From a virus, in the IMG/VR virus record IMGVR_UViG_3300017963_000016, positions 1 through 64,000 of that record: DNA of 64,000 nt. One strand, 5' to 3'. How positions within the stretch are numbered: position 1 is the first letter of the stretch; every line of letters begins with the position of its first letter. A program made the position numbers and the translations under genes. Below the pieces are notes generated by a model. It searched no databases, was not told where the DNA came from, and worked only from the letters and a program-made list of their open reading frames with translations. Shown one piece after another: positions 1-64,000 of this stretch.

Positions 1-237
1 CATAGGAAAAATCTTAATTTCATTCTCTATTTCTAAGTCTATAATTTTTATCAATATTCCTTTAAACTCTACATTCTTTAATGGTTTTCCCTTAAGCATA
101 GTCTTAGAGAAATATTGTAAAGCCTGGAGGAATCCACTTAATAATTCTACTTTATCAGGGTCAATTAATTCCTCTTCAAATGATATATCTAGAATTAATT
201 TTCCTCCCTCATCATATAATAAAATATTGTAAATCAT
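1..237 (-). CDS. Longin-like domain protein (runs off the window edge)
   Basis: Manual translation from ATG at 237: MIYNILLYDEGGKLILDISFEEELIDPDKVELLSGFLQALQYFSKTMLKGKPLKNVEF...; beta-G-beta start plus an LLSGFLxAlxxF helix typical of Asgard longin domains; not in the ORF track. Confidence 0.7.
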   Translation of the reverse strand, partial: MIYNILLYDEGGKLILDISFEEELIDPDKVELLSGFLQALQYFSKTMLKGKPLKNVEFKGILIKIIDLEIENEIKIFPM

Positions 238-310
238 TATTAGAGATTGAATTTGTTAGTTATCATTTATTTAGATTTTAAGAATAAAAATATTAGTATT
301 AGGAATAAGA

Positions 311-1015
311 TTAAATATAATAAATTTTAGAGGCTCTGAAGTATATTTTTCCTTTTCTTGTTAGAAATATTCTTTCATTTCTTATTCTGATAAATTTCTG
401 ATATTGTAAAACCCTTAATGAATCTTTTTTATACCAGATACTTGATTTAGCTTTACTCAATGATATAGGCTGATTTTCAGCAATATAGTTTAAAAAGGAG
501 GAATCATAAGCATATAATGGCCTGTTATCTACATGAAAGGATAATCCTTTTTCACTGATTTTATATTCATTAATTCTTCCTGATTTCCTGGAGAGTATAA
601 AATTTCTATTAAGAGGAGTTTTTACTGAATTTCTTACTGAGGATACACTAGAGCCTATTCCCTGTGCTATTTGATTTATTGAAAGCCATTTATCTTTATT
701 ATCCCTTAGAAATGAGATAACAGCCTTTTGGCCTTTCCCTAATTTAATATATGATTGTTTAGAAGTTAGGAAAATTTTTCTCCTGAGAGCAATTATCTGA
801 TCTTTTGTCTCATAATATTGTTTTTGAATTTGTTTATAATTGTTTTTCTTATCCCAATTAGCTCTCTCCTTTCTTTCAGGATGATCTTTTATTAGCATAC
901 TAGTATATTTGAATAGGTTTAGTCTCTGATTATATAAATCCCAATATTTTTTATCTAATATATAGAATTGCTTAACTAAGGATTCTAATTTTATTAATTC
1001 ATTACTTAATGGCAT
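311..1015 (-). CDS. Winged-helix DNA-binding protein
   Basis: LSINQIAQGIGSSVSSVRNSV...YKISEKG and IFLTRKG wHTH patterns after an N-terminal helical region. Confidence 0.65.
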   Translation of the reverse strand: MPLSNELIKLESLVKQFYILDKKYWDLYNQRLNLFKYTSMLIKDHPERKERANWDKKNNYKQIQKQYYETKDQIIALRRKIFLTSKQSYIKLGKGQKAVISFLRDNKDKWLSINQIAQGIGSSVSSVRNSVKTPLNRNFILSRKSGRINEYKISEKGLSFHVDNRPLYAYDSSFLNYIAENQPISLSKAKSSIWYKKDSLRVLQYQKFIRIRNERIFLTRKGKIYFRASKIYYI

Positions 1016-1113
1016 GAATAAAGATTAGATTATCAAAATATAAAAATTTTAGTTAGTCATTCAATACAGGCTGTGCCTTAATTAACTCAATTGTTTGAAT
1101 AAAACAATTCAAT

Positions 1114-2943
1114 TTATAACTCCTTATGAATTATTACACTTTTTTCAGGTTTTAAATAATTAATTTGTTTTTGGTAAGGCTTTTTATTTAGATGATCAAA
1201 AATATCAGCGAAAACAAAGATTTTATTATATTTATTATGGTTTTTTAGAGCAAAATCTATCTCAGGAGAAAATTTCTTCATAGGAATTGATAATGAATTT
1301 TTTGAAATCTCAAAACATTTACAAGAATAAACTTCTAATATTGTTTTATCAGAAGATATAGCATAAACATCAGGCTCTCCTTTAGCTCCATTCCTTATAA
1401 CTTCCCAATCCTTATACTCTGGATTCTCCCTAAGTTTATTGGCTTTATGAATCTCATACATCTCTCCTCTAACATCAGAGATATAGCCATCATATTTCTT
1501 TTTAATAGCTGAGAATTGAGGGTCGGATAATTCTATATTAAGTTTATCCCTTATCTGTTGGTAAGTGAGACCTCCTTTTTTCAATTTGAAGATTTCAATA
1601 TCTCTCTCAACATTTCTCCAATTTGTATTTTCTATATCAAAATCCTCCAATATTTTTTCATAGGGAATATCAAAAACATTTTGATCATCTATTTTATATT
1701 TTAATCGGTTATGCTCTTGAAGTTTTATTTGATCTGCTTTTTTTGTCTCATCTTTCTCCTTATTGAATTCATTGAATACCTCATCAATTAGGTAATTCAT
1801 ATAATCAACATCAGTATCCATGTTTAAGTCAAATATTAACCAATTCTTTAGAACTTTTTTACTCTTCCCATCATAATCTTTATTTTTAGCATAATCGAAA
1901 AGCTTTTTCTTATCTCTGCTTTTCTGGTCTTCGGTTAAGGAGCCTGATTGTATTCCTCCTGAGTCCTCTAAATGTTCTAATGCCTCTAGTTTAGCAACAT
2001 CGTAAACATCTAAAAGATGAACTATAGAGCCAATATCTAATAGAGCATAGCCTAAATATAGAGCTTTTAAGGTTTTTTTCTCAGGGTCGATATACCTTAC
2101 TAAAGCTCTAGTTTGCCATTGCTCCATTGGTTTATCTTTAGCAAATCCAAGAGGAGTTAATATAAAATGGAGATTAGGAACGTAAGCAAAATCAGGAGTC
2201 GCTAAAATATAATTCTTTTGCTTAACTCTAAAAGCTTTAATTATATTCTTAAATGCTTTAGCAAATGTTCTAGAGCCTGAGCCTGAAAGTTCATTATTCT
2301 CATCTTGAAGATTACATCCTCCTGGTAAAAGTTTAGTGAAATTATTTTTAGAGCCTGAGAAATCAGTTGAGTAAGTCATATCAATTTCTCCTTTTAACCT
2401 TACTTTCTTTAAATCTTTAAGAAATTGTTTATCTAGATTAATCTTCTTTAATAATTTCTCAATGATATGATTTGTATAATTAACCTTATGAGTTGTATTA
2501 TCATTCCTGGATTTTAGGCTTGTCAATATTCTTACTCTGGTATTTCTTATGCTATACCTTGTTTCTCTTATCTTTTGAGGAAGATATTTTATAAATAAAT
2601 CGTTAATAATTTTCCATAGCCATACTGCTATGAGGGATTTACCTAAACCACTTTTATTATTAACCTCACATACTACATTTCTCCCTGATCTTATACAATC
2701 TTCTATATGTTCTAATAAAACCTCAGTTATATCTCTTTTAAGAGCATAAGGCCTGGTAAAATGGTTATTCCATTTTCTCCTCATAGCATATTCTAACTGA
2801 TCAATAAAATAACGATCTAAAGCAGGATAATCATATTCTTCAAAATTTCCTTTAAATGATTTTTTTTTCGATCTCAGCCTGGAGAGTTGCCTATAGCTAT
2901 ATCTAATGCTCTTCCTATATCCCTGATTTTTATAAACTACCAT
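1114..2943 (-). CDS. P-loop ATPase with C-terminal HTH and PD-(D/E)xK-like nuclease domain (candidate packaging/morphogenesis ATPase)
   Basis: Walker A-like NKSGLGKS, Walker B-like NLQDE, RxKxxxxILATP; GLTYQQIRDKL HTH; GEPDVYA...EVYSCK nuclease-like motif. Confidence 0.65.
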   Translation of the reverse strand: MVVYKNQGYRKSIRYSYRQLSRLRSKKKSFKGNFEEYDYPALDRYFIDQLEYAMRRKWNNHFTRPYALKRDITEVLLEHIEDCIRSGRNVVCEVNNKSGLGKSLIAVWLWKIINDLFIKYLPQKIRETRYSIRNTRVRILTSLKSRNDNTTHKVNYTNHIIEKLLKKINLDKQFLKDLKKVRLKGEIDMTYSTDFSGSKNNFTKLLPGGCNLQDENNELSGSGSRTFAKAFKNIIKAFRVKQKNYILATPDFAYVPNLHFILTPLGFAKDKPMEQWQTRALVRYIDPEKKTLKALYLGYALLDIGSIVHLLDVYDVAKLEALEHLEDSGGIQSGSLTEDQKSRDKKKLFDYAKNKDYDGKSKKVLKNWLIFDLNMDTDVDYMNYLIDEVFNEFNKEKDETKKADQIKLQEHNRLKYKIDDQNVFDIPYEKILEDFDIENTNWRNVERDIEIFKLKKGGLTYQQIRDKLNIELSDPQFSAIKKKYDGYISDVRGEMYEIHKANKLRENPEYKDWEVIRNGAKGEPDVYAISSDKTILEVYSCKCFEISKNSLSIPMKKFSPEIDFALKNHNKYNKIFVFADIFDHLNKKPYQKQINYLKPEKSVIIHKEL

Positions 2944-2982
2944 ATTCTCAATAGAAAATATAGGTTAAAGATATTAATATAT

Positions 2983-3501
2983 TTATTCATTATCCATAAA
3001 ATTTTCTTTAATCTCTTCCTTAATTTCTCCTTTAATATCTCTATACATTCTTGAAATCATAGAACTTGTTAGTTTACCTGCTGTTCCTACCTCTAACATC
3101 ATATAACCAATAATTCTGAAATGATGATCTATTCTCTCTAATACAGCAGAAATCCATTTCCTTAAATAAATTTGTATTAATTTAGGTCTCCTAATATTAT
3201 CTGTAAGCTCATAAGTAAGCAATCTAGATATTCTATGATATTTTTTACCTATTTTTTCATTCAATTGAAGAGGAGAGTTAAAGATAATTATCATTATATC
3301 TGATAGATCAATTTGAAGAATTGTTAAAAAATCAACATCTTCAAAAGCAGATACATTTAAGCTCTCAATAGTTCTAAGGTAAATCCTAACTCCTAATAAA
3401 GCCTCTTGTTGTTTTTCCATATCTTTTGAGAGCATTTCATATAAATCTAAATAGAACTTCATCTTCATATCGTCCTCTCCATAAAACATATCCTCTCCCA
3501 T
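2983..3501 (-). CDS. Hypothetical helical protein
   Basis: 172-aa ORF with GGAGG RBS, between the membrane coiled-coil gene and the ATPase. Confidence 0.7.
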   Translation of the reverse strand: MGEDMFYGEDDMKMKFYLDLYEMLSKDMEKQQEALLGVRIYLRTIESLNVSAFEDVDFLTILQIDLSDIMIIIFNSPLQLNEKIGKKYHRISRLLTYELTDNIRRPKLIQIYLRKWISAVLERIDHHFRIIGYMMLEVGTAGKLTSSMISRMYRDIKGEIKEEIKENFMDNE

Positions 3502-3515
3502 GTTTTTCAGCCTCC

Positions 3516-4934
3516 TTAGTTAATTAGTAATCTACATATAGTAATTATTGAATTGATTAATGAGGAAGTCTCATTATTATTTGAATCTCCATTACTAGGC
3601 TCCTCAACTATAGGCCTATATAATCCAAATATTTCAGGATATATCCATACTAATAATAAAAGAACTAGTAAGAAGATAACAACAATTGCTAACATTATAG
3701 TTATCATTTGATATTCCTTTTTAACTCCTTTAAATGAGAATTTGGAAAGCTCTCTTTTCATTTCTGAGACTTCCTTTCCTCTTTTACTGATTTTCTTTAG
3801 CTCATCAGATAGCGTAGAATTATGCTTTTCTAAATCCATGTTATCATAAATTAGGGTTTCGTATTCATGTTTTATTTGTGATACCTCATCAGCAAAATAA
3901 GAGAGCTTGGCATTAAGCATTAATGCCTCTGCTATTTCTTTCTTCATTTGTATCAATCCTCCTTTCTTAACATAATAAGAGGAATAAGTGCAAATGAGAT
4001 AAGGCATTTTTTTGAAAACTCCTCCCTCTAGGAATGTAGCAACAGCATAATTAGGAACTTCTAATTGCATATTGGCAAAATAACCATAGTCATCAGTAAA
4101 AATAAAACAATTGAAAATGCTATCAGTTGGTAAAAGAAAAATTAATTCTTTATTATTAGAATAAATATCTGAATCCACTATTCTAGCTCTAAAGAATGTA
4201 AATTCAGGTAAATTATAACTTTCCTGGTCTAATTTAATCTCTGTTATTGGTTTACTAGGGTCGCGTCTATTAAGGTTTAGGCTAGCCCTTTGGCTGTTTT
4301 GTAATTCCCTTAACTCATCACTCTGTTTTTCAAAGTCTTTAACTTTATTTAATTTTATATTAAGATTCTTTATTTGCTCATCTATTTTATCAATAGCTTT
4401 CTTGATTTCTTTCTCTCTTTCCTCAGAGAATTTAGCAATTTCCTTTTCTTTCTTCTTGTCTTTTTTATCTTTTGATTGCTCCTCTGTTAAAAGATTATTC
4501 TTTATCATTTCAATTGGAGATATAAGGAGCCTGGAGAGATTCTTCTTTTTTTGTAAAAGATTAGATAATTCTTTTTTAATCTGTTTTTTCTCTGCTAATA
4601 TCTCATCCTTTATACCTAATTCTATTGGATATGTCTCTGTAGAGTCTATAACAATCCAACCAACGCTAGGCTTTCTAAAATCAACATCATAAACTATTGA
4701 AAAGAGATATAAATAAATTTTATACTTTTCTTGATAAATGATCTTTAAATATTTTAATCCTACCATATAAACAATATAACCAACAACAAAAAAAACCATA
4801 AGCATAAAGGATAATACCTGTAATATTATAAGCATAAACATAGTTGGAGCTATAAGCATAGCAGGATAAACCATTAGGCCTGAGTATACATCTTCACTAA
4901 GAATTTTTTTTACAAATTTATCTTTAAATCCCAT
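3516..4934 (-). CDS. Membrane protein with two N-terminal TMs, coiled coils and a C-terminal TM
   Basis: Hydrophobic segments at about aa 20-62 and ITIMLAIVVIFLLVLLLLVW; K/E-rich heptad regions. Confidence 0.75.
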   Translation of the reverse strand: MGFKDKFVKKILSEDVYSGLMVYPAMLIAPTMFMLIILQVLSFMLMVFFVVGYIVYMVGLKYLKIIYQEKYKIYLYLFSIVYDVDFRKPSVGWIVIDSTETYPIELGIKDEILAEKKQIKKELSNLLQKKKNLSRLLISPIEMIKNNLLTEEQSKDKKDKKKEKEIAKFSEEREKEIKKAIDKIDEQIKNLNIKLNKVKDFEKQSDELRELQNSQRASLNLNRRDPSKPITEIKLDQESYNLPEFTFFRARIVDSDIYSNNKELIFLLPTDSIFNCFIFTDDYGYFANMQLEVPNYAVATFLEGGVFKKMPYLICTYSSYYVKKGGLIQMKKEIAEALMLNAKLSYFADEVSQIKHEYETLIYDNMDLEKHNSTLSDELKKISKRGKEVSEMKRELSKFSFKGVKKEYQMITIMLAIVVIFLLVLLLLVWIYPEIFGLYRPIVEEPSNGDSNNNETSSLINSIITICRLLIN

Positions 4935-5034
4935 ATTCGATCATCTTTTACCTAACTTAGTTAATTGGAAAATCAATCAATTTCTATATAAAGTTTTATT
5001 ATAAAAAAGCTATTTTTGACTTTTTGGCTTTTTT

Positions 5035-5070
5035 AAAAACTCATAAAAACATCAAAAACTCATAAAAACA
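5035..5070 (+). repeat. Direct repeat AAAAACTCATAAAAACA x2 (19-bp period), candidate operator
   Basis: 5035-5051 and 5054-5070 are identical; lies in a divergent promoter region. Confidence 0.7.
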
Positions 5071-5134
5071 ACTATAATAACATATTTAAACAATTTACCT
5101 CAATTTTTTATTTAAGAAATTCCAATTTTAAATT

Positions 5135-5383
5135 ATGAGTTTAAATACTAATATATTACTTAAAGATGGGAGAAAAGTTAGTATTGTTAATATTAGGAAT
5201 GAAATACAAAAATCAATTGACTTATTATATAAAGCAATAGCGACAATTAATAATCTTAAAAAGAATACTTTTGAGGCTAAGCAGAATCAAGAATACCAGG
5301 AATCAATAAAGAATCAAGTCCAAAAGCAATATGATCGGTTAAAAGAATTGAAAATGAGAATAAACCGTTTTTATATGCTTTAA
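5135..5383 (+). CDS. Small helical/coiled-coil protein
   Basis: 82-aa ORF in an otherwise empty gap, TATA-like TTTAAA upstream. Confidence 0.65.
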   Translation: MSLNTNILLKDGRKVSIVNIRNEIQKSIDLLYKAIATINNLKKNTFEAKQNQEYQESIKNQVQKQYDRLKELKMRINRFYML

Positions 5384-5389
5384 TTTTTT

Positions 5390-5431
5390 TAATTTTACAC
5401 AAACTTTTGTGTAATTTTACACAAACTTTTG
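5390..5431. repeat. 22-bp-period repeat made of alternating inverted TTACACAAA half-sites
   Basis: TAATTTTACACAAACTTTTG at 5390-5409 and 5412-5431; reads TTACACAAA-ct-TTTGTGTAA-tt-TTACACAAA. Confidence 0.8.
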
Positions 5432-5445
5432 ATTTATATTTAAAA

Positions 5446-5543
5446 CACTAGTCGTAAAATTTTAAGAGGAGAAAATATTTTAAATGAATCTTATAAGAGC
5501 CTGAAGGCTCCAGGTATCCAAAATAGAAAAATGCTCCTGAAAA
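5446..5543 (+). repeat. Dispersed intergenic repeat, copy 1 (98 bp)
   Basis: CACTAGTCGTAAAATTTTAAGAGGAG...GCTCCTGAAAA; one mismatch to 27709-27806; first 45 bp identical to 21347-21391. Confidence 0.95.
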
Positions 5544-5633
5544 GTGGTAAGTTTAGGATATTATAAATTTATTATAATTATCCAATAATAAAAAGGCTGA
5601 AAGTATAAATATCCTCAAAATCATATTTAATTT

Positions 5634-5939
5634 ATGAGTAGTTCTAATAGTAATGAGGAAAATAATAGTAATGAGGAAAATAATAGTAATAATGAAGAGA
5701 ATAAGGAGGATTCTCAGCCTAATTTTGAAAAGGGAGATTACCTAGAATTAATCGATCAAATTTTTCTGAAAACTCAGGAATATAATGAATTTATTGAAAG
5801 TTCTATAACTAAGTTAAAGGAAGTTAAGAAATTGGATTTAACTAAGGTATTTAGTGAAATTCTTGATAATAAGATTGATTTCCTGGAAAATTTTGAAAAA
5901 AAGATTGAGAAAGTTTTAAGAAGAATCTATAATGTTTAA
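5634..5939 (+). CDS. Small acidic/coiled-coil protein with an N-terminal NSNEEN repeat
   Basis: 101-aa ORF; 18-bp tandem repeat at 5645-5690; BRE/TATA-like GAAAGTATAAAT about 25 nt upstream. Confidence 0.7.
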   Translation: MSSSNSNEENNSNEENNSNNEENKEDSQPNFEKGDYLELIDQIFLKTQEYNEFIESSITKLKEVKKLDLTKVFSEILDNKIDFLENFEKKIEKVLRRIYNV

Positions 5940-6788
5940 TTATCTAATTCTTGATCTCCTTTTTGTTTTTTTCTTTTTGGAGGATTTTTTAGGCTTTCTT
6001 TTCTTTCTGAAGTAATATATAAATACTAAGCTAAATAGGGAAATAGTGCTTATAATTAAGATTAATAACCAATTATCTATAAGCCATTGTAAGATTGGGT
6101 TTGAATTATAGCTTGAATATAAATCGGTAAAAAGAAATTTAATATCCTCAGTATTTGTTGTATCAGGGATATATGATATTGCTTTAAAACAACAATCCTC
6201 CTTATCCCTAAACCAATTGCTAGGAATTATTATTGAGAATCCATTATGATTTAAATCTATATTTCCAAAAACAGTTCGATTATCCATTGTTATAGCATAA
6301 ATAGTTTCAATCGCTCCTGTATATGTTTCTGAGGCTCCCAAGCCTGTGAATCCCTCTTTAGAGCAATTGCTCCAGAATAAAACTAAAAAAATATCAATAT
6401 CTCTTGTATCTCCCTCTGTATAGAAATCAATACTAGCATTATCCTTATCTAAATCTGTTATCTCAATTCTTCTAAAATCAAGAGCTTTATATTCATTATA
6501 TTCTGAATCTGTAAGTGTTTTTGAGTATTCAGTATTATCCCAATTCTCTTCCAGAATATTGTAATATTGATCTAATTCTTTAAGATCATCCTCCTCTGCT
6601 AAATCTGTTATGTTTTCTCCATATTCAGTAAGCTCTTTCAAATCTTTAATTTTGAATACTCTCTGATCTCTTAATGAATCTTCTGGAAAAACAATAGAAT
6701 CCTCAACAGCTAGGGCCATAGATAAGCTATAAAGAGAGATTATAGTTAAAATTCCTATGATTGAAATTAATTTAGTCTTATTCATCAC
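5940..6788 (-). CDS. Type I membrane protein (signal peptide, acidic ectodomain, C-terminal TM, basic tail)
   Basis: N-terminal signal ending in ALA; TM WLLILIISTISLFSLVFIYYF; tail RKKRKPKKSSKKKKTKRRSRIR. Confidence 0.8.
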   Translation of the reverse strand: MMNKTKLISIIGILTIISLYSLSMALAVEDSIVFPEDSLRDQRVFKIKDLKELTEYGENITDLAEEDDLKELDQYYNILEENWDNTEYSKTLTDSEYNEYKALDFRRIEITDLDKDNASIDFYTEGDTRDIDIFLVLFWSNCSKEGFTGLGASETYTGAIETIYAITMDNRTVFGNIDLNHNGFSIIIPSNWFRDKEDCCFKAISYIPDTTNTEDIKFLFTDLYSSYNSNPILQWLIDNWLLILIISTISLFSLVFIYYFRKKRKPKKSSKKKKTKRRSRIR

Positions 6789-6934
6789 AATTCAAATTAA
6801 TATTCTTAATAATATATTATCAATCCAAAATATAAATTATAACTATTTCAACTAATTTATTTTTTATTAATACTTTTTTATTCAGGATAAAAAAATGCTC
6901 TTGAATTGAAAAAATTAAAAATAAAAAAAATAAT

Positions 6935-7882
6935 TTATGAACTTATAACTCCAAGAGTTTGAGTATCTTTCCCATCAATGCTTATATCTATTGTGAAAAG
7001 CTCTATCTCATCATATTGATTGATATTGAAGAATAGCTCCTCAATAACAATATCTCTTTTTTGCCCAACTTCTATAAATGCTTTCTCCCTTAAGGAGACT
7101 ACATCTAGGGGATTAGTTTCCTCTATATCTCCTGTGAATAATCCAAGAGGAGCTTCTAATAGAAAGAATACAAAAGTTTCTACATACTCATCCTCAATCA
7201 AGCCTCCTGATACATCATAATCAATCTCCATATACATAACTAAGTAATCAATAACAAAATAATCATTCTTACTTAATTCTAGATCATCTTCTATTAAAGT
7301 TCCAGGAGGATAATAAGGCTCTGGAGGAGCCTCTTCAATATCAATATAAGGGAATACAAAATCCTCTGATAATAGATTAAGTATTCCTCCCTGATATATT
7401 GTCATAGCTCTAGGATATTTAGTAGCATAGAAATCAGAATCTTCCTCTCTCCAGCCTCTGCTCTTTAGCTCTTTTTTTACTTCATTTGCTGTATTTTTAC
7501 CATCAGCTAATTCTATAAGATCAGGAACTATATCAGGATTATCAAAATGGCCATAGGTAATTCCTAATGTAGAGGAAATATTCTCACTAGCATATTCTTC
7601 ATAATCGAAAGTTCTTTTGCCTAAGCCTCCCTCAGTTGTATCATTTAAAATAATTTTACAGTCTCTTGAGAGAGTTATGGTTAATTCAGCCTCATTTACT
7701 TCAGTTGGTAGAATTGAAAGGAAAATTGGCTGTAATAACATCCCTATTGGAATACCTGCTATTATTCCAAGACTAATAGATATTAAGATAATATTTCTCC
7801 TGGAATTAGGATTTTTTTTTCCTCCTGAGGCTCCTGATTTTGTTTTTCTTCTAGGTTTAGGATTATTTTTCATGGTTATCAT
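6935..7882 (-). CDS. Type II membrane protein, paralog A
   Basis: Basic N-tail (PRRKTK...NSRRN), one TM, acidic ectodomain; paralog of 7966..8919. Confidence 0.8.
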   Translation of the reverse strand: MITMKNNPKPRRKTKSGASGGKKNPNSRRNIILISISLGIIAGIPIGMLLQPIFLSILPTEVNEAELTITLSRDCKIILNDTTEGGLGKRTFDYEEYASENISSTLGITYGHFDNPDIVPDLIELADGKNTANEVKKELKSRGWREEDSDFYATKYPRAMTIYQGGILNLLSEDFVFPYIDIEEAPPEPYYPPGTLIEDDLELSKNDYFVIDYLVMYMEIDYDVSGGLIEDEYVETFVFFLLEAPLGLFTGDIEETNPLDVVSLREKAFIEVGQKRDIVIEELFFNINQYDEIELFTIDISIDGKDTQTLGVISS

Positions 7883-7965
7883 TTATTTAAATTTAATTTA
7901 AAATAGGCTGAATATGTATTTATTTTTTCAGTTTAAAAAAAGTTAAAAAAAAAGATTAATTAGGT

Positions 7966-8919
7966 TTAGGTAGAGCCTCCTAACACATAAAGAGTCTCAG
8001 GTCTATTATCTATTACTAAATCCATAGAAAAGGCATTAAGCTCATCAAATTCATTGATATTGAAGAAAAACTCTTCAATGATTATATCTCTTGTATCGCC
8101 CTCTTCTATAAAAGCTGATTCTCTTAGAGTAAGAACATCTAAAGGATGATCTTCTAATTCCCCTGATATTAAAGCTCTAGGAACATTTAATAATAAATTT
8201 GCTGATACATAAATATAGTCATCCTCAATTAAGCCTCCTGATACATCATAATCCATTTCTAATATACAAACTATTTGATCAATCGTAAATGGCTTATCTT
8301 TACTCAATTCCAGATCATCTCTAATTAAAGTTCCTGAAGGCCAATAAGCTTCAGGAGGAGATTCAGATACATCAATAAATGGGAAAAAAAAGTCTTCACT
8401 CATCAAATTTAAAGTCGCAAATCCCTGTAATCCAATGCTCATGGCTCTAGGATAAATTGAGCTAAAAAAATCAGCATCCTCTTCCTCATAGCCTCTATCC
8501 TCTAACTCTTCTCTTAGTTCATTTAAAGAAATATCAGGCTGAGATAAATCAATTAAATCCAAATGAATTTCAGGATTCTCAAAATAGCCATATCTTACAG
8601 CCATAGTAGAGCCTGAAATATTCTCATTAGCATAGGTAATATAGTCAAAAGTTCTTTTGCCTAAGCCTCCCTCAGTTGTATCATTTAAAATAATTTTACA
8701 ATCTCTAGCTATAGATATATTCAGCTCAGCCTCAAGAGTCTCCTCAGTTGGTAAAATTGAAAGGAAAATTGGCTGTAATAACATCCCTATTGGAATACCT
8801 GCTATTATTCCAACAGAAAGTGTTATAAGTAAAGCATTTCTCCTGGAATTAGGATTTTTTTTTCCTCCTAAGGCTCCTGGTTTTGTTTTTCTTCTAGTTT
8901 TATCACTCATATTTATCAT
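7966..8919 (-). CDS. Type II membrane protein, paralog B
   Basis: Shares GIIAGIPIGMLLQPIFLSILPTE, DCKIILNDTTEGGLGKRTFDY and DYDVSGGLIED with 6935..7882; start may be 8910. Confidence 0.8.
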   Translation of the reverse strand: MINMSDKTRRKTKPGALGGKKNPNSRRNALLITLSVGIIAGIPIGMLLQPIFLSILPTEETLEAELNISIARDCKIILNDTTEGGLGKRTFDYITYANENISGSTMAVRYGYFENPEIHLDLIDLSQPDISLNELREELEDRGYEEEDADFFSSIYPRAMSIGLQGFATLNLMSEDFFFPFIDVSESPPEAYWPSGTLIRDDLELSKDKPFTIDQIVCILEMDYDVSGGLIEDDYIYVSANLLLNVPRALISGELEDHPLDVLTLRESAFIEEGDTRDIIIEEFFFNINEFDELNAFSMDLVIDNRPETLYVLGGST

Positions 8920-9058
8920 TTTAAAGATAAATTATATTAATTAAAAATAGCTTGAATTTCTATTTATTTTTTCAGCTATGTGAAAGATTTTTCTCAGGAG
9001 GATTTTTACCTAGATAATTATTTGAATAAAAAATTATAATAGTGTGAAAATAGATCGA

Positions 9059-9161
9059 TTCTACCTATATTTTAAGGTTTTTAAAAAGATCGTGATTCTA
9101 TGGCCATTCAATTTTCAATACTACTATATAGATAATTTCAAAATAAGTTCTACCTATATTT
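9059..9161. promoter_or_regulatory. 14-bp direct repeat TTCTACCTATATTT upstream of the paralog pair
   Basis: Identical at 9059-9072 and 9148-9161 in a non-coding gap. Confidence 0.4.
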
Positions 9162-9205
9162 ATTTCCAAAATTAGAAAAAATAATTTTTAGGTCCAGGAT
9201 AAAAA

Positions 9206-9484
9206 TTATTCTTTTTTAATCCCATTGCTTAAAACACATAATAAGATTATTGGATAAATGAGCCATAAGAAATTCTCAAAAAAATAGGATATATCAAATG
9301 GAAATCCAAATATAATAATAGGAGAGCCTAATATATAATTAAAATAAGAATATAATATTGTAAATCCAAAAGTAAAGATAAGAGCTATTATTATAGTAAT
9401 CTTTCCTCTCTTATTTAATCTATATTTTGTTTTCCTTTTTTTCTTTTCTTTTTTTCTCCTGGAGCCATTATCCTTTTCAGGCAT
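9206..9484 (-). CDS. Small 2-TM protein with a basic GSRRK N-tail
   Basis: MPEKDNGSRRKKEKKKRK followed by two hydrophobic segments. Confidence 0.75.
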   Translation of the reverse strand: MPEKDNGSRRKKEKKKRKTKYRLNKRGKITIIIALIFTFGFTILYSYFNYILGSPIIIFGFPFDISYFFENFLWLIYPIILLCVLSNGIKKE

Positions 9485-9701
9485 TTTTTTTCTTTCTCCT
9501 TTCTTCTTTTCTTTTAGCTAATAAGGAACGTAAATATTTCTCATGTTCTTTCTCTTGGAGTGCCATAATTCTGAAATGGCCAAATTTATTCATATCTAAA
9601 TTATAAATTGCCATATAAGTCTTATGAGCCTCATTCTCATCTTTAATATAAAATTCAATTTCCTTATCAGTTAATTTTTTTCCCTCTTTTCTTTTAGCCA
9701 T
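9477..9701 (-). CDS. Mini ferritin/rubrerythrin-like protein
   Basis: IKDENEAHKTY and MALQEKEHEKYL resemble the paired E...ExxH helices of the ferritin-like fold. Confidence 0.5.
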   Translation of the reverse strand: MAKRKEGKKLTDKEIEFYIKDENEAHKTYMAIYNLDMNKFGHFRIMALQEKEHEKYLRSLLAKRKEERRKKKNA

Positions 9702-9722
9702 TTTTTATCTCCTTTTTAATTT

Positions 9723-10046
9723 TTATCTTCTAGTTCTAGGCTCAGCCTTTACTCCTGATCTATATTTTCCTTTTTGTATTCTCCTAATTTTCCAATAGTA
9801 AGCTACTCTAAACATAATATAGAATAGCATAAGTAGTAATACGTAGAGGATAAACCCATCTAACTCTACTATTTGACTTCCTACATTCATTTTTATATCC
9901 CAATCAATATAATCAATGAAAAGAGGAACTAAGAAAAAACTAACAACTCCAGAAAGAACAACAAAACAGCATTTAGCTTGGAATTTCTTATACTCATTAA
10001 CTACTTTTGCTCTTCTTCTTATATCTCTATCTGAATAGCCTACCAT
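9723..10046 (-). CDS. Small 2-TM protein
   Basis: Two hydrophobic helices, basic N- and C-tails. Confidence 0.75.
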   Translation of the reverse strand: MVGYSDRDIRRRAKVVNEYKKFQAKCCFVVLSGVVSFFLVPLFIDYIDWDIKMNVGSQIVELDGFILYVLLLMLFYIMFRVAYYWKIRRIQKGKYRSGVKAEPRTRR

Positions 10047-10058
10047 TATTTATTCTCC

Positions 10059-10235
10059 TTAAGGTAATAGATCATAAGCATTTACTAAAGGATGTTTATA
10101 TAGCCTTTCTCTTAATTTATCAGGCATTTTCTCTAACTCTATTTCTAATTTAGATTGATTTCTTAATAATTTCCAAAGTTGATCTAATGCTTTTTTATAT
10201 TTCATATAACTACTATCTCTCTGAGATTCAGGCAT
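10059..10235 (-). CDS. Small hypothetical protein (58 aa)
   Basis: Manual translation MPESQRDSSYMKYKKALDQLWKLL...AYDLLP*; AAGGAG RBS; fills an operon gap. Confidence 0.6.
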   Translation of the reverse strand: MPESQRDSSYMKYKKALDQLWKLLRNQSKLEIELEKMPDKLRERLYKHPLVNAYDLLP

Positions 10236-10284
10236 GATTATTATATTCTCCTTTAAGATTATAAATTTAGCTTTTTTCTATTAA

Positions 10285-10815
10285 TTAGAATACTATAGTT
10301 CCTGAGCCAGAAAAGTTTTCGTTTTTAGATATATATATCTTAATATATTTTAGAATTTGCTCAGGAGTCATGCTTTTTACTTTAGGTTTGTAAATTTCAA
10401 TAGGCTTTTTTGAAATAATGGTATTGGTTAATTGAGAGCTTAATCTTACAATATAGAACTCATCTTTCTGCTTATGTTTGGCTATTGTATAATACCAATT
10501 CCCTTTTCTTACCTGTCTAAAGGTCTCAATATTTCCTTTCATATTAGAATCCAGGTAATTGATCATGTGAGTTTTTTGAGGATTGTATTGGATTTTAATT
10601 TTTTCTTTTTTTCCAGGATTAATGAAAAAATCTTCCTCTATTCCTGTAAATTTTCTCTTGGCAACTCTACCATTCTTTAGAACTTTAGAGTAAGTTAATT
10701 GATTGTAAAAACCTCTATTTATAACTTTAATTATTACATATTTATCAATAAAGTTATCCTGATAAATTATTAAGCCTTTCTCAGCCTCTCCTTTCTTTAA
10801 TCTCCTGAAAGTCAT
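10285..10815 (-). CDS. Basic hypothetical protein
   Basis: 176-aa ORF in operon. Confidence 0.65.
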   Translation of the reverse strand: MTFRRLKKGEAEKGLIIYQDNFIDKYVIIKVINRGFYNQLTYSKVLKNGRVAKRKFTGIEEDFFINPGKKEKIKIQYNPQKTHMINYLDSNMKGNIETFRQVRKGNWYYTIAKHKQKDEFYIVRLSSQLTNTIISKKPIEIYKPKVKSMTPEQILKYIKIYISKNENFSGSGTIVF

Positions 10816-10816
10816 A

Positions 10817-11065
10817 CTATTTCCTCATAAACCAACTTTTACTTTTATATAATCTAGTTTTTAATTTATTAAACTTCTTTTGGGATTTGATTAAATAGTT
10901 CCTTATAGTATCTAAATCTTTTTTATCAGATTCCTGTAAAAAACCTTTAAATTTTTTCAGGTCCTGTATTACTGATTCAAGATCAGTATTTAGCTTTCCT
11001 GCTAAATCATAATAGGTAAAAACATTTTTGCTATTTTCCTTATTTAAAATATCTAGTCTAGCCAT
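10817..11065 (-). CDS. Small helical-hairpin protein
   Basis: 82-aa ORF with two amphipathic helices. Confidence 0.65.
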   Translation of the reverse strand: MARLDILNKENSKNVFTYYDLAGKLNTDLESVIQDLKKFKGFLQESDKKDLDTIRNYLIKSQKKFNKLKTRLYKSKSWFMRK

Positions 11066-11083
11066 TTTACTTATTTATTTTCT

Positions 11084-11383
11084 TTAATTAATAACCCATT
11101 TTCCTGTAAATTTTGCTTTCATATAATCATAGGGGTCGTGGCCTAAATAACTCATAGCCTGAATTGGATTTTTGATCATTTTAAGAGGAATCCATACTTC
11201 CCTATTCATTGTAAATCTGAAAATAAATTCTATTTTCTTATTTTCTATTAAAGCTTTTTTTAATCCTGTCTTATTTTTAATCTTCTTAATTTCAGGATTT
11301 TTTATAGAGAGTTTAGGATATTTAGAATTAATTAAGGTTTTTAACTCCTTTTCAAATATTGTAAGCTCTACCATATTTTGCAC
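11084..11383 (-). CDS. Hypothetical protein
   Basis: 99-aa ORF in operon. Confidence 0.6.
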   Translation of the reverse strand: MQNMVELTIFEKELKTLINSKYPKLSIKNPEIKKIKNKTGLKKALIENKKIEFIFRFTMNREVWIPLKMIKNPIQAMSYLGHDPYDYMKAKFTGKWVIN

Positions 11384-11384
11384 A

Positions 11385-11660
11385 CTATTCTTTTGGTTTG
11401 AATTTAATTAATCTATTATTTACTTTAATTAAACGATCTTTTACATCAGCTAATCCATAAATGCTTTTAAGGATTAGAGTTGAGTCAATATTATGCCTAA
11501 ATCGATCTGAGCTAGGTATAATCTCTAAAGTAAGTTTATCTATAAGTTTTATAGCTTTTAGAATCCTCTCTTGAGTATTATTATAAACTCTCTTATCTTT
11601 GGTATATAATATTTCTGAGCCTCTTCTTTTTTTTCCTGGTTTTTTAGCCATTTCTATCAC
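11385..11660 (-). CDS. Small helical-hairpin protein
   Basis: Probable start MAKKPGKKRRG at 11651. Confidence 0.65.
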   Translation of the reverse strand: MIEMAKKPGKKRRGSEILYTKDKRVYNNTQERILKAIKLIDKLTLEIIPSSDRFRHNIDSTLILKSIYGLADVKDRLIKVNNRLIKFKPKE

Positions 11661-12201
11661 CTAGCCATTTTTCTATATCGTTAAAAATTCTTATAGCTAA
11701 TTCCTGATTTTTTTCAGGCTTTTTATCTAATGTAATTAAAACTCCTTGAACTTCCCATTTATTAGATTTTGTAAAACCCATTACTACTTGAGAGCCTTTT
11801 GAAATTGAATCAGCTCTCCTCCCTATTTTATGATTGAATGATTTTGAGGCTCCTGGTTTAGCTGTTAAGAATCTCATATATTTACCAGGATTTCTAAACC
11901 TATTACGGTAAAAGCTAACAGTAATATCAATTCTTTTGATGGGAGGCTGAGGCTCTATAAATCTGGATTCAAAAACTCTTTTGCCTTTTTTGGTTATTCT
12001 CATAGCTTTAATATTAAGGATTTCTCTTATTTTAATTACTTTTTTCTTGGCCATATTCTCAATTGTATAAGATGGGATACTCTTCTTTCCTAAATATTGG
12101 GCAACATTCTCAAAAGAATCCCATTTGCTTTTAGGCTTTTCACTCTTATATAAGTATTCTAATATATTATATTCTAAATCTCCATATTTTTCTTTTGGCA
12201 T
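11644..12201 (-). CDS. wHTH-domain protein
   Basis: LEYNILEYLYK...MAKKKVI...RITKKG winged-helix pattern. Confidence 0.6.
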   Translation of the reverse strand: MPKEKYGDLEYNILEYLYKSEKPKSKWDSFENVAQYLGKKSIPSYTIENMAKKKVIKIREILNIKAMRITKKGKRVFESRFIEPQPPIKRIDITVSFYRNRFRNPGKYMRFLTAKPGASKSFNHKIGRRADSISKGSQVVMGFTKSNKWEVQGVLITLDKKPEKNQELAIRIFNDIEKWLGDRNG

Positions 12202-12216
12202 TTTCTAAACCTCATT

Positions 12217-12462
12217 CTAATTATTTGTTTTTGCTCCCTCAACCCTACTATTTAATTCTTTTAATTTAATTCCCGCTTTAAATAATAGATTAGAAATTTG
12301 AAGAGAGATTTCACGATCTTTCTCAAAGATATATTCCTCTCTATTTATAGCTGAGCTTTTTTGGAGTTTGAGCAATGTATTTCTCATTTTAATATTATCA
12401 GCCATTAGCTTTTTTTTATTGGCTAATGAATTATTTACTAAAATTTGTTTTTCTTTAGGCAT
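12217..12462 (-). CDS. Small helical-hairpin protein
   Basis: 81-aa ORF. Confidence 0.6.
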   Translation of the reverse strand: MPKEKQILVNNSLANKKKLMADNIKMRNTLLKLQKSSAINREEYIFEKDREISLQISNLLFKAGIKLKELNSRVEGAKTNN

Positions 12463-12467
12463 AAGTA

Positions 12468-12689
12468 TTACTTTCTCCTCCTATTCACTATACTAGAATA
12501 AAAAGCATAAAAGAATACAATTCCAAATATAAAAACAAATATAGGTAAAAATACAGCAAAAAAGAACAGTAAGAATCCTCCTAGCATAAAAGTAGTAATA
12601 ATAGCTAAGACTAGTATAATTATATTGCTCCTCCTTTCCTTTGATGTTGATTTACTATACTTTTTTTTTCTTTGACTTTTTTCAGGCAT
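12468..12689 (-). CDS. Small 2-TM protein with a basic N-tail
   Basis: About 45-aa hydrophobic hairpin flanked by basic residues. Confidence 0.75.
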   Translation of the reverse strand: MPEKSQRKKKYSKSTSKERRSNIIILVLAIITTFMLGGFLLFFFAVFLPIFVFIFGIVFFYAFYSSIVNRRRK

Positions 12690-12694
12690 ATTTT

Positions 12695-12931
12695 TTATCC
12701 TCCTCCTAATTCTGATAGATCAGGGAATATATTTTGAATATCTTTAATTCCCTGAATAATTTGCTCTCCATATAAAAGAGCTAATATTCCAATTGTAGTT
12801 AATATTAATATTACTAACAGAAAGAAAGTAATTCCTAAGCTATAGAATACTCTCTGTAATCCTGTTAATTTTACCTTTACTCTAGGCTCTTTATTTTTTC
12901 TCCTGGAGCCTTTTGTTTGTTTTTTTGCCAT
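12695..12931 (-). CDS. Small membrane protein with MAKKQTKGSRRK leader
   Basis: One long TM plus an amphipathic C-terminal helix. Confidence 0.75.
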   Translation of the reverse strand: MAKKQTKGSRRKNKEPRVKVKLTGLQRVFYSLGITFFLLVILILTTIGILALLYGEQIIQGIKDIQNIFPDLSELGGG

Positions 12932-13215
12932 TATTTCCTCACTCTTTTCTTTTTCTCTTTTTTTGGTTTTTTTCTATTAGATAATAATAATGATGAAAAG
13001 ATTAAAATTAATCCAAAAACTAACAAGAATGTTGATATGGGATATATCGATCTTTCTCCTCTACAGGCAATTGAATTATCTCCAATACAAAAAGGATTTC
13101 CCTCAGGAACTTCTATTCCTGGAAATTGAATATAATGAAAATTTAATTCCATAACTAAAGATAAAATACATAAGATTATTCCTGTAAATAATATAATTCT
13201 CTGTTCTTTATTCAT
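12931..13215 (-). CDS. Small 2-TM protein with a Cys-containing loop
   Basis: TM - loop FCIGDNSIAC - TM - basic tail. Confidence 0.75.
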   Translation of the reverse strand: MNKEQRIILFTGIILCILSLVMELNFHYIQFPGIEVPEGNPFCIGDNSIACRGERSIYPISTFLLVFGLILIFSSLLLSNRKKPKKEKKKRVRK

Positions 13216-13217
13216 TA

Positions 13218-13484
13218 TTAGAGCCTCCTAGTTAAATAGAATGTAATTAAGAGGCCTAAAAATATAGAGAAAGCTAAATTAATAACAAATAGAATTACTT
13301 CCTCATTTCCTCTGAAATTCCCTGATAGCATTATAGTTGGTAAAAACCCATAATTCTCTCCTATCCATTGGAATACCATAAAGAATAATAAACTGAGTAG
13401 AATCCCTAAAGGAATATTTAAATAAAGACTTTTTTTGAAATCTTTACTACTCTGAGATTGTTTTTTAGTTTTTCTTCTAGTCAT
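13218..13484 (-). CDS. Small 2-TM protein with a TRRK N-tail
   Basis: MTRRKTKK followed by two TMs. Confidence 0.75.
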   Translation of the reverse strand: MTRRKTKKQSQSSKDFKKSLYLNIPLGILLSLLFFMVFQWIGENYGFLPTIMLSGNFRGNEEVILFVINLAFSIFLGLLITFYLTRRL

Positions 13485-13744
13485 AGCTTAATCTCCTTTA
13501 ATCTAAAGCCTGGATAAAACCAATATTTATATTTTCTATTTTCCTTTATTTGTAATTCTACTAAATCAATTTTCTTTAATTTAAAAAGATTATTTAAAAC
13601 AGTATTATATGAAATTTTATGGTTATATCTATTCTCTAATACAAATTGAATCTGTTTAGGAGTTGCTATCCCATCATTAACAACTCTTAAAATCCTCTTT
13701 TGATTTTTAGTCAAACTCTTCTGTATTTCTTCAATAGATTTCAT
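13481..13744 (-). CDS. wHTH transcription regulator
   Basis: LTKNQKRIL...ISYNTVLNNLFKLKKIDLV. Confidence 0.7.
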   Translation of the reverse strand: MKSIEEIQKSLTKNQKRILRVVNDGIATPKQIQFVLENRYNHKISYNTVLNNLFKLKKIDLVELQIKENRKYKYWFYPGFRLKEIKL

Positions 13745-13752
13745 TTATTAAT

Positions 13753-14019
13753 TTACCATTTCTTTTTCATATTATATCTATAACTAATTGCTCCAATGAT
13801 TAAAACTGTTATACCAAATGCTATTCTAATAATTCTACCTATATGGAATATTGTTGGGTCGTCAGGCTGTAGAAAAATTGAATAACTACCATCTAAGATT
13901 AGGCCAATGCCTATTATTATTAACAGAGTGTCTATTAACAAGATAAGCATTTTTTTGTTTTTCTTACTTACTTTAACCATTTTCTTTCTCCTGGAGCCTT
14001 TTGTTTGTTTTTTTGCCAT
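13753..14019 (-). CDS. Small 2-TM protein with MAKKQTKGSRRK leader
   Basis: 5' end identical in DNA to 12695..12931; two TMs. Confidence 0.75.
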   Translation of the reverse strand: MAKKQTKGSRRKKMVKVSKKNKKMLILLIDTLLIIIGIGLILDGSYSIFLQPDDPTIFHIGRIIRIAFGITVLIIGAISYRYNMKKKW

Positions 14020-14020
14020 T

Positions 14021-14596
14021 TTACTTTTTACCTCTTTTAAATTTCTCTGGTCTTAATACAATTATAAAAAATATTAATAACACATCATATAATAAGATTA
14101 AACCTATTAATGTAAGAAATGAAATATCGAAATTTAGTTGATAACCTGGTAAAATCTCTAATCCTAATTGATCCACTACATAACTAGAATAAACTGTTGA
14201 TTCAGCTTGAGTAAAAGCAATTAATCCATAAATAGCCTCTCCAATAATAAAGTTTAAGCCTAATACAAAAGCAACAGTAATAGTAGCTATTATGAAAATA
14301 TAATTATCATGTATAAACAGCCTTATAACTAAAATATGTATTATAAAAAATACAACAAAAGCAGAAATACTATAAATATCTGTTGCTTCTAGCTCAGGAA
14401 AGGTTTGATAAAATTGCTCATCTAATCCTTGAGTTATTACAAAATTAAAAACAAATACAGGAAAAAACATTAGATAAATTATAGTAGATACCATTGTAAA
14501 AGCAATTACTCTTAATAGATTTGAGTAAAAGTCTTGCCCAATGATCTTATACTTCCTAAGTATATCTTGGTTTTTCTTTCTTCTAGATTCACTCAT
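14021..14596 (-). CDS. 4-TM membrane protein with an SRRK N-tail
   Basis: MSESRRKK followed by four hydrophobic segments. Confidence 0.75.
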   Translation of the reverse strand: MSESRRKKNQDILRKYKIIGQDFYSNLLRVIAFTMVSTIIYLMFFPVFVFNFVITQGLDEQFYQTFPELEATDIYSISAFVVFFIIHILVIRLFIHDNYIFIIATITVAFVLGLNFIIGEAIYGLIAFTQAESTVYSSYVVDQLGLEILPGYQLNFDISFLTLIGLILLYDVLLIFFIIVLRPEKFKRGKK

Positions 14597-14597
14597 A

Positions 14598-15767
14598 TTA
14601 AAAAATTGCTAATTGTTCAAATTTTACTGTATAGTCTAAATGTTGATCTTCCCAATCAATATTATTAATATCAATCTCTCCTAATAATAATCCAAAAGCA
14701 GAGCTATAAAATAGATCAGGATTTACAAAAACAAATATTAGAGTTAAATCTTCTATTATAACTGTATTGTTTATTTTTGTAAAATTATTAAAAATCCATA
14801 ACCCTAATGAAAGTGTTATATTGAGAGTTATTATATCTGAGATTATATATTTATTCTCTTCATAATTTATTTTGAAAGTTTGATCTAACTCTGAGTTAAA
14901 AGTTATTGATTCCTCAACACTAAAATAACTTTCAGGCTCCTCATCATAGAAATAGCCTGAGATATTTAAATTAACTTCTAAGCTAAAATTAGTTAAATGT
15001 ATTGGAGAGTTAATAGCCACAATCTTCATATATGTATTGTTATAAGATGAGGAATTTATATATACTACAGGAGCTAAAGTAATTGTTTGAATCCTGGTAA
15101 AATTATTGATTGAAGTATATAATATATCAAAACCATTTCCTTGAAAATCCCAAAAGGATAAATTAGTCTCTACTCCATCTTGATCTACTATAACATCTAT
15201 GGAATACGTTAAGTTGATTATCTGAGAATAAGAAGTATTAAAAGAATCATATATATGGAGTATATTAATATGTTTATTCTTGATTTTCATATATTCATGC
15301 TCCCTTTTGAACTCCTCTGCTAATAAATTATTATAGGATTTTTCCTCACTCTCATAAGTAATATTCTTTTTTACAGAATTAATATGTGTAGTATTCTGAT
15401 AAATAGAAGTGAAATTCTTTTGAATCCTTATTTCTTTTAGAATTGCTGTTTTAGGTATTTTTTGTATGTTCTCTCCAGGTTTAAGAACTTGCTCCTCTCC
15501 ATTGTATTGATAAACGATCTGAATCTGATCAGATTCTACAGGATTCAAATTGTTTGAGATTTTGAGATTTACATCTTTAGCTAAGATTATTGCTATAATG
15601 ATTATTGAAAATGCCATAATTGGAATTAGCATTATAGCTATATTCCTCTGCTTTTTTGTCTCTTTATATGTAGAGTAATTGACTTTCCTCTTTTTTCTTC
15701 TAGGAGTGAGTTTTTCTTTCCCTTTCTTAGTTCTAACTCTCTGCTTACTCTTCCCTTTATTACTCAT
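14598..15767 (-). CDS. Type II membrane glycoprotein
   Basis: Basic N-tail, one TM, beta-rich ectodomain with 14 N-x-S/T sequons counted. Confidence 0.75.
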   Translation of the reverse strand: MSNKGKSKQRVRTKKGKEKLTPRRKKRKVNYSTYKETKKQRNIAIMLIPIMAFSIIIIAIILAKDVNLKISNNLNPVESDQIQIVYQYNGEEQVLKPGENIQKIPKTAILKEIRIQKNFTSIYQNTTHINSVKKNITYESEEKSYNNLLAEEFKREHEYMKIKNKHINILHIYDSFNTSYSQIINLTYSIDVIVDQDGVETNLSFWDFQGNGFDILYTSINNFTRIQTITLAPVVYINSSSYNNTYMKIVAINSPIHLTNFSLEVNLNISGYFYDEEPESYFSVEESITFNSELDQTFKINYEENKYIISDIITLNITLSLGLWIFNNFTKINNTVIIEDLTLIFVFVNPDLFYSSAFGLLLGEIDINNIDWEDQHLDYTVKFEQLAIF

Positions 15768-15768
15768 A

Positions 15769-16518
15769 TCAAAAATCCCTTAAAGCATATTCAACTAATG
15801 TTGTGATTATTAAATTCAAAACAACTAATATAACAAACCCTATCCAGAAAGCATAAAGTATATCTATAACTAATAAAGGAACTTCTTTAAAAGGGTCTCC
15901 TTTATTGAATGATAAAACTAATTCTCTGAGCATTTCCATAATTATAGGGTCATTTGGTATCCAGAAAAAAGCTATACCAAAAGCTATTACACTTCCTACC
16001 ATACTAGATAATATTATTCCCTTAAGTTTAACTTTATGATTCATAATTAAACTTAATATAAAATACATGAATAGAAAAATGATCATAGTTGCTAAAATTG
16101 ATAAATACATAAATCTAATTATCCTCCTCATATAAGTCTCTATCCAACGTAATTCTAATATTAAAGTTCCTAGAAGTTGATATATGATACTCCCAACGAT
16201 AGCTTGAACTAATCCTCCTACAGCTTCTCCAGGATCGCCTATAACATCCTCCAGGCCTCCTAAGAATACATCTCCTAAAACCTCAATCCCAAAGATGCCT
16301 CCAATGTTGATATTATCGTGAGCATAAATCCAGAGATAAGAATATAGTGTTTTAGCTAGTAATGGTAATATAAAGAGGAGTGTCATTCCTGTAGTTGCTG
16401 TAATAATAATATTATTCCTAAGAATCATTCTAAAATTTATAGCTCCCTCTCTATATTTTTCTAATGATAATGATCTTCTAGTCTTTCTTCTGGTCTTAGG
16501 TATATTTCCTCCTCCCAT
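15769..16518 (-). CDS. Multi-pass membrane protein with a TRRK N-tail
   Basis: Probable start MGGGNIPKTRRKTRR after a GGAGG RBS; about 5 TMs and a Gly-rich loop. Confidence 0.75.
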   Translation of the reverse strand: MGGGNIPKTRRKTRRSLSLEKYREGAINFRMILRNNIIITATTGMTLLFILPLLAKTLYSYLWIYAHDNINIGGIFGIEVLGDVFLGGLEDVIGDPGEAVGGLVQAIVGSIIYQLLGTLILELRWIETYMRRIIRFMYLSILATMIIFLFMYFILSLIMNHKVKLKGIILSSMVGSVIAFGIAFFWIPNDPIIMEMLRELVLSFNKGDPFKEVPLLVIDILYAFWIGFVILVVLNLIITTLVEYALRDF

Positions 16519-16519
16519 G

Positions 16520-17251
16520 TTAAAATCCTCCTCCTGCTTGAAAAGATAATCCATAAGCTATTCCATTGATAAAAGCATGTATAAACATATTAGTAGAGAT
16601 TCTCTTAGTTGCTTTAAATGAGAGAGCTAAAACAAATCCTGCAATAAAAGTTGAGAATAATAATTCAGGCTGATCTCCATAAACTGCAAAATGATAACTC
16701 ATAAAAGCTATTGGTCTTGCTATATATCCTGCTATATAGGTATTAAATACCATTTCAACAAAAATTTGGCATATTATAGTAAAAAATAATTCCTCAACAA
16801 TAGCCATTGAAATTGAGAAATATAATAAATTGAATCCTAATATATCATACTTAGGAATATCAATAGTATTGAAAATTAAATAATTACTTACTGAAATCAT
16901 AGCAAATCCAATAAGAATAACAAAAAACATTATTCCAAATTCTCTCCTTTCGAATCCTAAGGAAATTTCTATTTTAGTTCTTTTCTTTTTTATATCATTA
17001 ATAATAGGAATGAAAATTAAACCTGCTAAGCCAAAAATAACTGCGATTTGGCTTTTACCTGCTAGGTCTCTTAATACAGGCTCCTCTGAGGCCTGGAATT
17101 GAGTAATTATATAACTTAAGTAAAAAATGACTATAACAGTTAAAACCAGGAAAAATATTTGAAATTGATAAATCCACTTTAATTCTATTTGTCCTCTTGA
17201 TTGAGGGTCATTTCTGGTAAATTTTCTTCTAGATTCAGGTTTATTACTCAT
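16520..17251 (-). CDS. CPBP (Abi / type II CAAX, Rce1-like) intramembrane metalloprotease
   Basis: AIVEELFF (EE motif), FMSYH (FxxxH) and HAFIN (HxxxN) in a multi-TM protein. Confidence 0.85.
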   Translation of the reverse strand: MSNKPESRRKFTRNDPQSRGQIELKWIYQFQIFFLVLTVIVIFYLSYIITQFQASEEPVLRDLAGKSQIAVIFGLAGLIFIPIINDIKKKRTKIEISLGFERREFGIMFFVILIGFAMISVSNYLIFNTIDIPKYDILGFNLLYFSISMAIVEELFFTIICQIFVEMVFNTYIAGYIARPIAFMSYHFAVYGDQPELLFSTFIAGFVLALSFKATKRISTNMFIHAFINGIAYGLSFQAGGGF

Positions 17252-17328
17252 AATTAAATTAATTCCTTTTTTGGTATTTATTATTTAAGTTTATCTTATC
17301 TAAAAATGTAAAAAAAAAATATGTTAAA

Positions 17329-19017
17329 TTAAAATAGCTGTTGCTCTTGTCGTCTCCTAGATTTCGCTAGTTTTTTTCTTTCTTCCTCTATCTTCTTTCT
17401 CTCTTTTTTTAGCTTTCCTAGTTCTGATTGTAATTCTTGAGCTAATTGAGTATATTGTTGGCTTGGCTGAGCTGTTTGCTGAACTTCTATTCCTACTCTC
17501 TGAGTTTTAGGTTTTGCTCCTCCTCTGCTTAGTCTAACTACTAAGAATAAAATTACTATTACCATTACAATACCGATTATAGCAAAGATTATTCCCATGA
17601 GGCCTTCTAAGTTCAATAAATCTTCTAGCCAATCTAACGGTCCAGGTCGATCTTCAGTATGAATCACTCCTCCTGAGCCATCTACAGTTGCTGTCCATAT
17701 AAGATTATCATAATACTCAACAGGAGCTGTTAAAGTATCGTCTTCTAAATCTGTTTGTAATACTTCAGTTTCATAAGCTGTCCAAACATTCATTACAGCC
17801 TTAAGAGTTGGCTGAATATATCTATTTTGAACATGAAGAGCAACTTGTTTAGTTCGAGCTGTCCCTGAGCCTGTAGTTCCGCTCCACTCATCATAATTAG
17901 AGCCTAACCATGATAACTTATGTTTAACATCGTATTTATCATATTCCATAGTTGCTGAATATTCTAAAACTACAGGAGATAATCTCCCTAGATTATATGT
18001 GAATTTACAATCAGGCTGAGATTGATCAGTTCCCATAGGGTCGAATAGAGGAGAGCCATCTTTTAAGGTAGGGTTTAAAGATGAGCCTGGAGATTGAGGT
18101 AATATTCCCTCATCAAAAGTATTCGTTAATTTTGCGTCAAATAAACGTATATTGAAATCGAAGTTTTTTCCTCCTCTGGATTTGTCAGAGTCTCCACTCC
18201 AGGATTTCCTTTCTGCTGTCTCATCGTCAAAATCGCTAGGCTGAATTGTTTGAATAGTTGGCTCATCTTCAGATAACTTACCTCTCTCTGAGGATTCTAC
18301 AATTAAAGAGCTTACTCCTATGTAATCGAATTTCTTAGTCATAGGTCTACCTAAATCGTCAACTAGATTGTTAGGAAGAGGAGAGTCATCAATATCAAAA
18401 CTCATTACCAAATTTCCTGAGAATGAATTATGTTGAGCATTCCATGATCTAATATCTCCAAAATCATAATGATTATATTTTATACTAGTTGTTGAGTCTT
18501 GGCTTAATTTCCAGGCTCCTTTCCATTCATATTCAACACATATTCCTAAGATTTTGGTCTTACATTCTTTCCATTCATCCCAATAGTATCTCCTATATCG
18601 TAATGCTGAAAATGAGGAGTCTTTCTCTACCACTCCTGTAGAACAGGCCTGAGATAATCTAACATTTGTTAAAAGATTTAACTTCATTCTCATAGCCAAT
18701 TTATAATAAAGATAAGTTCGATTTCCTTGAGTTGCTGAGTATACTAGCTTAATATCCTCAGGAGCAATCTTCCATTGAGCCTCATTCTCAAATATCAATT
18801 TGCCTCCCGCATATCTATTTGATTCAATCTCAGTTCCTCTGAATGTATCAAATTTAAAATTCTTAATGATATCTCCATTAAGAACATATATTTTTTCAGC
18901 TAATTCCTCTTGAGCTTGAACATTAGGTATTAATGGAGTTAGAATAGGAAAAAGAGCCATGAAGAAAATAAAATAACCTAAGGCTAATCTATTTCTATTC
19001 TTAGATTTCATTTTCAA
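17329..19017 (-). CDS. Type I membrane protein, candidate spike/fusogen
   Basis: Signal peptide ending in VQA, about 430-aa beta-rich ectodomain with a CKTKILGIC hairpin, amphipathic LDWLEDLL before a C-terminal TM, coiled-coil tail. Confidence 0.6.
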   Translation of the reverse strand: MKMKSKNRNRLALGYFIFFMALFPILTPLIPNVQAQEELAEKIYVLNGDIIKNFKFDTFRGTEIESNRYAGGKLIFENEAQWKIAPEDIKLVYSATQGNRTYLYYKLAMRMKLNLLTNVRLSQACSTGVVEKDSSFSALRYRRYYWDEWKECKTKILGICVEYEWKGAWKLSQDSTTSIKYNHYDFGDIRSWNAQHNSFSGNLVMSFDIDDSPLPNNLVDDLGRPMTKKFDYIGVSSLIVESSERGKLSEDEPTIQTIQPSDFDDETAERKSWSGDSDKSRGGKNFDFNIRLFDAKLTNTFDEGILPQSPGSSLNPTLKDGSPLFDPMGTDQSQPDCKFTYNLGRLSPVVLEYSATMEYDKYDVKHKLSWLGSNYDEWSGTTGSGTARTKQVALHVQNRYIQPTLKAVMNVWTAYETEVLQTDLEDDTLTAPVEYYDNLIWTATVDGSGGVIHTEDRPGPLDWLEDLLNLEGLMGIIFAIIGIVMVIVILFLVVRLSRGGAKPKTQRVGIEVQQTAQPSQQYTQLAQELQSELGKLKKERKKIEEERKKLAKSRRRQEQQLF

Positions 19018-19026
19018 TCCTCCTGA

Positions 19027-20034
19027 TTAAACCCATTCTTTTATCATTAATATTTTAGTATCTTCCTTATCCTCTAAGAACCCCTCAAACAGAAAAACCT
19101 CAATAGGAGAGCTTTTTAGTTCTAATGTCATCTCCATTTGAGTTTGCCACATTACAATATCTAACAAGACTATGCCTGTATTCCATGATTCAATATAATA
19201 AACATCGGTATATTCCTCTCCATTATCCTCAACATCAGCATAAGCTATTTCTGAGCCATTGAAAGCTAGCCATAAGCCTAATCCGAATACCTCTTCCTCC
19301 AAGCTTAAGTCATATCCTTTCTTTTCTAGCCAATATTCAGGAATCCAGGAGCTAGCTCCATAGGTATCATACTCATCCTCAGGAGCAGGAAAATTAAAGT
19401 TTGTTATATTTATTACCATATCAAATTTAGTGTCTATTGGAAAATCTGATAAAGTAGCATTAATCTTAACATCGTCAATATGTGTTATATTAGCCTCTAT
19501 CCCTAATGGGTCGCTCTCAAACCAGATAATAAATGTATTAGTCTCATACTCTTCTTTTATCTCAGAGCCTATTGGAGAAATCGATAATGGTTGCCATTTT
19601 CTTGTATCTCCAGATTCTAAGTCTACATCCCAAACAACAGCATAAGCTCTCTCAGGAACATAGACTAAGTCTCCTGTTTTAACAGGATTATCATATAATC
19701 CCTCTGTAGAGGGAAAGTCATCAAAATTTATTTTTTTATCAGTATGATTAACCTGAATCAAGATTACCTCTCCCTGTAGCTCCTCTCCATTAGTGCCATC
19801 AATAAATTGAAATTTCATCCAACCCTGTCCTCCCATTCCTGAGGGCTGTAGAATAGATAAGAATACTAAGTAAATACTAGTAATACTAATTATAGCAATC
19901 AGAAAGACAGCTAATCCTATTTTTCCAGCTCTGCTTTTAGGGATAATTCTTCTTATTCCCTTTCTAGGCTGTTGGCTTTTAGCTTTGGTTTTAGATTTGG
20001 GTTTTCTCTGAGTTTTAGTTTGTTTTTTTGCCAT
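19027..20034 (-). CDS. Type II membrane protein with a basic N-tail
   Basis: MAKKQTKTQRK..., one TM, acidic beta-rich ectodomain. Confidence 0.75.
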   Translation of the reverse strand: MAKKQTKTQRKPKSKTKAKSQQPRKGIRRIIPKSRAGKIGLAVFLIAIISITSIYLVFLSILQPSGMGGQGWMKFQFIDGTNGEELQGEVILIQVNHTDKKINFDDFPSTEGLYDNPVKTGDLVYVPERAYAVVWDVDLESGDTRKWQPLSISPIGSEIKEEYETNTFIIWFESDPLGIEANITHIDDVKINATLSDFPIDTKFDMVINITNFNFPAPEDEYDTYGASSWIPEYWLEKKGYDLSLEEEVFGLGLWLAFNGSEIAYADVEDNGEEYTDVYYIESWNTGIVLLDIVMWQTQMEMTLELKSSPIEVFLFEGFLEDKEDTKILMIKEWV

Positions 20035-20152
20035 ATTAACATCAATTTAATTTGTTTTTATTTTATATTTAATTTCTATTACTATTAATTAGAACTAACT
20101 TTTTTATATTTTTTATGTTAAATATTATATAAATAAATTTTTGGTAAATATC

Positions 20153-20728
20153 ATGGGAGGAAATAAACCACCTAGAAAGAAAGCTCAGAATGATAAAAAG
20201 AGATATAGAAATAGATCATTAATCGTTATTTCAATTTCCATGTTCTTATTGATTGCTATGGGCTTTATTCTCATTGGAGCAATAAATTACAGAGTTTTGA
20301 GAGTAAGAACTAATATTAATTTTGAGAAAGATTCTGATTATATCGTTAGAGAAATTTTGATTGCTAAAGATGTTGTTGACCCTAGAGATGAGGATGATAC
20401 CTGGTATTTCAATGTAGTTGGCGGAGCTTATAACTATATAGATTTTGAGGGAGGATTGAATATCTCAGAGGCTAAAGAGGATTTTATCCAGGATTTTTAT
20501 GAAAGATTACAATTAGAGATTGAGATTGAATCTATTTATATTATCTTTTTAGTAGTTCCTAAATCTAATATAAATAAAACTTTAGCTGTAATCTCTGAGG
20601 AAATTGAGTTAGGATTATCTACCGATATTAAATTAGATTCTTATGACTATGATTTTGATGAGATTGAATATGAGCTTACTGATCTTTCAGCAGGATTCAT
20701 ATTAGAGGCTCTATTTAATATAGTTTAA
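20153..20728 (+). CDS. Type II membrane protein, possible distant paralog of 6935/7966
   Basis: MGGNKPPRKK...RNRSLIVISIS TM; ILIAKD vs ISIARD; divergently transcribed. Confidence 0.7.
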   Translation: MGGNKPPRKKAQNDKKRYRNRSLIVISISMFLLIAMGFILIGAINYRVLRVRTNINFEKDSDYIVREILIAKDVVDPRDEDDTWYFNVVGGAYNYIDFEGGLNISEAKEDFIQDFYERLQLEIEIESIYIIFLVVPKSNINKTLAVISEEIELGLSTDIKLDSYDYDFDEIEYELTDLSAGFILEALFNIV

Positions 20729-20784
20729 AAATATTTTTTTTAATTTTTTTATTTTTCCTGGTAAAACTTTTATTTAGTATATTA

Positions 20785-21279
20785 TTAGTCTAATCCTGTC
20801 TTTTTTAGTATTTTCTTAATTTCTCTAGCTTGATCATAACTTACTCTAACAGCATTATAATAATATCTCTTAAGCTCTCCTGTTTTTGTCTCTTTAAATG
20901 TATAATCCCTTTCGATCTCTATTAAACCCTTTTCAGAAAGTTGCTTTAGGTATCTCCCAATATTCTTTTTATCTATACCTGTTCTTTTAACAATCTCAGG
21001 GATTTTAAACCTAGAGGAAAAACTAACATGATTCAGTATTCTTTCAATATTATTTGGCCATCTCCCTTTTTTCCCTCTAAACTCAATGAACTTACTTACA
21101 GTATGAATATCATGCTCATTAGTAGAATTAGATAATCTAATCAGCCATTTTGGAACTGAGCTTATTTTTACTAAAGCAAAATCTCCTTTCCTGTTGTAAG
21201 TATAAATTCTTTTACTTTCAACTATTCTTCTTATTTTTTCTTGATTTCTTTTAAATTTGTTTTGGTAATAATCACTCAT
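20785..21279 (-). CDS. wHTH (ArsR/MarR-like) DNA-binding protein
   Basis: FKIPEIVKRTGIDKKNIGRYLKQLSEKGLI. Confidence 0.75.
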   Translation of the reverse strand: MSDYYQNKFKRNQEKIRRIVESKRIYTYNRKGDFALVKISSVPKWLIRLSNSTNEHDIHTVSKFIEFRGKKGRWPNNIERILNHVSFSSRFKIPEIVKRTGIDKKNIGRYLKQLSEKGLIEIERDYTFKETKTGELKRYYYNAVRVSYDQAREIKKILKKTGLD

Positions 21280-21346
21280 TTATTTCAATCCTCTTGGGTT
21301 TTTAATTAAATAAGCATGAATAATATATAGATTATATTGTATTTAA

Positions 21347-21425
21347 CACTAGTCGTAAAATTTTAAGAGGAGAAAATATTTTAAATGAATCCTATAATGA
21401 TTTAGAGGCTCCAGGTATTCAAAAT
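21347..21425 (+). repeat. Dispersed intergenic repeat, copy 2
   Basis: 45 bp identical to copies 1 and 3, then a diverged stretch that keeps AGGCTCCAGGTAT. Confidence 0.9.
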
Positions 21426-21460
21426 CAATCTTTTTTCCTGGAAATCAGGATATTAAAACT

Positions 21461-21516
21461 GATCATAATCGATCGTGAAATTTTGTCCCGGATAAATTGA
21501 ATGATCAAATATGATC
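21461..21516. promoter_or_regulatory. Phased GATC array (GATC-N6-GATC pairs flanking CCGGAT)
   Basis: GATC at 21461, 21471, 21503, 21513; CCGG at 21488. Confidence 0.6.
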
Positions 21517-21600
21517 ATTTTCAGGTTTTTAGAAGTTGCTCCCTGAGAATGAAATGATTTAAAATATATTATATTAACTTATAATTAAAAAAAATAGAAT

Positions 21601-21831
21601 CTAAGTTTTTTTCTTACTTTCTTTCTCTTTTGCTTTATTTCTTCTAGCAACATTAGATTCTTGATTAAAAATTAATTGATCTATTTCTTTATAATCTTCA
21701 GGATTACTCCATTTTAATTGCTCTTGTTTCATTCTCATCCTAATCCATTCCCTATTAGATTTAGGTAATGAATAAAACCTGGTTTGAAGTTTCTCCTTTT
21801 CAGATATTTTTTTTTCTCTCTTTTTAGCCAT
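21601..21831 (-). CDS. Small basic protein
   Basis: 76-aa ORF with GAGG RBS. Confidence 0.6.
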   Translation of the reverse strand: MAKKREKKISEKEKLQTRFYSLPKSNREWIRMRMKQEQLKWSNPEDYKEIDQLIFNQESNVARRNKAKEKESKKKT

Positions 21832-22011
21832 TAATTTAACCTCTAACTTTTATTTTAATATAATTAATATTTACATTAACTTTATAAAAAACTTTAAGCT
21901 GAAATAAATAATCTTTATACTAGCTTAAGGATGAGATTTTTAAAAATATTACTCAAAATATTCAGGCATGGCTAAGTATCTTAGTCATTCAATACCATGA
22001 ATAATTTTTAG

Positions 22012-22266
22012 TTATATCCATTCCTTAAATTTAATTCCCTTTAGAATATTATTTTTAATAGCTTTTTTAAAGCTTTTAAAACTCCTCTGATAGCTATTAA
22101 CAGTTATTCTAATAGTCTCTCCTGAATAATAAGCTTTCTCAAAAATTACATCAGCTTTATAATGAAATAATTTAAAGCCAGGAGAGTGAACTACTAGTGT
22201 TTTTCTTCCCAATTTTTTCACATTAACAACTTTTACTTTGATATTAAATGATAATTCTGTTGGCAT
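22012..22266 (-). CDS. Small beta-rich hypothetical protein
   Basis: 84-aa ORF with a TATA-like element upstream. Confidence 0.55.
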   Translation of the reverse strand: MPTELSFNIKVKVVNVKKLGRKTLVVHSPGFKLFHYKADVIFEKAYYSGETIRITVNSYQRSFKSFKKAIKNNILKGIKFKEWI

Positions 22267-22530
22267 GAAATTAATTTAATCATTCTTTAATTTAAGGTTT
22301 AAGGAATTTTAATTTTGATAACTTCAGCCTTTATAATTAGGTTTAACAGCTAATTTAGTCAAATGATCTTTTGTATAACTAGAATAAGATTTATATATGT
22401 GTAAAATAACTATTTTCTTGATGATCGCCAAAAAATTTTATCCTGGAATACCATTGATTCAGCTAGGTTTTTTTACCAGGTTTTTTTTATGAATCCTAGA
22501 AGAATACCAAAAAATAAAGCCTGGATTATT

Positions 22531-22824
22531 CTAAATATAACTAGATAATTTATATCCTATACATTCTGAGGAATCTATATTTTCAATCCTCAAGCTTACT
22601 ATTATGCCTAGATTAATTAATTTTTCAAATTTAAAATTCCATGATAAATTTTCGATTTCAGAGGGATTTTTGAAATAAGCTTTTATAACTAATTGTTTAA
22701 TTCTTGGTTTAGTCATATAATCACTCTTATTCATTATATTAATGATCATAAGTTCTAATTCTGAGAATTTACCTGGATTGAGATAGCTATATAGCTTTTG
22801 TATATTTGTTAATTCTCTTTTCAT
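22531..22824 (-). CDS. wHTH protein
   Basis: FSELELMII...FEKLINLGII...GYKL. Confidence 0.55.
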   Translation of the reverse strand: MKRELTNIQKLYSYLNPGKFSELELMIINIMNKSDYMTKPRIKQLVIKAYFKNPSEIENLSWNFKFEKLINLGIIVSLRIENIDSSECIGYKLSSYI

Positions 22825-23261
22825 TATATAAAACTAAGACAATAACTATTATTTAAAATATAGGCTGAATAAAATTTATCCATTCTTTTATATTTACTTT
22901 TACAAACAGCAAATAGCTTATCTAAGGCCTCTTTATTATTAGAGACTAAGAGTAAGCAAAAATATATCAATACCTTTAACTCCAAGATTTCTTTTAATTC
23001 ATAAGACTTTTCCAAGAGACTTAGCATAAGTCTTTCAGCATTATTGAATAGATTAAAATATTTCTCAGGATTCTCTTCATAATTAAAAATGGTTTTAATA
23101 ACAATATCATTTTTAACCATATATAACAGTTTTATTCCAGGTTTTTTATGAAAATATTTCCAGGCAATATATGAAGTTAAATTTTTGATTTTTTTTGCTT
23201 TTAAAACATATTTTTCTCTTACACTTTTTAATTCATTATCAAAATCAAACATAATAATCAA
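22824..23261 (-). CDS. Hypothetical protein
   Basis: 145-aa ORF coupled to the next gene. Confidence 0.55.
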   Translation of the reverse strand: MIIMFDFDNELKSVREKYVLKAKKIKNLTSYIAWKYFHKKPGIKLLYMVKNDIVIKTIFNYEENPEKYFNLFNNAERLMLSLLEKSYELKEILELKVLIYFCLLLVSNNKEALDKLFAVCKSKYKRMDKFYSAYILNNSYCLSFI

Positions 23262-23338
23262 GAAATATTCTATAAAGAAATATTTAAAATACGTTAATAA
23301 TTAAAAGGAGGCTAAAATAATAAGAGATTTATAGATTA

Positions 23339-23366
23339 CCTGGATTCTCATATCATTGAATCCAGG
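23339..23366. other. Intergenic hairpin (9-bp stem)
   Basis: CCTGGATTC-N10-GAATCCAGG. Confidence 0.4.
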
Positions 23367-23543
23367 AGTTTTAGATTAACAAAATAATAATTATGGAGGA
23401 ATAATTATTTTTTTAATCACTTGCTCTTACAATTAAACAATGGTTTAACTTCTATTTAACACTTCCCATTAGTAGAATAAGCTATCATACATTAATCAGA
23501 TCAATAGACAAAAAAAAAAGAAAAGAGAAAATAATAAAAATAT

Positions 23544-23999
23544 TTATTCTGTTAATTGTAATTTATTGGCTATGGTTTTTAATCTTTTAATTTCTGGTTT
23601 AAGCTCCTCCAATTTTAAATCTAAAAGCTTTCCCCTGAGAGAATCATGGGATAGAGGAGAGTCTCTATCCTTATTCCTGGAGAGTATTTTTATGATTTCA
23701 GAAATAGTCTTAGCTTTAGATAATTTCTTTATTTTATTTTGTTTAGGCTGTTTTCTATCTAATTTAGCAACTCCCTCTTTAAATTCTTGTTTAAGTTGAG
23801 TCTCAGTTTTTCTTGGCTTTCTTTTAGCAGGTTTTTTAGCAGGTTTTTTTGGAGTTTTCTCAACTACTATCTTAGGAGGCTTTTCAATAATAGGCTCCTC
23901 TTGAGTTATTTGTTTGACTTCCTTAGTCTTAAGAGGCTCAGCAATTACTTCACTTTCAGCAGGAACTTTAAAAAAAGTGAATGATTTTTTCTTGGCCAT
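23544..23999 (-). CDS. Lys/Pro-rich basic protein
   Basis: KTPKKPAKKPAKRKPRK low-complexity segment; possibly DNA-binding. Confidence 0.65.
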   Translation of the reverse strand: MAKKKSFTFFKVPAESEVIAEPLKTKEVKQITQEEPIIEKPPKIVVEKTPKKPAKKPAKRKPRKTETQLKQEFKEGVAKLDRKQPKQNKIKKLSKAKTISEIIKILSRNKDRDSPLSHDSLRGKLLDLKLEELKPEIKRLKTIANKLQLTE

Positions 24000-24413
24000 T
24001 TATTCCTCCTCCTCTTCCTGATTTTCGCTTTCACTAATCATTTGATTTATTAATCCTGTAATCAATTCAAATCTCTCCTGGTTATTTCCTAAGAACTCTT
24101 GGTTATTTGGATTAGATAAAATAACATTAGCATTAGATTCAAAAAAAGTCATAAGAAAATCTAAATGGCCAATTAACTCTCTTTTATCCAGGTTTTTCAA
24201 AAATTCACTTTCAGGCAATCCATAAATAGATAATCTTTTAGCTCCCTTTCTTACTATTCTTAGTTTTCCTACTTTAACCATTCTAGAGCATAGAGTATTG
24301 ATTGTATCAGGGTCAGAATCTGGAATAGCCTCAGCTAATTCATATTTAGAGAAATTTCCTTTAATTAGAGCTTGTTTTATTTCAGCTTGAGATACCATGA
24401 TTTTTTCCTCCAT
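24000..24413 (-). CDS. wHTH protein
   Basis: FSKYELAEAI...TINTLCSRMVKVGKL...IYGL. Confidence 0.65.
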   Translation of the reverse strand: MEEKIMVSQAEIKQALIKGNFSKYELAEAIPDSDPDTINTLCSRMVKVGKLRIVRKGAKRLSIYGLPESEFLKNLDKRELIGHLDFLMTFFESNANVILSNPNNQEFLGNNQERFELITGLINQMISESENQEEEEE

Positions 24414-24534
24414 TTATTTTATTAATCTTTTTATTACTGAATCAATCGAAATGATTATATTTTCCTGGTTTATCGAAATGATAAAAACCATAAAGAAAAT
24501 AAGAAATATATAATTCATATTAGAATGGCCTCCC

Positions 24535-25857
24535 TTACATTATATTTAATAAATCCCATCTCTTTTTTGGGCAATCATGCTCATCATAATAATAGTATTC
24601 AGATTTTCCCTGAGCTAAGTTTCTTACTGAGCCAATTAGTCTTAAAAAGTGAGCTAAAAAATATCTACCAAGAAAATTCTCTTTAAGGAAAGCATAGTAA
24701 TCAATGGTTTTAAATGGGCAAATAATACATCCCATTCTTACTTCTTTCTTTTGATTTTCATATTGAGGCAATGTTTTATATTCAATTTCATAAGGATTTC
24801 TTATTAGGCCTGAATCCTCAACTAATTTTTCCATTTCCTCAAAAGTCTCATGGAATAAAGGCATAACTTCATAGATTCTCATTCCCTTTCTATTACATGA
24901 AAATTTAGTTGGAATAACATGAGGATTCTTTTTTGCTCTACTTTCAGATTGATGTTTATTAATCCCAATCAATTGAATAACATTATCAGCTCTCTCTCCA
25001 AAAAATTCAAAATCTTGGAATTGAGTTGTTTTTTCAGGAATTAAGCTAGGAGCTTTCTCAATCTTAGAAATGATATAATCTGAGATTTCCTCTTTTTTCT
25101 GATATTTAAGGCTTTTAGGATATTCAATATTATTATCATTCATAAATCTAATCAATTGTTTTTTGGTAAAACAACATCTAATCTTTTCCATTAAAGGAAT
25201 AAAATATTTGCTATAGAAGATTTTAGCAGGAGCAATTTTATAAGTCTTAGTGCAATATCTTCCGAACTTCTTAGGTAATCCATTGACTTCTAAGTGAAAA
25301 GAGGCATTCTCATTTCTACTTAGGATTACTAGAGGTAATTTTAACATTTCAGCTATATACATAACATATTCCCTATCTCCAGGATGATATAGCTGAGGCT
25401 CCTCATAAAGCATTATCTCATTCCCTTTAAATTCCTCAGTATGAAGAACTTTAAGCAACATAGCTAAGCTATGTAGAGCTGAATGAACTGAGTAGATTAT
25501 CTTAACATTAGGAAAATAAAGCTCAGCCTCATCAATATTGATTAAAGTCATTCTTATTCCTTGAACTCCTTTTCTTAGAATGATCTCCTCAACTGTATTA
25601 TTTGAAATATACTCCTGATATTCTTGATAATAATTATTATATCTTTTAAGAAAAGGATATTTCTGAAAATAAGGAAGATCGATATAATTTCTAAATTCTT
25701 GTAAAAGAATCTCAGGTATATAATCTCTATTATTCCTATTCTTATTAGCATTTGTTCTATAAGAATCCCATCTTTCCTTTCCAGGCAACTCATCAAAAGA
25801 GTTAATGAAGTCTATATATTTACTTCTTAACTCCAGGTATTTTTCCTCATAATTCAT
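24535..25857 (-). CDS. Divergent PAPS-reductase/DndC-family protein with a degenerate PP-loop
   Basis: RYCTKTYKIAP, IGINKHQSESRA and RMGCIICPF; VHSALHSLAML stands where SGGKDS is expected. Confidence 0.7.
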   Translation of the reverse strand: MNYEEKYLELRSKYIDFINSFDELPGKERWDSYRTNANKNRNNRDYIPEILLQEFRNYIDLPYFQKYPFLKRYNNYYQEYQEYISNNTVEEIILRKGVQGIRMTLINIDEAELYFPNVKIIYSVHSALHSLAMLLKVLHTEEFKGNEIMLYEEPQLYHPGDREYVMYIAEMLKLPLVILSRNENASFHLEVNGLPKKFGRYCTKTYKIAPAKIFYSKYFIPLMEKIRCCFTKKQLIRFMNDNNIEYPKSLKYQKKEEISDYIISKIEKAPSLIPEKTTQFQDFEFFGERADNVIQLIGINKHQSESRAKKNPHVIPTKFSCNRKGMRIYEVMPLFHETFEEMEKLVEDSGLIRNPYEIEYKTLPQYENQKKEVRMGCIICPFKTIDYYAFLKENFLGRYFLAHFLRLIGSVRNLAQGKSEYYYYDEHDCPKKRWDLLNIM

Positions 25858-25892
25858 TTTTTTTTCCTCCAGATTATTTTATTAAAAAAAAC

Positions 25893-25983
25893 TGTTTTTA
25901 TATGTTATTATATATTCAACTTAAGTATTTAAATGTTTTTATAAGTTTTTATATGACAAAAAATACAGCAACATATAAAAACA
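25893..25983. promoter_or_regulatory. Operator-like array of TGTTTTTATA(TG) sites, including a 14-bp inverted repeat
   Basis: TGTTTTTATATGTT 25893-25906 and AACATATAAAAACA 25970-25983; related sites at 25934 and 25945 around a TATA box. Confidence 0.55.
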
Positions 25984-26174
25984 TACATCCCAACTTCTCC
26001 AGAATTTACCAAAACCCTCTATATCCTTAATTATCTCTGAATATTAAGGAGGATTGGAGTAAAGCGTTAACTCCTGGAGGTTTTAGAGATATTACATAAG
26101 GATTCTCACTAAGCCTCAGATAACTAGACTTTCTAGAAGATAAAAGAAAATCTTTTAAGCTTGAAAGATGAGGA

Positions 26175-26507
26175 TTAATTCTTTTCTCTAAAATTTTGTA
26201 TTAATTTAAGAATTTGTTTTTCAGTTATCTTTTTGTTATTTACTTCATAAAGAGTATTTGAGGCTTCTGGATATAATTTTATAATACTTTCTTCTTGGAG
26301 TAATTTCAGATTCCTCCATATATAATTTATAGAACTATGATCTTTTGAGGATATCTTTAATTCTCTTCTAATTCTCTTGGTATTGATAAATGGTTTATTT
26401 TCCTCTATTGATTTATTTATTAGGCAACATATTTGTTTAAATAAATTTTCTTGAATTGAACACATCATTTTATTTACTCCTGAATTTTTTAGTAAAAAAA
26501 ATTCCAA
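26175..26507 (-). CDS. wHTH protein
   Basis: INTKRIRRELKI...IWRNLKLLQEESII...YEV. Confidence 0.6.
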   Translation of the reverse strand: MEFFLLKNSGVNKMMCSIQENLFKQICCLINKSIEENKPFINTKRIRRELKISSKDHSSINYIWRNLKLLQEESIIKLYPEASNTLYEVNNKKITEKQILKLIQNFREKN

Positions 26508-26565
26508 TAGAAATAATGGAGAGAGAGTTATAAATATTAACAGTTTAATATCAAGATTATCATTA

Positions 26566-27351
26566 TTATAGGAACTCAGTAATCTTTCTCTGATTCTTAA
26601 CTTCCTCTTTTAAATCTCTGAGAAATTTATGATTAATAACAGCAGGTTTATTTAATAGAGCCTCCCATTTAATAAATTCATTATACTTATTAATATCTGA
26701 TTCTAAAATCTTTCTATATATTTTATGTTGATAAAATGGGCAATAAAAACAGCCTGATACTCCAAATTTCTCATATAATTCATTGATTTCAATCTTAATT
26801 GCTTTTTTTTCAAAATAACGATTTCTTTCTTCAGTTGTCCAATTAAGAATTGGGAATACCATTATATCTTTATACACATGGTAATCCTCTTTAAAGAAAG
26901 TATCACTTCTATATATTTTATTTCTTCTATTACTCTCATACTTTCTTACAGCATTTAATTTATAAAAAGCTCCCTTTCCAAATTTTCTCTGTAATACTTT
27001 CTTTTGAGGCCTAAATTTTAAGTCTCTACTACACCATGTCGATCTAATACCTGGAAAGCATTTCATAACTTTTATTCTTTCAAAAAAGCCTCCTTTATGA
27101 TCTTCAGGATAAGAAATTAATAATTGTAAATCCCTTTCTTTTGCTGAATTTTTAACTATTCTAAAAGTATCCTCAAATTCAATTCCTGTATAACAAAAAA
27201 ATGGTATAAATTTATCAGTTATTTGCTGAATAATATCTAATAATAATAAAGAGTCTTTTCCTCCAGAATAGTTTAATACTAGAGGTTTTTCACTTAATTC
27301 CAATGCTTTTTTTATAACAGCCTTAGTCTCCTTAATTTTATAGGATAACAT
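26566..27351 (-). CDS. PAPS reductase family protein
   Basis: YSGGKDS PP-loop, TGIEF, WCSRDLKFRP, RKYESNRR, PILNWT, SGCFYCPF. Confidence 0.9.
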   Translation of the reverse strand: MLSYKIKETKAVIKKALELSEKPLVLNYSGGKDSLLLLDIIQQITDKFIPFFCYTGIEFEDTFRIVKNSAKERDLQLLISYPEDHKGGFFERIKVMKCFPGIRSTWCSRDLKFRPQKKVLQRKFGKGAFYKLNAVRKYESNRRNKIYRSDTFFKEDYHVYKDIMVFPILNWTTEERNRYFEKKAIKIEINELYEKFGVSGCFYCPFYQHKIYRKILESDINKYNEFIKWEALLNKPAVINHKFLRDLKEEVKNQRKITEFL

Positions 27352-27376
27352 AATAAAAAAATAAAAAAAAATTGAT

Positions 27377-27637
27377 TTAACTTTTCTTTACTCTCTGATA
27401 TATCTGTTGAGAAAGATATGTTTTAGGAGATATCATAGCTGTTCTTAAAGCCATTGAGATTTTCTCTAATAGATCAACATCTTTCTTATATGTGAAATAT
27501 TTTTCTAATTTTTTTATTTCCATTCCTATACTTCTTAGCTCCTCATCGATCTTTTGTAAATTAGGAGCTAGCTCCTCAATCTTCTTTAAAACAATTTCTT
27601 TATTTTTTGGATTTTTTAAAATATCTTTATTAGGCAT
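27377..27637 (-). CDS. Small helical-hairpin protein
   Basis: 86-aa ORF. Confidence 0.65.
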   Translation of the reverse strand: MPNKDILKNPKNKEIVLKKIEELAPNLQKIDEELRSIGMEIKKLEKYFTYKKDVDLLEKISMALRTAMISPKTYLSQQIYQRVKKS

Positions 27638-27708
27638 ATATAATCTTTCCAGATTGGTTTTAATTAATAATACTCTGATTAGATTAATAAATTTGATCTA
27701 AAATCGAT

Positions 27709-27806
27709 CACTAGTCGTAAAATTTTAAGAGGAGAAAATATTTTAAATGAATCTTATAAGAGCCTGGAGGCTCCAGGTATCCAAAATAGAAAAATGCTCC
27801 TGAAAA
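27709..27806 (+). repeat. Dispersed intergenic repeat, copy 3 (98 bp)
   Basis: One mismatch to 5446-5543; contains the palindrome CCTGGAG-G-CTCCAGG. Confidence 0.95.
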
Positions 27807-27830
27807 AAATCTAGTTCTAGAGTTGAAAAT

Positions 27831-27897
27831 GATCGAAAGCGATCAGGTAAAAGTATGAAAAACGTGTGCCGGATTTTTTAATTGATCGAAAATGATC
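27831..27897. promoter_or_regulatory. Phased GATC array
   Basis: GATC at 27831, 27841, 27884, 27894; CCGG at 27869. Confidence 0.6.
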
Positions 27898-27975
27898 ATT
27901 TCCTCCAGATTATATTATACAGAGATTGATGAAATTTCTCCTGAGATATTTTTTTAATTTAGGTCCTTGATAAGA

Positions 27976-29397
27976 TTATATATAATAATTAGATTTATTT
28001 GTATCATTCTGGAGTTTAGGCTCCTCTTGTTGATTTGTCCTTTCTCCAGGTTTTAAAATATCTATTAGGTTTTCAAAACTCTTATTCATAGTAGATATTT
28101 CATTTGTAAGATTTGTTAATTTATCATTTACCTGTTGATTCTGATTTGCTAGAACTACTATAGCTTTCTCAAATTTATCTAATCTCTCAGAATCTTTTTT
28201 TTGATTATCCAGGATTTGATCTATTGAAGTAATTTTATCTTCAATATCTTTTATCTTATCTTCTAAATCCTCAATCTTTTCAGGTATTTGAATAATCTCA
28301 AATCCTTTTTCAACATTCTTAATTTCAGCCTCTCCCTCCCCTCTCTCTCCTGGAGGAGAATTATCTAAATCTATCTCTAAATCTGAGCCAATTATCTTAG
28401 CATTAACCCATTTACCTAAGCCTGATAATGAAGATATATCATTCTTAGTTTCGATTACTATATGAGGCTTTTTATGTAGAATTGGCTCATCTCCAATTAA
28501 TTTAAAACCCATTAATGTTAATAAATCCTTACACTTTTTTACATCATTTTCTCTATCTTTAAAATAATTGATAAATCCAGAGGCTGAGGATACTAAGCAA
28601 TCCTTTCTCTCTCTATTAAAATTAAAAGCAACTGAATCTAAATTTATCTCTAATGTATCTAAGCCTCCAAATTGGGTTTTATCAATATAAGCATAATATT
28701 TTGGTCTTGGCCAATTATTTAAAATAATAGGTTTAAAAAAATATTTTTTATTATTTAATATTTTACTATAGCTCTTATATTTTCCATCAGTTTTTTTGAT
28801 CGGTTTAAAAGATAAGAGCCAATTAGGTATTGAATCTAATGGTAATCTAAAAGAAAGATTATGAATATACTCTTTTATTATCCCTAAATATTTATTTATT
28901 CGATCATCCTGTTCTTTATTTTGGATTTGTTTAAAAGTTTTTAGATCAGTAATTCCATATTTCATATAGAATTTTCCTTGACTAGTCAATTGGTAAAAAT
29001 TAGGATAGGAGCTAGTTTGGTTTATATAGCCATTATCTTTTAGCCAATTTATATGTTTGTAAATAATAGAATAATGTATATTTAGATGTTGAGAAATCTT
29101 TAGGCCATGAAAGGTTATATCTGTCCTAGAAAAGAATTTCAAAATCTCCTGTTTTAGCTGATAGTCTTGATCTATAAGGCTAGTTTGGGTTTGACTAGAA
29201 CCTCTAGACTTTTTTATTTGCTTATTAATATAATCAATAATGTAGTTCCTGTTAATAGTTATGTATTTATTACATAATTTACATTTGGCTGTTGGCTTTT
29301 TCGGGATGTTCTTAATATCTTTAGGAGTATACTTTTGCTTTTTATAACCTCTCCTAGTTTTACAATGTTTACATTCTATAGGAATTTCTATTCTCAT
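27976..29397 (-). CDS. Zn-finger + wHTH + core domain + coiled-coil protein, candidate replication initiator
   Basis: CKHC...CKLC; wHTH (YKHINWLKDNGYI...YQLTSQG); IHNLSF...PH...DNSPP...EAE core; C-terminal coiled coil. Confidence 0.5.
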   Translation of the reverse strand: MRIEIPIECKHCKTRRGYKKQKYTPKDIKNIPKKPTAKCKLCNKYITINRNYIIDYINKQIKKSRGSSQTQTSLIDQDYQLKQEILKFFSRTDITFHGLKISQHLNIHYSIIYKHINWLKDNGYINQTSSYPNFYQLTSQGKFYMKYGITDLKTFKQIQNKEQDDRINKYLGIIKEYIHNLSFRLPLDSIPNWLLSFKPIKKTDGKYKSYSKILNNKKYFFKPIILNNWPRPKYYAYIDKTQFGGLDTLEINLDSVAFNFNRERKDCLVSSASGFINYFKDRENDVKKCKDLLTLMGFKLIGDEPILHKKPHIVIETKNDISSLSGLGKWVNAKIIGSDLEIDLDNSPPGERGEGEAEIKNVEKGFEIIQIPEKIEDLEDKIKDIEDKITSIDQILDNQKKDSERLDKFEKAIVVLANQNQQVNDKLTNLTNEISTMNKSFENLIDILKPGERTNQQEEPKLQNDTNKSNYYI

Positions 29398-29924
29398 TAG
29401 AATCTAAGATTATTTAGTTTAAAGTCTAATTCAGCAACTCCCTGTTGAGATTGTCTTACTAAACTCCTAATATGCTCCATATCTTCTAGCCTCTTCTTTT
29501 CTTTCTCCTTTTCAAGATTTCCAGCAAAATTAATATTATCTCCTATTTGATTTGGCTCTTCAGGTATTTTAAGTTTATTATCTTCATAATGATAATCTAG
29601 CTCACTAAAATCAAGAAAGCCTAAATTTATCATTAGATCGAAAAACCTAAAAAATTCACTATAACTAGTAAATAATCTTAATCTTGAATCTTTTTTTATA
29701 AATGGGTCGATTTGATTAAATAGATTTCGATCTTCATTAAAGCTTAGAGGAGAAAATCCTAATTCAATATCAGTCAATTTTTCTAATTTGCTTTTCAAGA
29801 GTTTGAGAAAAATCTTTAATGTTTTATTAGAAATTACTCCCATGTTTACCTGTAATTTATTAGCCTTTTTCTGAATCGCTTTTTTACTTTCTGTTATTAT
29901 TGATAATGTAGTCATACTTATCAT
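29397..29924 (-). CDS. Hypothetical protein
   Basis: 175-aa ORF coupled to the Rep-like gene. Confidence 0.65.
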   Translation of the reverse strand: MISMTTLSIITESKKAIQKKANKLQVNMGVISNKTLKIFLKLLKSKLEKLTDIELGFSPLSFNEDRNLFNQIDPFIKKDSRLRLFTSYSEFFRFFDLMINLGFLDFSELDYHYEDNKLKIPEEPNQIGDNINFAGNLEKEKEKKRLEDMEHIRSLVRQSQQGVAELDFKLNNLRF

Positions 29925-29991
29925 TCCTCCATATTTTTTTATATTGTTTTGTTTTTTTTCTGTTTTTTTCTATTTTTAGTAGATTTGGATA

Positions 29992-32211
29992 TTAAAACCA
30001 TTCTGTTATTTTTTTCTGAATATATTTCTTATTATCTCCTGTTCTCTTAGATAATAATTCATAAAACTTATTAAAAGTTCTATAATTGCTAGGTCTCCAG
30101 ATTTTAAAGTTAAAACATTTCTTAAATAAAATCAACTGTTGATAACTCATCTTTTTATGATGTTGGCCATTGATAAAATCATAAGCCATTTCTTTTGAAA
30201 AATGTTGCTTTATAAATTTAAATCTCTCTCTAAAACCTGGAAAATCTTTAAGATAGTTAATTGTTATCTCTCTAAGATATATCATTGTAATTAATCTCAT
30301 TGATTGAATACTCATTCTAATAAAAATGTTTAATTCTTTCAATTTTAATATAATATTCTCTATACGTTGTAATTTAGTGTTTTTACCAATACCTCTTAAA
30401 TATCTATCAATAACCTCATGATCTTTAGTTTTGAATATTAAATCTTCATTATCTTGAAGTTTATAGACTATCTGTTGGCTTATTCTCTGGATTTCATGAT
30501 CAATATCTTGATAATAAGTGCCTTTAGGAGCCAATTCAATATTTTTTCTTTTAAATATTTTTTTCAATAAGAGTAATCTTTTAACTGTAAGATTTGAAAT
30601 ATTTGGCTTAATATCCTGGAGAAATAATTTAAATGTATTTTTATTTAATCCTTTCAAGATCATATCTACATTATCTTTGAAATCTTTTGTTGTTAAATCT
30701 GTTTGATTATTCAAACAACTCATTAGTTTTAGAGGCAACTCTACATTACTAGTAAAGTTTGCTCTAAACTCTTTTATTTTAGGTTTTATTCTTTCCATTA
30801 GGTATTTATAATCTTGAAATGAGAAATTGAATTTAGTTAAAATCTTCAATGAGCCAATAGTCTTCATTGATTTATGCTCTATGAGTTTAATTAATTTATC
30901 CATTAAAGGAATATTTGAAATTCCTCCTTTGGTTTTTTTATTATACTCCATTATAAGAGCCTCCATATATTTAGAGATAAAATATTCTGTATAAGGTCGA
31001 TCTTCCCATTTTATTTTTTTAGATAAGAATTTAATAAAAATATAACTTAGAGGAAGATAAGAGATTTTAGTCATAATATAATCTTCCTGATCTATAAACT
31101 CCTTATCATTAAGAAAATCGTAAATGAAAGCCTCTAAATTTTTTTGCTTTTGAGTTGAGATTGTTTTTTTAGGCTCCTTAAATAATACATTTGTTTTATA
31201 TCCAATTGTTTTTGATAATAATATATCATAAATTTTGAAAAGATCGTTTTGATGTAATTCCTCTAAAATTATATCTTGGAGAATTGCTTTAAATTCTATT
31301 AAATCGAAAATCCATAGATAACCTTGAGTTATTAGGTAGCTCTGAGTAGAGAGAGTTGTTATACCTTCCAAGAATCCCTGCTTATCCTCAATAATCCTTT
31401 TAGCTATTTCCTCCTTAAATACTTTAATAGCCTTAGGCTCTCCTACATCTACTAATTTCTTTAGTAGAGGAAATGCTAAGTTCCTCCTTAAAAGCCTGGT
31501 ATCAAAATCATGCTCATACCAGGCCTGGAGATTACTACAATGCCCCCAAAATTCAGTTGTTTTATCTAATTGTTTTTCCATTTTTATATGTAAATCAAAT
31601 TGTTTATTATTTCCCTCATGTTTGCCAACATAAGCCTCAGCCATTTCATCAATAGAATTTAAGATTCTGTTGTTAGGAATTGTTTTTTTTGGATTCACAA
31701 ATAATAGATATTTACATTGATTAAATAATTGATAAGCTCCTCCCTTATTCTTTATATATATATTGGTTTGGTTATCTTGGAGCCTTAGCTGAATAAATTT
31801 ACCAATTTGAAATATAAGTTTTTCTTTTGGATTATCCCATTCAAAGTATATAAATCTATCATCTTTTGAGGGATGAGATTTATAATAATTAATAAATTTA
31901 ATATAGCTTTCAAAACCCTGCTTTATGGCTAAATTATCCCATGTGTCAAAAGTGTTTGGGGAGACTGTTCTAATAGCCTCTGCTGTTGTTCTTGGCATAT
32001 CCGTTAATCTGAAGTGTCGTTTTCCTGTAATTGATACATCAAATATAAACTCCCTACTTTTATCTTTATTTACAATCCAGATATGAGCTATATCTCCAAT
32101 TCCTAATTTATTACGATAATCATTCTTTCCTACAGCTCTAATACTATTTTTTAGCTCCCCTGAAATTAATTTTGGCTTTAACCAACTCATAAAAGATAAT
32201 ACCTGATTCAT
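29992..32211 (-). CDS. ASCH/PUA-like domain fused to a Lokiarchaeal EFWGHCSNLQAW domain and helical repeats
   Basis: LSF...LISGELKNSIR...AIKQGF (ASCH-like); FNQCKYLL...SIDE...EFWGHCSNLQAWYEHDFDTRLL...AFPLLKKL...FKEEIAKR. Confidence 0.7.
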   Translation of the reverse strand: MNQVLSFMSWLKPKLISGELKNSIRAVGKNDYRNKLGIGDIAHIWIVNKDKSREFIFDVSITGKRHFRLTDMPRTTAEAIRTVSPNTFDTWDNLAIKQGFESYIKFINYYKSHPSKDDRFIYFEWDNPKEKLIFQIGKFIQLRLQDNQTNIYIKNKGGAYQLFNQCKYLLFVNPKKTIPNNRILNSIDEMAEAYVGKHEGNNKQFDLHIKMEKQLDKTTEFWGHCSNLQAWYEHDFDTRLLRRNLAFPLLKKLVDVGEPKAIKVFKEEIAKRIIEDKQGFLEGITTLSTQSYLITQGYLWIFDLIEFKAILQDIILEELHQNDLFKIYDILLSKTIGYKTNVLFKEPKKTISTQKQKNLEAFIYDFLNDKEFIDQEDYIMTKISYLPLSYIFIKFLSKKIKWEDRPYTEYFISKYMEALIMEYNKKTKGGISNIPLMDKLIKLIEHKSMKTIGSLKILTKFNFSFQDYKYLMERIKPKIKEFRANFTSNVELPLKLMSCLNNQTDLTTKDFKDNVDMILKGLNKNTFKLFLQDIKPNISNLTVKRLLLLKKIFKRKNIELAPKGTYYQDIDHEIQRISQQIVYKLQDNEDLIFKTKDHEVIDRYLRGIGKNTKLQRIENIILKLKELNIFIRMSIQSMRLITMIYLREITINYLKDFPGFRERFKFIKQHFSKEMAYDFINGQHHKKMSYQQLILFKKCFNFKIWRPSNYRTFNKFYELLSKRTGDNKKYIQKKITEWF

Positions 32212-32420
32212 AATCCTCTCCTTAATTTTTTTCTTTTAATAAATGAATTAGCATTATTCATAGCATTTAAAATTCCCTTAGCTCCTCCAACTTTTAAAGT
32301 TGTTAGTAGTAATACCTTAGAGGCATTGATATAATCTTGATTATTTAGGAATTTGCTAAATAGCTTATTCATTTTCTTTATTATTGGTAATCTTCTAGGT
32401 TTTTTAGGTATTACATACAT
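32208..32420 (-). CDS. Small basic protein
   Basis: 70-aa ORF, ATGA-coupled, GGAG RBS. Confidence 0.55.
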   Translation of the reverse strand: MYVIPKKPRRLPIIKKMNKLFSKFLNNQDYINASKVLLLTTLKVGGAKGILNAMNNANSFIKRKKLRRGL

Positions 32421-32506
32421 TTAATCAATCTCCTTAAATTATATTCCTTTTTTTATCTTTGATTTCTCTTTTCTTATCTTTCTCTTCTAGTTTATTAATC
32501 CTTTTT

Positions 32507-32953
32507 TTAAGCTCCTCCATTAAACCCAACTCCACTATATATAATATTCCTCCTTATAAAATAATCTTGAATAATTGGTATTATAGGCTTTATTTTTTGA
32601 TTAAGCCTCATCCTCCAATTGTTTTTAATTAATAATTTTATTGTAAATCTATTTACCTCAGATAACCTATTATCTTTAATCTCTTTTTTAAGTTTAGCTC
32701 CTGTTTCTTTTTCTGTATAGTCTATCATGCCATTCTCCAGGAGAATATAATTATCTCTTAATAAGAATGTAAATCCTGGAATAGAGGCTTGAATGATATA
32801 GCTTTCTTCAGTTAGTTTATTCATTGGTTTAATCTTATCTTTTAGATATGCTATAATATCTAATATAGGAGAGAAGTTTAAATGTTTAGAATCTAAGTAT
32901 TCCAAGATTCTAAAATTCTTTAATGTAAGTAAATAATTTTTGTAATTAGTCAT
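32507..32953 (-). CDS. wHTH-like protein, paralog of 41739..42155
   Basis: FLLRDNYILLENG...VNRFTIKLLIKNNW matches FLLKNRYILLKNG...VNNFTLKLIVKNNW. Confidence 0.65.
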   Translation of the reverse strand: MTNYKNYLLTLKNFRILEYLDSKHLNFSPILDIIAYLKDKIKPMNKLTEESYIIQASIPGFTFLLRDNYILLENGMIDYTEKETGAKLKKEIKDNRLSEVNRFTIKLLIKNNWRMRLNQKIKPIIPIIQDYFIRRNIIYSGVGFNGGA

Positions 32954-33224
32954 TATTAAATTGCTCCCTAAGTAGATTGATTAGTTTGTTCCTCTCCTTA
33001 ATAACATTCTCTTTTGATATTTCTTGATCTTCAGCTTTTTTCTTTTCAGCCTCATAATCCTTATCTTCATAAAAATAATCTGGATTAGGTTTATATCCCA
33101 TTATCATAATCCTCCTTATAGCTTTTCTTTTTTCTCCTTAATTTCCAATGCTTTTCACACATTAACTTATCTTTATATCTTTTTTCATTACAGCCTTTTA
33201 TTATACATTTGTTTTGATTATTCA

Positions 33225-33959
33225 TTATAATCCCTCTTGAAATTGAGTTAAATCTTTAAATTTTGGTTTACTTATTTCAATATTAAAAATATCATTCATA
33301 TTCTTAATGAAAATTGGTTTGCCTCCATAACTAGGATGTTTAATATAAGTTATTTCAATATCAGGAATTTCATTATTATCTTTCATTTCTGTTAAGCAAT
33401 TAAAAGCAACTCTTCCTATACCATGAGCCTGAGTAAATTCAAATACTTCAAATAATTTCTGAATATATTTTTTTCCCTCTCTGATTTCTTTCTCATTTGG
33501 CTTTCTATTTGAATTAGGTAATAAATCGTGAGGATGAAAATTAAATGTATTGAACATTACACATTTCCAAAATATCTCAGGGTTTTTTTCAAACCAAGAA
33601 TAGACTATGGTAGCTGATCTCTCTTTTATTATTTTGCTCCTGGAAAGACTATATTCTGATCTATTCTTAGCAAATACTTTATGATGTTTTAGGATATAAG
33701 TGCTGGTAAATGGTATTCCTGAGTGTTTTAGGCCTGAATATCCTCCTGCTTCTCCTAATAATAAAATGGAGGCCTCATTATATAAGAGTTTTTTTAGATA
33801 GATATTTAGATTTTTATATTGAGGAGTTTTTATAATTAATCTTCCTGATCTATAAGGATTAAAAACAGTTTGAGTAGATTTTCTTAATGCTAGTGAAGTT
33901 AATAACTCATCTAATTCCCTTTCGATTACATCTCTTCTAATCCAATTCAATATACTCAC
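33225..33959 (-). CDS. Uracil-DNA glycosylase superfamily protein
   Basis: LLLGEAGGY...SGIPFTS, N...FHPH...NRKP, GIGRVA and HPSYGG motifs. Confidence 0.85.
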   Translation of the reverse strand: MSILNWIRRDVIERELDELLTSLALRKSTQTVFNPYRSGRLIIKTPQYKNLNIYLKKLLYNEASILLLGEAGGYSGLKHSGIPFTSTYILKHHKVFAKNRSEYSLSRSKIIKERSATIVYSWFEKNPEIFWKCVMFNTFNFHPHDLLPNSNRKPNEKEIREGKKYIQKLFEVFEFTQAHGIGRVAFNCLTEMKDNNEIPDIEITYIKHPSYGGKPIFIKNMNDIFNIEISKPKFKDLTQFQEGL

Positions 33960-34209
33960 TTTCCTTTATTCTTTTCTTGTATTCTTTCTTACTTTCTTCC
34001 CATTTAGTCATATCATATAGAAAAGGATTCTTAAAGCATGGCTCTCCATGTCTTGCACATCCTCCTAATCCATTATTTTTAACATTACTGAACATAGGAC
34101 AATCAAGACAATCATACTTAAATCTAGGCTCCCATTCATATAAGAGCTTAAATGTTCTTATTTTTGGTAATATAGGCTTAATCAAACTCAACATTCTCTC
34201 CCTTATCAA
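33937..34209 (-). CDS. Small Cys-rich protein
   Basis: CLDC...C...C. Confidence 0.55.
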   Translation of the reverse strand: MIRERMLSLIKPILPKIRTFKLLYEWEPRFKYDCLDCPMFSNVKNNGLGGCARHGEPCFKNPFLYDMTKWEESKKEYKKRIKESEYIELD

Positions 34210-34774
34210 TTAATTTCTTTAAGCAATCACAACAAACTATTTTTCCAAATTTAATATTAAATAGCTGAAATTTATCATTTGTTTTTTTTCTAATAGTATA
34301 CAATAAATACACATAGAAAATATCTATAAGATTTTCTTTACATTGATTACAGTTGTTATTATAATACCAATATTTTATAAAATCTTTCTCTTGGATATTA
34401 CATTGAAATTTGAAAAAACAATTAAAACATTGGCTATTAATATTTGGATTAAATAAATGATAGTTTAATTCAGAGAGTGGAGAGAAAGATTGGGAATAAA
34501 GTAGCTTATCATTAATTTCTCTCCAGGAGTATTCTATTTTTTTATTTAATTTCTTGTCATATTCATAGATTCTCTTAAATTCAGGATTATCAAATGAGAA
34601 ATAATTTTTACAGATAAATTGGATATGGTTTAGAGGAAATATAAATTGTATCTCAGGAGTTATAAAAGTTCCTTTTAGGAATTTATTTAGATTTGATTCT
34701 ATTCTTTCTAGGCTTTCCTTTTGATGTTTATAAAAGAACTGAGCCATTTCCTTTATTATCTCAATCTTAGCCAT
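34178..34774 (-). CDS. Zn-finger protein (CxxC...CCxC)
   Basis: CFNC, CNQC, VCCDC. Confidence 0.6.
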   Translation of the reverse strand: MAKIEIIKEMAQFFYKHQKESLERIESNLNKFLKGTFITPEIQFIFPLNHIQFICKNYFSFDNPEFKRIYEYDKKLNKKIEYSWREINDKLLYSQSFSPLSELNYHLFNPNINSQCFNCFFKFQCNIQEKDFIKYWYYNNNCNQCKENLIDIFYVYLLYTIRKKTNDKFQLFNIKFGKIVCCDCLKKLIDKGENVEFD

Positions 34775-35195
34775 TTTTATTTCCTCTTGGATAATCTTTT
34801 TGAGTTATTTCTGAAAAATCATTTAATTTTTCTGGTTTTGGAGATAACCATTTTCCTCCAATATTTACCAAACAATAATCTTTCTTTTCTTCTATCTCAG
34901 AGTCTAAGGATAATGTTAGCTCAGCCTCCTCTCTTATTTCCTCTAGGGCCTTTTCAATTTTTTTGAAAGATTTAAATAATTCTTTTCTTTCTGTTTTATC
35001 AAATTCTAATCTCTTTTCTAGAGATTCATGATAATCTTTTATTACATTATTCAATTCCTCTGGAGTTATATCAAGAGATTGAGCAATTTGATTATGGCTT
35101 TCTTTTGATTTACTAATGAAATCGAATATATTTTCATATACTAATTCTGGTTTTTTCTTTTTCTCTTTTTTTGGTCTCCCTCTTTTCTTAGCCAT
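34767..35195 (-). CDS. Basic HTH/coiled-coil protein
   Basis: KKRGRPKK AT-hook-like start; NQIAQSLDITPEEL. Confidence 0.6.
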   Translation of the reverse strand: MAKKRGRPKKEKKKKPELVYENIFDFISKSKESHNQIAQSLDITPEELNNVIKDYHESLEKRLEFDKTERKELFKSFKKIEKALEEIREEAELTLSLDSEIEEKKDYCLVNIGGKWLSPKPEKLNDFSEITQKDYPRGNKNG

Positions 35196-36159
35196 TTTTA
35201 TATTTCCTCCTTATATTATTTATTCGATCTTCTTTCTGCTGTTTCTCCCTCTTGATTCTCTCAATTTTCTGAGATAACTTTTCATTCCAAAATTTTACTT
35301 TATAACATCTAATTCCAAATAATAATTGAGATTTTGGAAATTTGAAAAAAATAGCAGGATCGGTTTTTTGAGTATAGAGAGTTATTTTAATTTTATCATA
35401 ATCTTCATTGAATAGATTTACTATATTAGTCAAATGAGGATATAGATCATTTTTCATTAAACAATATCTAAAAGTATTATCTTTTCTATTATATTCATAA
35501 ATAGTTATACCCTTAAGCTCTCTATAATAGCTCATTACTTCAGGTAATGTTTCTTCTTTTAATTTTTTAAATTCGGTCCAGGAGAATTTTTTTTTAAAAA
35601 TTAAATCACGAGCTTTATTTTTTTTAAAAGTGAAAATTATAGTTCCTGAGGAGTTTCTTAATAAGTTTGGCTCTTGGAAATAATATAGCTCAGGATTATT
35701 ATTATAAAAAGGTCTTTTCTTATTATATTCTTTAGGATAATTCAGAAATAGACTTATTACAGGATTATTAACAAATTTACAGAGCTTTTTAGAATTTCTA
35801 ATACCTAATTGATTTCCCAATCTTAATAAAAACCCATCTTCATTTTCTAAAAGCCAATTAAAAGGCTCTTGAACTCTCTCCTGGAAATATTTTATTAAAA
35901 CAAATAAAGCATTAAATCTTACTATGAAATTTGAATCAGAAATTAATAAATTTTCAAAAAGACTAAATAAGGATTTATCAATCTTGAAATCATTAGTAAT
36001 AAATTCTTTTATACAAAACTCCCTAGCTTGAGAATATTGATATATCTCAGCCTCTTCTATGAAATAAGCTAGAGCCTCCTGATATTGATTTTGATCTAAG
36101 GCTCCTGATAAAAATCTTTCCTTAGTATTTTCAAATTTTTTAATAGGATTATGTATCAT
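35188..36159 (-). CDS. HEAT-like repeat protein
   Basis: FENLLISDSNFIVRFNA resembles the HEAT segment of Lokiarchaeal LRR proteins. Confidence 0.5.
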   Translation of the reverse strand: MIHNPIKKFENTKERFLSGALDQNQYQEALAYFIEEAEIYQYSQAREFCIKEFITNDFKIDKSLFSLFENLLISDSNFIVRFNALFVLIKYFQERVQEPFNWLLENEDGFLLRLGNQLGIRNSKKLCKFVNNPVISLFLNYPKEYNKKRPFYNNNPELYYFQEPNLLRNSSGTIIFTFKKNKARDLIFKKKFSWTEFKKLKEETLPEVMSYYRELKGITIYEYNRKDNTFRYCLMKNDLYPHLTNIVNLFNEDYDKIKITLYTQKTDPAIFFKFPKSQLLFGIRCYKVKFWNEKLSQKIERIKREKQQKEDRINNIRRKYKNG

Positions 36160-36457
36160 TATTATTATTCCTCAGCTTTTCAAATTTCTTTTTAATGAAT
36201 AAAAATCTACAATATTTTTCAATTATATTTTCTAATTTATCTGTTAATTCCCATTGGCTCCATTCCAAACAATCTCCTCCATATTTATAGGCTCCACACT
36301 TTTTATCCTCATATTTATTACAGTTATGACAAATTATAGGAATTGTAAATTCATCAGGGAATCTAATTAAAGTAAATTCTCTAATATTATCCTCTATTCT
36401 AAAACAATTGCTTATAAGAAAATCTATATCTCTTAATTCAAAATCTAAATTGTTCAT
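36149..36457 (-). CDS. Small Cys-rich protein
   Basis: CHNC...C...C. Confidence 0.55.
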   Translation of the reverse strand: MNNLDFELRDIDFLISNCFRIEDNIREFTLIRFPDEFTIPIICHNCNKYEDKKCGAYKYGGDCLEWSQWELTDKLENIIEKYCRFLFIKKKFEKLRNNNNDT

Positions 36458-36906
36458 TTAATTTTCCTCAGTAATTTTCTACTAAATATATAATTTACAA
36501 TCTCATCTATAATATTTACTCCTGGATTCATTATTTCTAGTTTGGTTATCATTTGTTTTAGTCTATATGTAAAATCGGTTTGCCTTTTATAGTAAGGTAA
36601 TATATAGAAAAGCTCAGGATTAAGATTATATGTTGCTTTAATCTTAGAATTATATTTTGGCTTTTTTCCAGGAACTACATTACTCTCTAAGCTCCAATTA
36701 TTTTTAGTAAGATAATCCAAAAAATCTTGATAAAAAAAATCCCCTGAGAAAAATATACATCTAAAACATTTTCTTGATTTTATTTTAGCTTTTTTGCCTG
36801 AATATAATCTAATAATTGAAAATCTTTTTTTATAGTAAACCCATAATTCTTTACATTCATAACAGTAATATATTTTCATTTTAATAGCTCCAATCAAATT
36901 CCTCAA
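36454..36906 (-). CDS. Zn-ribbon protein
   Basis: YYCYECK...KCFRC; similar to 54192..54467. Confidence 0.55.
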   Translation of the reverse strand: MRNLIGAIKMKIYYCYECKELWVYYKKRFSIIRLYSGKKAKIKSRKCFRCIFFSGDFFYQDFLDYLTKNNWSLESNVVPGKKPKYNSKIKATYNLNPELFYILPYYKRQTDFTYRLKQMITKLEIMNPGVNIIDEIVNYIFSRKLLRKIK

Positions 36907-37177
36907 TATGTTTTTTTAACTTATCAATTTTCAATTGAAATTTTGACTTTTTTTTAATATCTTTTATTTTGGTTTTTATATTTGAAATATCTACTTTAAT
37001 AACGTGAAGTTGAGCGATTATATTTCTAGGAGGAATCATTTTCTTTTCTCTATTGTAATTAAAAGCCTCCTCCTCATATTCCTCAATCTTTTTATCTATT
37101 GTATTAAATAGACTAAGCAAAAAGTTCTTAGATACTTCTATTTCAGTAAACTCATCTATTTGTTTTTTTTTTGCCAT
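36881..37177 (-). CDS. Coiled-coil hypothetical protein
   Basis: 98-aa ORF in operon. Confidence 0.6.
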   Translation of the reverse strand: MAKKKQIDEFTEIEVSKNFLLSLFNTIDKKIEEYEEEAFNYNREKKMIPPRNIIAQLHVIKVDISNIKTKIKDIKKKSKFQLKIDKLKKHIEEFDWSY

Positions 37178-37202
37178 ATCTTTAGCCTCTGGATTGTATT
37201 CT

Positions 37203-37505
37203 CTATTTAATATTTTTTAATTTGATTAATTTGATAAATGGTTTACAAAATGATAAGTGTCTAGATATAGAAGAAAATACATGATATGCATTAAATTGTT
37301 TTTTACATAAAGGACAATTATAGTTTTTATGTTTTGGATTATAATCGAAAGGTATTTGTTTACAAATTTCGATTTTTAATTTGATTAGCTCAGGAGATTC
37401 TTTTATAATAACTCTATCTCTAAAACAATCCTTACAAAAAAATCTATAAAAGATTAATTTATTACAAATCTTACATTTAGCCATTATTAGTTCACTTCCT
37501 CCCAT
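37203..37505 (-). CDS. Zn-finger protein
   Basis: CKIC...CKDC; CPLC...H...C. Confidence 0.6.
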   Translation of the reverse strand: MGGSELIMAKCKICNKLIFYRFFCKDCFRDRVIIKESPELIKLKIEICKQIPFDYNPKHKNYNCPLCKKQFNAYHVFSSISRHLSFCKPFIKLIKLKNIK

Positions 37506-37999
37506 TTATCTGAATGTGATTTTAATCCTTTAAAATTATCTGGTAATTCTCTTGAATGATATTTTCTACCTATTTTATTTTTATTCCAATTTCTTTTCAA
37601 TTGCTTATAATATTTTTTGAAAGTGTATTCTGATTTAACAGGATTTAGCAATTTAACAAAATCCTGCTTAACCTCATCATAATAATATAATCCTATACCA
37701 TTCTCCTGTAATTTCTTAATTTGTTTCTCATTGGGTTTTTTAGGTATTAATATTGAATTATAAGGAGTAAAAACTCTATTCCCTAAGGCTTGAGCAAAAA
37801 CAGGCATAAAGCCTTTTATCTTAGCCTCAATTCCTATTAATCTATTTTTCTCTCTAATAACAATATCAATCTTACTTTTATGGTAAGGAAATCCAGGAGC
37901 TAATTCTAATTTATATTCGATTTTATTCTTTTCTAAGGATTTACAAAATTCTTTAATCAATTCAATTTCATAATTAAATTCATTTAATTTTTCTGTCAA
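37487..37999 (-). CDS. PD-(D/E)xK nuclease family protein
   Basis: E...IDIV...IGIEAK...QA...GIGL. Confidence 0.75.
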   Translation of the reverse strand: MTEKLNEFNYEIELIKEFCKSLEKNKIEYKLELAPGFPYHKSKIDIVIREKNRLIGIEAKIKGFMPVFAQALGNRVFTPYNSILIPKKPNEKQIKKLQENGIGLYYYDEVKQDFVKLLNPVKSEYTFKKYYKQLKRNWNKNKIGRKYHSRELPDNFKGLKSHSDKWEEVN

Positions 38000-38288
38000 T
38001 TAAATCTCCTCCTGGTTTGTTTTTTCTTCTAGTTTTGAATTTATTAATTTTATCTTTACAATCATTACATAAAGGAATATTAGGGTCATCGGTTATTTGT
38101 TTATTACATTTCAGGCATAATTTCTTTCTAATCATTTTCTCCTCCTTTAATCTTTCATGGTAAAACCAATAGCAAAAATCACATATCCATTCATTATTGA
38201 TCTTAATGAAAGCCTCATCTCCACATGAGCAAAAATCCATTTCCTCCCATTTATTCGATTCAAACTTAACTCTATTCATTAAGCTCAT
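37980..38288 (-). CDS. Double Zn-finger protein
   Basis: CSCG...CDFC; CLKC...CNDC. Confidence 0.6.
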   Translation of the reverse strand: MSLMNRVKFESNKWEEMDFCSCGDEAFIKINNEWICDFCYWFYHERLKEEKMIRKKLCLKCNKQITDDPNIPLCNDCKDKINKFKTRRKNKPGGDLIDRKIK

Positions 38289-38928
38289 TTATTATTAGCC
38301 TCCAATAGATTTTATCAGTATTACCAGGAATTTTGAAAATCTTAAGATTTTTATACATTTTATCCAAGAGTATATTTAACTCTTTTTTTGAATAAGTGAA
38401 TTTGAAATCTTTTTTAATATCATGATATATCATTGTTAAACTCATAGGAATTTCATTTATTATAGATTTGGATAAAACATGAGTAATAATTGATTGAGCA
38501 AAATTGTCTTTGTATAATTCTATTAAATCTATTTGATTAGCAAAACTTTCATAGGAAAGCTTTTCTTTTCTATATCTCTTCAAATATTTTATTTCATTTG
38601 TTAATTTTCTAATCTTATCTGTTAATTTGCTTAGCTTTTTTTCTAAGCTAAGATTCTTCAGCCTAAATTTTTTGATTTCCTCAATACTATACTGTTCTTT
38701 TAGTTTTTTGTTTATTTTCTTCTTTCTTTCTATGGATATTTTTAATTTATTATTTTCAGTCTTCAATGCTCTTATCTCTCTCCTTAGTTTCACTACTTCC
38801 TCTACATTGTATCTCTCCCTAAGTCTTTTTATCTCATCCTCTCTTCCTTTTAATTTAGCTTTTAGTTCAGAGATTCTTTTGTATAGTTGGTTATTTTCCT
38901 GTATTAAATCTTCAATCTTTAGGCTCAC
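38272..38928 (-). CDS. Coiled-coil + wHTH protein
   Basis: Long heptad region; C-terminal ...IYWRL wing. Confidence 0.6.
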   Translation of the reverse strand: MSLKIEDLIQENNQLYKRISELKAKLKGREDEIKRLRERYNVEEVVKLRREIRALKTENNKLKISIERKKKINKKLKEQYSIEEIKKFRLKNLSLEKKLSKLTDKIRKLTNEIKYLKRYRKEKLSYESFANQIDLIELYKDNFAQSIITHVLSKSIINEIPMSLTMIYHDIKKDFKFTYSKKELNILLDKMYKNLKIFKIPGNTDKIYWRLIINELNE

Positions 38929-39095
38929 TTCTGTTCCTCCTTTCTAATTTCCTCACATGCTGAATCAAAGGCCTCCATAATCTTAAGAGAATTATTAACA
39001 GCATTTTTTCCTTTAACTTTTAACTTCATTCTTCCCTCTGGATTTTCCATATCTACTCTTACTATTTTTTCTTGATTGGATTGTTTTTTAGCCAT
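38925..39095 (-). CDS. Small hypothetical protein (56 aa)
   Basis: Manual translation MAKKQSNQEK...RKEEQK*; GTGA overlap with the next gene. Confidence 0.5.
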   Translation of the reverse strand: MAKKQSNQEKIVRVDMENPEGRMKLKVKGKNAVNNSLKIMEAFDSACEEIRKEEQK

Positions 39096-40298
39096 TTAGA
39101 AAAACCTCTCTAATGTATTTTGATTTGAATCATGTATCATCTTAGGAACTTTAGAAATATCATAATTACAAATAAAGTATTCTTGTTTATCCTCTTGATT
39201 ATTGGCACTAGTACAATATTTCACTTCTTGAGGAATTATATGCCAATTTTTTAGGTCCTTAAATTCCTCCAGGTAAAATTTACATTCTCCTCCTATTGAA
39301 GTATTGAAATGAAATGGAGATTCTTTCATTATATTAATTAAATCGTAGTGATCATCAAGAGTAAATCTGTATAATGTGTAATATTCTTCGGTATCTGGAT
39401 AAGGAGGATCGGCATATACAAATACTTGTTTAGTAAGACCTTTCTTTTGATTAAGAGCTGTAAGGAGACTTTTATAGACTTTCCTGAAATCATAGCTAGT
39501 TAGATTCACATATCTTAATCTTTCAATAGCTTGAGGGTCGATCATTGTATAGAGGCCTCCATCAGCATTAGATATAGGCCTGGTTGTTTTTGGATTAGTT
39601 CCTCTAAAGCTAGGGAATATTCTACTTATATTCTTATAATATTCAATAGATTCTTTTGTTTGATATTCTTTCATAACTGTTGGGAGAGTTGCTCCTCTAT
39701 AATTCATATTAACTTCAATAGCAGGTTTAATACAATATTCTAAGGCTTGATTTCTCAATTGTTTATTTAAATTTTTAATCATTTTAATTGTCTTTTTAAT
39801 CTCAGGCTGTAAATCTATATTAAATTTAAAAAGCTCTCTCAATTGTCTTATATTCCATTTATATAAATTAACTAAATCAAGATTGAAATAACCTAGAGCA
39901 ATTTGTTTTATTAAATCATAATCATAACTCCCTGAGCCTCCAAAACCAATTCTATTCGAATAGAAAAAAAAGAAAGCCTGTTCAATTTTATTATGAGGTA
40001 TAATCTTACCTTTTTTCATATCATTGAAAATCTTTTGAGAAATCAATCCTAATACTCCCTCTTTTAATGAATCAAACTCTTGAGGGAAGTCTCTTATTAC
40101 TTCAAAATAATTAATATAATTTGAATCTAAATCATTAAAACATTCATACTTATATGCTTTCTTTTTATTTAGCTCATAAACACATGATCCGCAAAAAAGA
40201 CTAATGAAATAATCGTGAAAAGGAGTATGATTAACTAATTCCTTTCTTAGCCTGTATTTTCCTCCTACCTGGTTTATTCCTGGATTGATGTATCCCAT
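39096..40298 (-). CDS. D12-class N6-adenine DNA methyltransferase (Dam-like) with a long insertion
   Basis: GGKYRL, LFCGSCV, FNDLD, YADPPY, EYFICNY. Confidence 0.85.
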   Translation of the reverse strand: MGYINPGINQVGGKYRLRKELVNHTPFHDYFISLFCGSCVYELNKKKAYKYECFNDLDSNYINYFEVIRDFPQEFDSLKEGVLGLISQKIFNDMKKGKIIPHNKIEQAFFFFYSNRIGFGGSGSYDYDLIKQIALGYFNLDLVNLYKWNIRQLRELFKFNIDLQPEIKKTIKMIKNLNKQLRNQALEYCIKPAIEVNMNYRGATLPTVMKEYQTKESIEYYKNISRIFPSFRGTNPKTTRPISNADGGLYTMIDPQAIERLRYVNLTSYDFRKVYKSLLTALNQKKGLTKQVFVYADPPYPDTEEYYTLYRFTLDDHYDLINIMKESPFHFNTSIGGECKFYLEEFKDLKNWHIIPQEVKYCTSANNQEDKQEYFICNYDISKVPKMIHDSNQNTLERFF

Positions 40299-40315
40299 TT
40301 CTTTCTTTTCCTCAT

Positions 40316-40603
40316 TTATTTTAAGTTTTTTATTTTATAATATGTAGTTTTTTTATTTCCAGAATAATTTAATTTTCTCATAGCCTTAAGTAATCCTGCT
40401 TTATGGAATTGTCTTATGTAAACATAAACCTTTCCAAAAAGAGTTTTATTGAATTTATTAAATATTGAATAATAAATATCTCCCATAGTAAATTCCCGAT
40501 CTTGAAAATTATCGAATATCTCTTTTCTTATCCTTTCTTTCTCAGCCTTTCTATCTTTTTTATAGCCTCTCCACATCTTACCCCAATCAACTACTTTAGG
40601 CAT
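40316..40603 (-). CDS. wHTH protein
   Basis: EFTMGDIY...VYVYIRQFHKAGLL...YYKI. Confidence 0.6.
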   Translation of the reverse strand: MPKVVDWGKMWRGYKKDRKAEKERIRKEIFDNFQDREFTMGDIYYSIFNKFNKTLFGKVYVYIRQFHKAGLLKAMRKLNYSGNKKTTYYKIKNLK

Positions 40604-40742
40604 AGTTATTACTCCTCCTCTTTTATTGTTTTTTTGTAAACCTGGTTATCAAAAACATCCTTTATCTCATAAGAAGTAAATATATTCATTGAATATCTTA
40701 AGATAATTGTATTAGTCTCTTTAGAGGATTGAGGATGTTGTT

Positions 40743-41051
40743 TTATCCCTGTAATTGAATCTCATCTCCAATAATTTTTAGATAATTATAATAATATGGG
40801 TCTAGAACCTGAAATTTTGGATAATATATACCATTATAAAATTTATAAAATTTAGGATTAAGTTCTATTCGGTTATTTTCAATTCCCGGATTATTCCAGA
40901 TTGATAAAATAAAAACCCTGTAAAAAACTCTAAGAGATAATTTAGCTTTTCTTTTAGTTTGAGTTTTTATGATTGTATAAATTAACTTAAATGATAATTT
41001 GAATGATCTATTAATAAATTGTATTCTATTCATAATAATCCTCCTTATCAA
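40743..41051 (-). CDS. Hypothetical protein
   Basis: 102-aa ORF. Confidence 0.45.
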   Translation of the reverse strand: MIRRIIMNRIQFINRSFKLSFKLIYTIIKTQTKRKAKLSLRVFYRVFILSIWNNPGIENNRIELNPKFYKFYNGIYYPKFQVLDPYYYNYLKIIGDEIQLQG

Positions 41052-41736
41052 ACCATTTGTCTAATGTTAAATTTAATTTCTCCCTTTCTTTCTCTAAATC
41101 ATTTTGTTTATGAAAAAATGATCTTGTAATAGGAGAGAAATTATTTCCTGCTTTAAATATAGCGATTACTAAAGGGAATGTGGAGCAAGAGCCTGATTTT
41201 TTCTTTTTAGTAAGTTTAGTATAACAAGCCTCACATATTCTTTTCTTATTATAGTTTATTGATTTTTGGATTAATACTTTACATAAGGAGCATTGGATAA
41301 GGAAATTAACTCTTCCCTTACAATATAGTATCATATAAGCTTTCATAATCCATTTATGCCAATATTTTGTATCTGTTCTAGGAGGCAAAATCATTACTAC
41401 TTTAGTATTTTCCTTTTGGCTTTCATTATAAGCTTTTTTAACCCACTCTCCCATTGCTGAATAAGGAGGATTGAGGAATATATTATTTCCTCTCCAGGAT
41501 TTTATTAACCCATTATCCTTTTTGGTAAAATGTTTTTTAGTTAAAGCATTTTCATCAGTGCTAGCAGGGTCTAAAGTAAACTTAAATTCAGGCTGTTTAT
41601 TTGTATTCTGAGGAGGAAAAATTAAATTCATTTGTTTTTCTACTAATTCAAAAAACGGTTTTGGAGTTTGCCAATTATCCAATGAACTTTCATTCCTGGA
41701 GTAAAAACCAGGCTCCTCTTTTTTACTATTTAGCAT
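41026..41736 (-). CDS. Phage-type N6-adenine DNA methyltransferase with a Zn-finger insertion
   Basis: WQTP, FTLDPA, DNGLIKSW, FLNPPYS, PRTDTKYWH, GRVNF; inserted CSLC...CEAC. Confidence 0.85.
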   Translation of the reverse strand: MLNSKKEEPGFYSRNESSLDNWQTPKPFFELVEKQMNLIFPPQNTNKQPEFKFTLDPASTDENALTKKHFTKKDNGLIKSWRGNNIFLNPPYSAMGEWVKKAYNESQKENTKVVMILPPRTDTKYWHKWIMKAYMILYCKGRVNFLIQCSLCKVLIQKSINYNKKRICEACYTKLTKKKKSGSCSTFPLVIAIFKAGNNFSPITRSFFHKQNDLEKEREKLNLTLDKWFDKEDYYE

Positions 41737-41738
41737 AA

Positions 41739-42155
41739 TTATTCTAATCTCTTTATATTATAAAATTCTATTAATATAGGTATTAAAGACTTAGCCTCTT
41801 CACTAATTTTTAATTTCCAATTGTTTTTAACGATTAATTTTAAGGTAAAATTATTTACATAAGGTAAGGTATTATTTTCTATTGTTATTTTTTTAAACCT
41901 ATTAGTATTTTTATTTAAATACTTTATCTCTCCATTCTTTAGCAGGATATATCTATTTTTCAAAAGGAAAGGAAAGGATTGTCTTAAACTAATCCTGAAA
42001 TGTTTATCCTTTCTCTTAGGATTATAGATTTTTACCAGGAAATCTAAAATATCTTTAATTTTAACAAATTCCAATAAATCCTCTTGGAATAGATAAATCA
42101 ATATTCTAGCCTGTCTAAAGGTTATTTTAAATAATTTAAGCATATCCTCCCTCAC
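41739..42155 (-). CDS. wHTH-like protein, paralog of 32507..32953
   Basis: See paralog. Confidence 0.65.
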   Translation of the reverse strand: MREDMLKLFKITFRQARILIYLFQEDLLEFVKIKDILDFLVKIYNPKRKDKHFRISLRQSFPFLLKNRYILLKNGEIKYLNKNTNRFKKITIENNTLPYVNNFTLKLIVKNNWKLKISEEAKSLIPILIEFYNIKRLE

Positions 42156-42529
42156 TTACTAATTGGATTATTATTTCTTTTGTGTATTCCCTCAAAAAAG
42201 TTCTTAGCCTCATATTTTAGGTATTCAGCTATTTTCTCTTTTTTATTCTCATATTTGCTTTTATTCTTTCTTATCATTAAAGTAATATTCCCAATCGTAT
42301 AATCGTAATCAGGAGTTAGTTCATTTAATTCAAACCAAATACACATCTTTTTAGGTTTATCAATAAAATTATCAATAAATTCCTCTGTTAATTCAAAATA
42401 TTCTTGGAGAAATATTTCAAAATCTTCATAATTACCAATTACTAAAGTATATGAATCCTCAATCTTATTCATATATCTATCTCCATTCCTTTTATGGAAA
42501 GCTAAGAATAATTCAAATTTTAAGAACAT
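42152..42529 (-). CDS. Hypothetical protein
   Basis: Coupled ORF. Confidence 0.55.
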   Translation of the reverse strand: MFLKFELFLAFHKRNGDRYMNKIEDSYTLVIGNYEDFEIFLQEYFELTEEFIDNFIDKPKKMCIWFELNELTPDYDYTIGNITLMIRKNKSKYENKKEKIAEYLKYEAKNFFEGIHKRNNNPISK

Positions 42530-42937
42530 TTATTTATTCTCCTCCTTTAGCTTTTTAATCTCAGGAATGTTAGTATCTATTACTTCTTTTAGCAAGAATA
42601 CATGACTATTATTGAGAAAATACATATTACTTTTCAATTCAGGGAATGTAATATCAAAATCAATTACAATTCCCTCTCCCTCTTCTATACATGAAAGAAA
42701 GTCATATTTACATTCTTTACTAAATCTTATCTCATAACAATTTAATTTTATGAAATAATAAGTATCCCATAAACTTAATTCCTTTATTTTTTCCTCTGCT
42801 ATTGTCTCTTTAATTAGTCCAATAATCAAATCAGTTAAATAATTTGGTTTGTCATAGTTCTTTTTGAAAAGTTCACTACAGCTTGATATTTTATTCCTTA
42901 AAGGATGTTTTATTTTTTCAAATAGCTCCATTTTCAT
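42530..42937 (-). CDS. Hypothetical protein
   Basis: Coupled ORF. Confidence 0.55.
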   Translation of the reverse strand: MKMELFEKIKHPLRNKISSCSELFKKNYDKPNYLTDLIIGLIKETIAEEKIKELSLWDTYYFIKLNCYEIRFSKECKYDFLSCIEEGEGIVIDFDITFPELKSNMYFLNNSHVFLLKEVIDTNIPEIKKLKEENK

Positions 42938-43254
42938 TCTATCCTCTTTTTAATTGGAAATTTTTTCTCAATTTCATTATTGTAATATTCTGATAATTCT
43001 TTTCTTAATTTAGCAAATTTAGAATCATTATCTATTCTGATATTTTTATCCATAATAAGATTCATATAGAAATGATTAAGAAAAATCTCAAATTCATGTA
43101 AAACACTAAAAGATTTTTCACATTTAAGATTCTTATAATTATCTTTATGGAATTTTATTCTCTCCTCTAAATAATCAATAATATCCTCAAATTTAATCAA
43201 TTCCTTAGGCATATTAAATCCTCTTAATGTTATTATCATTAAACTTATTTCCAA
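42934..43254 (-). CDS. Hypothetical protein
   Basis: Probable start MPKELI near 43212. Confidence 0.55.
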   Translation of the reverse strand: MEISLMIITLRGFNMPKELIKFEDIIDYLEERIKFHKDNYKNLKCEKSFSVLHEFEIFLNHFYMNLIMDKNIRIDNDSKFAKLRKELSEYYNNEIEKKFPIKKRIE

Positions 43255-43450
43255 CAGGCATTATCTTATTGATTAACGTAATTGAAATAGAAGAGATATA
43301 AATTCCATTCTTTATAAATTTATAACAGCCATTATCAAATTCATAAGAGCTAGCCCAAATCTGAATAGGAAGTTCTATATTCTTTAGATAAACTAGATAT
43401 TGATAAACTTTAGTTTGTTTTCTGTTTTTCTTGATTTTCTTGATTTTCAT
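43214..43450 (-). CDS. Small beta-rich protein
   Basis: Coupled ORF. Confidence 0.5.
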   Translation of the reverse strand: MKIKKIKKNRKQTKVYQYLVYLKNIELPIQIWASSYEFDNGCYKFIKNGIYISSISITLINKIMPVGNKFNDNNIKRI

Positions 43451-43451
43451 T

Positions 43452-43682
43452 TTAATCCTCTAATCTAATACATTCTCTTTTATCTATTAATCCCTGTTCT
43501 TTTAACTGAACTATGGCCTCTTTAAAATCCGAGCTTGAGAAAGATATATGCCATTTATCTTGTATCCTCTCTTCCAAATTATCTATTGGCCAAAACTCAG
43601 TATTATTTTTTGAGAAGATATCTGAAGTAAAAAAATCTAATATATCCTCCTTTAATCTCTCAATTACTTCCTCTTTTTTCAA
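43452..43682 (-). CDS. Small wHTH protein
   Basis: FKEAIVQLKEQGLI; GGAGG RBS. Confidence 0.55.
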   Translation of the reverse strand: MKKEEVIERLKEDILDFFTSDIFSKNNTEFWPIDNLEERIQDKWHISFSSSDFKEAIVQLKEQGLIDKRECIRLED

Positions 43683-43799
43683 TTTAATTTCCTCCTGGTA
43701 TATGTATAATAATCTTTCTTTTGGGAAATTTATTTAGATATTTGTTTTGTAATATCAAGCATATACAGGGATTAAACCCACATTTATTACATCCCATTT

Positions 43800-44195
43800 C
43801 TAAGCCTCCAATTTTTTAAATAAGTAATCTCTATAAGAAATATATCGGTTTAATAACCATTTATAGCTTTTAATAGTTGATAAAGTTGTTTTACTCTTAC
43901 ATTTTCGGTCTCTATAAAAAAATGTTTTTCTAGTTAATTCTCTTAAGATATTTTTTGTTTCTTGGAAAAAATTATCATAAGTTATTTTTCTATAATACTT
44001 ACATTTATATTTTCTCAGAAAGTTGCCAAACTCAGAGATTACCTTAGGAGATTTACAGCCTAAGCATATTATCCCATCCTCATCAGGCTCAGGAGAGATA
44101 TAATTATTACAGATAACACATAAACATTTAGGAAACATTACAGAATTACATTTTTCACATCTAATAAATCGATCAATTCTTTTCACTTTACTCAT
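43800..44195 (-). CDS. Cys-rich Zn-finger protein
   Basis: CEKC...C.CVIC...CLGC. Confidence 0.55.
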   Translation of the reverse strand: MSKVKRIDRFIRCEKCNSVMFPKCLCVICNNYISPEPDEDGIICLGCKSPKVISEFGNFLRKYKCKYYRKITYDNFFQETKNILRELTRKTFFYRDRKCKSKTTLSTIKSYKWLLNRYISYRDYLFKKLEA

Positions 44196-44197
44196 AG

Positions 44198-44491
44198 TTA
44201 AATCCCATATTCTTTTTTTATAATTCTAATTAATTCTTGTATTAATTTATCTATATCAGAGCCATATACACACATAGAGCCAATAGGAGTAATTGGATAT
44301 ATATGTAATTCCCATAACTTATTCTCATTTATACAAATATCCTTATCATTCAATATAAAAACAAAATTCCTATGTTCTTTATACTCCTCAAGATATTCTT
44401 TAACAGTTCTATGTTCAATCTTATGATCATTATAAGTAATTATTACATTACAGTATTTTTCTAATTCTTTTAACATAACTCTCAAATCCAT
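44198..44491 (-). CDS. Phage-type hypothetical protein
   Basis: NDHK...WELHIYPITPIGS motif. Confidence 0.6.
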   Translation of the reverse strand: MDLRVMLKELEKYCNVIITYNDHKIEHRTVKEYLEEYKEHRNFVFILNDKDICINENKLWELHIYPITPIGSMCVYGSDIDKLIQELIRIIKKEYGI

Positions 44492-44817
44492 TTACAGCTA
44501 GGATATTTAGCTTTTAATTTTTTATATTCCTCAGATTCTTTAAACCCTTTGGCAAAAAACCTGGTTTTGTTTAAAATTACTTTTATTAATTCATTCAATA
44601 GTTTTTCTTTAGTGAAATCCTTATAGACCTCATAAATTTCCAAAAGCTTTTCTTTTTTTAACTTCCTTAGCTCTCTTTTGTCGACAATCTTAATAAGCTC
44701 ATCCCTTTCTTTTGTTGCTTTCTCATCTATCTCAAATGTAGAATAATCATTACAATCATTACATTTTTTTACTCCTAAAAAACAATCTACATTTGAATTA
44801 CTACAATCTTTTTTCAT
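44482..44817 (-). CDS. Hypothetical protein with an N-terminal Cys cluster
   Basis: ORF in operon. Confidence 0.55.
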   Translation of the reverse strand: MKKDCSNSNVDCFLGVKKCNDCNDYSTFEIDEKATKERDELIKIVDKRELRKLKKEKLLEIYEVYKDFTKEKLLNELIKVILNKTRFFAKGFKESEEYKKLKAKYPSCKWI

Positions 44818-44823
44818 TTTGTT

Positions 44824-45219
44824 TTATTCCTCCACTAATTTAAAGATTTTTAATATTTCTTCATTGATACAATATAAATCCTGCTCTTCAATAAGCTCCT
44901 GCTTATCTCCAAAAGCCTCAGTAAGAATATCCAGGATTTTTTTCTTTAATCCTTTTATTCCTTTATTCTTTTCCTCTTCTATTGATTTTAACATCTTATT
45001 AGCCTCAGCCATAATATCATTTAAATTCTTATCTAATATATTTTGATTTGCCTCAAATACAGCTTGAATAGAAATACATAAATCTCCAATGAGATGAATA
45101 TCTAAAGGCTGTTTCTGAATTAGATTAATCCATAAAACTTTTGAAATAACAAAAAGCTCCTGGAACTTATTTTTGGAAATGTGAATTAAATTATTCCAAT
45201 TAATTGTTGGTTTAGGCAT
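44824..45219 (-). CDS. Hypothetical helical protein
   Basis: ORF in operon. Confidence 0.6.
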   Translation of the reverse strand: MPKPTINWNNLIHISKNKFQELFVISKVLWINLIQKQPLDIHLIGDLCISIQAVFEANQNILDKNLNDIMAEANKMLKSIEEEKNKGIKGLKKKILDILTEAFGDKQELIEEQDLYCINEEILKIFKLVEE

Positions 45220-45697
45220 ATCTATCCTCTTTTATTATTGTTTGATTAAAATCCTCCATGTTTATTACATGGAAATTATTTGTTATTGGCTCATCCCTGA
45301 TCTCAAATCCAATGGAATTGAAATAGTCTCTACATTTTCTAACATCATTTATTCGATTTTTAAAATAATTGGTAATTTCTGAGCTTGAAGAAAACAGTCT
45401 ATTTTGATCTCTCTTAAAATTAAAAACAATAGAATACATATTAATCTCAACAGATTCTATGCCTCCAAAATCAGCCTTATTTATATAAACATAATATTTT
45501 GGTCTTGGCCAATTATTTAGAATAATAGGTTTAAATTTAATTTCTTCATTATTGATTATTTTAGTTTTAACTTTATATGAATCATTCTGTTTAATCGGTA
45601 TATATTTATTAAGCCAATTAGGTATTGAATCTAATGGTAATCTAAAAGAAAGATTATGTATTTCATATTTCCCTAATTCCTTACTTAGTTTAGGCAT
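45212..45697 (-). CDS. Stand-alone paralog of the core domain of 27976..29397
   Basis: IHNLSFRLPLDSIPNWL and FKPIILNNWPRPKYY identical in both proteins. Confidence 0.75.
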   Translation of the reverse strand: MPKLSKELGKYEIHNLSFRLPLDSIPNWLNKYIPIKQNDSYKVKTKIINNEEIKFKPIILNNWPRPKYYVYINKADFGGIESVEINMYSIVFNFKRDQNRLFSSSSEITNYFKNRINDVRKCRDYFNSIGFEIRDEPITNNFHVINMEDFNQTIIKEDRYA

Positions 45698-46013
45698 ATT
45701 TATCCCTCTTATATTTTATATTATATTTTTTTAATAAAGTTCTATATAGATTTTGCCATTCTTCTCTATGGAGTCTATTATCCTCATTATTCGGCAATAA
45801 AGCATGAGTAATTTCATGAATAAACCATTTTTTAATATCATTACTAGTTTTATCTAAATATATCAGCTTAAGATCATTTATACATTCATTCTCTCCTTTA
45901 ATTTCCCATAATTCTAATTCCCAATCTTCTAAATTATTTTCTCTGCTTACAATTTCAATAAGTTTAATTAAATCCTCTGATATATATTCTTGTTCTATAT
46001 TCCTTATTTTCAA
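45690..46013 (-). CDS. HExxH zinc metallopeptidase-like (SprT-like) protein
   Basis: WFIHEITHALL...HREEW. Confidence 0.7.
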   Translation of the reverse strand: MKIRNIEQEYISEDLIKLIEIVSRENNLEDWELELWEIKGENECINDLKLIYLDKTSNDIKKWFIHEITHALLPNNEDNRLHREEWQNLYRTLLKKYNIKYKRDKYA

Positions 46014-46014
46014 T

Positions 46015-46371
46015 TCAATTCCCCCTTTTTTTTATAGATAAGTAAATCTCATAATAACTCTTAGGATTTCCAATTTCCATAGTTAAATTATTCTTCCTTA
46101 AGAATTTGGCTAATTTATCATATTGCTCTGAAAAGATAATAAATTCCTTAATAAATATTCTATTATCAATTATTTGAATTGAATCTATATATCCCTTAAA
46201 TGCTCTCTTGATAAATTCATTAACATTAATATCCTCATATATTTCCTGGAGATTATTTATTCTCCAATATTTTTTTAAAAACTTTTCTACCAATTCATCA
46301 GGTAATTTTTTCATCTTAATCCTCCTATTAAAAAAAATGAGGAGCAAAGCTCCTTTTATTAAATTATACAT
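46015..46371 (-). CDS. Hypothetical protein
   Basis: Probable start MKKLPDE near 46314. Confidence 0.5.
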   Translation of the reverse strand: MYNLIKGALLLIFFNRRIKMKKLPDELVEKFLKKYWRINNLQEIYEDINVNEFIKRAFKGYIDSIQIIDNRIFIKEFIIFSEQYDKLAKFLRKNNLTMEIGNPKSYYEIYLSIKKRGN

Positions 46372-46865
46372 TGTTGAGGCTCCTGGATTGTAATTCCAAA
46401 TTTAGATTTTATCTTTTTGATATTTAGAGTTTCTAAATCCTCTAACTCTAGCAAAATTACTTTGTCTAAATGGCTTTTACATAGTCTTACTTTCCATGTT
46501 TCGCTAAAGCCATAAGGAAATCTACCAATTTCCTTACAGCCAATTACCTCACATTCATTAAGCTCTGAGTAAATATTATGCTCCACTAATAACCATTCTG
46601 GATTCTCATATCTAGGCTCATTGATTATTTTCTCTTGGAGATGTAATTCACATAACCAAACTTTATTGATTACATCTAAGCCATAAATAGCAACTCCCTC
46701 ATTTTTACAGTAAAAACAGCTAGGCTTATCAGGATTAGGCCCTAGCTCATCGGTCTCAGCCTCTCCAAACATTAAACTATAATGCTTGGAGACTTTAGAT
46801 TTATCCCTGATATTCAATTCTCTCTTACTCAGGCTTACTAATTCCCATTCCTCTATTGAATACAA
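46359..46865 (-). CDS. Protein with two C2CH zinc fingers
   Basis: CFYC...LCELH; CEVIGC...LCKSH. Confidence 0.6.
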   Translation of the reverse strand: MYSIEEWELVSLSKRELNIRDKSKVSKHYSLMFGEAETDELGPNPDKPSCFYCKNEGVAIYGLDVINKVWLCELHLQEKIINEPRYENPEWLLVEHNIYSELNECEVIGCKEIGRFPYGFSETWKVRLCKSHLDKVILLELEDLETLNIKKIKSKFGITIQEPQQCII

Positions 46866-46907
46866 ATTAATTCCTCCAAATTATTTGTTTTGTTAATCTA
46901 TAAGGTT

Positions 46908-47207
46908 TTATATATATCCTTTCTTCTTAAGAAAAGTATATAACTCCTCTATAAGACTTTCTATAGTTTTTTTAATATCTCTTATCTTTATTTCAGATAT
47001 AGAGACTAACTTTTGTAAAACAGATTGATTTAAGGGAATTAAAACCTTAATTGGAGATAAATATTGCTCCAGGCTTATTCTCTTATTAGACTCTGTTATT
47101 ACCGTTATATTATCACATTTAGTTAAAAGCTTTAGAGTATAAGCTAAGTTTATCTCTTTTACTTCTAACTCTTGGTTAAATTCATTCATACTTTTTATTT
47201 CAAACAT
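46908..47207 (-). CDS. Hypothetical protein
   Basis: 99-aa ORF. Confidence 0.55.
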   Translation of the reverse strand: MFEIKSMNEFNQELEVKEINLAYTLKLLTKCDNITVITESNKRISLEQYLSPIKVLIPLNQSVLQKLVSISEIKIRDIKKTIESLIEELYTFLKKKGYI

Positions 47208-47221
47208 GATTATTTAAACTT

Positions 47222-47542
47222 CTATTTTATTCTTGTTAATTCTGGAAATTCTTTAAACATCTTGTTTAATCCATTTTCTAACATCTTTAAAGGAGTTAAT
47301 TTAATAAAACTAAAAATACACATATCCTGAGGAATCTTAAAAATTCCTCCATAAAAGATATAACTAATAACAGCTCTTGTAAATCTCCCTGTATATTGTT
47401 TTTTATCAGGATTATATTCTCTTAAGCATATAAAATCTCCTTTCTTAAAATCCCGATCATTTAATCTAACTTCAAAAGTTTTATTATTTAGTTCAATCTC
47501 TTCATAATATATAGGCCATACTTTTAGTTCATGCTCAGCCAT
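47222..47542 (-). CDS. ASCH/PUA domain protein (DUF3850-like)
   Basis: HELKVWPIYY...KTFEVRLNDRDFKKGDFICLREY...YTGR. Confidence 0.9.
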   Translation of the reverse strand: MAEHELKVWPIYYEEIELNNKTFEVRLNDRDFKKGDFICLREYNPDKKQYTGRFTRAVISYIFYGGIFKIPQDMCIFSFIKLTPLKMLENGLNKMFKEFPELTRIK

Positions 47543-47627
47543 GATTTTTTGCCTCCTGGTTTTTATCTTTAATTTGATTTCCGAACATCCCCTTTCTTTT
47601 ATCCCCTCTTGTTTTTTTTAGCATTAT

Positions 47628-48125
47628 TTATTCCTCCTGTTTATCTTTAGTTTTCTCTTCATTTAGTTCCTCAAGAGGAAATAATTTTAAATCCTCTCCA
47701 TTCAGGATATGAGATTGAAATTTCTGCTTTCCTCCTGCTTTCTTATTTAAGTCAATTGGAGGAATGTGTATCTCAAACATGCCTTTCCTAATAATTGCAG
47801 GAGAAAATTTCTCAGGCTCAGTAATTATCTCAATATAATCTTTCTGAGATAGCTCCTCAAGAATATCAAAAGCATATCTAATTAATTCTATATTAAAAAT
47901 ACTTTTTCCTGGTTTAGAGGTCTCAAAGTCTCCATAAAAGGAGCCTTCACTTCTAGGGCATAATAAAAGAGTATGTGTTTTATTTACTATAACTCCCTCC
48001 ATTTCATAGAAAGTCTCTGATTTTATTCCCATGCCTATAAAATCCTCATTATCATTATTTAATAGGCTTAAAACATAAGTAATCATTTGTTTATCGAATC
48101 TAGGATATTTTTCATTTAAAGGCAT
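47628..48125 (-). CDS. Possible single sliding-clamp (PCNA-like) domain protein
   Basis: FNIELIRYAFDIL...IEI...SPAII...IHIPPI resembles the clamp domain C-terminal pattern; LLCPR earlier. Confidence 0.3.
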   Translation of the reverse strand: MPLNEKYPRFDKQMITYVLSLLNNDNEDFIGMGIKSETFYEMEGVIVNKTHTLLLCPRSEGSFYGDFETSKPGKSIFNIELIRYAFDILEELSQKDYIEIITEPEKFSPAIIRKGMFEIHIPPIDLNKKAGGKQKFQSHILNGEDLKLFPLEELNEEKTKDKQEE

Positions 48126-48643
48126 TAAATTTCCTCCAGAAATTCTTTTACATCTTTTATATTCTTTTTATCAGTAAATAAGAAATCCTTTCCAACATTT
48201 TCTCTAAATCTAAGAAAGTATAGGCAAGATTGAGCAATATGATCGACTAATTGAGTAAGCTCTTGAAAATTCCCTAATTCCTGTTTATCCCAATCCACTA
48301 AGTTAAGCTTTTCATAGGTTATTTTGAATCTTTCTTTCAGATCATTTATATCTGTATTTTTCCAAGAATAACCATTTTTTAGATGTTTATCTTTCAGCCT
48401 ATTAACTATATAAAGGGATACTTTTCTAATTAACATCTCATAAATTCCATAGGTTTTATTATGTTTATCAAAAAATTCAGCCATTAAAGAATCTTCTAAC
48501 AATCTTTCAAATTCATTATTGTATTGTTTTATTATTTCCTGAAATTCATGGATATTAAATTTAAACTCTTGGCCATGATGGTTTGATAAGATAATTTCTA
48601 CTCTTCCTAAATAATTAATGTTTAGATTAATTCTGTAATCCAT
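48125..48643 (-). CDS. Possible all-alpha NTP pyrophosphatase (MazG-like) domain protein
   Basis: KNGYSWK...L.ERF...QLVDHIAQSCLYF. Confidence 0.35.
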   Translation of the reverse strand: MDYRINLNINYLGRVEIILSNHHGQEFKFNIHEFQEIIKQYNNEFERLLEDSLMAEFFDKHNKTYGIYEMLIRKVSLYIVNRLKDKHLKNGYSWKNTDINDLKERFKITYEKLNLVDWDKQELGNFQELTQLVDHIAQSCLYFLRFRENVGKDFLFTDKKNIKDVKEFLEEI

Positions 48644-48706
48644 TTTTTTTCTCAGCCTCTTTTTTTATCTCCTAAGAGTTTAATAAATTAATTTCTTTTG
48701 GTTTTA

Positions 48707-49603
48707 TTATTTTAGCCATTTTTTTTTTTCTCCTGGTATTTTTTCTAAATTTATTCTAATATCTAATATGCTTTTGATAAATTCTGAAAGAAAATTATTA
48801 ATTTTATTAATCTCTAATTTATCCTCAGGATTTCTAACTCCTGATTGAGTATCAATTGAAAAATTGATATTTCCTAATAATTTATAGATTTTCTTTATTT
48901 TCTTATAAATATTTGATTCGTTAAGTCCTCCCGCAAATCCAACATTATAATTAGAATGTAATCCATTATTGAAGACTTTTCTATAAATTTCTTGGTTTTT
49001 ATCTAAATTAATTTCAGCTCCAAAACCTAAGGATTGATCAAAAAGAATATAATCGAAAACTTGATATTTTCTTACAAAATTTTTTAGATTGAAATTCTTA
49101 TGATATTTTCTCCTGAATTGAAATATTATTTTTAATCCTGGAAATCTCTTTCTAATTTTTAAAATCTCTAAAGGATTAGGAGATTCTATATTTAGTTGGA
49201 TTCCTCCAATTAGATTATTTAGATTTACTAATCTCTCTCTTAAGTCTATTGAATTAGCTGAAAATTCCCTCTGTTGTTTTAGAGGAATGGCTATTGGTAA
49301 TTTCAATAATTCTGTTATTTCTTTAGAAAATGCCTGATTATTTTCTGTATAGTAATGAATTGTTTTGAATATTGGTTTGTTAAATAAATAGATTAAATTA
49401 TTATATAATTCTTCCAGAGTTGGTTTTTTCTTACTTTCTAAAGCATAATCCTCAGTTTTGAATTGGTAATTAACTAAATAACCTATCATTCCAAAATGGG
49501 AGAATTGGTTATCTAACAGATTGTAATATTTAAATTTCTTAAAAACAGCCTTAGTTTGACTAAGGGTTTTTACTCCTGTTATACCTATATAATTTTGATT
49601 CAT
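48707..49603 (-). CDS. Phosphoribosylanthranilate-isomerase-like TIM-barrel protein (viral type)
   Basis: YIGITG, IQLN, ILFDQSLGFG, GFAGGL, SIDTQSGVR. Confidence 0.75.
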   Translation of the reverse strand: MNQNYIGITGVKTLSQTKAVFKKFKYYNLLDNQFSHFGMIGYLVNYQFKTEDYALESKKKPTLEELYNNLIYLFNKPIFKTIHYYTENNQAFSKEITELLKLPIAIPLKQQREFSANSIDLRERLVNLNNLIGGIQLNIESPNPLEILKIRKRFPGLKIIFQFRRKYHKNFNLKNFVRKYQVFDYILFDQSLGFGAEINLDKNQEIYRKVFNNGLHSNYNVGFAGGLNESNIYKKIKKIYKLLGNINFSIDTQSGVRNPEDKLEINKINNFLSEFIKSILDIRINLEKIPGEKKKWLK

Positions 49604-49821
49604 ATCTCTATATCTACCTCTATTGAGTAAATTCTAAAAATTGGATTTTTGAGAATTTCTATTAAACAATCCCTGCAAACTAATTCTATTTTTTTTATTT
49701 CAGTTTTAATGGAATAATATTTTGTAATAAACATATCTGTTTGATTATGATTACAAATATTATATTCTGTATTCTCCATTTCCATAAAGTTCTTTTTTCT
49801 TAACCATTCTATTGATCTCAA
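49600..49821 (-). CDS. Small Zn-binding protein
   Basis: CNH...CRDC. Confidence 0.5.
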   Translation of the reverse strand: MRSIEWLRKKNFMEMENTEYNICNHNQTDMFITKYYSIKTEIKKIELVCRDCLIEILKNPIFRIYSIEVDIEI

Positions 49822-50240
49822 TTTCCTCCCTCTTTTGTTTTAAAAAACTCATTAAACTTTATACAGGGTTTATGATCTGAGTTTTTACCTGTAAGATTGT
49901 TATTTAATTTCTGAGAATATTTGGCTGAGCTTGTTATAAACATAAAACCCTCATCCTCAGTATAATATATTAGACAAACAAAATTATCTCTTTTCTCAAA
50001 TCTCTGAGTTGGAATAAAACCATAAAAAACTATATAACCCTCTCCCTCAATTACTCTATCCCATTCGATTGGTATTCCTTTAGAAAAGGCCTCTATTTCC
50101 TCCAAAAGCCATTGCTCTAATTCTTTTAGTATATTACATTGCTTTCCTAAACTCTCTATACAAAAAAGATCATCAATTACTACTCCCTTATGGGAGCAAT
50201 TGGAATGTTTGTCTAAATACGGGCAATTTTTATAATTCAT
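49818..50240 (-). CDS. Hypothetical protein with an N-terminal Cys cluster
   Basis: CPY...CSH...C...C; ITSSAKYS. Confidence 0.6.
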   Translation of the reverse strand: MNYKNCPYLDKHSNCSHKGVVIDDLFCIESLGKQCNILKELEQWLLEEIEAFSKGIPIEWDRVIEGEGYIVFYGFIPTQRFEKRDNFVCLIYYTEDEGFMFITSSAKYSQKLNNNLTGKNSDHKPCIKFNEFFKTKEGGN

Positions 50241-50491
50241 GGCCTAACTCCTGTTTTTTCAAAAAGGTCTAATATTTTTACTCTATTTATATTAGTTAAT
50301 TTATTAAGGAGTTTTACTGAAATTGATAAGTCTTTAAGCTCTTGAATTTTCTCCTGGTTAAAAACCTGATATATATCATTAATATCATTAATAGAGATTT
50401 TTAAACATTCCAGGAAATCATAGTATCCTCCAAAACCAATTTTTCTTAGTAGATTGTCTAATTTATTCCATTCTTCCTTATTTAACTTCAT
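50237..50491 (-). CDS. Hypothetical protein
   Basis: ATGA-coupled ORF. Confidence 0.6.
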   Translation of the reverse strand: MKLNKEEWNKLDNLLRKIGFGGYYDFLECLKISINDINDIYQVFNQEKIQELKDLSISVKLLNKLTNINRVKILDLFEKTGVRP

Positions 50492-51135
50492 AGATCAAAA
50501 TCTTCCTCCTCAGGATTATTCTCTAATTTTTTGAAAATTGTTAAAATTCTTTCTTGATGTTCTATAAGAATGGGAGATTGATTGATTAAGCTCTTTAATC
50601 GGTTTTTCTTATTTTTCTTTCTAAAGCAATTACAACATAATATGTTATTTTCGATAGAGATTTTAAAATCATACTTATTATCTTTTATTTTATTAAAGAT
50701 TTCAAATATAAGAAATAATGCTGTTTGGCTATGTAATTTATCATTACATTTCATACAATAGTTATATTTCTCTGAAAAATCTTTAAATTCTTGATCATTG
50801 ATTTTACAAACTATTTGGAATATACAATACTCACAATATCCTGAGGATAATGTTTCTATTTTATTGATTTCCTTTATATCTGAATTTGTTATGTTCAATT
50901 TCCCTTTAATTGAGTTTATACAATTATCTTTCATTTCAAAATGAAATTGCTCTATATAGTTTTGGCATTTTATATAATCTTCCTCATCTATCTTTAATAT
51001 TGGGAATATCTTATGATTTATATTGAGATTTTCTTTAATTAATTTTATTTTTCTCTCAGTTTCCTCTAATTGCTCATTATAGCTATAAATCATGGCCTCT
51101 TTTATGATATTTATTATTCTTTTCTTATCCCTCAT
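50488..51135 (-). CDS. Zn-finger protein (CxxC...CCxC)
   Basis: CEYC, CMKC, LCCNC. Confidence 0.6.
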   Translation of the reverse strand: MRDKKRIINIIKEAMIYSYNEQLEETERKIKLIKENLNINHKIFPILKIDEEDYIKCQNYIEQFHFEMKDNCINSIKGKLNITNSDIKEINKIETLSSGYCEYCIFQIVCKINDQEFKDFSEKYNYCMKCNDKLHSQTALFLIFEIFNKIKDNKYDFKISIENNILCCNCFRKKNKKNRLKSLINQSPILIEHQERILTIFKKLENNPEEEDFDL

Positions 51136-51142
51136 CTTTATT

Positions 51143-51874
51143 TTATTCCTCCTTTATGTTATGCTCTACTTTATCAGGCTCAGCATTGGCTTTCTTTTTG
51201 AAAATGCCTGTATTTCTCTCATCTCCAAAAGAAATAACATTTTTAATCTTTTTTGAATAACTAGGATTTATATCTTCTTTTGAAAGTTCCTCTTTAAACT
51301 TCCTGGAATAGTAATCATTAAACTCCTCCTTACTAAGCTCTATTTCATGATCTAAATGATTATAAACATATTTTCTTTCAAATAACACATTGAAGTTGGA
51401 GGAGCCATTTTTCAATTTCAAATAGCTGTAAAATTCCTTTCGATAATCAGAGCCTAAGAGTAATTGGAGGATTATAATATCAACATTGGTAAAAATATTA
51501 TCAGTATAAATATAGATGTGATACCCATGCTTAGTATCATAAACCTCTATATCTTTTACAGAAATACCTAAATACTTTATAATCCAGGCTCTATTTAGAA
51601 ATTCATTCAATTCATTCTCAGAATCTAAATCTAACTTAATAATTGGATTCTTTTGCTTTTCAAGAAAAAACTCCAGGTAATTTATAATAATAATGGGTTT
51701 TTTTGTTTCATGATCATTTTTTTCCTGGTTCATAAAATTTGATTCATGAAATTTTGGTTTGAATTTTATTTCTATATCTTCTAAATCAGGGAATTGTTTT
51801 AGAATTGTTTGTTTAACCTCTCCCTGTAAATATTTCTCAATAACTCCTAATATAGTATTTTGAAAGCTCTCCAT
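51143..51874 (-). CDS. AEP (archaeo-eukaryotic primase) superfamily-like protein
   Basis: KLDLD (DxD), DTKHGYHIYI (sxxGxH), LGSD. Confidence 0.45.
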   Translation of the reverse strand: MESFQNTILGVIEKYLQGEVKQTILKQFPDLEDIEIKFKPKFHESNFMNQEKNDHETKKPIIIINYLEFFLEKQKNPIIKLDLDSENELNEFLNRAWIIKYLGISVKDIEVYDTKHGYHIYIYTDNIFTNVDIIILQLLLGSDYRKEFYSYLKLKNGSSNFNVLFERKYVYNHLDHEIELSKEEFNDYYSRKFKEELSKEDINPSYSKKIKNVISFGDERNTGIFKKKANAEPDKVEHNIKEE

Positions 51875-51884
51875 TTTTTTAACC

Positions 51885-52640
51885 TCATTGAATTAAATAT
51901 GGTATATACTTTAATTTTAATTTAATATTTCTTAGCTCAGTTTGGATTTTCTGAATAAAGGCTTTTGTTTTTTCAGTTCCCGGATTATTTAGATTACATT
52001 TTTTAGTGTCAAACCCTAAATAAATTTTCTCAGGATTAATTTGTTTTATTAAATCGAAAAATTCTTCTAAATCAAAATCTAGTATTGGCTCTATGGTTAT
52101 CCTCTTCCTTTCATGTTCAATCTCCAGGAAGTCTTTAAATCTCTTTATTGGTAATGGAGCTTTTGATATTAAATCATATCCTTTTTTTTTAAACTCTTCA
52201 GGAACTTTAAAGTATTCTTTATCTCTATTAGTCTCAAGAGTAATGCCTAATACTGTATTCTGAGGAAAATCATATTTATTAAAACATTCTGGAGCTTTTG
52301 ATTGAAAAAAGAATGTTTTGGCTTGGAGTTTTTTAACTCTTTCTAAAATAATATTTATCCATAGCTCCTCTGAAAAATAAATATCAGAGGAGGAATTAAC
52401 CCAAATAAACTGATCTCCACTAGTTCTAGGTAATGAATCAAATAATCTTTCATAGTGAAAGTGAGGCTCATAGAGATAACATTTACTTTCTCCTAATTCT
52501 TGGTTTATATACCTACAGTTATGCCTCTGTCTTTTCATAGTCTTTTGAAATGATTTACTACAGTATAAACAATCAAATTTACAGCCTATGCAAACATTCC
52601 ATTGTTTTTTAGAATCTGAATACATATTATTCTCAGGCAT
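51885..52640 (-). CDS. Radical SAM / DUF5131 (Gp37Gp68-like) protein
   Basis: WNVCIGCKFDCLYC (CxxxCxxC), SDIYF, QSKAP, GITLET, ITIEPI. Confidence 0.8.
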   Translation of the reverse strand: MPENNMYSDSKKQWNVCIGCKFDCLYCSKSFQKTMKRQRHNCRYINQELGESKCYLYEPHFHYERLFDSLPRTSGDQFIWVNSSSDIYFSEELWINIILERVKKLQAKTFFFQSKAPECFNKYDFPQNTVLGITLETNRDKEYFKVPEEFKKKGYDLISKAPLPIKRFKDFLEIEHERKRITIEPILDFDLEEFFDLIKQINPEKIYLGFDTKKCNLNNPGTEKTKAFIQKIQTELRNIKLKLKYIPYLIQ

Positions 52641-52645
52641 ATTTC

Positions 52646-53089
52646 TTACACTTCCTTATTTTTCTTTTTATTTATTGAATCAAATTTACAGCCAATAATT
52701 ACATTCCAATTTTTTAGTGAATCTGAATAAATATTTCCTATATATACTTTCTCAGGATTAATATTTTTTATGTTGGATAGAACTTCCTCTAAATCAAAAT
52801 CTAGTATTGGCTCTATGGTTATCCTCTTCCTTTCATGTTCAATCTCCAAGAGATCAATACGTTTACAGTTCAGGTATTGTTTTGTAAATAAATATAATAA
52901 TATTGAAGTTAGATAAATAGTATTCAAAAACCAAAAATGATGAGGAGAATAATTCCAATTGAAAGCTTGAGAGGAATTTAATAAGTTAAATATCCATAGT
53001 AAAAGTATTAATAATTGAACACTAAACCATAAAAATAAGAATCCTAAGATTGTTAATTTGATTAATTCTTTTATCCTTTTACTAAGCAT
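52646..53089 (-). CDS. Chimeric 2-TM protein carrying rearranged fragments of the adjacent radical SAM gene
   Basis: 61 bp identical (52788-52848 vs 52066-52126), plus YSDS.K.WNV.IGCKFD copied from the neighbour's N-terminus. Confidence 0.6.
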   Translation of the reverse strand: MLSKRIKELIKLTILGFLFLWFSVQLLILLLWIFNLLNSSQAFNWNYSPHHFWFLNTIYLTSILLYLFTKQYLNCKRIDLLEIEHERKRITIEPILDFDLEEVLSNIKNINPEKVYIGNIYSDSLKNWNVIIGCKFDSINKKKNKEV

Positions 53090-53564
53090 TGGTCAATTTC
53101 CTCCCTTTACATTCCTTAATATGATCATCTAAACATTCATAACAAAATTTTTCCAGGCATTTTTCACAATTATTCATACAGGCATTGCAAAAGTCTTCAT
53201 AACAGTTTTGGCATGTTGCCATACCTAAACACTCATTACATATAGATTTCTTACAATGAGAGCATTTATTCTTATTTCCAGGATTAATATAGTTAGAGCA
53301 ATAATTATTACTACAATAACCTAATAATTCTTGATATTGAATACACACTTCAGGAAGATTGAGTAAGTCTATATATTCCCTAAGAATATTCTTTAAGGAA
53401 TTAATTAAATTGGTATTTCTCTTCCTAAATATCTTATCCAAAAACTCACTCCTTAATTTACAGGAATTTTCCTGGTATTTCTTACAATTACCACATGAAA
53501 AGGGATTAAGATTGTTCTTAAAATCTTGACCTCCATTATTAACAAAAAATTTTAGATTAGGCAT
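53082..53564 (-). CDS. Cys-rich multi-CxxC protein
   Basis: Repeated CxxC...CxxC units. Confidence 0.65.
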   Translation of the reverse strand: MPNLKFFVNNGGQDFKNNLNPFSCGNCKKYQENSCKLRSEFLDKIFRKRNTNLINSLKNILREYIDLLNLPEVCIQYQELLGYCSNNYCSNYINPGNKNKCSHCKKSICNECLGMATCQNCYEDFCNACMNNCEKCLEKFCYECLDDHIKECKGRKLTNA

Positions 53565-53979
53565 TGGCTATTTCCTCCCTTAGCTCTTTAATTTTATTCA
53601 TTTTATCTAAGGTTTCTTTTAATTCAGGAATAGTGTAGTATTTTAAATTATAAATCTTTTCACTATATCCCTTGTTTTTATTGTTATGCTTTTTAATTCT
53701 CCTCTCTGAAAGACTTAATAATTCTGTAAAAAGTTCATACTTACTAGGCTTTTTTGGTTTTGGAGAATAGTAATCTTTAAGGATTTGATATAACAGTTCT
53801 AATTTTGATTGATGTATGATAGTTGATATTCCATTAGAGCAACTTTCTATCTTTTGTCTCTCCTCATCTTTATTCTTATATTTACCATTTAGAATTTCAT
53901 TTTTCCTTTTTTCCAGATAAATAAGATAATCCTCTTCCTCTTTTATTAACCTCATTATTTCTTTTTTACCTAATGGCAT
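53557..53979 (-). CDS. Hypothetical helical protein
   Basis: Coupled ORF. Confidence 0.55.
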   Translation of the reverse strand: MPLGKKEIMRLIKEEEDYLIYLEKRKNEILNGKYKNKDEERQKIESCSNGISTIIHQSKLELLYQILKDYYSPKPKKPSKYELFTELLSLSERRIKKHNNKNKGYSEKIYNLKYYTIPELKETLDKMNKIKELREEIANA

Positions 53980-54220
53980 GATTATCCTCCTTTTTGATTT
54001 TTATTTTATGTAAAATAATTCCAATGGATATTAGAATTATACCTAAGATAAATACTATAATCTCTGCTAAAGTATCTGGATAATTACAAAAACAATAATC
54101 ATACTCATAATCTTTTGGAAAAATGGCCAATATACAAAAACAGCCAAATGTAAAGATTATATTCATGACTCCAAATAAAATTAAAATATTTCTATATTCC
54201 ATTTGAATTATCAACTCCAT
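53966..54220 (-). CDS. Small 2-TM protein
   Basis: Two hydrophobic helices. Confidence 0.55.
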   Translation of the reverse strand: MELIIQMEYRNILILFGVMNIIFTFGCFCILAIFPKDYEYDYCFCNYPDTLAEIIVFILGIILISIGIILHKIKIKKEDNHAIR

Positions 54221-54467
54221 AGATTTTATGATAATGCTCTATACTCATTTCTCCTTTAGCAACTTTTATAAAGTCTTTAAGTCTCTGAGTTATTGGAGAT
54301 TTATTAGTTCCTTTACAGAATGGGCATTTCTCAACATTTATAGGAGCAAATATATATAATCTAAATTCAATCTCCTTTTCATTCACTTTAAACCAATATA
54401 ATTTACACTCAGAGCAATAATAAACCTGGTTTGAAATATTTGAGGAAATATGTTTATGTTTTTCCAT
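54192..54467 (-). CDS. Zn-ribbon protein
   Basis: YYCSECK...CPFC. Confidence 0.6.
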   Translation of the reverse strand: MEKHKHISSNISNQVYYCSECKLYWFKVNEKEIEFRLYIFAPINVEKCPFCKGTNKSPITQRLKDFIKVAKGEMSIEHYHKIYGVDNSNGI

Positions 54468-54791
54468 TAATCTAACATCTCCTTAATTTTATCTTCTAAT
54501 CTCTCATCAATTATTTTATCTATTTTATTTAATGTTTTACACATCCTATTTAAGATATAGTCAAAACACTTATCCTGCTTTCCTTTATTACATATATCAT
54601 AAAATTTACATTTCCATTTTTTACTCATGGTAATTTCACTAAGATTTGGTTATTTTCTAATAATTTTAGCTTAATTGCTCTAGATTTATCTATAGTTGTA
54701 TCAATACCAGGCATTTCATAGATTTTCTCAATAGCCTTATATACCTCAGGGTCGTAGATTCTGAGTAATCCATTATTCTGAAATTTAACTT

Positions 54792-55229
54792 TCATTGTTT
54801 TTGGCCTCCTGGAATTTTATAGGCATATCTATCCTCTTTTGACTTATCAGAATATTTCTCCTCCAATGTTTTAATATTTAAAGCTAATTCATTTACATTT
54901 CTATTGAATACAAATTTAATACAAATGTTAAAATTTCCCTCTAATGAGGAGCCTGTGTATATACAAGATTCATGCTTTAAATTAAAATAAGAGCAACAAT
55001 AACAGCCTAAAAACTCAGTATGAAGTTTATTTCTTTTGAATCTTAAGGAAATTAATGAATCCACTATTATTAAGCCTATTAGCAATACTAAGATATAGCT
55101 ATGAAATTCCATAAATAGCATTAAGGCTAAGATTACTATAAAAATAGTAATTACTATAAGGAAATTTTTAATTTCTTTATTCTCTTCAAACTTCTTATTT
55201 CCATTTACCATTCTCATTATTTTATCCAT
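54792..55229 (-). CDS. 2-TM protein with a Cys cluster
   Basis: TM hairpin then CYCC...C...C. Confidence 0.6.
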   Translation of the reverse strand: MDKIMRMVNGNKKFEENKEIKNFLIVITIFIVILALMLFMEFHSYILVLLIGLIIVDSLISLRFKRNKLHTEFLGCYCCSYFNLKHESCIYTGSSLEGNFNICIKFVFNRNVNELALNIKTLEEKYSDKSKEDRYAYKIPGGQKQ

Positions 55230-55431
55230 TTCTTTCAGCTCCTTTTGATTTAATTACAAGAGGAAGAGCCTGGTAATCCAGGCTCTTTTCTTTCCTCTCT
55301 GAAAAAATACTCTCAATTTGGTTATTACTATGATTTTTTGATAATTGTTTACCTGAGACTTTCTTACTATATTTAAAATAACAAATATCCAGGTATTCTT
55401 TCAATTTTTTAAATAATTTCATTTCTTTCAC
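55222..55431 (-). CDS. Hypothetical protein (3' part of a repeat-split ORF)
   Basis: Starts inside the third 22-bp repeat unit. Confidence 0.45.
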   Translation of the reverse strand: MKEMKLFKKLKEYLDICYFKYSKKVSGKQLSKNHSNNQIESIFSERKEKSLDYQALPLVIKSKGAERNG

Positions 55432-55492
55432 TCCTATTGATAATTTCTTTCACTCCTATTGATAATTTCTTTCACTCCTATTGATAATTTCT
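55421..55492. repeat. Perfect 22-bp tandem repeat, 3.3 copies
   Basis: ATTTCTTTCACTCCTATTGATA at 55421, 55443 and 55465, plus a partial copy. Confidence 0.95.
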
Positions 55493-55697
55493 GATTTGAT
55501 GTAAATTTATGAATATAAACTACTCTTAAATTATGCTCTTCCTTAATCATTTGAATAAGCTCTTGAATATCTAATTCCTCTAAAACCCTATCATGTATCA
55601 TAACTGTTATATCAACTAACTTTAAATCCTCATCTAAAATTTGATCTGTTATTTCATTCTCTTCCCTAATTATTATTTCATTCATTCTTTTTATCAA
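55434..55697 (-). CDS. Hypothetical protein (5' part of a repeat-split ORF)
   Basis: Stops inside the third repeat unit. Confidence 0.55.
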   Translation of the reverse strand: MIKRMNEIIIREENEITDQILDEDLKLVDITVMIHDRVLEELDIQELIQMIKEEHNLRVVYIHKFTSNQKLSIGVKEIINRSERNYQ

Positions 55698-56137
55698 CTC
55701 TCCTGTTTTAATTTCTCAATAGAATTACATTGACAACAGTATAACTCAATATTCTCATTATTCCATAATTGAATCATATCCCTCACTTTTTCTCTATTAG
55801 AATCAATATATTTTACATTACTTAGGTAATATTCATAGAAATTAAGTATTTTATTACAATTAAAGCATAGTCCATATTTTATTTCTTTTAACTCTCTCTC
55901 AATGATTAGATTATCAATTATAGTATAAAGATAACTTTCAGGAACAGATAATTTATTGAAATTGCTTTTAAAAACACTAAAAATAATTACAGGGATTATA
56001 ACAAAATCTATATAAAAAACAATTATAAAGAAATTAGGGAAATAATAAGAAAAAATAATTGATATATACATTGAGAAAACCCATATAATATATAAAATAG
56101 GAATTAATATTTTTTCTTTCATTCTGTTGGCCTCCAA
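55694..56137 (-). CDS. 2-TM + Lokiarchaeal-type CxxC...CCxC Zn-finger protein
   Basis: CFNCNKILNFYEY...LWNNENIELYCCQC. Confidence 0.65.
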   Translation of the reverse strand: MEANRMKEKILIPILYIIWVFSMYISIIFSYYFPNFFIIVFYIDFVIIPVIIFSVFKSNFNKLSVPESYLYTIIDNLIIERELKEIKYGLCFNCNKILNFYEYYLSNVKYIDSNREKVRDMIQLWNNENIELYCCQCNSIEKLKQES

Positions 56138-56334
56138 TTATGATTACAACTATTACAATGATTATAATTGAGGATATCTAATCTCCCATCATTAAATTGC
56201 TGATCTTGATATTTTGAGATTATATTTACCGAATTACAGATAGGGCATTTCTCAAGAGAATCGGAGAGAGGCTTTTCAGCCTCTCCCCTGTGTTGCTCCT
56301 TTATATATGGGTTTTGTGGATTAGCCATATTCAT
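56119..56334 (-). CDS. Zn-ribbon protein
   Basis: CPICNS...CNSCNHNW. Confidence 0.6.
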   Translation of the reverse strand: MNMANPQNPYIKEQHRGEAEKPLSDSLEKCPICNSVNIISKYQDQQFNDGRLDILNYNHCNSCNHNWRPTE

Positions 56335-56339
56335 TCCTC

Positions 56340-56543
56340 CTATTCAATTATTTCTTTCTTAATTTCAATTGTTTTTATTTCGTAATCGTGAATTTCTTGG
56401 TTTTTTATTAAAATATTTTCTAATTTTTCCAATACTTCTTTTATATCTTCATTCTTGAATGCTCTTTCATTATTCATTGTTATATCAAGATTTATTATTA
56501 TCTTACTATTTTCCATTTCTCTTTTCTCCCTCACTAATAGCAT
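56340..56543 (-). CDS. Small hypothetical protein
   Basis: 67-aa ORF. Confidence 0.45.
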   Translation of the reverse strand: MLLVREKREMENSKIIINLDITMNNERAFKNEDIKEVLEKLENILIKNQEIHDYEIKTIEIKKEIIE

Positions 56544-56650
56544 TTTTAATTAATTGACAAAAAGGCTCTTGGTTTAATTTAAAATGACAAACTTCTTTAT
56601 ATATATGATTTGGATTACAGTCTCCTCTACATAAGGCCTGGTTAAGTTTA

Positions 56651-57040
56651 CTAATCATTCTTATTTCTCACTATCCTCTGATCTTGTAATGTAAAACCTA
56701 ATTTCTCTGCTAAAATATGTAAATGATCATAAAACCAACTCTGAGAGCATTTCAAATATCTTAAAGTAAATTCTATAGGAGTATGATCTGAAAATTCTAA
56801 CATTCTTTCCATTCTTTCAATCATAACCTCTAAGGGAGGCTCCAGGTTTGATGAGGAGAGTTTTTCATTCCTCCAAGATTCAAATCTTTCTAATAATTTA
56901 AAAGTCTCAGGTATAGTAAAATAATTCTGAATACACTTTTCAAATACTTCCTCTTTTGTCCTCCCAAAAAAGCCAATTAACTCCTCAGCTAATTTAGAAT
57001 AAATTGGTAATACTTTTATTTCAAATTTTTCTTTCTCCAT
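56651..57040 (-). CDS. Possible RHH + HTH protein
   Basis: N-terminal strand-helix-helix pattern (FGRTKEEVF). Confidence 0.45.
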   Translation of the reverse strand: MEKEKFEIKVLPIYSKLAEELIGFFGRTKEEVFEKCIQNYFTIPETFKLLERFESWRNEKLSSSNLEPPLEVMIERMERMLEFSDHTPIEFTLRYLKCSQSWFYDHLHILAEKLGFTLQDQRIVRNKND

Positions 57041-57041
57041 T

Positions 57042-57743
57042 TTAATCCTCTTTTAATATATTATATTCAAATCCACATATAAAGCAAATAATGGAATGTT
57101 CTAAGGTTAAGGGATAATGCCTTTCTTCTGAATTACAACTAGGGCATTTTGGATTTAATTCTCTAATCCTTTTTTCAGTTTTTATAGCAATAGGATGAGA
57201 AAATAGTAAACCATGTATTTCATTAGTGTTTAAAGAAATTTGATGATCAATAATTAATACAAATTGAAGTTGATCAAGAGAAATCTCAGGATTTTTATTA
57301 ACATAATCGAATAAGAAATCTCTTAGCTCTTTTGTTATTTTAGGATGAGAGGCTTGATTTATTTTTTCATGTATCTTTCTAATATCTTTTACTCCTTTCA
57401 TTGAAGTATATTCTAAAACTTCTATATTAGCTGTCTCATATTTCTTTTCATTATCATTTGGATATTTATTATATAATTCAGGCATTTCATCCCATGAGTG
57501 ATCTGCTTTAAGTAAAATCTCAGCAATATCTCTCCATTTATTTCTTATAAATGTGTAATCTATGTTATCTTTATTATATTCGGTATTAAGCTGATTTCCT
57601 AATTTAAGGGATTCAATGTATTTACCAAGCATATTATATAATTCTTTTAGATCAATTGTTTTATCTAATTTTAATAATAAATATTCAGGCTCTTTTTTTC
57701 TCAAAATAGCTCCTTGATTAACAAATTCTTTTTGATTACTCAT
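57042..57743 (-). CDS. HTH + Zn-ribbon protein
   Basis: NPEISLDQLQ; CPSC...CFICG. Confidence 0.55.
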   Translation of the reverse strand: MSNQKEFVNQGAILRKKEPEYLLLKLDKTIDLKELYNMLGKYIESLKLGNQLNTEYNKDNIDYTFIRNKWRDIAEILLKADHSWDEMPELYNKYPNDNEKKYETANIEVLEYTSMKGVKDIRKIHEKINQASHPKITKELRDFLFDYVNKNPEISLDQLQFVLIIDHQISLNTNEIHGLLFSHPIAIKTEKRIRELNPKCPSCNSEERHYPLTLEHSIICFICGFEYNILKED

Positions 57744-57748
57744 TTTAC

Positions 57749-58216
57749 CTAAACCTCAAAAAAGTTATTCTCTATTATTTTTCTTGTTTGTTTAATCTTT
57801 TCTTCTAATCTTTCTGGATTTTCTATTAGATAATCTTCTTTCTTTAGATTCCCAATAAAATTGTTTAGATCACTTTCTTTAATATGCTCCGCTATGTTTT
57901 TAGAACTCCAGAGTAATGATCTAAGAGTATAGCTTAAAGCTTTTGTAATAGTATTTACTTCCTCTTCATATCTTATATTATTATAGAAATGAAAATTACA
58001 GAATGGGCAAAACATCCAGGCCATTGATTCCTCATTATTTTCTATTCCCTTATCATAGTAAACCCAATTTCCAAACAAACCCTGAACTTTAAGAAAGATA
58101 TGGTTATAGCTTGTATAATTGGAATAGAATTTAATTTTCTTTTCTTTATATAATATCTCTAAATTACTACAGCAAAAGAAAATCCAATTTCCTTTCTCAT
58201 CCTTATCTATTTTCAA
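57749..58216 (-). CDS. CC...CxxC domain protein
   Basis: FCCSNL...FCPFC. Confidence 0.6.
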   Translation of the reverse strand: MKIDKDEKGNWIFFCCSNLEILYKEKKIKFYSNYTSYNHIFLKVQGLFGNWVYYDKGIENNEESMAWMFCPFCNFHFYNNIRYEEEVNTITKALSYTLRSLLWSSKNIAEHIKESDLNNFIGNLKKEDYLIENPERLEEKIKQTRKIIENNFFEV

Positions 58217-58890
58217 AACAACTCATCCTCATACTCTTCTATTAATTTAGTATTACAATATATACAATTTACCAAAGGAAATAGGCCATAAAATTCCTCA
58301 GGGTCGTAAACCTCTCCTGTTATTATATTTCCAACTTTCTTAGGAATAACAGCATGGTTATAAGATAACTCATAAACATCATTACAGTTATAATATTGAG
58401 GAGCATTACTCAGAGTGAAAAAACCTAATAATGTTGCTTTCTCTAAATCCTTACAGCAGAATTTATATTTATTTAAATGAATTAATTGCTCCTGAGAAAA
58501 ATATTTAATATTAAAGTTGGCTCCAGGCTCATTATTATAATTGATATTTTTTAAATCAAATTCAAATTTAGTTGGTTTAAAGCAAAAACAACACTTATCA
58601 ATTACCAAAGAATAATAATCAGAATCCTTTTGATAAGGCTCTAAATTAAATTGCTCTAAACTAATTTCTGGAAATGGCTCTAAATTCTTTTCAAGAATGG
58701 ATTTTGGAATAAAATGATTTATAACAATCTTACTATTCCTTATAGTTAAGAGGCCTCTTATAACTGAATCATATAGCTCATAACAGCAAAACTTAATATT
58801 TTCCTGAATAAAATAAGCTATAGCTTTCAAAATATCCTGCTGATCAAACTTACAATCCATTAACCAATTTATTTTTCCTGTATTATTCAT
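58213..58890 (-). CDS. Protein with two CC...CxxC domains
   Basis: KFCCYEL...CCFC; KFCCKDL...CIYC. Confidence 0.6.
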   Translation of the reverse strand: MNNTGKINWLMDCKFDQQDILKAIAYFIQENIKFCCYELYDSVIRGLLTIRNSKIVINHFIPKSILEKNLEPFPEISLEQFNLEPYQKDSDYYSLVIDKCCFCFKPTKFEFDLKNINYNNEPGANFNIKYFSQEQLIHLNKYKFCCKDLEKATLLGFFTLSNAPQYYNCNDVYELSYNHAVIPKKVGNIITGEVYDPEEFYGLFPLVNCIYCNTKLIEEYEDELF

Positions 58891-59165
58891 AATAAACTAT
58901 TGAATATGTTAATTAGTATCTTATTATGTTCTGGTATTTTAATATCATTTTCATTAAACTTTTTTAAAAACTCATCTTGAATCTCTTTTACTTCCTCTCT
59001 GAATGAAAACATTTGCTCTTTAGTGAGTAATGTTTCAGCTCTTTTCATCATATCTGATAATATTTTGATATTATTAGAATCTGGAAAGAATAAAATCTCC
59101 TGCTTTAACATCATTTCTAAATGTTCTTTTATTGCTTTAATTATTTGGTTATTCATATTCCTCAC
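58887..59165 (-). CDS. Hypothetical protein
   Basis: Coupled ORF. Confidence 0.55.
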   Translation of the reverse strand: MRNMNNQIIKAIKEHLEMMLKQEILFFPDSNNIKILSDMMKRAETLLTKEQMFSFREEVKEIQDEFLKKFNENDIKIPEHNKILINIFNSLL

Positions 59166-59583
59166 TTAAATCAATTATATCTAAAGCATTTTTTATACAA
59201 ATTATTTTTATAGGCTCATAATCATAGTTCTTTTGAACTTCTTTTATACAGTCTAATATAGTAGAAAATGTTTTGATTACATCAGTAAATATTATATATG
59301 GAGCTTTAACTCTCCCATCAATTATAGTTTTAAGCTCTGGATTATAATGATATACAATAATCTTATCTTGGATTAATTGAGTAATGGCCATTCCTATCTT
59401 GCCAATACTTATTATTACTAAATCCTCAAAAATATCCTTAGCAATTAAAAACTCCCTCTTTAATAATTCAGCAATTTTTAATTTATCTTCAGGAGTAATT
59501 TTTTCAAAATTATAATATTGATCTGTTTTTAATCCTGAACTTAGTTGTATTTTTCCATTTATAGTATATTTGTCAATATCCAT
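59149..59583 (-). CDS. Divergent type I phosphoribosyltransferase (OPRT-like)
   Basis: QLSSGLKTDQYYN and IIFTDVIKTFST (PRPP-loop variant). Confidence 0.7.
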   Translation of the reverse strand: MDIDKYTINGKIQLSSGLKTDQYYNFEKITPEDKLKIAELLKREFLIAKDIFEDLVIISIGKIGMAITQLIQDKIIVYHYNPELKTIIDGRVKAPYIIFTDVIKTFSTILDCIKEVQKNYDYEPIKIICIKNALDIIDLSEEYE

Positions 59584-59594
59584 GATTATCTCCT

Positions 59595-59885
59595 CTATTT
59601 TAATTTAAATTCTTTTTTACATGAATTACATGAATAAGTATTTTCACTTTTATAGGTAATACTCTGAGATTTACAATGAATACAATTTAAGCTTTTTTGA
59701 TATTCAATTTTTATAGTAAATACTTCTTTCTCTTTTGAAATATTAACATTAATCCCTAAACCTTGTTTTATTCCTTTAATAGAATATTTAGATAATTTAT
59801 TTAGTTTAAATCTTTTATCTGATTCTAAAGCCTTTTTTATTAGGTCAGCTAGATATATTATTTCCTCCTCTATCCATTCTAACAT
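59595..59885 (-). CDS. Zn-ribbon protein
   Basis: CIHC...CNSC. Confidence 0.6.
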   Translation of the reverse strand: MLEWIEEEIIYLADLIKKALESDKRFKLNKLSKYSIKGIKQGLGINVNISKEKEVFTIKIEYQKSLNCIHCKSQSITYKSENTYSCNSCKKEFKLK

Positions 59886-59888
59886 CTT

Positions 59889-60848
59889 TTATTCCTCCTG
59901 AATAAACTCCATTAAATTAAATTTATTATTATTTACTCCATTAATTTCTAAAGCTAACTGATAAGAGAAATATGGAGGAACTGAATTTCCGATCATCTTA
60001 TACTGATTTGTAAGGCTCCCGGATATTTTATATGAATCAGGGAATGTTTGGATTCTCATTAATTCTCTAGGTGTAAATCTCCTGAGATTTACTTTTCTTT
60101 CTTCCTCACTTTCCAGGCTTAAATTGATATTTTGATTTCTCCTGATCAATTTAAAGTCATCTTTTGTTGTTATAGTTCTACATGGCTCATCAAGAATTTG
60201 CTCTCCATGTTTAGTATAGAAAGAATCTTTTACTTCAGAGTCTCTTGGGATAAGTCTCTTATTTAATTTATCTGAGTATTCTTGAGGAGGCATATCCCTT
60301 AAGGCTTTTCTAACAATATTCCATTTATGAATCTTATTTCCAAATAGATCAATTCCTCCTAGTTTTGAATGAGTTGGTTTTAATCTTTTGAAAGCTCCTG
60401 AGAAAGCTCTAACTCTGAATTGAGGAATAGCATAATTAACAAGATCATACTCAGCTATTATTGGGATTGTTATATTGAATGTTCCTCTTTTTAGTAATGG
60501 AATTATTTGGGATACATTTTCCATTATCCAATATTTAGGCTTAATTACCTCAATCCATTTAAGAAATACTTTAACTAACTCCATTCCCTTATCTTTAAGG
60601 CTCCTGAAATTTGCTATTGATAACTCCTTACATGGAGGAGAGCCTATAATGAAATCAATCTTATCTCCTAAGAAATCATAGGGATTAAGCTCTCTAATAT
60701 CAGCCAATATAAACTCAGAATCAATATTATCAGTATAAGACTTTTTTACAAATTTCCAATTGTCAATAGCATATAATATTTTAAATCCTGCTTTTATGAA
60801 TCCCAATGAAAAGCCTCCCATTCCTGAAAATAAATCTATTCCATTCAT
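59889..60848 (-). CDS. C5-cytosine DNA methyltransferase
   Basis: DLFSGMGG, GSPPC, ENV, QFRVR, RELMRIQTFP, IGNSVP. Confidence 0.95.
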   Translation of the reverse strand: MNGIDLFSGMGGFSLGFIKAGFKILYAIDNWKFVKKSYTDNIDSEFILADIRELNPYDFLGDKIDFIIGSPPCKELSIANFRSLKDKGMELVKVFLKWIEVIKPKYWIMENVSQIIPLLKRGTFNITIPIIAEYDLVNYAIPQFRVRAFSGAFKRLKPTHSKLGGIDLFGNKIHKWNIVRKALRDMPPQEYSDKLNKRLIPRDSEVKDSFYTKHGEQILDEPCRTITTKDDFKLIRRNQNINLSLESEEERKVNLRRFTPRELMRIQTFPDSYKISGSLTNQYKMIGNSVPPYFSYQLALEINGVNNNKFNLMEFIQEE

Positions 60849-61249
60849 TCTATTTTTATATTATATTTATTTGCTAATTCTAATAATGGTTTTAATTCTT
60901 TTTTTAATTGTTTTTTCCATTGCCTCTGTTGTTTTTCAGGCAGAAATATTCTCTCATTACAATCTTTAATGTATATTTGCTTTTCTTTAATTTTTCTAAT
61001 TAAATCAGGAGTAAAATATTTTATATCCTGGATTGAAATTATTTTAAAGTTTTCTTTTAACTCTATTATTTTGTTTTTACCTACTCTCAAGCAATCCTCA
61101 AGAGAGCTTAAATGAGATTCTAAGCATTGAGCATTTTCCTTATCTATAAAATTGGCCATTACTCTTAAAGCTTTAAAGCTTACATTCATAGAGTCGAAAA
61201 GGAAATCCATTAATCCCTCAAAATCCTCAATTGTTTTTATTTCAGGCAT
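60845..61249 (-). CDS. Hypothetical protein
   Basis: ATGA-coupled to the methyltransferase. Confidence 0.6.
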   Translation of the reverse strand: MPEIKTIEDFEGLMDFLFDSMNVSFKALRVMANFIDKENAQCLESHLSSLEDCLRVGKNKIIELKENFKIISIQDIKYFTPDLIRKIKEKQIYIKDCNERIFLPEKQQRQWKKQLKKELKPLLELANKYNIKIE

Positions 61250-61263
61250 ATTTCATTCACTCC

Positions 61264-61677
61264 TTAGTATTTAACTTTAAGCTCCTCCCTTAATTTTAAA
61301 TGTAATGATAATTGATCAATTAATTTAAGATGTTGTTTATTCATTCTTTCTAATTGAGTATAAGTATTAGTTAAATCATTAAATTGTTTCTTTAGCTCTT
61401 TAAACTCAGGATGATCTTCATAGATAATCATTGGTTTTATGTAATCATTAACTTTTAAGCGTAATATATATATATATATAAATGTTTTATAGCCTCCTCC
61501 ATTGTCGCAAAATACTCCATAGCCAAATGACTTAACCTCTTCTTTAGCCTCTCTCCAATATTCCCAAAACCAATTAAAGAACTCTCCCTCAGATAACCAT
61601 TCAACAACATCTTTCCTACCATAATACCATCTAATGACTGATGTATTACCTCTTCTGATATATTCTTGAATAGCCAT
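61264..61677 (-). CDS. Hypothetical protein
   Basis: 137-aa ORF. Confidence 0.55.
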   Translation of the reverse strand: MAIQEYIRRGNTSVIRWYYGRKDVVEWLSEGEFFNWFWEYWREAKEEVKSFGYGVFCDNGGGYKTFIYIYILRLKVNDYIKPMIIYEDHPEFKELKKQFNDLTNTYTQLERMNKQHLKLIDQLSLHLKLREELKVKY

Positions 61678-61754
61678 AACCTTTAATCTTTCAGCTCTGC
61701 TTTCTAAAGAAAGTATTTGAACATCTGAAATAAATGGCCTGGATTCAGTAATTA

Positions 61755-62207
61755 TTATTCCTCCTCCTTTAGTTTTATTAAGTGTAGTTCCTCAAGAATG
61801 TTCATATCAATTAGCATATCTTTTGTTTTATTAGTTAAGTCTAATGAGAATCCTTTTTCTGTTGCTCTCTCAAAAAGCAACTCTCTTGAAATACTACATT
61901 GCTTTTCTCTTAGAAAGGAAAGAAGATCATTCATTATCATTTCCATTTCTTTATTATCTCTCAGTTTATTTTCAAGAGACTCTTCTTTAATATCTATAAA
62001 GTATCTTAAGAATTCCATTATCAATTTTGCTCTCTCACGATCTAAGATTATCTCATTCAGATATTTCTTTTTTCTAAACCAAGATCGTTTATAGATTGTT
62101 AATGATACCTCATCAAAATCTTTTAGATATTCAAATCTGAGAATTTCACATAAACAGGAACATTCAATAAATATTTTAGGCTCAGCCATTTTAATTTCCT
62201 CCTCCAA
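61755..62207 (-). CDS. Hypothetical protein with a C-terminal wHTH
   Basis: ISRELLFERATEKGFS...MLIDMNIL resembles MCM/RPA-type winged helices. Confidence 0.5.
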   Translation of the reverse strand: MEEEIKMAEPKIFIECSCLCEILRFEYLKDFDEVSLTIYKRSWFRKKKYLNEIILDRERAKLIMEFLRYFIDIKEESLENKLRDNKEMEMIMNDLLSFLREKQCSISRELLFERATEKGFSLDLTNKTKDMLIDMNILEELHLIKLKEEE

Positions 62208-62382
62208 AATTAATTATTGTAATTACTATAGTAAGCATAATTAATTGAATAATGAATAATATTACTAAAAAGAAAAAAAAGAACTTAGAGAATGAATTAT
62301 TATCAAAGTCTTTGCTGTAATCTATTCCAAAAAATACTATTCCAAAAAAATTGATTATTAAAGCTAGTATAATAAAAATCAT
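62191..62382 (-). CDS. Small 2-TM protein
   Basis: Two hydrophobic helices. Confidence 0.5.
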   Translation of the reverse strand: MIFIILALIINFFGIVFFGIDYSKDFDNNSFSKFFFFFLVILFIIQLIMLTIVITIINFGGGN

Positions 62383-62383
62383 T

Positions 62384-63337
62384 TTAACAATTAGCCTCCT
62401 GTCTTTGTTCTAAATATTCTTTTACACATTTTCTATTTCTTGAATCTCTTAATTCTAAAAACTCCTCCCATGTTTTACTCCAAAATACACTCTTAAGATT
62501 AACCCATCTATGTAGTGCTTTCTGATAATGATCATCTTTATTATAAGGCATAACATAAGGGTCAATTCTGTATTTCTTAAGAAAGTTTATTCTACTCATA
62601 TCCTCTGATTCAGTTGTATTAAAACCAATTAGAACATAAAACATCATATTACCAAATTTGAATCCTGCTTTCTCTAGTATATGGAGCTTTTCCTCAATAG
62701 TAGATTCTAATCTTGGGTCGTCAAAAGCAAATCTAATTTGTTTACCAGGCCACATTTTAATTTTATAAAGTAATTTAGCATTATCATTATTTATTAATCT
62801 TATATCTAATCCCTGAGTAAAGTCAATCCTCTTTTTAGACTCTTTTAGTTTTTGTAATTCCTTAATATGATCTTCATAAGCTAAAATATTATTATCTAAT
62901 AGTAATACCTTATCTTGATCTTTTGTAAACTCACTTAGATCGGCATTCTTCTTGATAAAATTTTCTTTTTGAGGAACTATACAAAACTTACATTTTCTTA
63001 TACAGCCTCTTGTAATAAAACCCATACTATAATCTAGATTGTTATATAGTGAGTAATCTGGATATAGATGTTCAATAGATTCAGGTAAATCTTTTCTAAT
63101 AACATTTCCATTAGAATCTCTAAAGCCTGAGCCTCCTTTAATCATATCAGCTCTTAAATAATTATCATTAAGGTTTGGATATGTGAAAATTTTAGAGGCG
63201 TATATCTTATCATAAAAATTATGGAATAAAGGAGAATACCAGGATACAATATCTCCTTTCTGCTTATGATAAGAGCTTAATTTCATAAGAGCTAAGTTTG
63301 GTATTTTAGAATCTACATTGAATAGAGCAACTTTCAT
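62384..63337 (-). CDS. Radical SAM protein (virus-associated family)
   Basis: PNLALMKLS, SKIF, GGSG, TRGCIRKCKFC (CxxxCxxC), LLDNNILA, QGLDIRL. Confidence 0.9.
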   Translation of the reverse strand: MKVALFNVDSKIPNLALMKLSSYHKQKGDIVSWYSPLFHNFYDKIYASKIFTYPNLNDNYLRADMIKGGSGFRDSNGNVIRKDLPESIEHLYPDYSLYNNLDYSMGFITRGCIRKCKFCIVPQKENFIKKNADLSEFTKDQDKVLLLDNNILAYEDHIKELQKLKESKKRIDFTQGLDIRLINNDNAKLLYKIKMWPGKQIRFAFDDPRLESTIEEKLHILEKAGFKFGNMMFYVLIGFNTTESEDMSRINFLKKYRIDPYVMPYNKDDHYQKALHRWVNLKSVFWSKTWEEFLELRDSRNRKCVKEYLEQRQEANC

Positions 63338-63664
63338 TTATGAATTGGCCTCCTGGATTATTGTAAGTAATGATTTCCCTAATTCAGTTATTTTTAATTT
63401 AATATTACCATTCTCATTTATTTTATTTTTAAAATTCTTCATAAGGAAATTAACTTCTTTTATTTTTTGATTTATTGAAATGAATCTTTTATCCTGGAGT
63501 TTACTTAATACATGGAATAAAGCAACAGGAGACCTTAAAGTTATATCATTCTTAAAGTCTAACCATAATCTCACTATAGATTGTTCTCCTCCTTTATTTA
63601 ATCTTTTTAAAACCTTAGTCATGTTTTTACCAATAGTTAAGCAAATTCTAGAATCTTCACACAT
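63338..63664 (-). CDS. wHTH protein
   Basis: LSKLQDKRFI...KITELGK. Confidence 0.55.
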   Translation of the reverse strand: MCEDSRICLTIGKNMTKVLKRLNKGGEQSIVRLWLDFKNDITLRSPVALFHVLSKLQDKRFISINQKIKEVNFLMKNFKNKINENGNIKLKITELGKSLLTIIQEANS

Positions 63665-63666
63665 TA

Positions 63667-63912
63667 CTATTCCTCATCAGAGATAAGTATTAATTTTTTT
63701 AAATCTAATTCCAGGTATTCTTTTTTAGTAATTTTTTTTACTGAATATTCTATTCCTGGACCATAATTTTTTTTTAGATATTCTTCAAATTTTCTAAGTT
63801 GTTTTTCTGAATAAAAAATAAAACCCTCTACCTCTCTATCTGAGTATTTCAATATAGGGATTGAGAGAGCTTGGCATTCATTAGGTTTTAATAGATATAT
63901 TTGTATACTCAT
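63667..63912 (-). CDS. Hypothetical protein
   Basis: 81-aa coupled ORF. Confidence 0.55.
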   Translation of the reverse strand: MSIQIYLLKPNECQALSIPILKYSDREVEGFIFYSEKQLRKFEEYLKKNYGPGIEYSVKKITKKEYLELDLKKLILISDEE

Positions 63913-64000
63913 TAATCCTCATCTTCCTCATCAGTTGTAATTCTAGGAGCAAATATAAAGTTATATTTATCATTCAGAATAATTAAGGGAGCCTTAGGAG
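63912..64000 (-). CDS. 3' end of a probable PCNA/sliding-clamp-like protein (truncated)
   Basis: Manual translation ...PKAPLIILNDKYNFIFAPRITTDEEDED*; PL...APR plus an acidic tail is the PCNA C-terminal pattern. Confidence 0.5.
   Translation of the reverse strand, partial: PKAPLIILNDKYNFIFAPRITTDEEDED

Follow-up and report, generated by a model that had tools for sequence, protein, structure and literature searches.

The window, that is, the whole stretch of 64,000 nucleotides that was analysed, belongs to a contig of 93,471 bp whose ends share an exact overlap of 123 bp, giving a circle of 93,348 bp (Table 1). The junction of the circle is crossed by an intact ORF of 151 aa. In a 73-kb relative, homologues of g001, from the start of the contig, and of g185 and g182, from its end, lie on a single unbroken stretch, and a Logan unitig of 14,392 nt extends 9.3 kb beyond window position 1. 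The element is complete, circular and extrachromosomal, and it replicates in Asgard archaea. The initial annotation had proposed an Asgard mobile element larger than 64 kb and had asked for the contig to be completed; the closed circle and the domain carried by g046 bear this out, and because the element is circular no chromosomal flanks exist.

Table 1. Positions and properties of the features of the element (window coordinates).
Feature	Position	Strand	Description and basis
Window	1..64000	.	Initial 64 kb (two thirds) of the 93,348-bp circular element
g001	311..1015	-	234 aa, without family; 60% identity in the 73-kb relative
g002	1114..2943	-	609 aa; RecA-type P-loop ATPase (residues ~67-310), HTH (~426-492), Hjc-type Holliday-junction resolvase (~493-608)
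g003, g004	2983..4934	-	172 aa and 472 aa; directly upstream of ATPase gene g002
Repeat copy 1	5446..5543	.	Module border; unitig depth doubles here
g007-g031	5940..20034	-	Membrane module (TM/signal predictions)
g007, g008/g009, g027, g030, g031	in 5940..20034	-	Surface proteins with signal peptide or signal anchor; g008/g009 tandem paralogues
g010, g012, g020-g023, g025	in 5940..20034	-	73-107 aa; predicted hydrophobic helices, two in 5/7, one long stretch in 2/7
g026, g028	in 5940..20034	-	Polytopic membrane proteins
g011, g013-g019	in 5940..20034	-	Small basic soluble proteins, interspersed
g024	in 5940..20034	-	wHTH protein, interspersed
g029	16520-17251	-	CPBP/Rce1 intramembrane protease (Rce1-like Pfam match)
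g030	17329..19017	-	562 aa, largest surface protein, candidate spike (AF2 model, homologue search)
g032	20141..20728	+	195 aa, type II membrane protein, basic tail (TM prediction)
Repeat copy 2	21347..21444	.	82%; ends 68 nt upstream of g033, the gene that opens the membrane block
g040	24535-25857	-	PAPS-reductase-like (PHROG 424, 4e-8)
g042	26566-27351	-	PAPS-reductase-like (Pfam 8e-18)
Repeat copy 3	27709..27806	.	99%; ends 72 nt upstream of g043
g044	27976..29397	-	473 aa; weak winged-HTH matches at residues 83-143, then coiled-coil tail
g046	29992..32211	-	739 aa; Asgard-specific EFWGHCSNLQAW domain (residues ~134-314)
g063	39096-40298	-	DNA adenine methyltransferase, D12 class (family match)
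g066	41026-41736	-	DNA adenine methyltransferase, Dam (family match)
g077	45212-45697		Duplicate of the middle domain of g044
g112	59889..60848	-	C5 cytosine DNA methyltransferase (2.6e-46)
g117	62384..63337	-	Radical-SAM enzyme (family match; probably phrog_9298, 3.5e-82)

The element has a GC content of 27% and carries 186 ORFs (median length 111 aa, coding density 90%), 180 of which lie on the same strand. Within the window 119 ORFs of at least 50 aa were found, 114 on the minus strand and five on the plus strand, in agreement with the more than 100 mostly minus-strand ORFs counted initially. Many small Cys-rich ORFs are present. A tRNA search of the element gave zero matches and a search of Rfam zero families, in line with the initial claim that core genes are missing. 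Families matched on the contig were those of DNA methyltransferases (four in the element), PAPS reductases, a radical-SAM enzyme, wHTH regulators and a CPBP protease. IMG/VR lists the element as a virus record; relatives were found neither in IMG/VR nor in the phage collection, and the CRISPR spacer link that had been suggested gave no match in a limited test.

When the 150 longest ORFs of the full contig were scanned against Pfam, PHROG and NCBIfam, families of capsid, portal, terminase, integrase, polymerase or helicase proteins did not appear, so that the reported lack of recognisable capsid, portal and terminase genes holds. No head-tail genes lie in the 29 kb outside the window, where ORFs reach at most 283 aa, and no protein of the element matched a known virion protein by HMM. 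Because 3D modelling covered two proteins, g002 and g030, the absence of HK97 and jelly-roll folds is stated at HMM level, and a divergent fold of either kind may exist among about 170 unannotated ORFs. A head-tailed virus of the Caudoviricetes with hallmark genes beyond HMM recognition is nevertheless very improbable. It is true that a circular Asgard myovirus of 96.6 kb, NMV1, has been published and that HK97 folds are sometimes visible by structure alone. However, all seven ORFs of at least 400 aa are otherwise explained (two membrane proteins, a methyltransferase, a PAPS-reductase-like protein, an HTH/coiled-coil protein, the Asgard-domain protein and g002), portal, tail, sheath and baseplate families are absent from the Pfam and PHROG matches of the 150 ORFs, and the sole ATPase, g002, bears a nuclease of Hjc type rather than RNase-H type.

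The link to the host is provided by g046. Its EFWGHCSNLQAW domain was found at no fewer than 544 loci when 185,579 species genomes were searched. Among the best 80 of these loci, 55 belong to Promethearchaeota (Loki lineage), nine to other Asgard phyla and 16 to entries named 'uncultured archaeon', and none is bacterial. In cellular proteins the domain is joined to Ras-type GTPases, LRR or TPR. A full-length relative of g046 (34% identity) is encoded on the 73-kb contig. Judged from sequence, the occurrence of this domain in Asgard genomes only (among the best 80 of at least 544 loci) is a strong indication of an Asgard host, most likely of the Loki lineage. The domain had been taken as a hallmark of Lokiarchaeota; the Asgard assignment and the Loki majority stand, while the occurrence in other Asgard phyla shows that it is not specific to Loki. 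The longin domain mentioned along with it found no family match in the scanned part.

The clustering of membrane proteins next to an ATPase, already noticed from the sequence, was borne out. Transmembrane helices are predicted in 19 of the 30 ORFs within 2,983-20,728 versus 16 of the 156 ORFs in the rest of the element (Fisher p 1.8e-9), and the module is conserved in relatives. Homologues of g007, g009, g010, g012, g015, g018, g021, g023 and g025 are present in the 73-kb relative (L003) and those of g007 and g027 in L005; the L003 counterparts of g003 and g004 show 71% and 65% identity, with their order kept. Most membrane proteins of the module have strongly basic cytoplasmic tails, at the N- or C-terminus, and acidic ectodomains rich in N-x-S/T sequons (density 1.64 per 100 aa, compared with 0.60 in non-TM proteins, about 3-fold). 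In g004, a TM helix is predicted at each end with a long charged coiled-coil between. When the seven small TM proteins were compared with PHROG, the best E-value was 0.0025, for a family without known function; no match names a capsid protein, and no similarity to spindle-virus capsid proteins, which in the His1/SSV1 type have ~80 aa and two hydrophobic helices, was detected.

The candidate spike g030 consists of a signal peptide, a beta-rich ectodomain with long hairpins, a TM helix and a basic coiled-coil tail (AF2 model, pLDDT 74). Twenty homologues share 29-42% identity with it, some of them on contigs of 63-82 kb, and a homologue at G215:C76 stands alone on an ordinary chromosomal contig. 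For the fold of the ectodomain no match rose above noise, viral and cellular fusogens (class I-III, fusexins) included: Foldseek gave no match at E <= 0.001 (E > 0.007), and the best VIA Z, 6.0, was to beta-sandwich domains of glycosidases. The enveloped, pleomorphic or spindle-type particle envisaged initially did not find confirmation, given the lack of virion-protein matches, the g030 fold without a recognisable counterpart and the g030 homologue alone in a chromosome.

The only P-loop protein of the element is g002, which has no TM helix. Its AF2 model (pLDDT 87) contains a nuclease that superimposes on Hjc 1ob8 with Z 11.4 and rmsd 2.3 over 102 aa. The best scores of the ATPase domain are a tie, RecA at Z 8.3, Zot and VirB4 at 7.7 and TcpA at 7.2, followed by STIV2 B204 at 6.5, all within the noise band; the Zot match is to the N-domain 2r2a, with rmsd 4.2 over 146 aa. 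Atlas neighbours of g002 carry Zot/AAA labels, and those labelled Zot score 0.77. The family comprises 141 cluster representatives with conserved GxGKS, QDE and E..PD..SxK..E motifs; it is absent from Pfam and PHROGs, where no terminase family signal was seen either, and weak profile matches of its members point to DnaA/DnaC-type proteins. Since the ATPase fold is tied and these weak matches occur, g002 may instead act in replication or conjugation.

A member of the family is present in 26 of 400 Asgard species genomes, and in six independent contexts the gene closes a block of membrane proteins: in this element, in L003, in L005, at G147:C265, in an integrase-bearing island of G003 and in a 30-kb element at the start of G021:C1, whose features match those of the published HeimV1. 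At G147:C265 the order is the same as here, namely one-TM proteins, a large surface protein, the CPBP protease, two polytopic proteins, a small two-TM protein and the ATPase. We regard g002 as the signature gene of its family.

An icosahedral virus with an internal membrane, like Varidnaviria or sphaerolipoviruses, would explain the module as an internal-membrane proteome and g002 as a packaging ATPase, with a jelly-roll capsid too divergent for HMMs. Such viruses do have many small membrane proteins beside a packaging ATPase (of FtsK/HerA type in Varidnaviria), the Asgard skuld- and fylgjaviruses are of this type, many ORFs of 225-325 aa are unannotated, and the ATPase domain aligns with B204. 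However, this match lies below those with RecA, Zot and VirB4, neither a double nor a vertical single jelly-roll capsid family was matched by HMM, and the genome is 5-6 times larger than those of known archaeal members. In addition, the signal anchors, acidic sequon-rich ectodomains and basic cytoplasmic tails of the large module proteins indicate an outward-facing topology, unlike a shell assembled in the cytoplasm. This explanation therefore seems unlikely.

Somewhat better placed, though still improbable, is a large non-viral plasmid, or an element transferred by vesicles or contact, in which the module remodels the host surface or builds a DNA-transfer apparatus and g002 is a DNA-processing or transfer ATPase, or a replication initiator-resolvase. 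The lack of a capsid homologue in HMM scans, the equal resemblance of the ATPase to VirB4, to the coupling protein TcpA and to Zot, the DnaA/DnaC-like matches and the chromosomal occurrence of the g030 family are all consistent with it, and published large circular capsid-less Asgard MGEs have been considered possible plasmids. On the other hand, ParA/ParB, toxin-antitoxin, relaxase, conjugation, Orc1/MCM and Rep families and an ATPase of VirD4/VirB4 size were not found in the 93 kb with Pfam and NCBIfam; near-total one-strand polarity, tiny ORFs and the load of methyltransferases are more typical of viruses; the related HeimV1 over-replicates once excised; and a secretion apparatus is not expected to have basic tails on nearly all its membrane proteins.

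The explanation that we favour, with about even confidence, is a virus whose particle is based on membrane instead of a protein shell; the element may well represent a new type of large virus wrapped in membrane, a plasmid being less probable. A 98-nt intergenic repeat, present in three copies, is a candidate shared promoter or regulatory element. Through it, a co-oriented transcription unit running from about 21.3 to 0.3 kb might be switched on, yielding some 20 membrane proteins. In these, the acidic, N-glycosylated domains would lie on the outside, and the very basic tails, on the side of the cytoplasm or particle interior, could bind and condense DNA. The CPBP protease may process some of them. 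The final gene of the unit, g002, would be a functional analogue of terminase or of the pI/Zot/B251 morphogenesis ATPases; its product might resolve replication products that are branched or concatemeric and move the genome into a membrane particle as this buds or is extruded. The other 70 kb or so would hold small early-type genes for host takeover and anti-restriction (the four methyltransferases, the PAPS reductases, the radical-SAM enzyme, Zn-finger/wHTH proteins and the protein with the Asgard signalling-type domain), and replication would be left to host enzymes. More tentatively, the element and its relatives of 63-93 kb may form the branch with large genomes in an undescribed virus lineage that spans the Asgard archaea and includes HeimV1. 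This lineage would lack a protein capsid, condense its genome directly with the basic tails of some 20 envelope proteins and load it by an ATPase-Hjc enzyme whose terminase-like function evolved independently of tailed viruses.

Asgard archaeal viruses matter for ideas on how eukaryotes arose, and to our knowledge only a handful of types are known. If the element makes a particle from membrane proteins alone, this would be a new morphogenetic principle at 93 kb. The ATPase-Hjc family, with its 141 clusters, could serve as a marker gene for elements that capsid-based virus detection misses, joining HeimV1, the 'enigmatic MGEs' and integrated islands into a single testable group, and the ATPase-resolvase fusion is a tractable biochemical target.

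Among known systems, conjugative plasmids and type IV secretion differ in that VirB4, VirD4 and relaxase families were not found here with Pfam and NCBIfam, and g002 resembles VirB4 and TcpA in fold no more than it resembles other RecA-type proteins. The large terminase is comparable as a functional analogy only: g002 likewise joins a DNA-motor-type ATPase and a DNA- or junction-cutting nuclease in one polypeptide encoded beside structural genes, but its nuclease has the PD-(D/E)xK Hjc fold, not an RNase-H/RuvC-like one, an HTH lies between the domains and there is no portal partner. Wyrdviruses, compared by description, combine small two-TM proteins and an adhesin with a pI-like ATPase that has no TM helix and is likened to the pI/Zot extrusion ATPases (Medvedeva et al., bioRxiv 10.1101/2021.07.29.453957). 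The element resembles them and other spindle viruses (Halspiviridae, Fuselloviridae) in its two-helix proteins of about 80 aa, its membrane-anchored surface proteins and the TM-less ATPase that ends the block, but no sequence similarity to spindle-virus capsid proteins was found, its genome is 4-6 times larger, and its ATPase carries HTH and Hjc domains. The 'enigmatic MGEs' known from Asgard archaea (10H_0 / 7H_42 type), for example the circular elements 10H_0 (84.5 kb) and Ga0114923_10000127 (58.8 kb) (bioRxiv 10.1101/2021.07.29.453957), are by description similarly large, circular and Asgard-associated; they come from marine sediment, lack identifiable capsid genes and carry methyltransferases, PAPS reductase and Zn-finger proteins. 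In contrast, their PCNA, TFB, Orc1/Cdc6, Topo mini-A or primase-helicase have no counterpart here in Pfam/NCBIfam, where only a weak TFIIE-alpha/wHTH signal appeared.

HeimV1, which was described as a putative provirus in Ca. Heimdallarchaeum endolithica PR6, is excised, forms a circle, over-replicates and is targeted by CRISPR (Wu et al. 2022, PMC8813620), and the G003 island and G147:C265 are similar integrated elements; from the matching features we infer that the G021:C1 element is HeimV1 of PR6. It is smaller (30 kb versus 93 kb), its ATPase is without the Hjc nuclease, and sequence similarity was detected just for the ATPase and, weakly, the protease. The G021 and G003 elements have a tyrosine integrase, which a Phage_integrase search did not find here; the closed circle is therefore probably purely episomal. 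A ParB fusion of the HeimV1 type is also absent (Pfam), as is a giant surface ('tail fibre') protein of over 900 aa: that of G003, G147 and G021 has 976-1822 aa, against 562 aa for the largest one here. The possible new lineage put forward initially thus needs qualifying, since the ATPase and the module layout tie the element distantly to HeimV1-type Asgard elements and similar large capsid-less Asgard MGEs have been published. The ATPase domains are homologous (G021_013 against the family profile, i-E 2e-64; g002 against G021_013, phmmer 3e-6), and in HeimV1-type elements, as here, the ATPase stands at the end of a block made up of single-pass and polytopic membrane proteins. A highly polycistronic layout, DNA methylases, an Asgard host and no recognised capsid are further common features of HeimV1 and this element, and G147:C265 has the CPBP protease, the gene order and a C-terminal domain like that of g030 in common with the element.

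The record consists of one contig of 93,471 bp, filed as a virus record, and the window covers its bases 1-64000. The first 123 bp of the contig are identical to its last 123 bp, which gives a circle of 93,348 bp. Three further observations all fit closure of this circle. First, a 151-aa ORF runs across the junction and is intact in the circular form only. Secondly, on L003, a locus from the nearest relative (a 73-kb contig), the homologues of g001 (from the contig start) and of g185 and g182 (from the contig end) lie on one continuous stretch adjoining the g002 homologue. Thirdly, a 14,392-nt unitig from an independent assembly extends 9.3 kb beyond window position 1. A chromosomal fragment is ruled out by the closed circle together with the lack of cellular genes. 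GC content is 25-32% along the whole length, and GC skew is negative everywhere and tracks the coding strand. A simple ORF call gave 186 ORFs of at least 50 aa (90% coding density), 180 of them on the minus strand; the median ORF is 111 aa and only seven reach 400 aa or more. No tRNAs were found, nor any Rfam families in a scan of the window. Two public DNA runs, both sediment-type metagenomes, contain the element, and no RNA sequencing runs containing it are listed. Over window 1-12000 the two runs (X1 and X2) yield unitigs with identical lengths and breakpoints, so the two probably represent a single data set deposited twice, perhaps the source sample itself. The breakpoints coincide with the g008/g009 paralogues and with a 98-nt repeat.

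In Pfam, PHROGs and NCBIfam scans that covered the 150 longest ORFs across the full contig, supplemented by targeted scans, no match was obtained to capsid, portal, terminase or tail families, or to integrase, polymerase, primase, helicase, Orc1/MCM or PCNA. The initial annotation had read the element as a large Asgard-archaeal virus or mobile element with a membrane-based module and no head-tail genes, and the rest of the contig agrees with the latter point: the 29 kb outside the window hold only ORFs of at most 283 aa, so no head-tail genes are hidden there. The same scans of the 150 longest contig ORFs gave no match to ParA/ParB, relaxase or secretion ATPase. The families that were recognised are listed in the table. 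As to the longin domain claimed initially, the N-terminus of the junction ORF (MIYNILLYDEGGKLILDISF...) is longin- or roadblock-like by eye, but the 105 aa scanned had no Pfam match.

Several genes are duplicated in whole or in part. The middle domain of g044 recurs as the stand-alone g077 (58% identity, 141 aa), a duplication reflected in the DNA repeats D2, D5 and D8. Two repeated segments of about 70% amino-acid identity, along with a 71-nt DNA repeat (96% identical), occur in both g091 (weak DUF5131) and g092, which suggests a recent partial duplication. Three tandem paralogues, g120-g122 (182-205 aa, 37-46% identical, 7-9 Cys apiece), straddle the window end, and the very Cys-rich small proteins (10-19 Cys) likely bind Zn.

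Features of the element and of related loci (contig coordinates equal window coordinates up to 64,000)
Feature	Location	Remark or basis
Junction ORF	window 1-219 + contig 93130-93348	minus strand
g002, ATPase-HTH-Hjc	1114-2943	sole P-loop protein of the element
g002, RecA-type ATPase core	residues 67-310	AlphaFold2 model
g002, HTH	residues 426-492	AlphaFold2 model
Membrane-protein module	2,983-20,728	30 ORFs
Single-pass surface proteins g007, g008/g009 (tandem paralogues), g027, g030, g031, g032		TM prediction
Seven small TM proteins, 73-107 aa		two predicted hydrophobic helices in five of them, a single long stretch in the other two
Polytopic proteins g026 and g028, plus protease g029		in module
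98-nt repeat, three copies	5446, 21347, 27709	
g044	window 27976-29397	
g077	45212-45697	
g046, EFWGHCSNLQAW domain	residues ~134-314	
g091/g092	window 51885-53089	
Very Cys-rich small proteins	window 53082-53564, 58213-58890, 50488-51135; contig 80911-81480	
g120-g122	window 63912 to contig 65651	
Largest non-coding gap, 795 bp	contig 67687-68481 (L001 3687-4481)	
Four DNA methyltransferases: g063, g066, g112, g137 (outside window)		family scans
Two PAPS-reductase-like genes: g040, g042		family scans
Radical-SAM enzyme: g117		family scans
CPBP/Rce1-type intramembrane protease: g029		family scans
DUF3850, DUF488, DUF6011, DUF5591 proteins		family scans
Several wHTH or Sso10a-like proteins		family scans
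Lone g030 homologue	G215:C76:76393-77853 (L137)	35% identity
Low-GC island	G003:C1 444000-472200 (L088, L089)	~28 kb
ATPase of the 30.3-kb element	G021:C1 15746-17707 (L125)	653 aa
HTH-Hjc protein	G009:C1 ~2591683-2592891 (L127)	406 aa

The clustering of membrane proteins, noticed at the outset, was borne out: TM helices are predicted in 19 of the 30 ORFs of the module versus 16 of the 156 elsewhere (Fisher p 1.8e-9). Nearly all membrane proteins of the module carry a very basic tail, for example an N-terminal MAKKQTKGSRRK or a K/R run past the C-terminal anchor. The large ectodomains are acidic and, compared with the element's non-membrane proteins, denser in N-x-S/T sequons by 2.8-fold per residue and 3.3-fold per Asn. 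Archaeal N-glycosylation is extracytoplasmic; together with the positive-inside rule, this predicts a topology with the large domains outside and the basic tails inside. Searches of PHROG with the small membrane proteins at E ≤ 1 gave nothing meaningful. For two of the three copies of the 98-nt repeat, the distance from the end of the copy to the first gene of the block downstream is about 70 nt, and the repeats are a candidate shared regulatory element.

For g002, a word-indexed search returned a single homologue (64% identical), on the 73-kb contig, and an exhaustive profile search returned 141 cluster representatives of its family, mostly 500-650 aa, which have in common the motifs GxGKS and QDE as well as a C-terminal signature, E..PD..SxK..E. 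Beyond generic AAA and HTH noise the family gave no match to Pfam or PHROG models, comparison of g002 with the PDB by sequence matched the P-loop only, and tblastn of g002 and of a family ATPase from an Asgard genome (G003) against the phage collection gave no match. The AlphaFold2 model of g002 (pLDDT 87) has three parts, the last of which, the C-terminal domain, can be superposed on Holliday-junction resolvases of the archaeal Hjc type (1ob8: Z 11.4, rmsd 2.3 Å, 102 residues). With the ATPase core, RecA, the Zot N-domain, VirB4, TcpA, PilT and B204 tie at Z 6.5-8.3, so that a subclass is not assignable among these RecA-type folds. Family members were detected in 26 of 400 Asgard species genomes (E ≤ 1e-8).

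Of the 20 homologues of the candidate spike g030, several lie on contigs of 63-82 kb (63, 69 and 82 kb among them), which suggests that more large relatives exist. The model of g030 (pLDDT 74) consists of an ectodomain of very long β-hairpins, a TM helix and a coiled-coil tail; no solved structure matched this model above noise, and the ESM Atlas model (pLDDT 0.32) was too poor for use. One lone homologue is found on an 85-kb contig with mixed-strand large genes and an ordinary chromosomal make-up. Therefore, the g030 family is not exclusive to mobile elements, and this surface-protein family may be exchanged between element and host.

Megablast of 25 kb against phage and plasmid collections detected no near-identical DNA, IMG/VR scans with g002, g030 and the alignments A4, A6 and A7 found no relatives, and a profile search of genome contigs with A4 gave no match. 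L003 is part of the 73,241-bp JGI contig Ga0180433_10000412 (27% GC) and is syntenic with the element. Homologues of 31 of its 44 ORFs are present in the element (about 26-80% identity). The shared set includes g001, g002, g003 and g004, the small membrane proteins and, from contig 81-93 kb, many small ORFs. On a more distant contig (L005, 33% GC), homologues of g007, g002 and g027 are kept together.

Four genomic contexts of the g002 family were read. On a 36-kb contig (G147:C265), 1-TM proteins come first, then a surface protein of 1,249 aa and a CPBP protease that is 28% identical to g029 (Pfam 1.2e-14); next are two polytopic proteins, a 2-TM protein of 70 aa and, after more small proteins, a full-length ATPase-HTH-Hjc. 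The gene order here is collinear with g031-g030-g029-g028/g026-g025...g002 of the element, and one protein of the block also has a match to the C-terminal part of g030-family proteins. The second context (G021:C1) is a 3,326,783-bp contig whose last bases are a tRNA-Gly(CCC) and whose first 30.3 kb encode multi-TM proteins, a 1,822-aa surface protein, an ATPase, a methylase, an 809-aa ParB fusion and an integrase. Of the family architecture, this ATPase has just the ATPase domain (i-E 2e-64); its C-terminal half is low-complexity, with SL repeats and acidic stretches in place of HTH-Hjc. We infer that this 30.3-kb element is HeimV1, the putative provirus of Ca. Heimdallarchaeum endolithica PR6, since every feature agrees with the published description (PMC8813620). 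HeimV1 is targeted by CRISPR and is described as excising, circularising and over-replicating, the last with a V-shaped coverage profile (PMC8813620). Thirdly, a low-GC (24-26%) island inside a 998-kb Asgard contig (G003:C1) carries a tyrosine integrase, a 2-TM protein of 71 aa, an anchored surface protein of 976 aa, small genes, a protein with four TM helices, the ATPase and ParB, and is probably an intact integrated element of HeimV1 type. A DUF3800 protein is also encoded on this island. Lastly, in a 50%-GC Asgard genome (G009) the family is represented by its C-terminal HTH-Hjc half alone, so the halves can be found separately as well. No sequence similarity between the module and those of G147, G021 and G003 was found beyond the ATPase and, weakly, the protease; the kinship is thus distant and rests on one gene and a common layout.

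Over 1,000 proteins contain the EFWGHCSNLQAW domain of g046, typically as a fusion with Ras-type GTPases, LRR or TPR, and across 185,579 species genomes of bacteria and archaea the domain was located at no fewer than 544 loci. Among the best 80 of these at least 544 loci, 55 belong to Promethearchaeota (the Loki lineage in NCBI taxonomy), 9 to other Asgard phyla and 16 to unnamed archaeal MAGs, and none is bacterial. Named family members come from Ca. Harpocratesius (Lokiarchaeia) and a Heimdallarchaeota MAG. Together with the sediment-type metagenomes, these distributions indicate that the association of the element with Asgard archaea, as first proposed, is well supported, the class being left unassigned. 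A bacterial phage is ruled out, as the domain homologues are all archaeal. When window 1-20000 was compared by blastn with the 400 Asgard genomes, only short AT-rich matches were obtained, and none of the 14 best candidates fetched lay in a repeat array. An Asgard CRISPR spacer match, envisaged in the initial annotation, did not emerge from this limited test, which is a weak negative with two candidates scored per genome and 20 kb queried.

Taken together, this is a complete circular Asgard element in which a conserved membrane-protein module ends in a unique ATPase-HTH-Hjc gene, and in which genes for a capsid, replication, partition or integration were not detected. We infer that the module is morphogenetic, a still unproven reading with which the virus-like genome style agrees. 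In such morphogenesis, the basic tails of the module proteins would condense DNA beneath the membrane, and g002 would resolve replication intermediates and load DNA, a role analogous to that of a terminase or of the pI/Zot/B251 extrusion ATPases. Live alternatives to this reading are a plasmid that carries a surface or transfer module, and an icosahedral virus with an internal membrane whose jelly-roll protein went undetected. We found no description in the literature of a 93-kb integrase-less form with an expanded basic-tailed membrane proteome, of the ATPase-Hjc fusion, or of the g002 ATPase family as a marker for modules of this type in Asgard genomes generally. Large circular MGEs of Asgard archaea that lack capsid genes have already been published, as has HeimV1 (PMC8813620), so this kind of element is known. 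The morphogenetic reading agrees both with the published module logic of the spindle-type wyrdviruses and with the published behaviour of HeimV1 (PMC8813620).

Follow-up and report, generated by a model that had tools for sequence, protein, structure and literature searches.

The locus analyzed here raises the question of why a series of largely unrelated membrane proteins should carry the same short basic peptide in their cytoplasm-facing tails. It lies in a window of 64,000 nt (positions 1 to 64,000 of IMG/VR record IMGVR_UViG_3300017963_000016), part of a circular, virus-like element of ~93.3 kb associated with Asgard archaea. The DNA of the element is AT-rich and encodes many basic small proteins as well as a C5 and several N6 DNA methyltransferases; the two sequencing runs listed with it are both of DNA (sediment and seawater metagenomes), with no RNA run among them. 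The membrane-protein genes, named below by their lower coordinate (Table 1), are bracketed at 5.9–21.3 kb by the first two copies of a 98-nt repeat of family D1, whose three copies (at 5446, 21347 and 27709) are 82–99% identical. The tagged genes form one contiguous arc from ~84.6 kb through the circular junction to 20.7 kb, with a KSRRK gene at 86861–87271 and an NSRRK gene at 92487–93185 beyond those tabulated. Outside this arc, a type I protein encoded at 73763–74491 has TRRKK in its C-tail.

Table 1. Genes of the membrane-protein module and the repeats at its flanks (TM, transmembrane helix).
Feature	Position	Strand	Remarks
98-nt repeat copy 1	5446..5543	+	family D1, low-coordinate flank of module
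Type I membrane protein	5940..6788	-	signal peptide, acidic ectodomain, C-terminal TM
Type II membrane protein, paralogue of 7966	6935..7882	-	PRRK at residue 11
Type II membrane protein	7966..8919	-	TRRK at residue 9; 62% identical to 6935
92-aa two-TM hairpin protein	9206..9484	-	GSRRK at residues 7-11, 28-aa polybasic tail
107-aa two-TM protein	9723..10046	-	borderline N-tail tag IRRR; RR in C-tail
73-aa two-TM hairpin	12468..12689	-	N-tail QRKKK and ERRS; C-terminal end NRRRK
78-aa single-TM protein	12695..12931	-	12-residue leader, GSRRK at its end
94-aa protein	12931..13215	-	N-terminal hydrophobic segment, C-terminal TM; polybasic C-tail without RR
88-aa two-TM protein	13218..13484	-	start M-TRRK; TRRL at C-terminus
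88-aa two-TM protein	13753..14019	-	12-residue leader as in 12695 (GSRRK)
191-aa four-TM protein	14021..14596	-	ESRRK at residues 3-7
389-aa type II protein	14598..15767	-	PRRK at residue 23 of 42-aa tail
Five-TM protein	15769..16554	-	TRRK; probable start Met13 at 16518
Rce1-like/CPBP intramembrane protease, five TM	16520..17251	-	ESRRK at residues 6-10
562-aa type I spike-like protein	17329..19017	-	beta-rich ectodomain, TM, long C-terminal helix
335-aa type II protein	19027..20034	-	40-aa polybasic tail, degenerate tag TQRK
195-aa type II protein	20141..20728	+	strand opposite to neighbours; tail PPRKK and RYRNR
98-nt repeat copy 2	21347..21444	+	family D1, high-coordinate flank of module

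A preliminary description of the sequence had listed GSRRK at the N-termini of 9206, 12695 and 13753, ESRRK at those of 14021 and 16520, TRRK in 7966, 13218 and 15769, PRRK in 6935 and 14598, similar motifs in 12468, 19027 and 20153, and basic C-terminal tails in the type I proteins 5940 and 17329. All of these were found in the translations, the TRRK of 15769 following Met13 and the similar motifs being looser basic versions (TQRK in 19027, PPRKK in 20141/20153). The cytoplasmic C-tail of 5940 is polybasic, 24 aa long and contains KRRS (…KRRSRIR), the C-terminal helix of 17329 ends in KSRRR plus 6 residues, and RR is present in the C-tails of all four type I proteins; in 6935 and 7966, a second motif, SRRN, stands immediately before the TM. 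The consensus, K-[S/T]-R-R-K-[K/T], is that of a short linear peptide motif in cytoplasm-facing membrane-protein tails. In a logo built from 23 instances, the position before RR is S in 12, T in 7 and P in 2, the position after it is K in 19, and later positions are mostly K, T or Q. The main tag typically lies 3–11 residues in from the initiating Met, on the cytoplasmic side (residue 23 in 14598); counted from the nearest upstream Met, the first R is at a median of residue 8, with 4 of the 23 instances at residue 3–5. Between RR and the first TM window there are 6–42 residues (median 15). Tagged tails contain 7–19 K+R vs. 0–8 D+E, giving a net positive charge at the cytoplasmic flank of the first TM, and acidic ectodomains combined with basic tails are seen across these membrane proteins. 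The occurrence of the tag on an enzyme (the protease of 16520) and on several multi-pass proteins would be unusual for purely structural components.

Apart from the protease, none of the tagged proteins gave a Pfam or PHROGs match above threshold, and the ESM Atlas offered no usable lead for 15769. For the spike-like protein, an AlphaFold model with a pLDDT of 73 had no PDB match at E ≤ 0.001 in Foldseek and aligned with generic beta-sandwich domains at VIA-align Z ≤ 6.5, which speaks neither for a fusogen fold nor against one. In 14598, 14 of the 15 N-x-S/T sequons assigned to the ectodomain follow the first TM.

The frequency and position of the motif exceed what composition would give. The membrane proteins of the element have 29 N-terminal tails of at least 8 aa, and 12 of these contain [S/T/P]RRK; this count, like our other tail and TM counts, is approximate, since a simple Kyte-Doolittle window served to call the helices. 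Shuffling each tail with its composition kept gave a mean of 0.30 such tails, and none of 20,000 shuffles reached 12; the motif therefore goes beyond tail charge, in line with the earlier argument that the positive-inside rule alone would not account for it. RRK is found 21 times in the 28,096 aa encoded by the element (6.3 expected from composition); 12 of the 21 precede the first TM helix, and 18 are located within ~35 residues of the N-terminus or 16 of the C-terminus (p = 1e-6). Membrane proteins encoded at 52–62 kb had been said to lack the motif, and indeed RR is absent from them; the untagged membrane proteins at 52–69 kb indicate that the tag marks a subset. Equality with host N-tails, which had been named as an outcome that would undo the proposal, was not observed: over 594 kb of sequence from a Promethearchaeota MAG with homologues of the spike-like gene and an equally low GC content, which is only a proxy since the host is unproven, RRK occurs in 1 of 112 N-tails and in 0 of 20 basic tails (Fisher p = 7e-9), making the element's frequency ~40-fold higher. 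Among the other loci with spike homologues (L001–L038), RR[KR] tails were confined to two syntenic relatives, with 0 of 107 tails elsewhere.

Homologues were likewise expected to conserve the motif if it mattered, and they do, as judged from about four known related elements: it is kept in three diverged relatives (L008, L032/L033 and P0024) and in P0027. L008 and L032 conserve the gene order spike, CPBP, 15769, 14598, 14021; L008 is part of the 73-kb contig Ga0180433_10000412, and the comparison with it covers module genes other than 6935–13753. Four homologues of the 15769 family (33–80% identity) retain RR without exception while their flanks diverge. The L008 orthologue of 14021 (60% identity) has KSRRK encoded by TCC CGG AGA AAA, and other codon series for the motif among the relatives are TCA AGA AGA AAG, GCT AGA AGA AAA and AGC CGG AGA…. 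The L008 orthologue of 17329 ends in KSRRK plus 6 residues, and P0027, a homologue of 6935, has SRRK at residues 6–9. Elsewhere the motif shifts within families: that of the 14598 family is at residue 23 here, missing in L008 and present as SRRK at residues 5–8 in L032; TQRK of 19027 corresponds to a full KTRRK in the L008 orthologue; and the 20141 family shows PPRKK, none, or SARRK, the L032 orthologue starting with M-SARRK. Such turnover within families is typical of short linear motifs. The orthologues without a tag imply that it is not essential for every protein. Further relatives were sought in viral contigs with the spike, the spike alignment, A2 and A3, and none was found; a DNA pattern of the leader M-A-K-K-Q…S-R-R-K gave only out-of-frame or unrelated matches, a phage collection gave no match at the DNA or protein level, 400 Asgard genomes yielded no member of the A2 family, and a protein database search with the 14021 family returned only itself.

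Could the peptide be a by-product of the underlying DNA? AGA accounts for 74% of arginine codons and AAA for 76% of lysine codons in the element, the leader DNA of 12695 and 13753 is 97–100% identical (repeat family D12), with 14 nt of it (GGCTCCAGGAGAAA, family D8) also in 9206, and 6935/7966 are paralogues, all as expected if AT-rich codon bias, basic tails and the shared ancestry of duplicated N-termini had produced a motif with no specific function. That possibility is scarcely credible in light of the shuffled tails, the equally low-GC MAG and the conservation and regain of the motif in diverged relatives. Moreover, in an all-against-all BLASTP of the membrane proteins, 6935/7966 were the sole full-length paralogues and the similarity of 12695 to 13753 was confined to the first 12 residues, leaving at least nine tagged families that are mutually unrelated. 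We give as little credence to a nucleotide element, CYAGRAGRAA, acting as an internal Shine-Dalgarno-like pause or restart signal or as a CCWGG/CTAG methylation or restriction site. This 10-mer has a strong strand bias (24 copies on the coding strand, one on the opposite strand), the codon preceding RR ends in a pyrimidine in 12/12 window copies with TCC over-used, AGGAG occurs 7 nt upstream of an in-frame ATG in 13753, and the element has the DNA methyltransferases mentioned above. Nonetheless, frame 0 accounts for 17 of the 24 copies, nearly all in membrane-protein tails, and the out-of-frame copies are scattered PG(E/G) codons; AGAAGA is not Shine-Dalgarno-like; and codon changes in the relatives destroy CCAGG and CTAGA while the peptide is kept. 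The use of other codons for the same residues and the shifts of the motif within families fit a selected short linear peptide motif and not a DNA element. Chance, paralogy and a ribosome-binding site are disfavoured as readings. The motif is real, specific to this element family, placed near protein termini and selected at the protein level; its excess over the host background and its retention in homologues support a selected tag that goes beyond the positive-inside rule. Of the preliminary proposal, the shared, selected tag is thereby supported, on evidence stronger than that description had offered, and the longin-type adaptor that was suggested to read it finds no support here, two fragments of its junction-spanning ORF having given no Pfam match.

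Two further explanations accept selection on the peptide and assign it a different role. The main rival is that RR(K) is a dibasic maturation site, cut on the cytoplasmic side by the co-encoded CPBP or a host protease with removal of a short N-terminal propeptide; a parallel would be the common motifs at which the maturation proteases of large viruses cut. The co-encoded protease of the preliminary description is borne out: 16520 is, by its sequence, an Rce1-like/CPBP intramembrane protease (PF02517, 38.7 bits vs. a cut-off of 22.4, E = 1.2e-9, profile positions 6–92 of 93). Residues E153, E154, F183, H187, H225 and N229 (EE, FxxxH, HxxxN) are invariant in four homologues, with Arg of motif 1 (EExxxR) replaced by Thr, and the enzyme is apparently active. 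Its gene is kept within the module, adjacent to tagged genes, in all three relatives, the motif is always near a terminus, and it is preceded by a short, variable stretch. Still, we consider cleavage unlikely: CPBP proteases are known for C-terminal CaaX-type or leader processing and not for dibasic sites, none of the membrane proteins ends in a CaaX sequence, the bulk of the polybasic tail would remain after cutting, the protease bears the tag itself (retained in L008, weakened in L032/L033), and a five-TM CPBP-like gene in L036 has no tagged neighbour. The CPBP gene was not found in MAG G001 or in G002.

The tag might instead be a topogenic or targeting signal, whether reinforced positive-inside, Tat-like or specific for another insertase of the host membrane. 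The consensus of Tat signal peptides is S/T-R-R-x-F-L-K, and the tag shares with it a core of S/T-R-R that lies close to the N-terminus and precedes a hydrophobic helix; all tags are on the positive, inner side. In 6935/7966, the second motif, SRRN, abuts the helix in a Tat-like manner; it is the only RR to do so, and it is not kept in P0027 or P0028. The main tag stands a median of 15 residues from the helix and is followed by K, T or Q and not F-L-K, the hydrophobic residues expected two and three positions after RR being absent (+1 is K in 19/23), and it also occurs in multi-pass proteins and C-terminal tails. Membrane proteins of the candidate host MAG insert without it. A search for TatC (PF00902), whose control matched in 11 of 14 genomes, found none in the related MAG G001 and matches above the cut-off in 11 of the 151 Asgard genomes sampled, from which the true host may differ. 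A targeting role is accordingly improbable in our view, and its Tat version is disfavoured.

We favor the reading that the tag is a shared recognition handle bringing these proteins together at a site of assembly or budding, and assign it a probability of roughly 45%. The tag would act as a common handle on the inner face of the membrane, by which one partner could gather, at the place where an envelope or vesicle is built, proteins of the spike-like, type II, hairpin and multi-pass kinds, the CPBP protease among them. This partner may be the AT-rich DNA of the element with its many basic small proteins, or a candidate adaptor protein, and S/T followed by R-R-K would suit an N-capped basic helix or a dockable turn. 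The strictness of the motif argues for a protein reader, since plain polybasic tails suffice for unspecific binding to DNA or lipid. No capsid, portal or packaging ATPase was recognised in the element, so the existence of particles or vesicles is itself something that we infer. The Walker A motif was seen in no ORF of the element, and no P-loop ATPase was found; the matches for the ORFs that were scanned included none of the PCNA/RNR or head-tail genes described for Sköll and NMV1.

Tail signals that co-sort unrelated membrane proteins are textbook knowledge for eukaryotic trafficking and for enveloped eukaryotic viruses, and in the literature that we searched no description of one was found for an archaeal virus or plasmid. 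If the tag is a recognition handle, it would define the likely membrane proteome of a particle or vesicle and offer a simple pull-down handle toward its reader, with RR to KK as a clean mutational test. Should the reader be a host factor, cargo selection in Asgard cells would become directly testable; should it be DNA or a viral adaptor, the tag would explain how the element is assembled without a recognisable capsid or packaging ATPase.

Among known systems, the positive-inside rule needs only net charge beside a helix; it is consistent with all tags lying in K/R-rich segments on the predicted cytoplasmic side, but leaves unexplained the ordered, near-terminal S/T-R-R-K, the preference for Arg in a Lys-rich proteome and the absence from host tails. 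Peptides rich in arginine that bind nucleic acids (e.g., the T-R-R-containing N-termini of lambdoid N proteins), and likewise AT-hooks and SPKK motifs, resemble the tag as short terminal basic peptides in which a helix-capping S/T precedes arginines, and the genome is AT-rich. The tag differs from them in having only two Arg among many Lys, no proline-based SPKK turn and no G-R-P core (the GRP of the AT-hook, R-G-R-P, is found in no tagged tail). The eukaryotic di-arginine signal consists of two Arg within the first five residues of type II proteins and serves in ER retention, and arginine-based (RxR) sorting signals are read by COPI. The likeness lies in adjacent arginines near the cytosolic N-terminus of type II proteins, independent of the remainder of the protein; the difference is that RR usually starts here at residues 6–11 and that S/T before and K after it are conserved as well. 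The Asgard lineage is the closest archaeal relative of eukaryotes, and it is conceivable, although we hold it very unlikely, that the tag is an archaeal counterpart of the arginine-based signals, by which, in an Asgard host, a host- or element-encoded adaptor, e.g., of longin or roadblock type, would read [S/T]RRK on cytosolic tails and load a defined set of membrane proteins into an envelope or vesicle as it buds. No COPI-like reader was found, and we know of none in this setting; if true, this would be signal-mediated sorting of membrane cargo in a prokaryote.

Cytoplasmic-tail signals also bring envelope proteins of viruses into virions. The envelope sorting motif of baculoviruses comprises a hydrophobic N-terminus with nearby positive charges. 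Retroviral Env tails are trapped by the Gag lattice, so that a tail signal serves uptake into the virion (PMC12090761, PMC3395148). As would hold for the tag, a tail feature on the inner face, common to unrelated membrane proteins of one virus, co-sorts them to the site of assembly. Those signals, however, belong to a single protein or are loosely defined, whereas here a strict tetrapeptide is carried by about a dozen proteins of a prokaryotic element.

About a dozen membrane proteins of this element share a short basic tag, [S/T/P]RRK, in their cytoplasmic tails, which we consider very probably real, selected and lineage-specific. The N-termini cited for it in the preliminary description are all present in the sequence. 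RRK has 21 copies in 28,096 residues (6.3 expected), and 12 of these copies precede the first transmembrane (TM) helix of a membrane protein. With TM helices assigned by a hydropathy window, the tag was found in 12 of the 29 N-tails (segments before the first TM helix) of at least 8 residues; per-tail shuffling gave a mean of 0.30 tagged tails, and 12 were reached in none of 20,000 shuffles. The preliminary description would have abandoned the idea had RRK proved equally common in host N-tails. It did not: in the 594 kb analysed of a Promethearchaeota MAG (30% GC), which serves as a proxy for the host, RRK occurs in 1 of 112 N-tails, there within a long soluble N-domain, and in 0 of 20 basic tails (Fisher p = 7e-9). 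Among the 38 loci with a homologue of the spike-like protein (17329, a type I membrane protein), RR[KR] tails are confined to two syntenic relatives, with 0/107 elsewhere.

An origin of this pattern in chance, composition or paralogy is very improbable. BLASTP among the membrane proteins detected a single full-length paralogous pair, 6935/7966, and the similarity of 12695 to 13753 was limited to the first 12 residues; given this independence, the tagged families include at least nine that are unrelated to one another. Just as improbable, in our estimate, is a DNA element as the conserved unit. The 10-mer CYAGRAGRAA is present in 24 copies on the coding strand vs. 1 on the other, and the codon preceding RR is pyrimidine-ended in every window copy. 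However, 17 of the 24 copies lie in frame 0, nearly all of these in membrane-protein tails, and relatives encode the tag with different codons (TCA AGA AGA AAG, twice; TCC CGG AGA AAA; AGC CGG AGA AAA; GCT AGA AGA AAA), changes that abolish the CCAGG and CTAGA words. Frame bias, altered codons and lost words together indicate selection on the peptide. The tag has apparently also spread between genes by recombination, as indicated by identity of leader DNA: the 12-codon leaders of the otherwise unrelated 12695 and 13753 are identical over the stretch listed in the table, including rare GGC, TCC and AGG codons, and the DNA upstream differs between the genes. The shared leader looks like a tag cassette dispersed by recombination or gene conversion, and P0027, a homologue of the 6935 family in another element, has nearly the same N-terminal leader. 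Within the tag of gene 13753-14019, an AGGAG lies 7 nt before an in-frame ATG (Met14), where an internal start could yield a tail-less isoform.

The window covers the first 64 kb of one 93,471-bp contig, which closes into a circle of about 93,348 bp through a 123-bp overlap of its ends. The element is classed as a virus record, with a GC content of 27%, no tRNA genes and ~188 ORFs, nearly all on the minus strand. Recognisable families are few: DNA methyltransferases, PAPS-reductase-like and radical-SAM proteins, winged-helix regulators and one Rce1-like (CPBP) protease. Pfam or PHROGs scans of about 45 ORFs detected no capsid, portal or terminase, and a canonical Walker A motif is absent from all ORFs of at least 45 aa in the whole contig. 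A 98-nt intergenic repeat flanks the membrane module at 5.9-21.3 kb with its first two copies. Homologues of the 562-aa spike-like protein occur in a Promethearchaeota MAG, as an NCBI-labelled Heimdallarchaeota protein and on numerous contigs from marine and hypersaline sediment; they link the element to Asgard archaea and make an Asgard host a candidate. The homologues at L036, L037, L038, L014 and L003 lie in varied contexts, including beside tyrosine recombinases and large type I surface proteins, and the same set extends to Promethearchaeota MAG contigs and one Patescibacteria-binned contig, which is probably misbinned. Downstream of the spike homologue, translation of L038 12300-18700 and L002 2600-9000 with table 11 gives short Met/Leu/Ile-rich frames and hardly any long ORFs; a large frameshifted gene, another genetic code or low-complexity DNA could account for these stretches.

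Across 23 instances of the tag in the window and relatives, the residue before RR is S in 12, T in 7 and P in 2, and the residue after it is K in 19. Measured from the nearest upstream Met, the first Arg is at a median distance of 8 residues, and it precedes the hydrophobic helix by a median of 15 (range 6-42). Of all 21 RRK copies, 18 are near a protein terminus (p = 1e-6), a count that takes in the C-termini of a few small basic soluble proteins. RR is likewise found in the cytoplasmic C-tails of all four type I proteins (5940, 17329, contig 73763 and contig 84621). Six residues follow KSRRR at the C-terminus of the spike-like protein and KSRRK at that of its orthologue in the syntenic relative L008, and the C-tails of the five homologues in varied contexts have a common G-R-Q-R-R-K/N stretch. 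Ectodomains are acidic (pI 4.2-4.9), and the density of N-x-S/T sequons in that of 14598-15767 (15 in total) is 3.9 per 100 aa vs. 0.66 for the proteome, consistent with tails inside and domains outside; the sequons suggest that this product is a heavily N-glycosylated surface protein. As noted earlier for those at 52-62 kb, the membrane proteins at 52-69 kb do not have the tag. Two further tagged genes lie toward the end of the contig, and all tagged genes together form one arc over the circular junction. One of the two, directly downstream of a longin candidate ORF, encodes a three-TM protein with NSRRK. Its sole canonical start is a far-upstream TTG overlapping the preceding ORF, and a start at an ATT soon after CAGGAG would give the usual tag-to-start distance.

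Coordinates of features associated with the tag
Feature	Position	Strand	Remark
98-nt intergenic repeat	window 5446-5543, 21347-21444, 27709-27806		3 co-oriented copies; identity 82-99%
Shared leader DNA	window 12895-12931, 13983-14019; 14 nt also at 9448-9461 (gene 9206)	minus	35 nt identical
AGGAG within tag	window 13978-13995	minus	gene 13753-14019
Tagged gene	contig 86861-87271		
Tagged gene, NSRRK	contig 92487-93185		
Longin candidate ORF, 150 aa	contig 93134-93348 joined to window 1-237	minus	spans circular junction

Loss of the tag from homologues, which the preliminary description had also held decisive, was not what the three or four relatives examined revealed; related elements keep it. 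L008, which is the end of a contig of 73 kb, shows synteny with window 14.0-29.9 kb at 40-60% identity, and L032/L033 are more distant (29-38%). In L008, [S/T]RRK is retained by the CPBP protease and by the 15769 and 14021 families, and RR is present in 4/4 known members of the 15769 family with differing surrounding residues. The window member of the 14598 family carries the tag at residue 23 and the L032 member at residue 6, and the L008 member has none. For the 19027 family, TQRK in the window corresponds to KTRRK in L008; the 20141 family is tagged in L032 only. Among homologues of 6935, P0027 has SRRK and P0028 TRRG, and more distant ones lack the tag. Presence maintained without fixed position is the behavior of short linear motifs with a common partner. 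The lineage is rare: the 15769 family comprises four proteins among 5.8 billion clusters, with none in 400 Asgard genomes.

These observations lead us to propose, tentatively (probability roughly 0.45), that the tag serves as a common recognition handle on the inner membrane face. Through it, a single partner would bring the membrane proteins of the element together at the site of envelope or vesicle formation. That partner might be the AT-rich DNA combined with the numerous small proteins of pI 10 from the same arc, or an adaptor protein; the strict tetrapeptide favors a protein reader more. The main rival, that the tag is a maturation cleavage site, is unlikely. The CPBP protease is apparently active, judging from its sequence, and is conserved within the module, but it bears the tag itself, a CPBP-like gene also occurs in L036 where its neighbors are all untagged, and dibasic cleavage is, to our knowledge, not an activity known from this family.

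A Tat-like or other insertion signal is disfavored, and we rate it slightly lower still. Spacing to the helix, the residues after RR and the C-terminal copies are all unfavorable to it, and TatC was not found in the related MAG and is rare in sampled Asgard genomes (PF00902 above cut-off in 11 of 151). Improbable, too, is a eukaryote-like reading of the tag as an arginine-based sorting signal whose adaptor, as had been suggested, would be of the longin type; the two fragments of the longin candidate ORF gave no Pfam family match.

The tag is robust and cheap to test, and the Asgard-linked element that carries it is otherwise obscure in its biology. In the literature searched, no description of a shared tag of this kind in an archaeal virus or plasmid was found. 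The nearest known systems are Tat signals, the N-terminal di-arginine signal of eukaryotic type II proteins, envelope tail signals of eukaryotic virions and arginine-rich nucleic-acid-binding peptides. Against the defining features tested, the tag matches neither Tat signals nor AT-hooks, and its fit to the N-terminal di-arginine signal is only partial. We class it with a known kind, the cytoplasmic-tail sorting or assembly signals.
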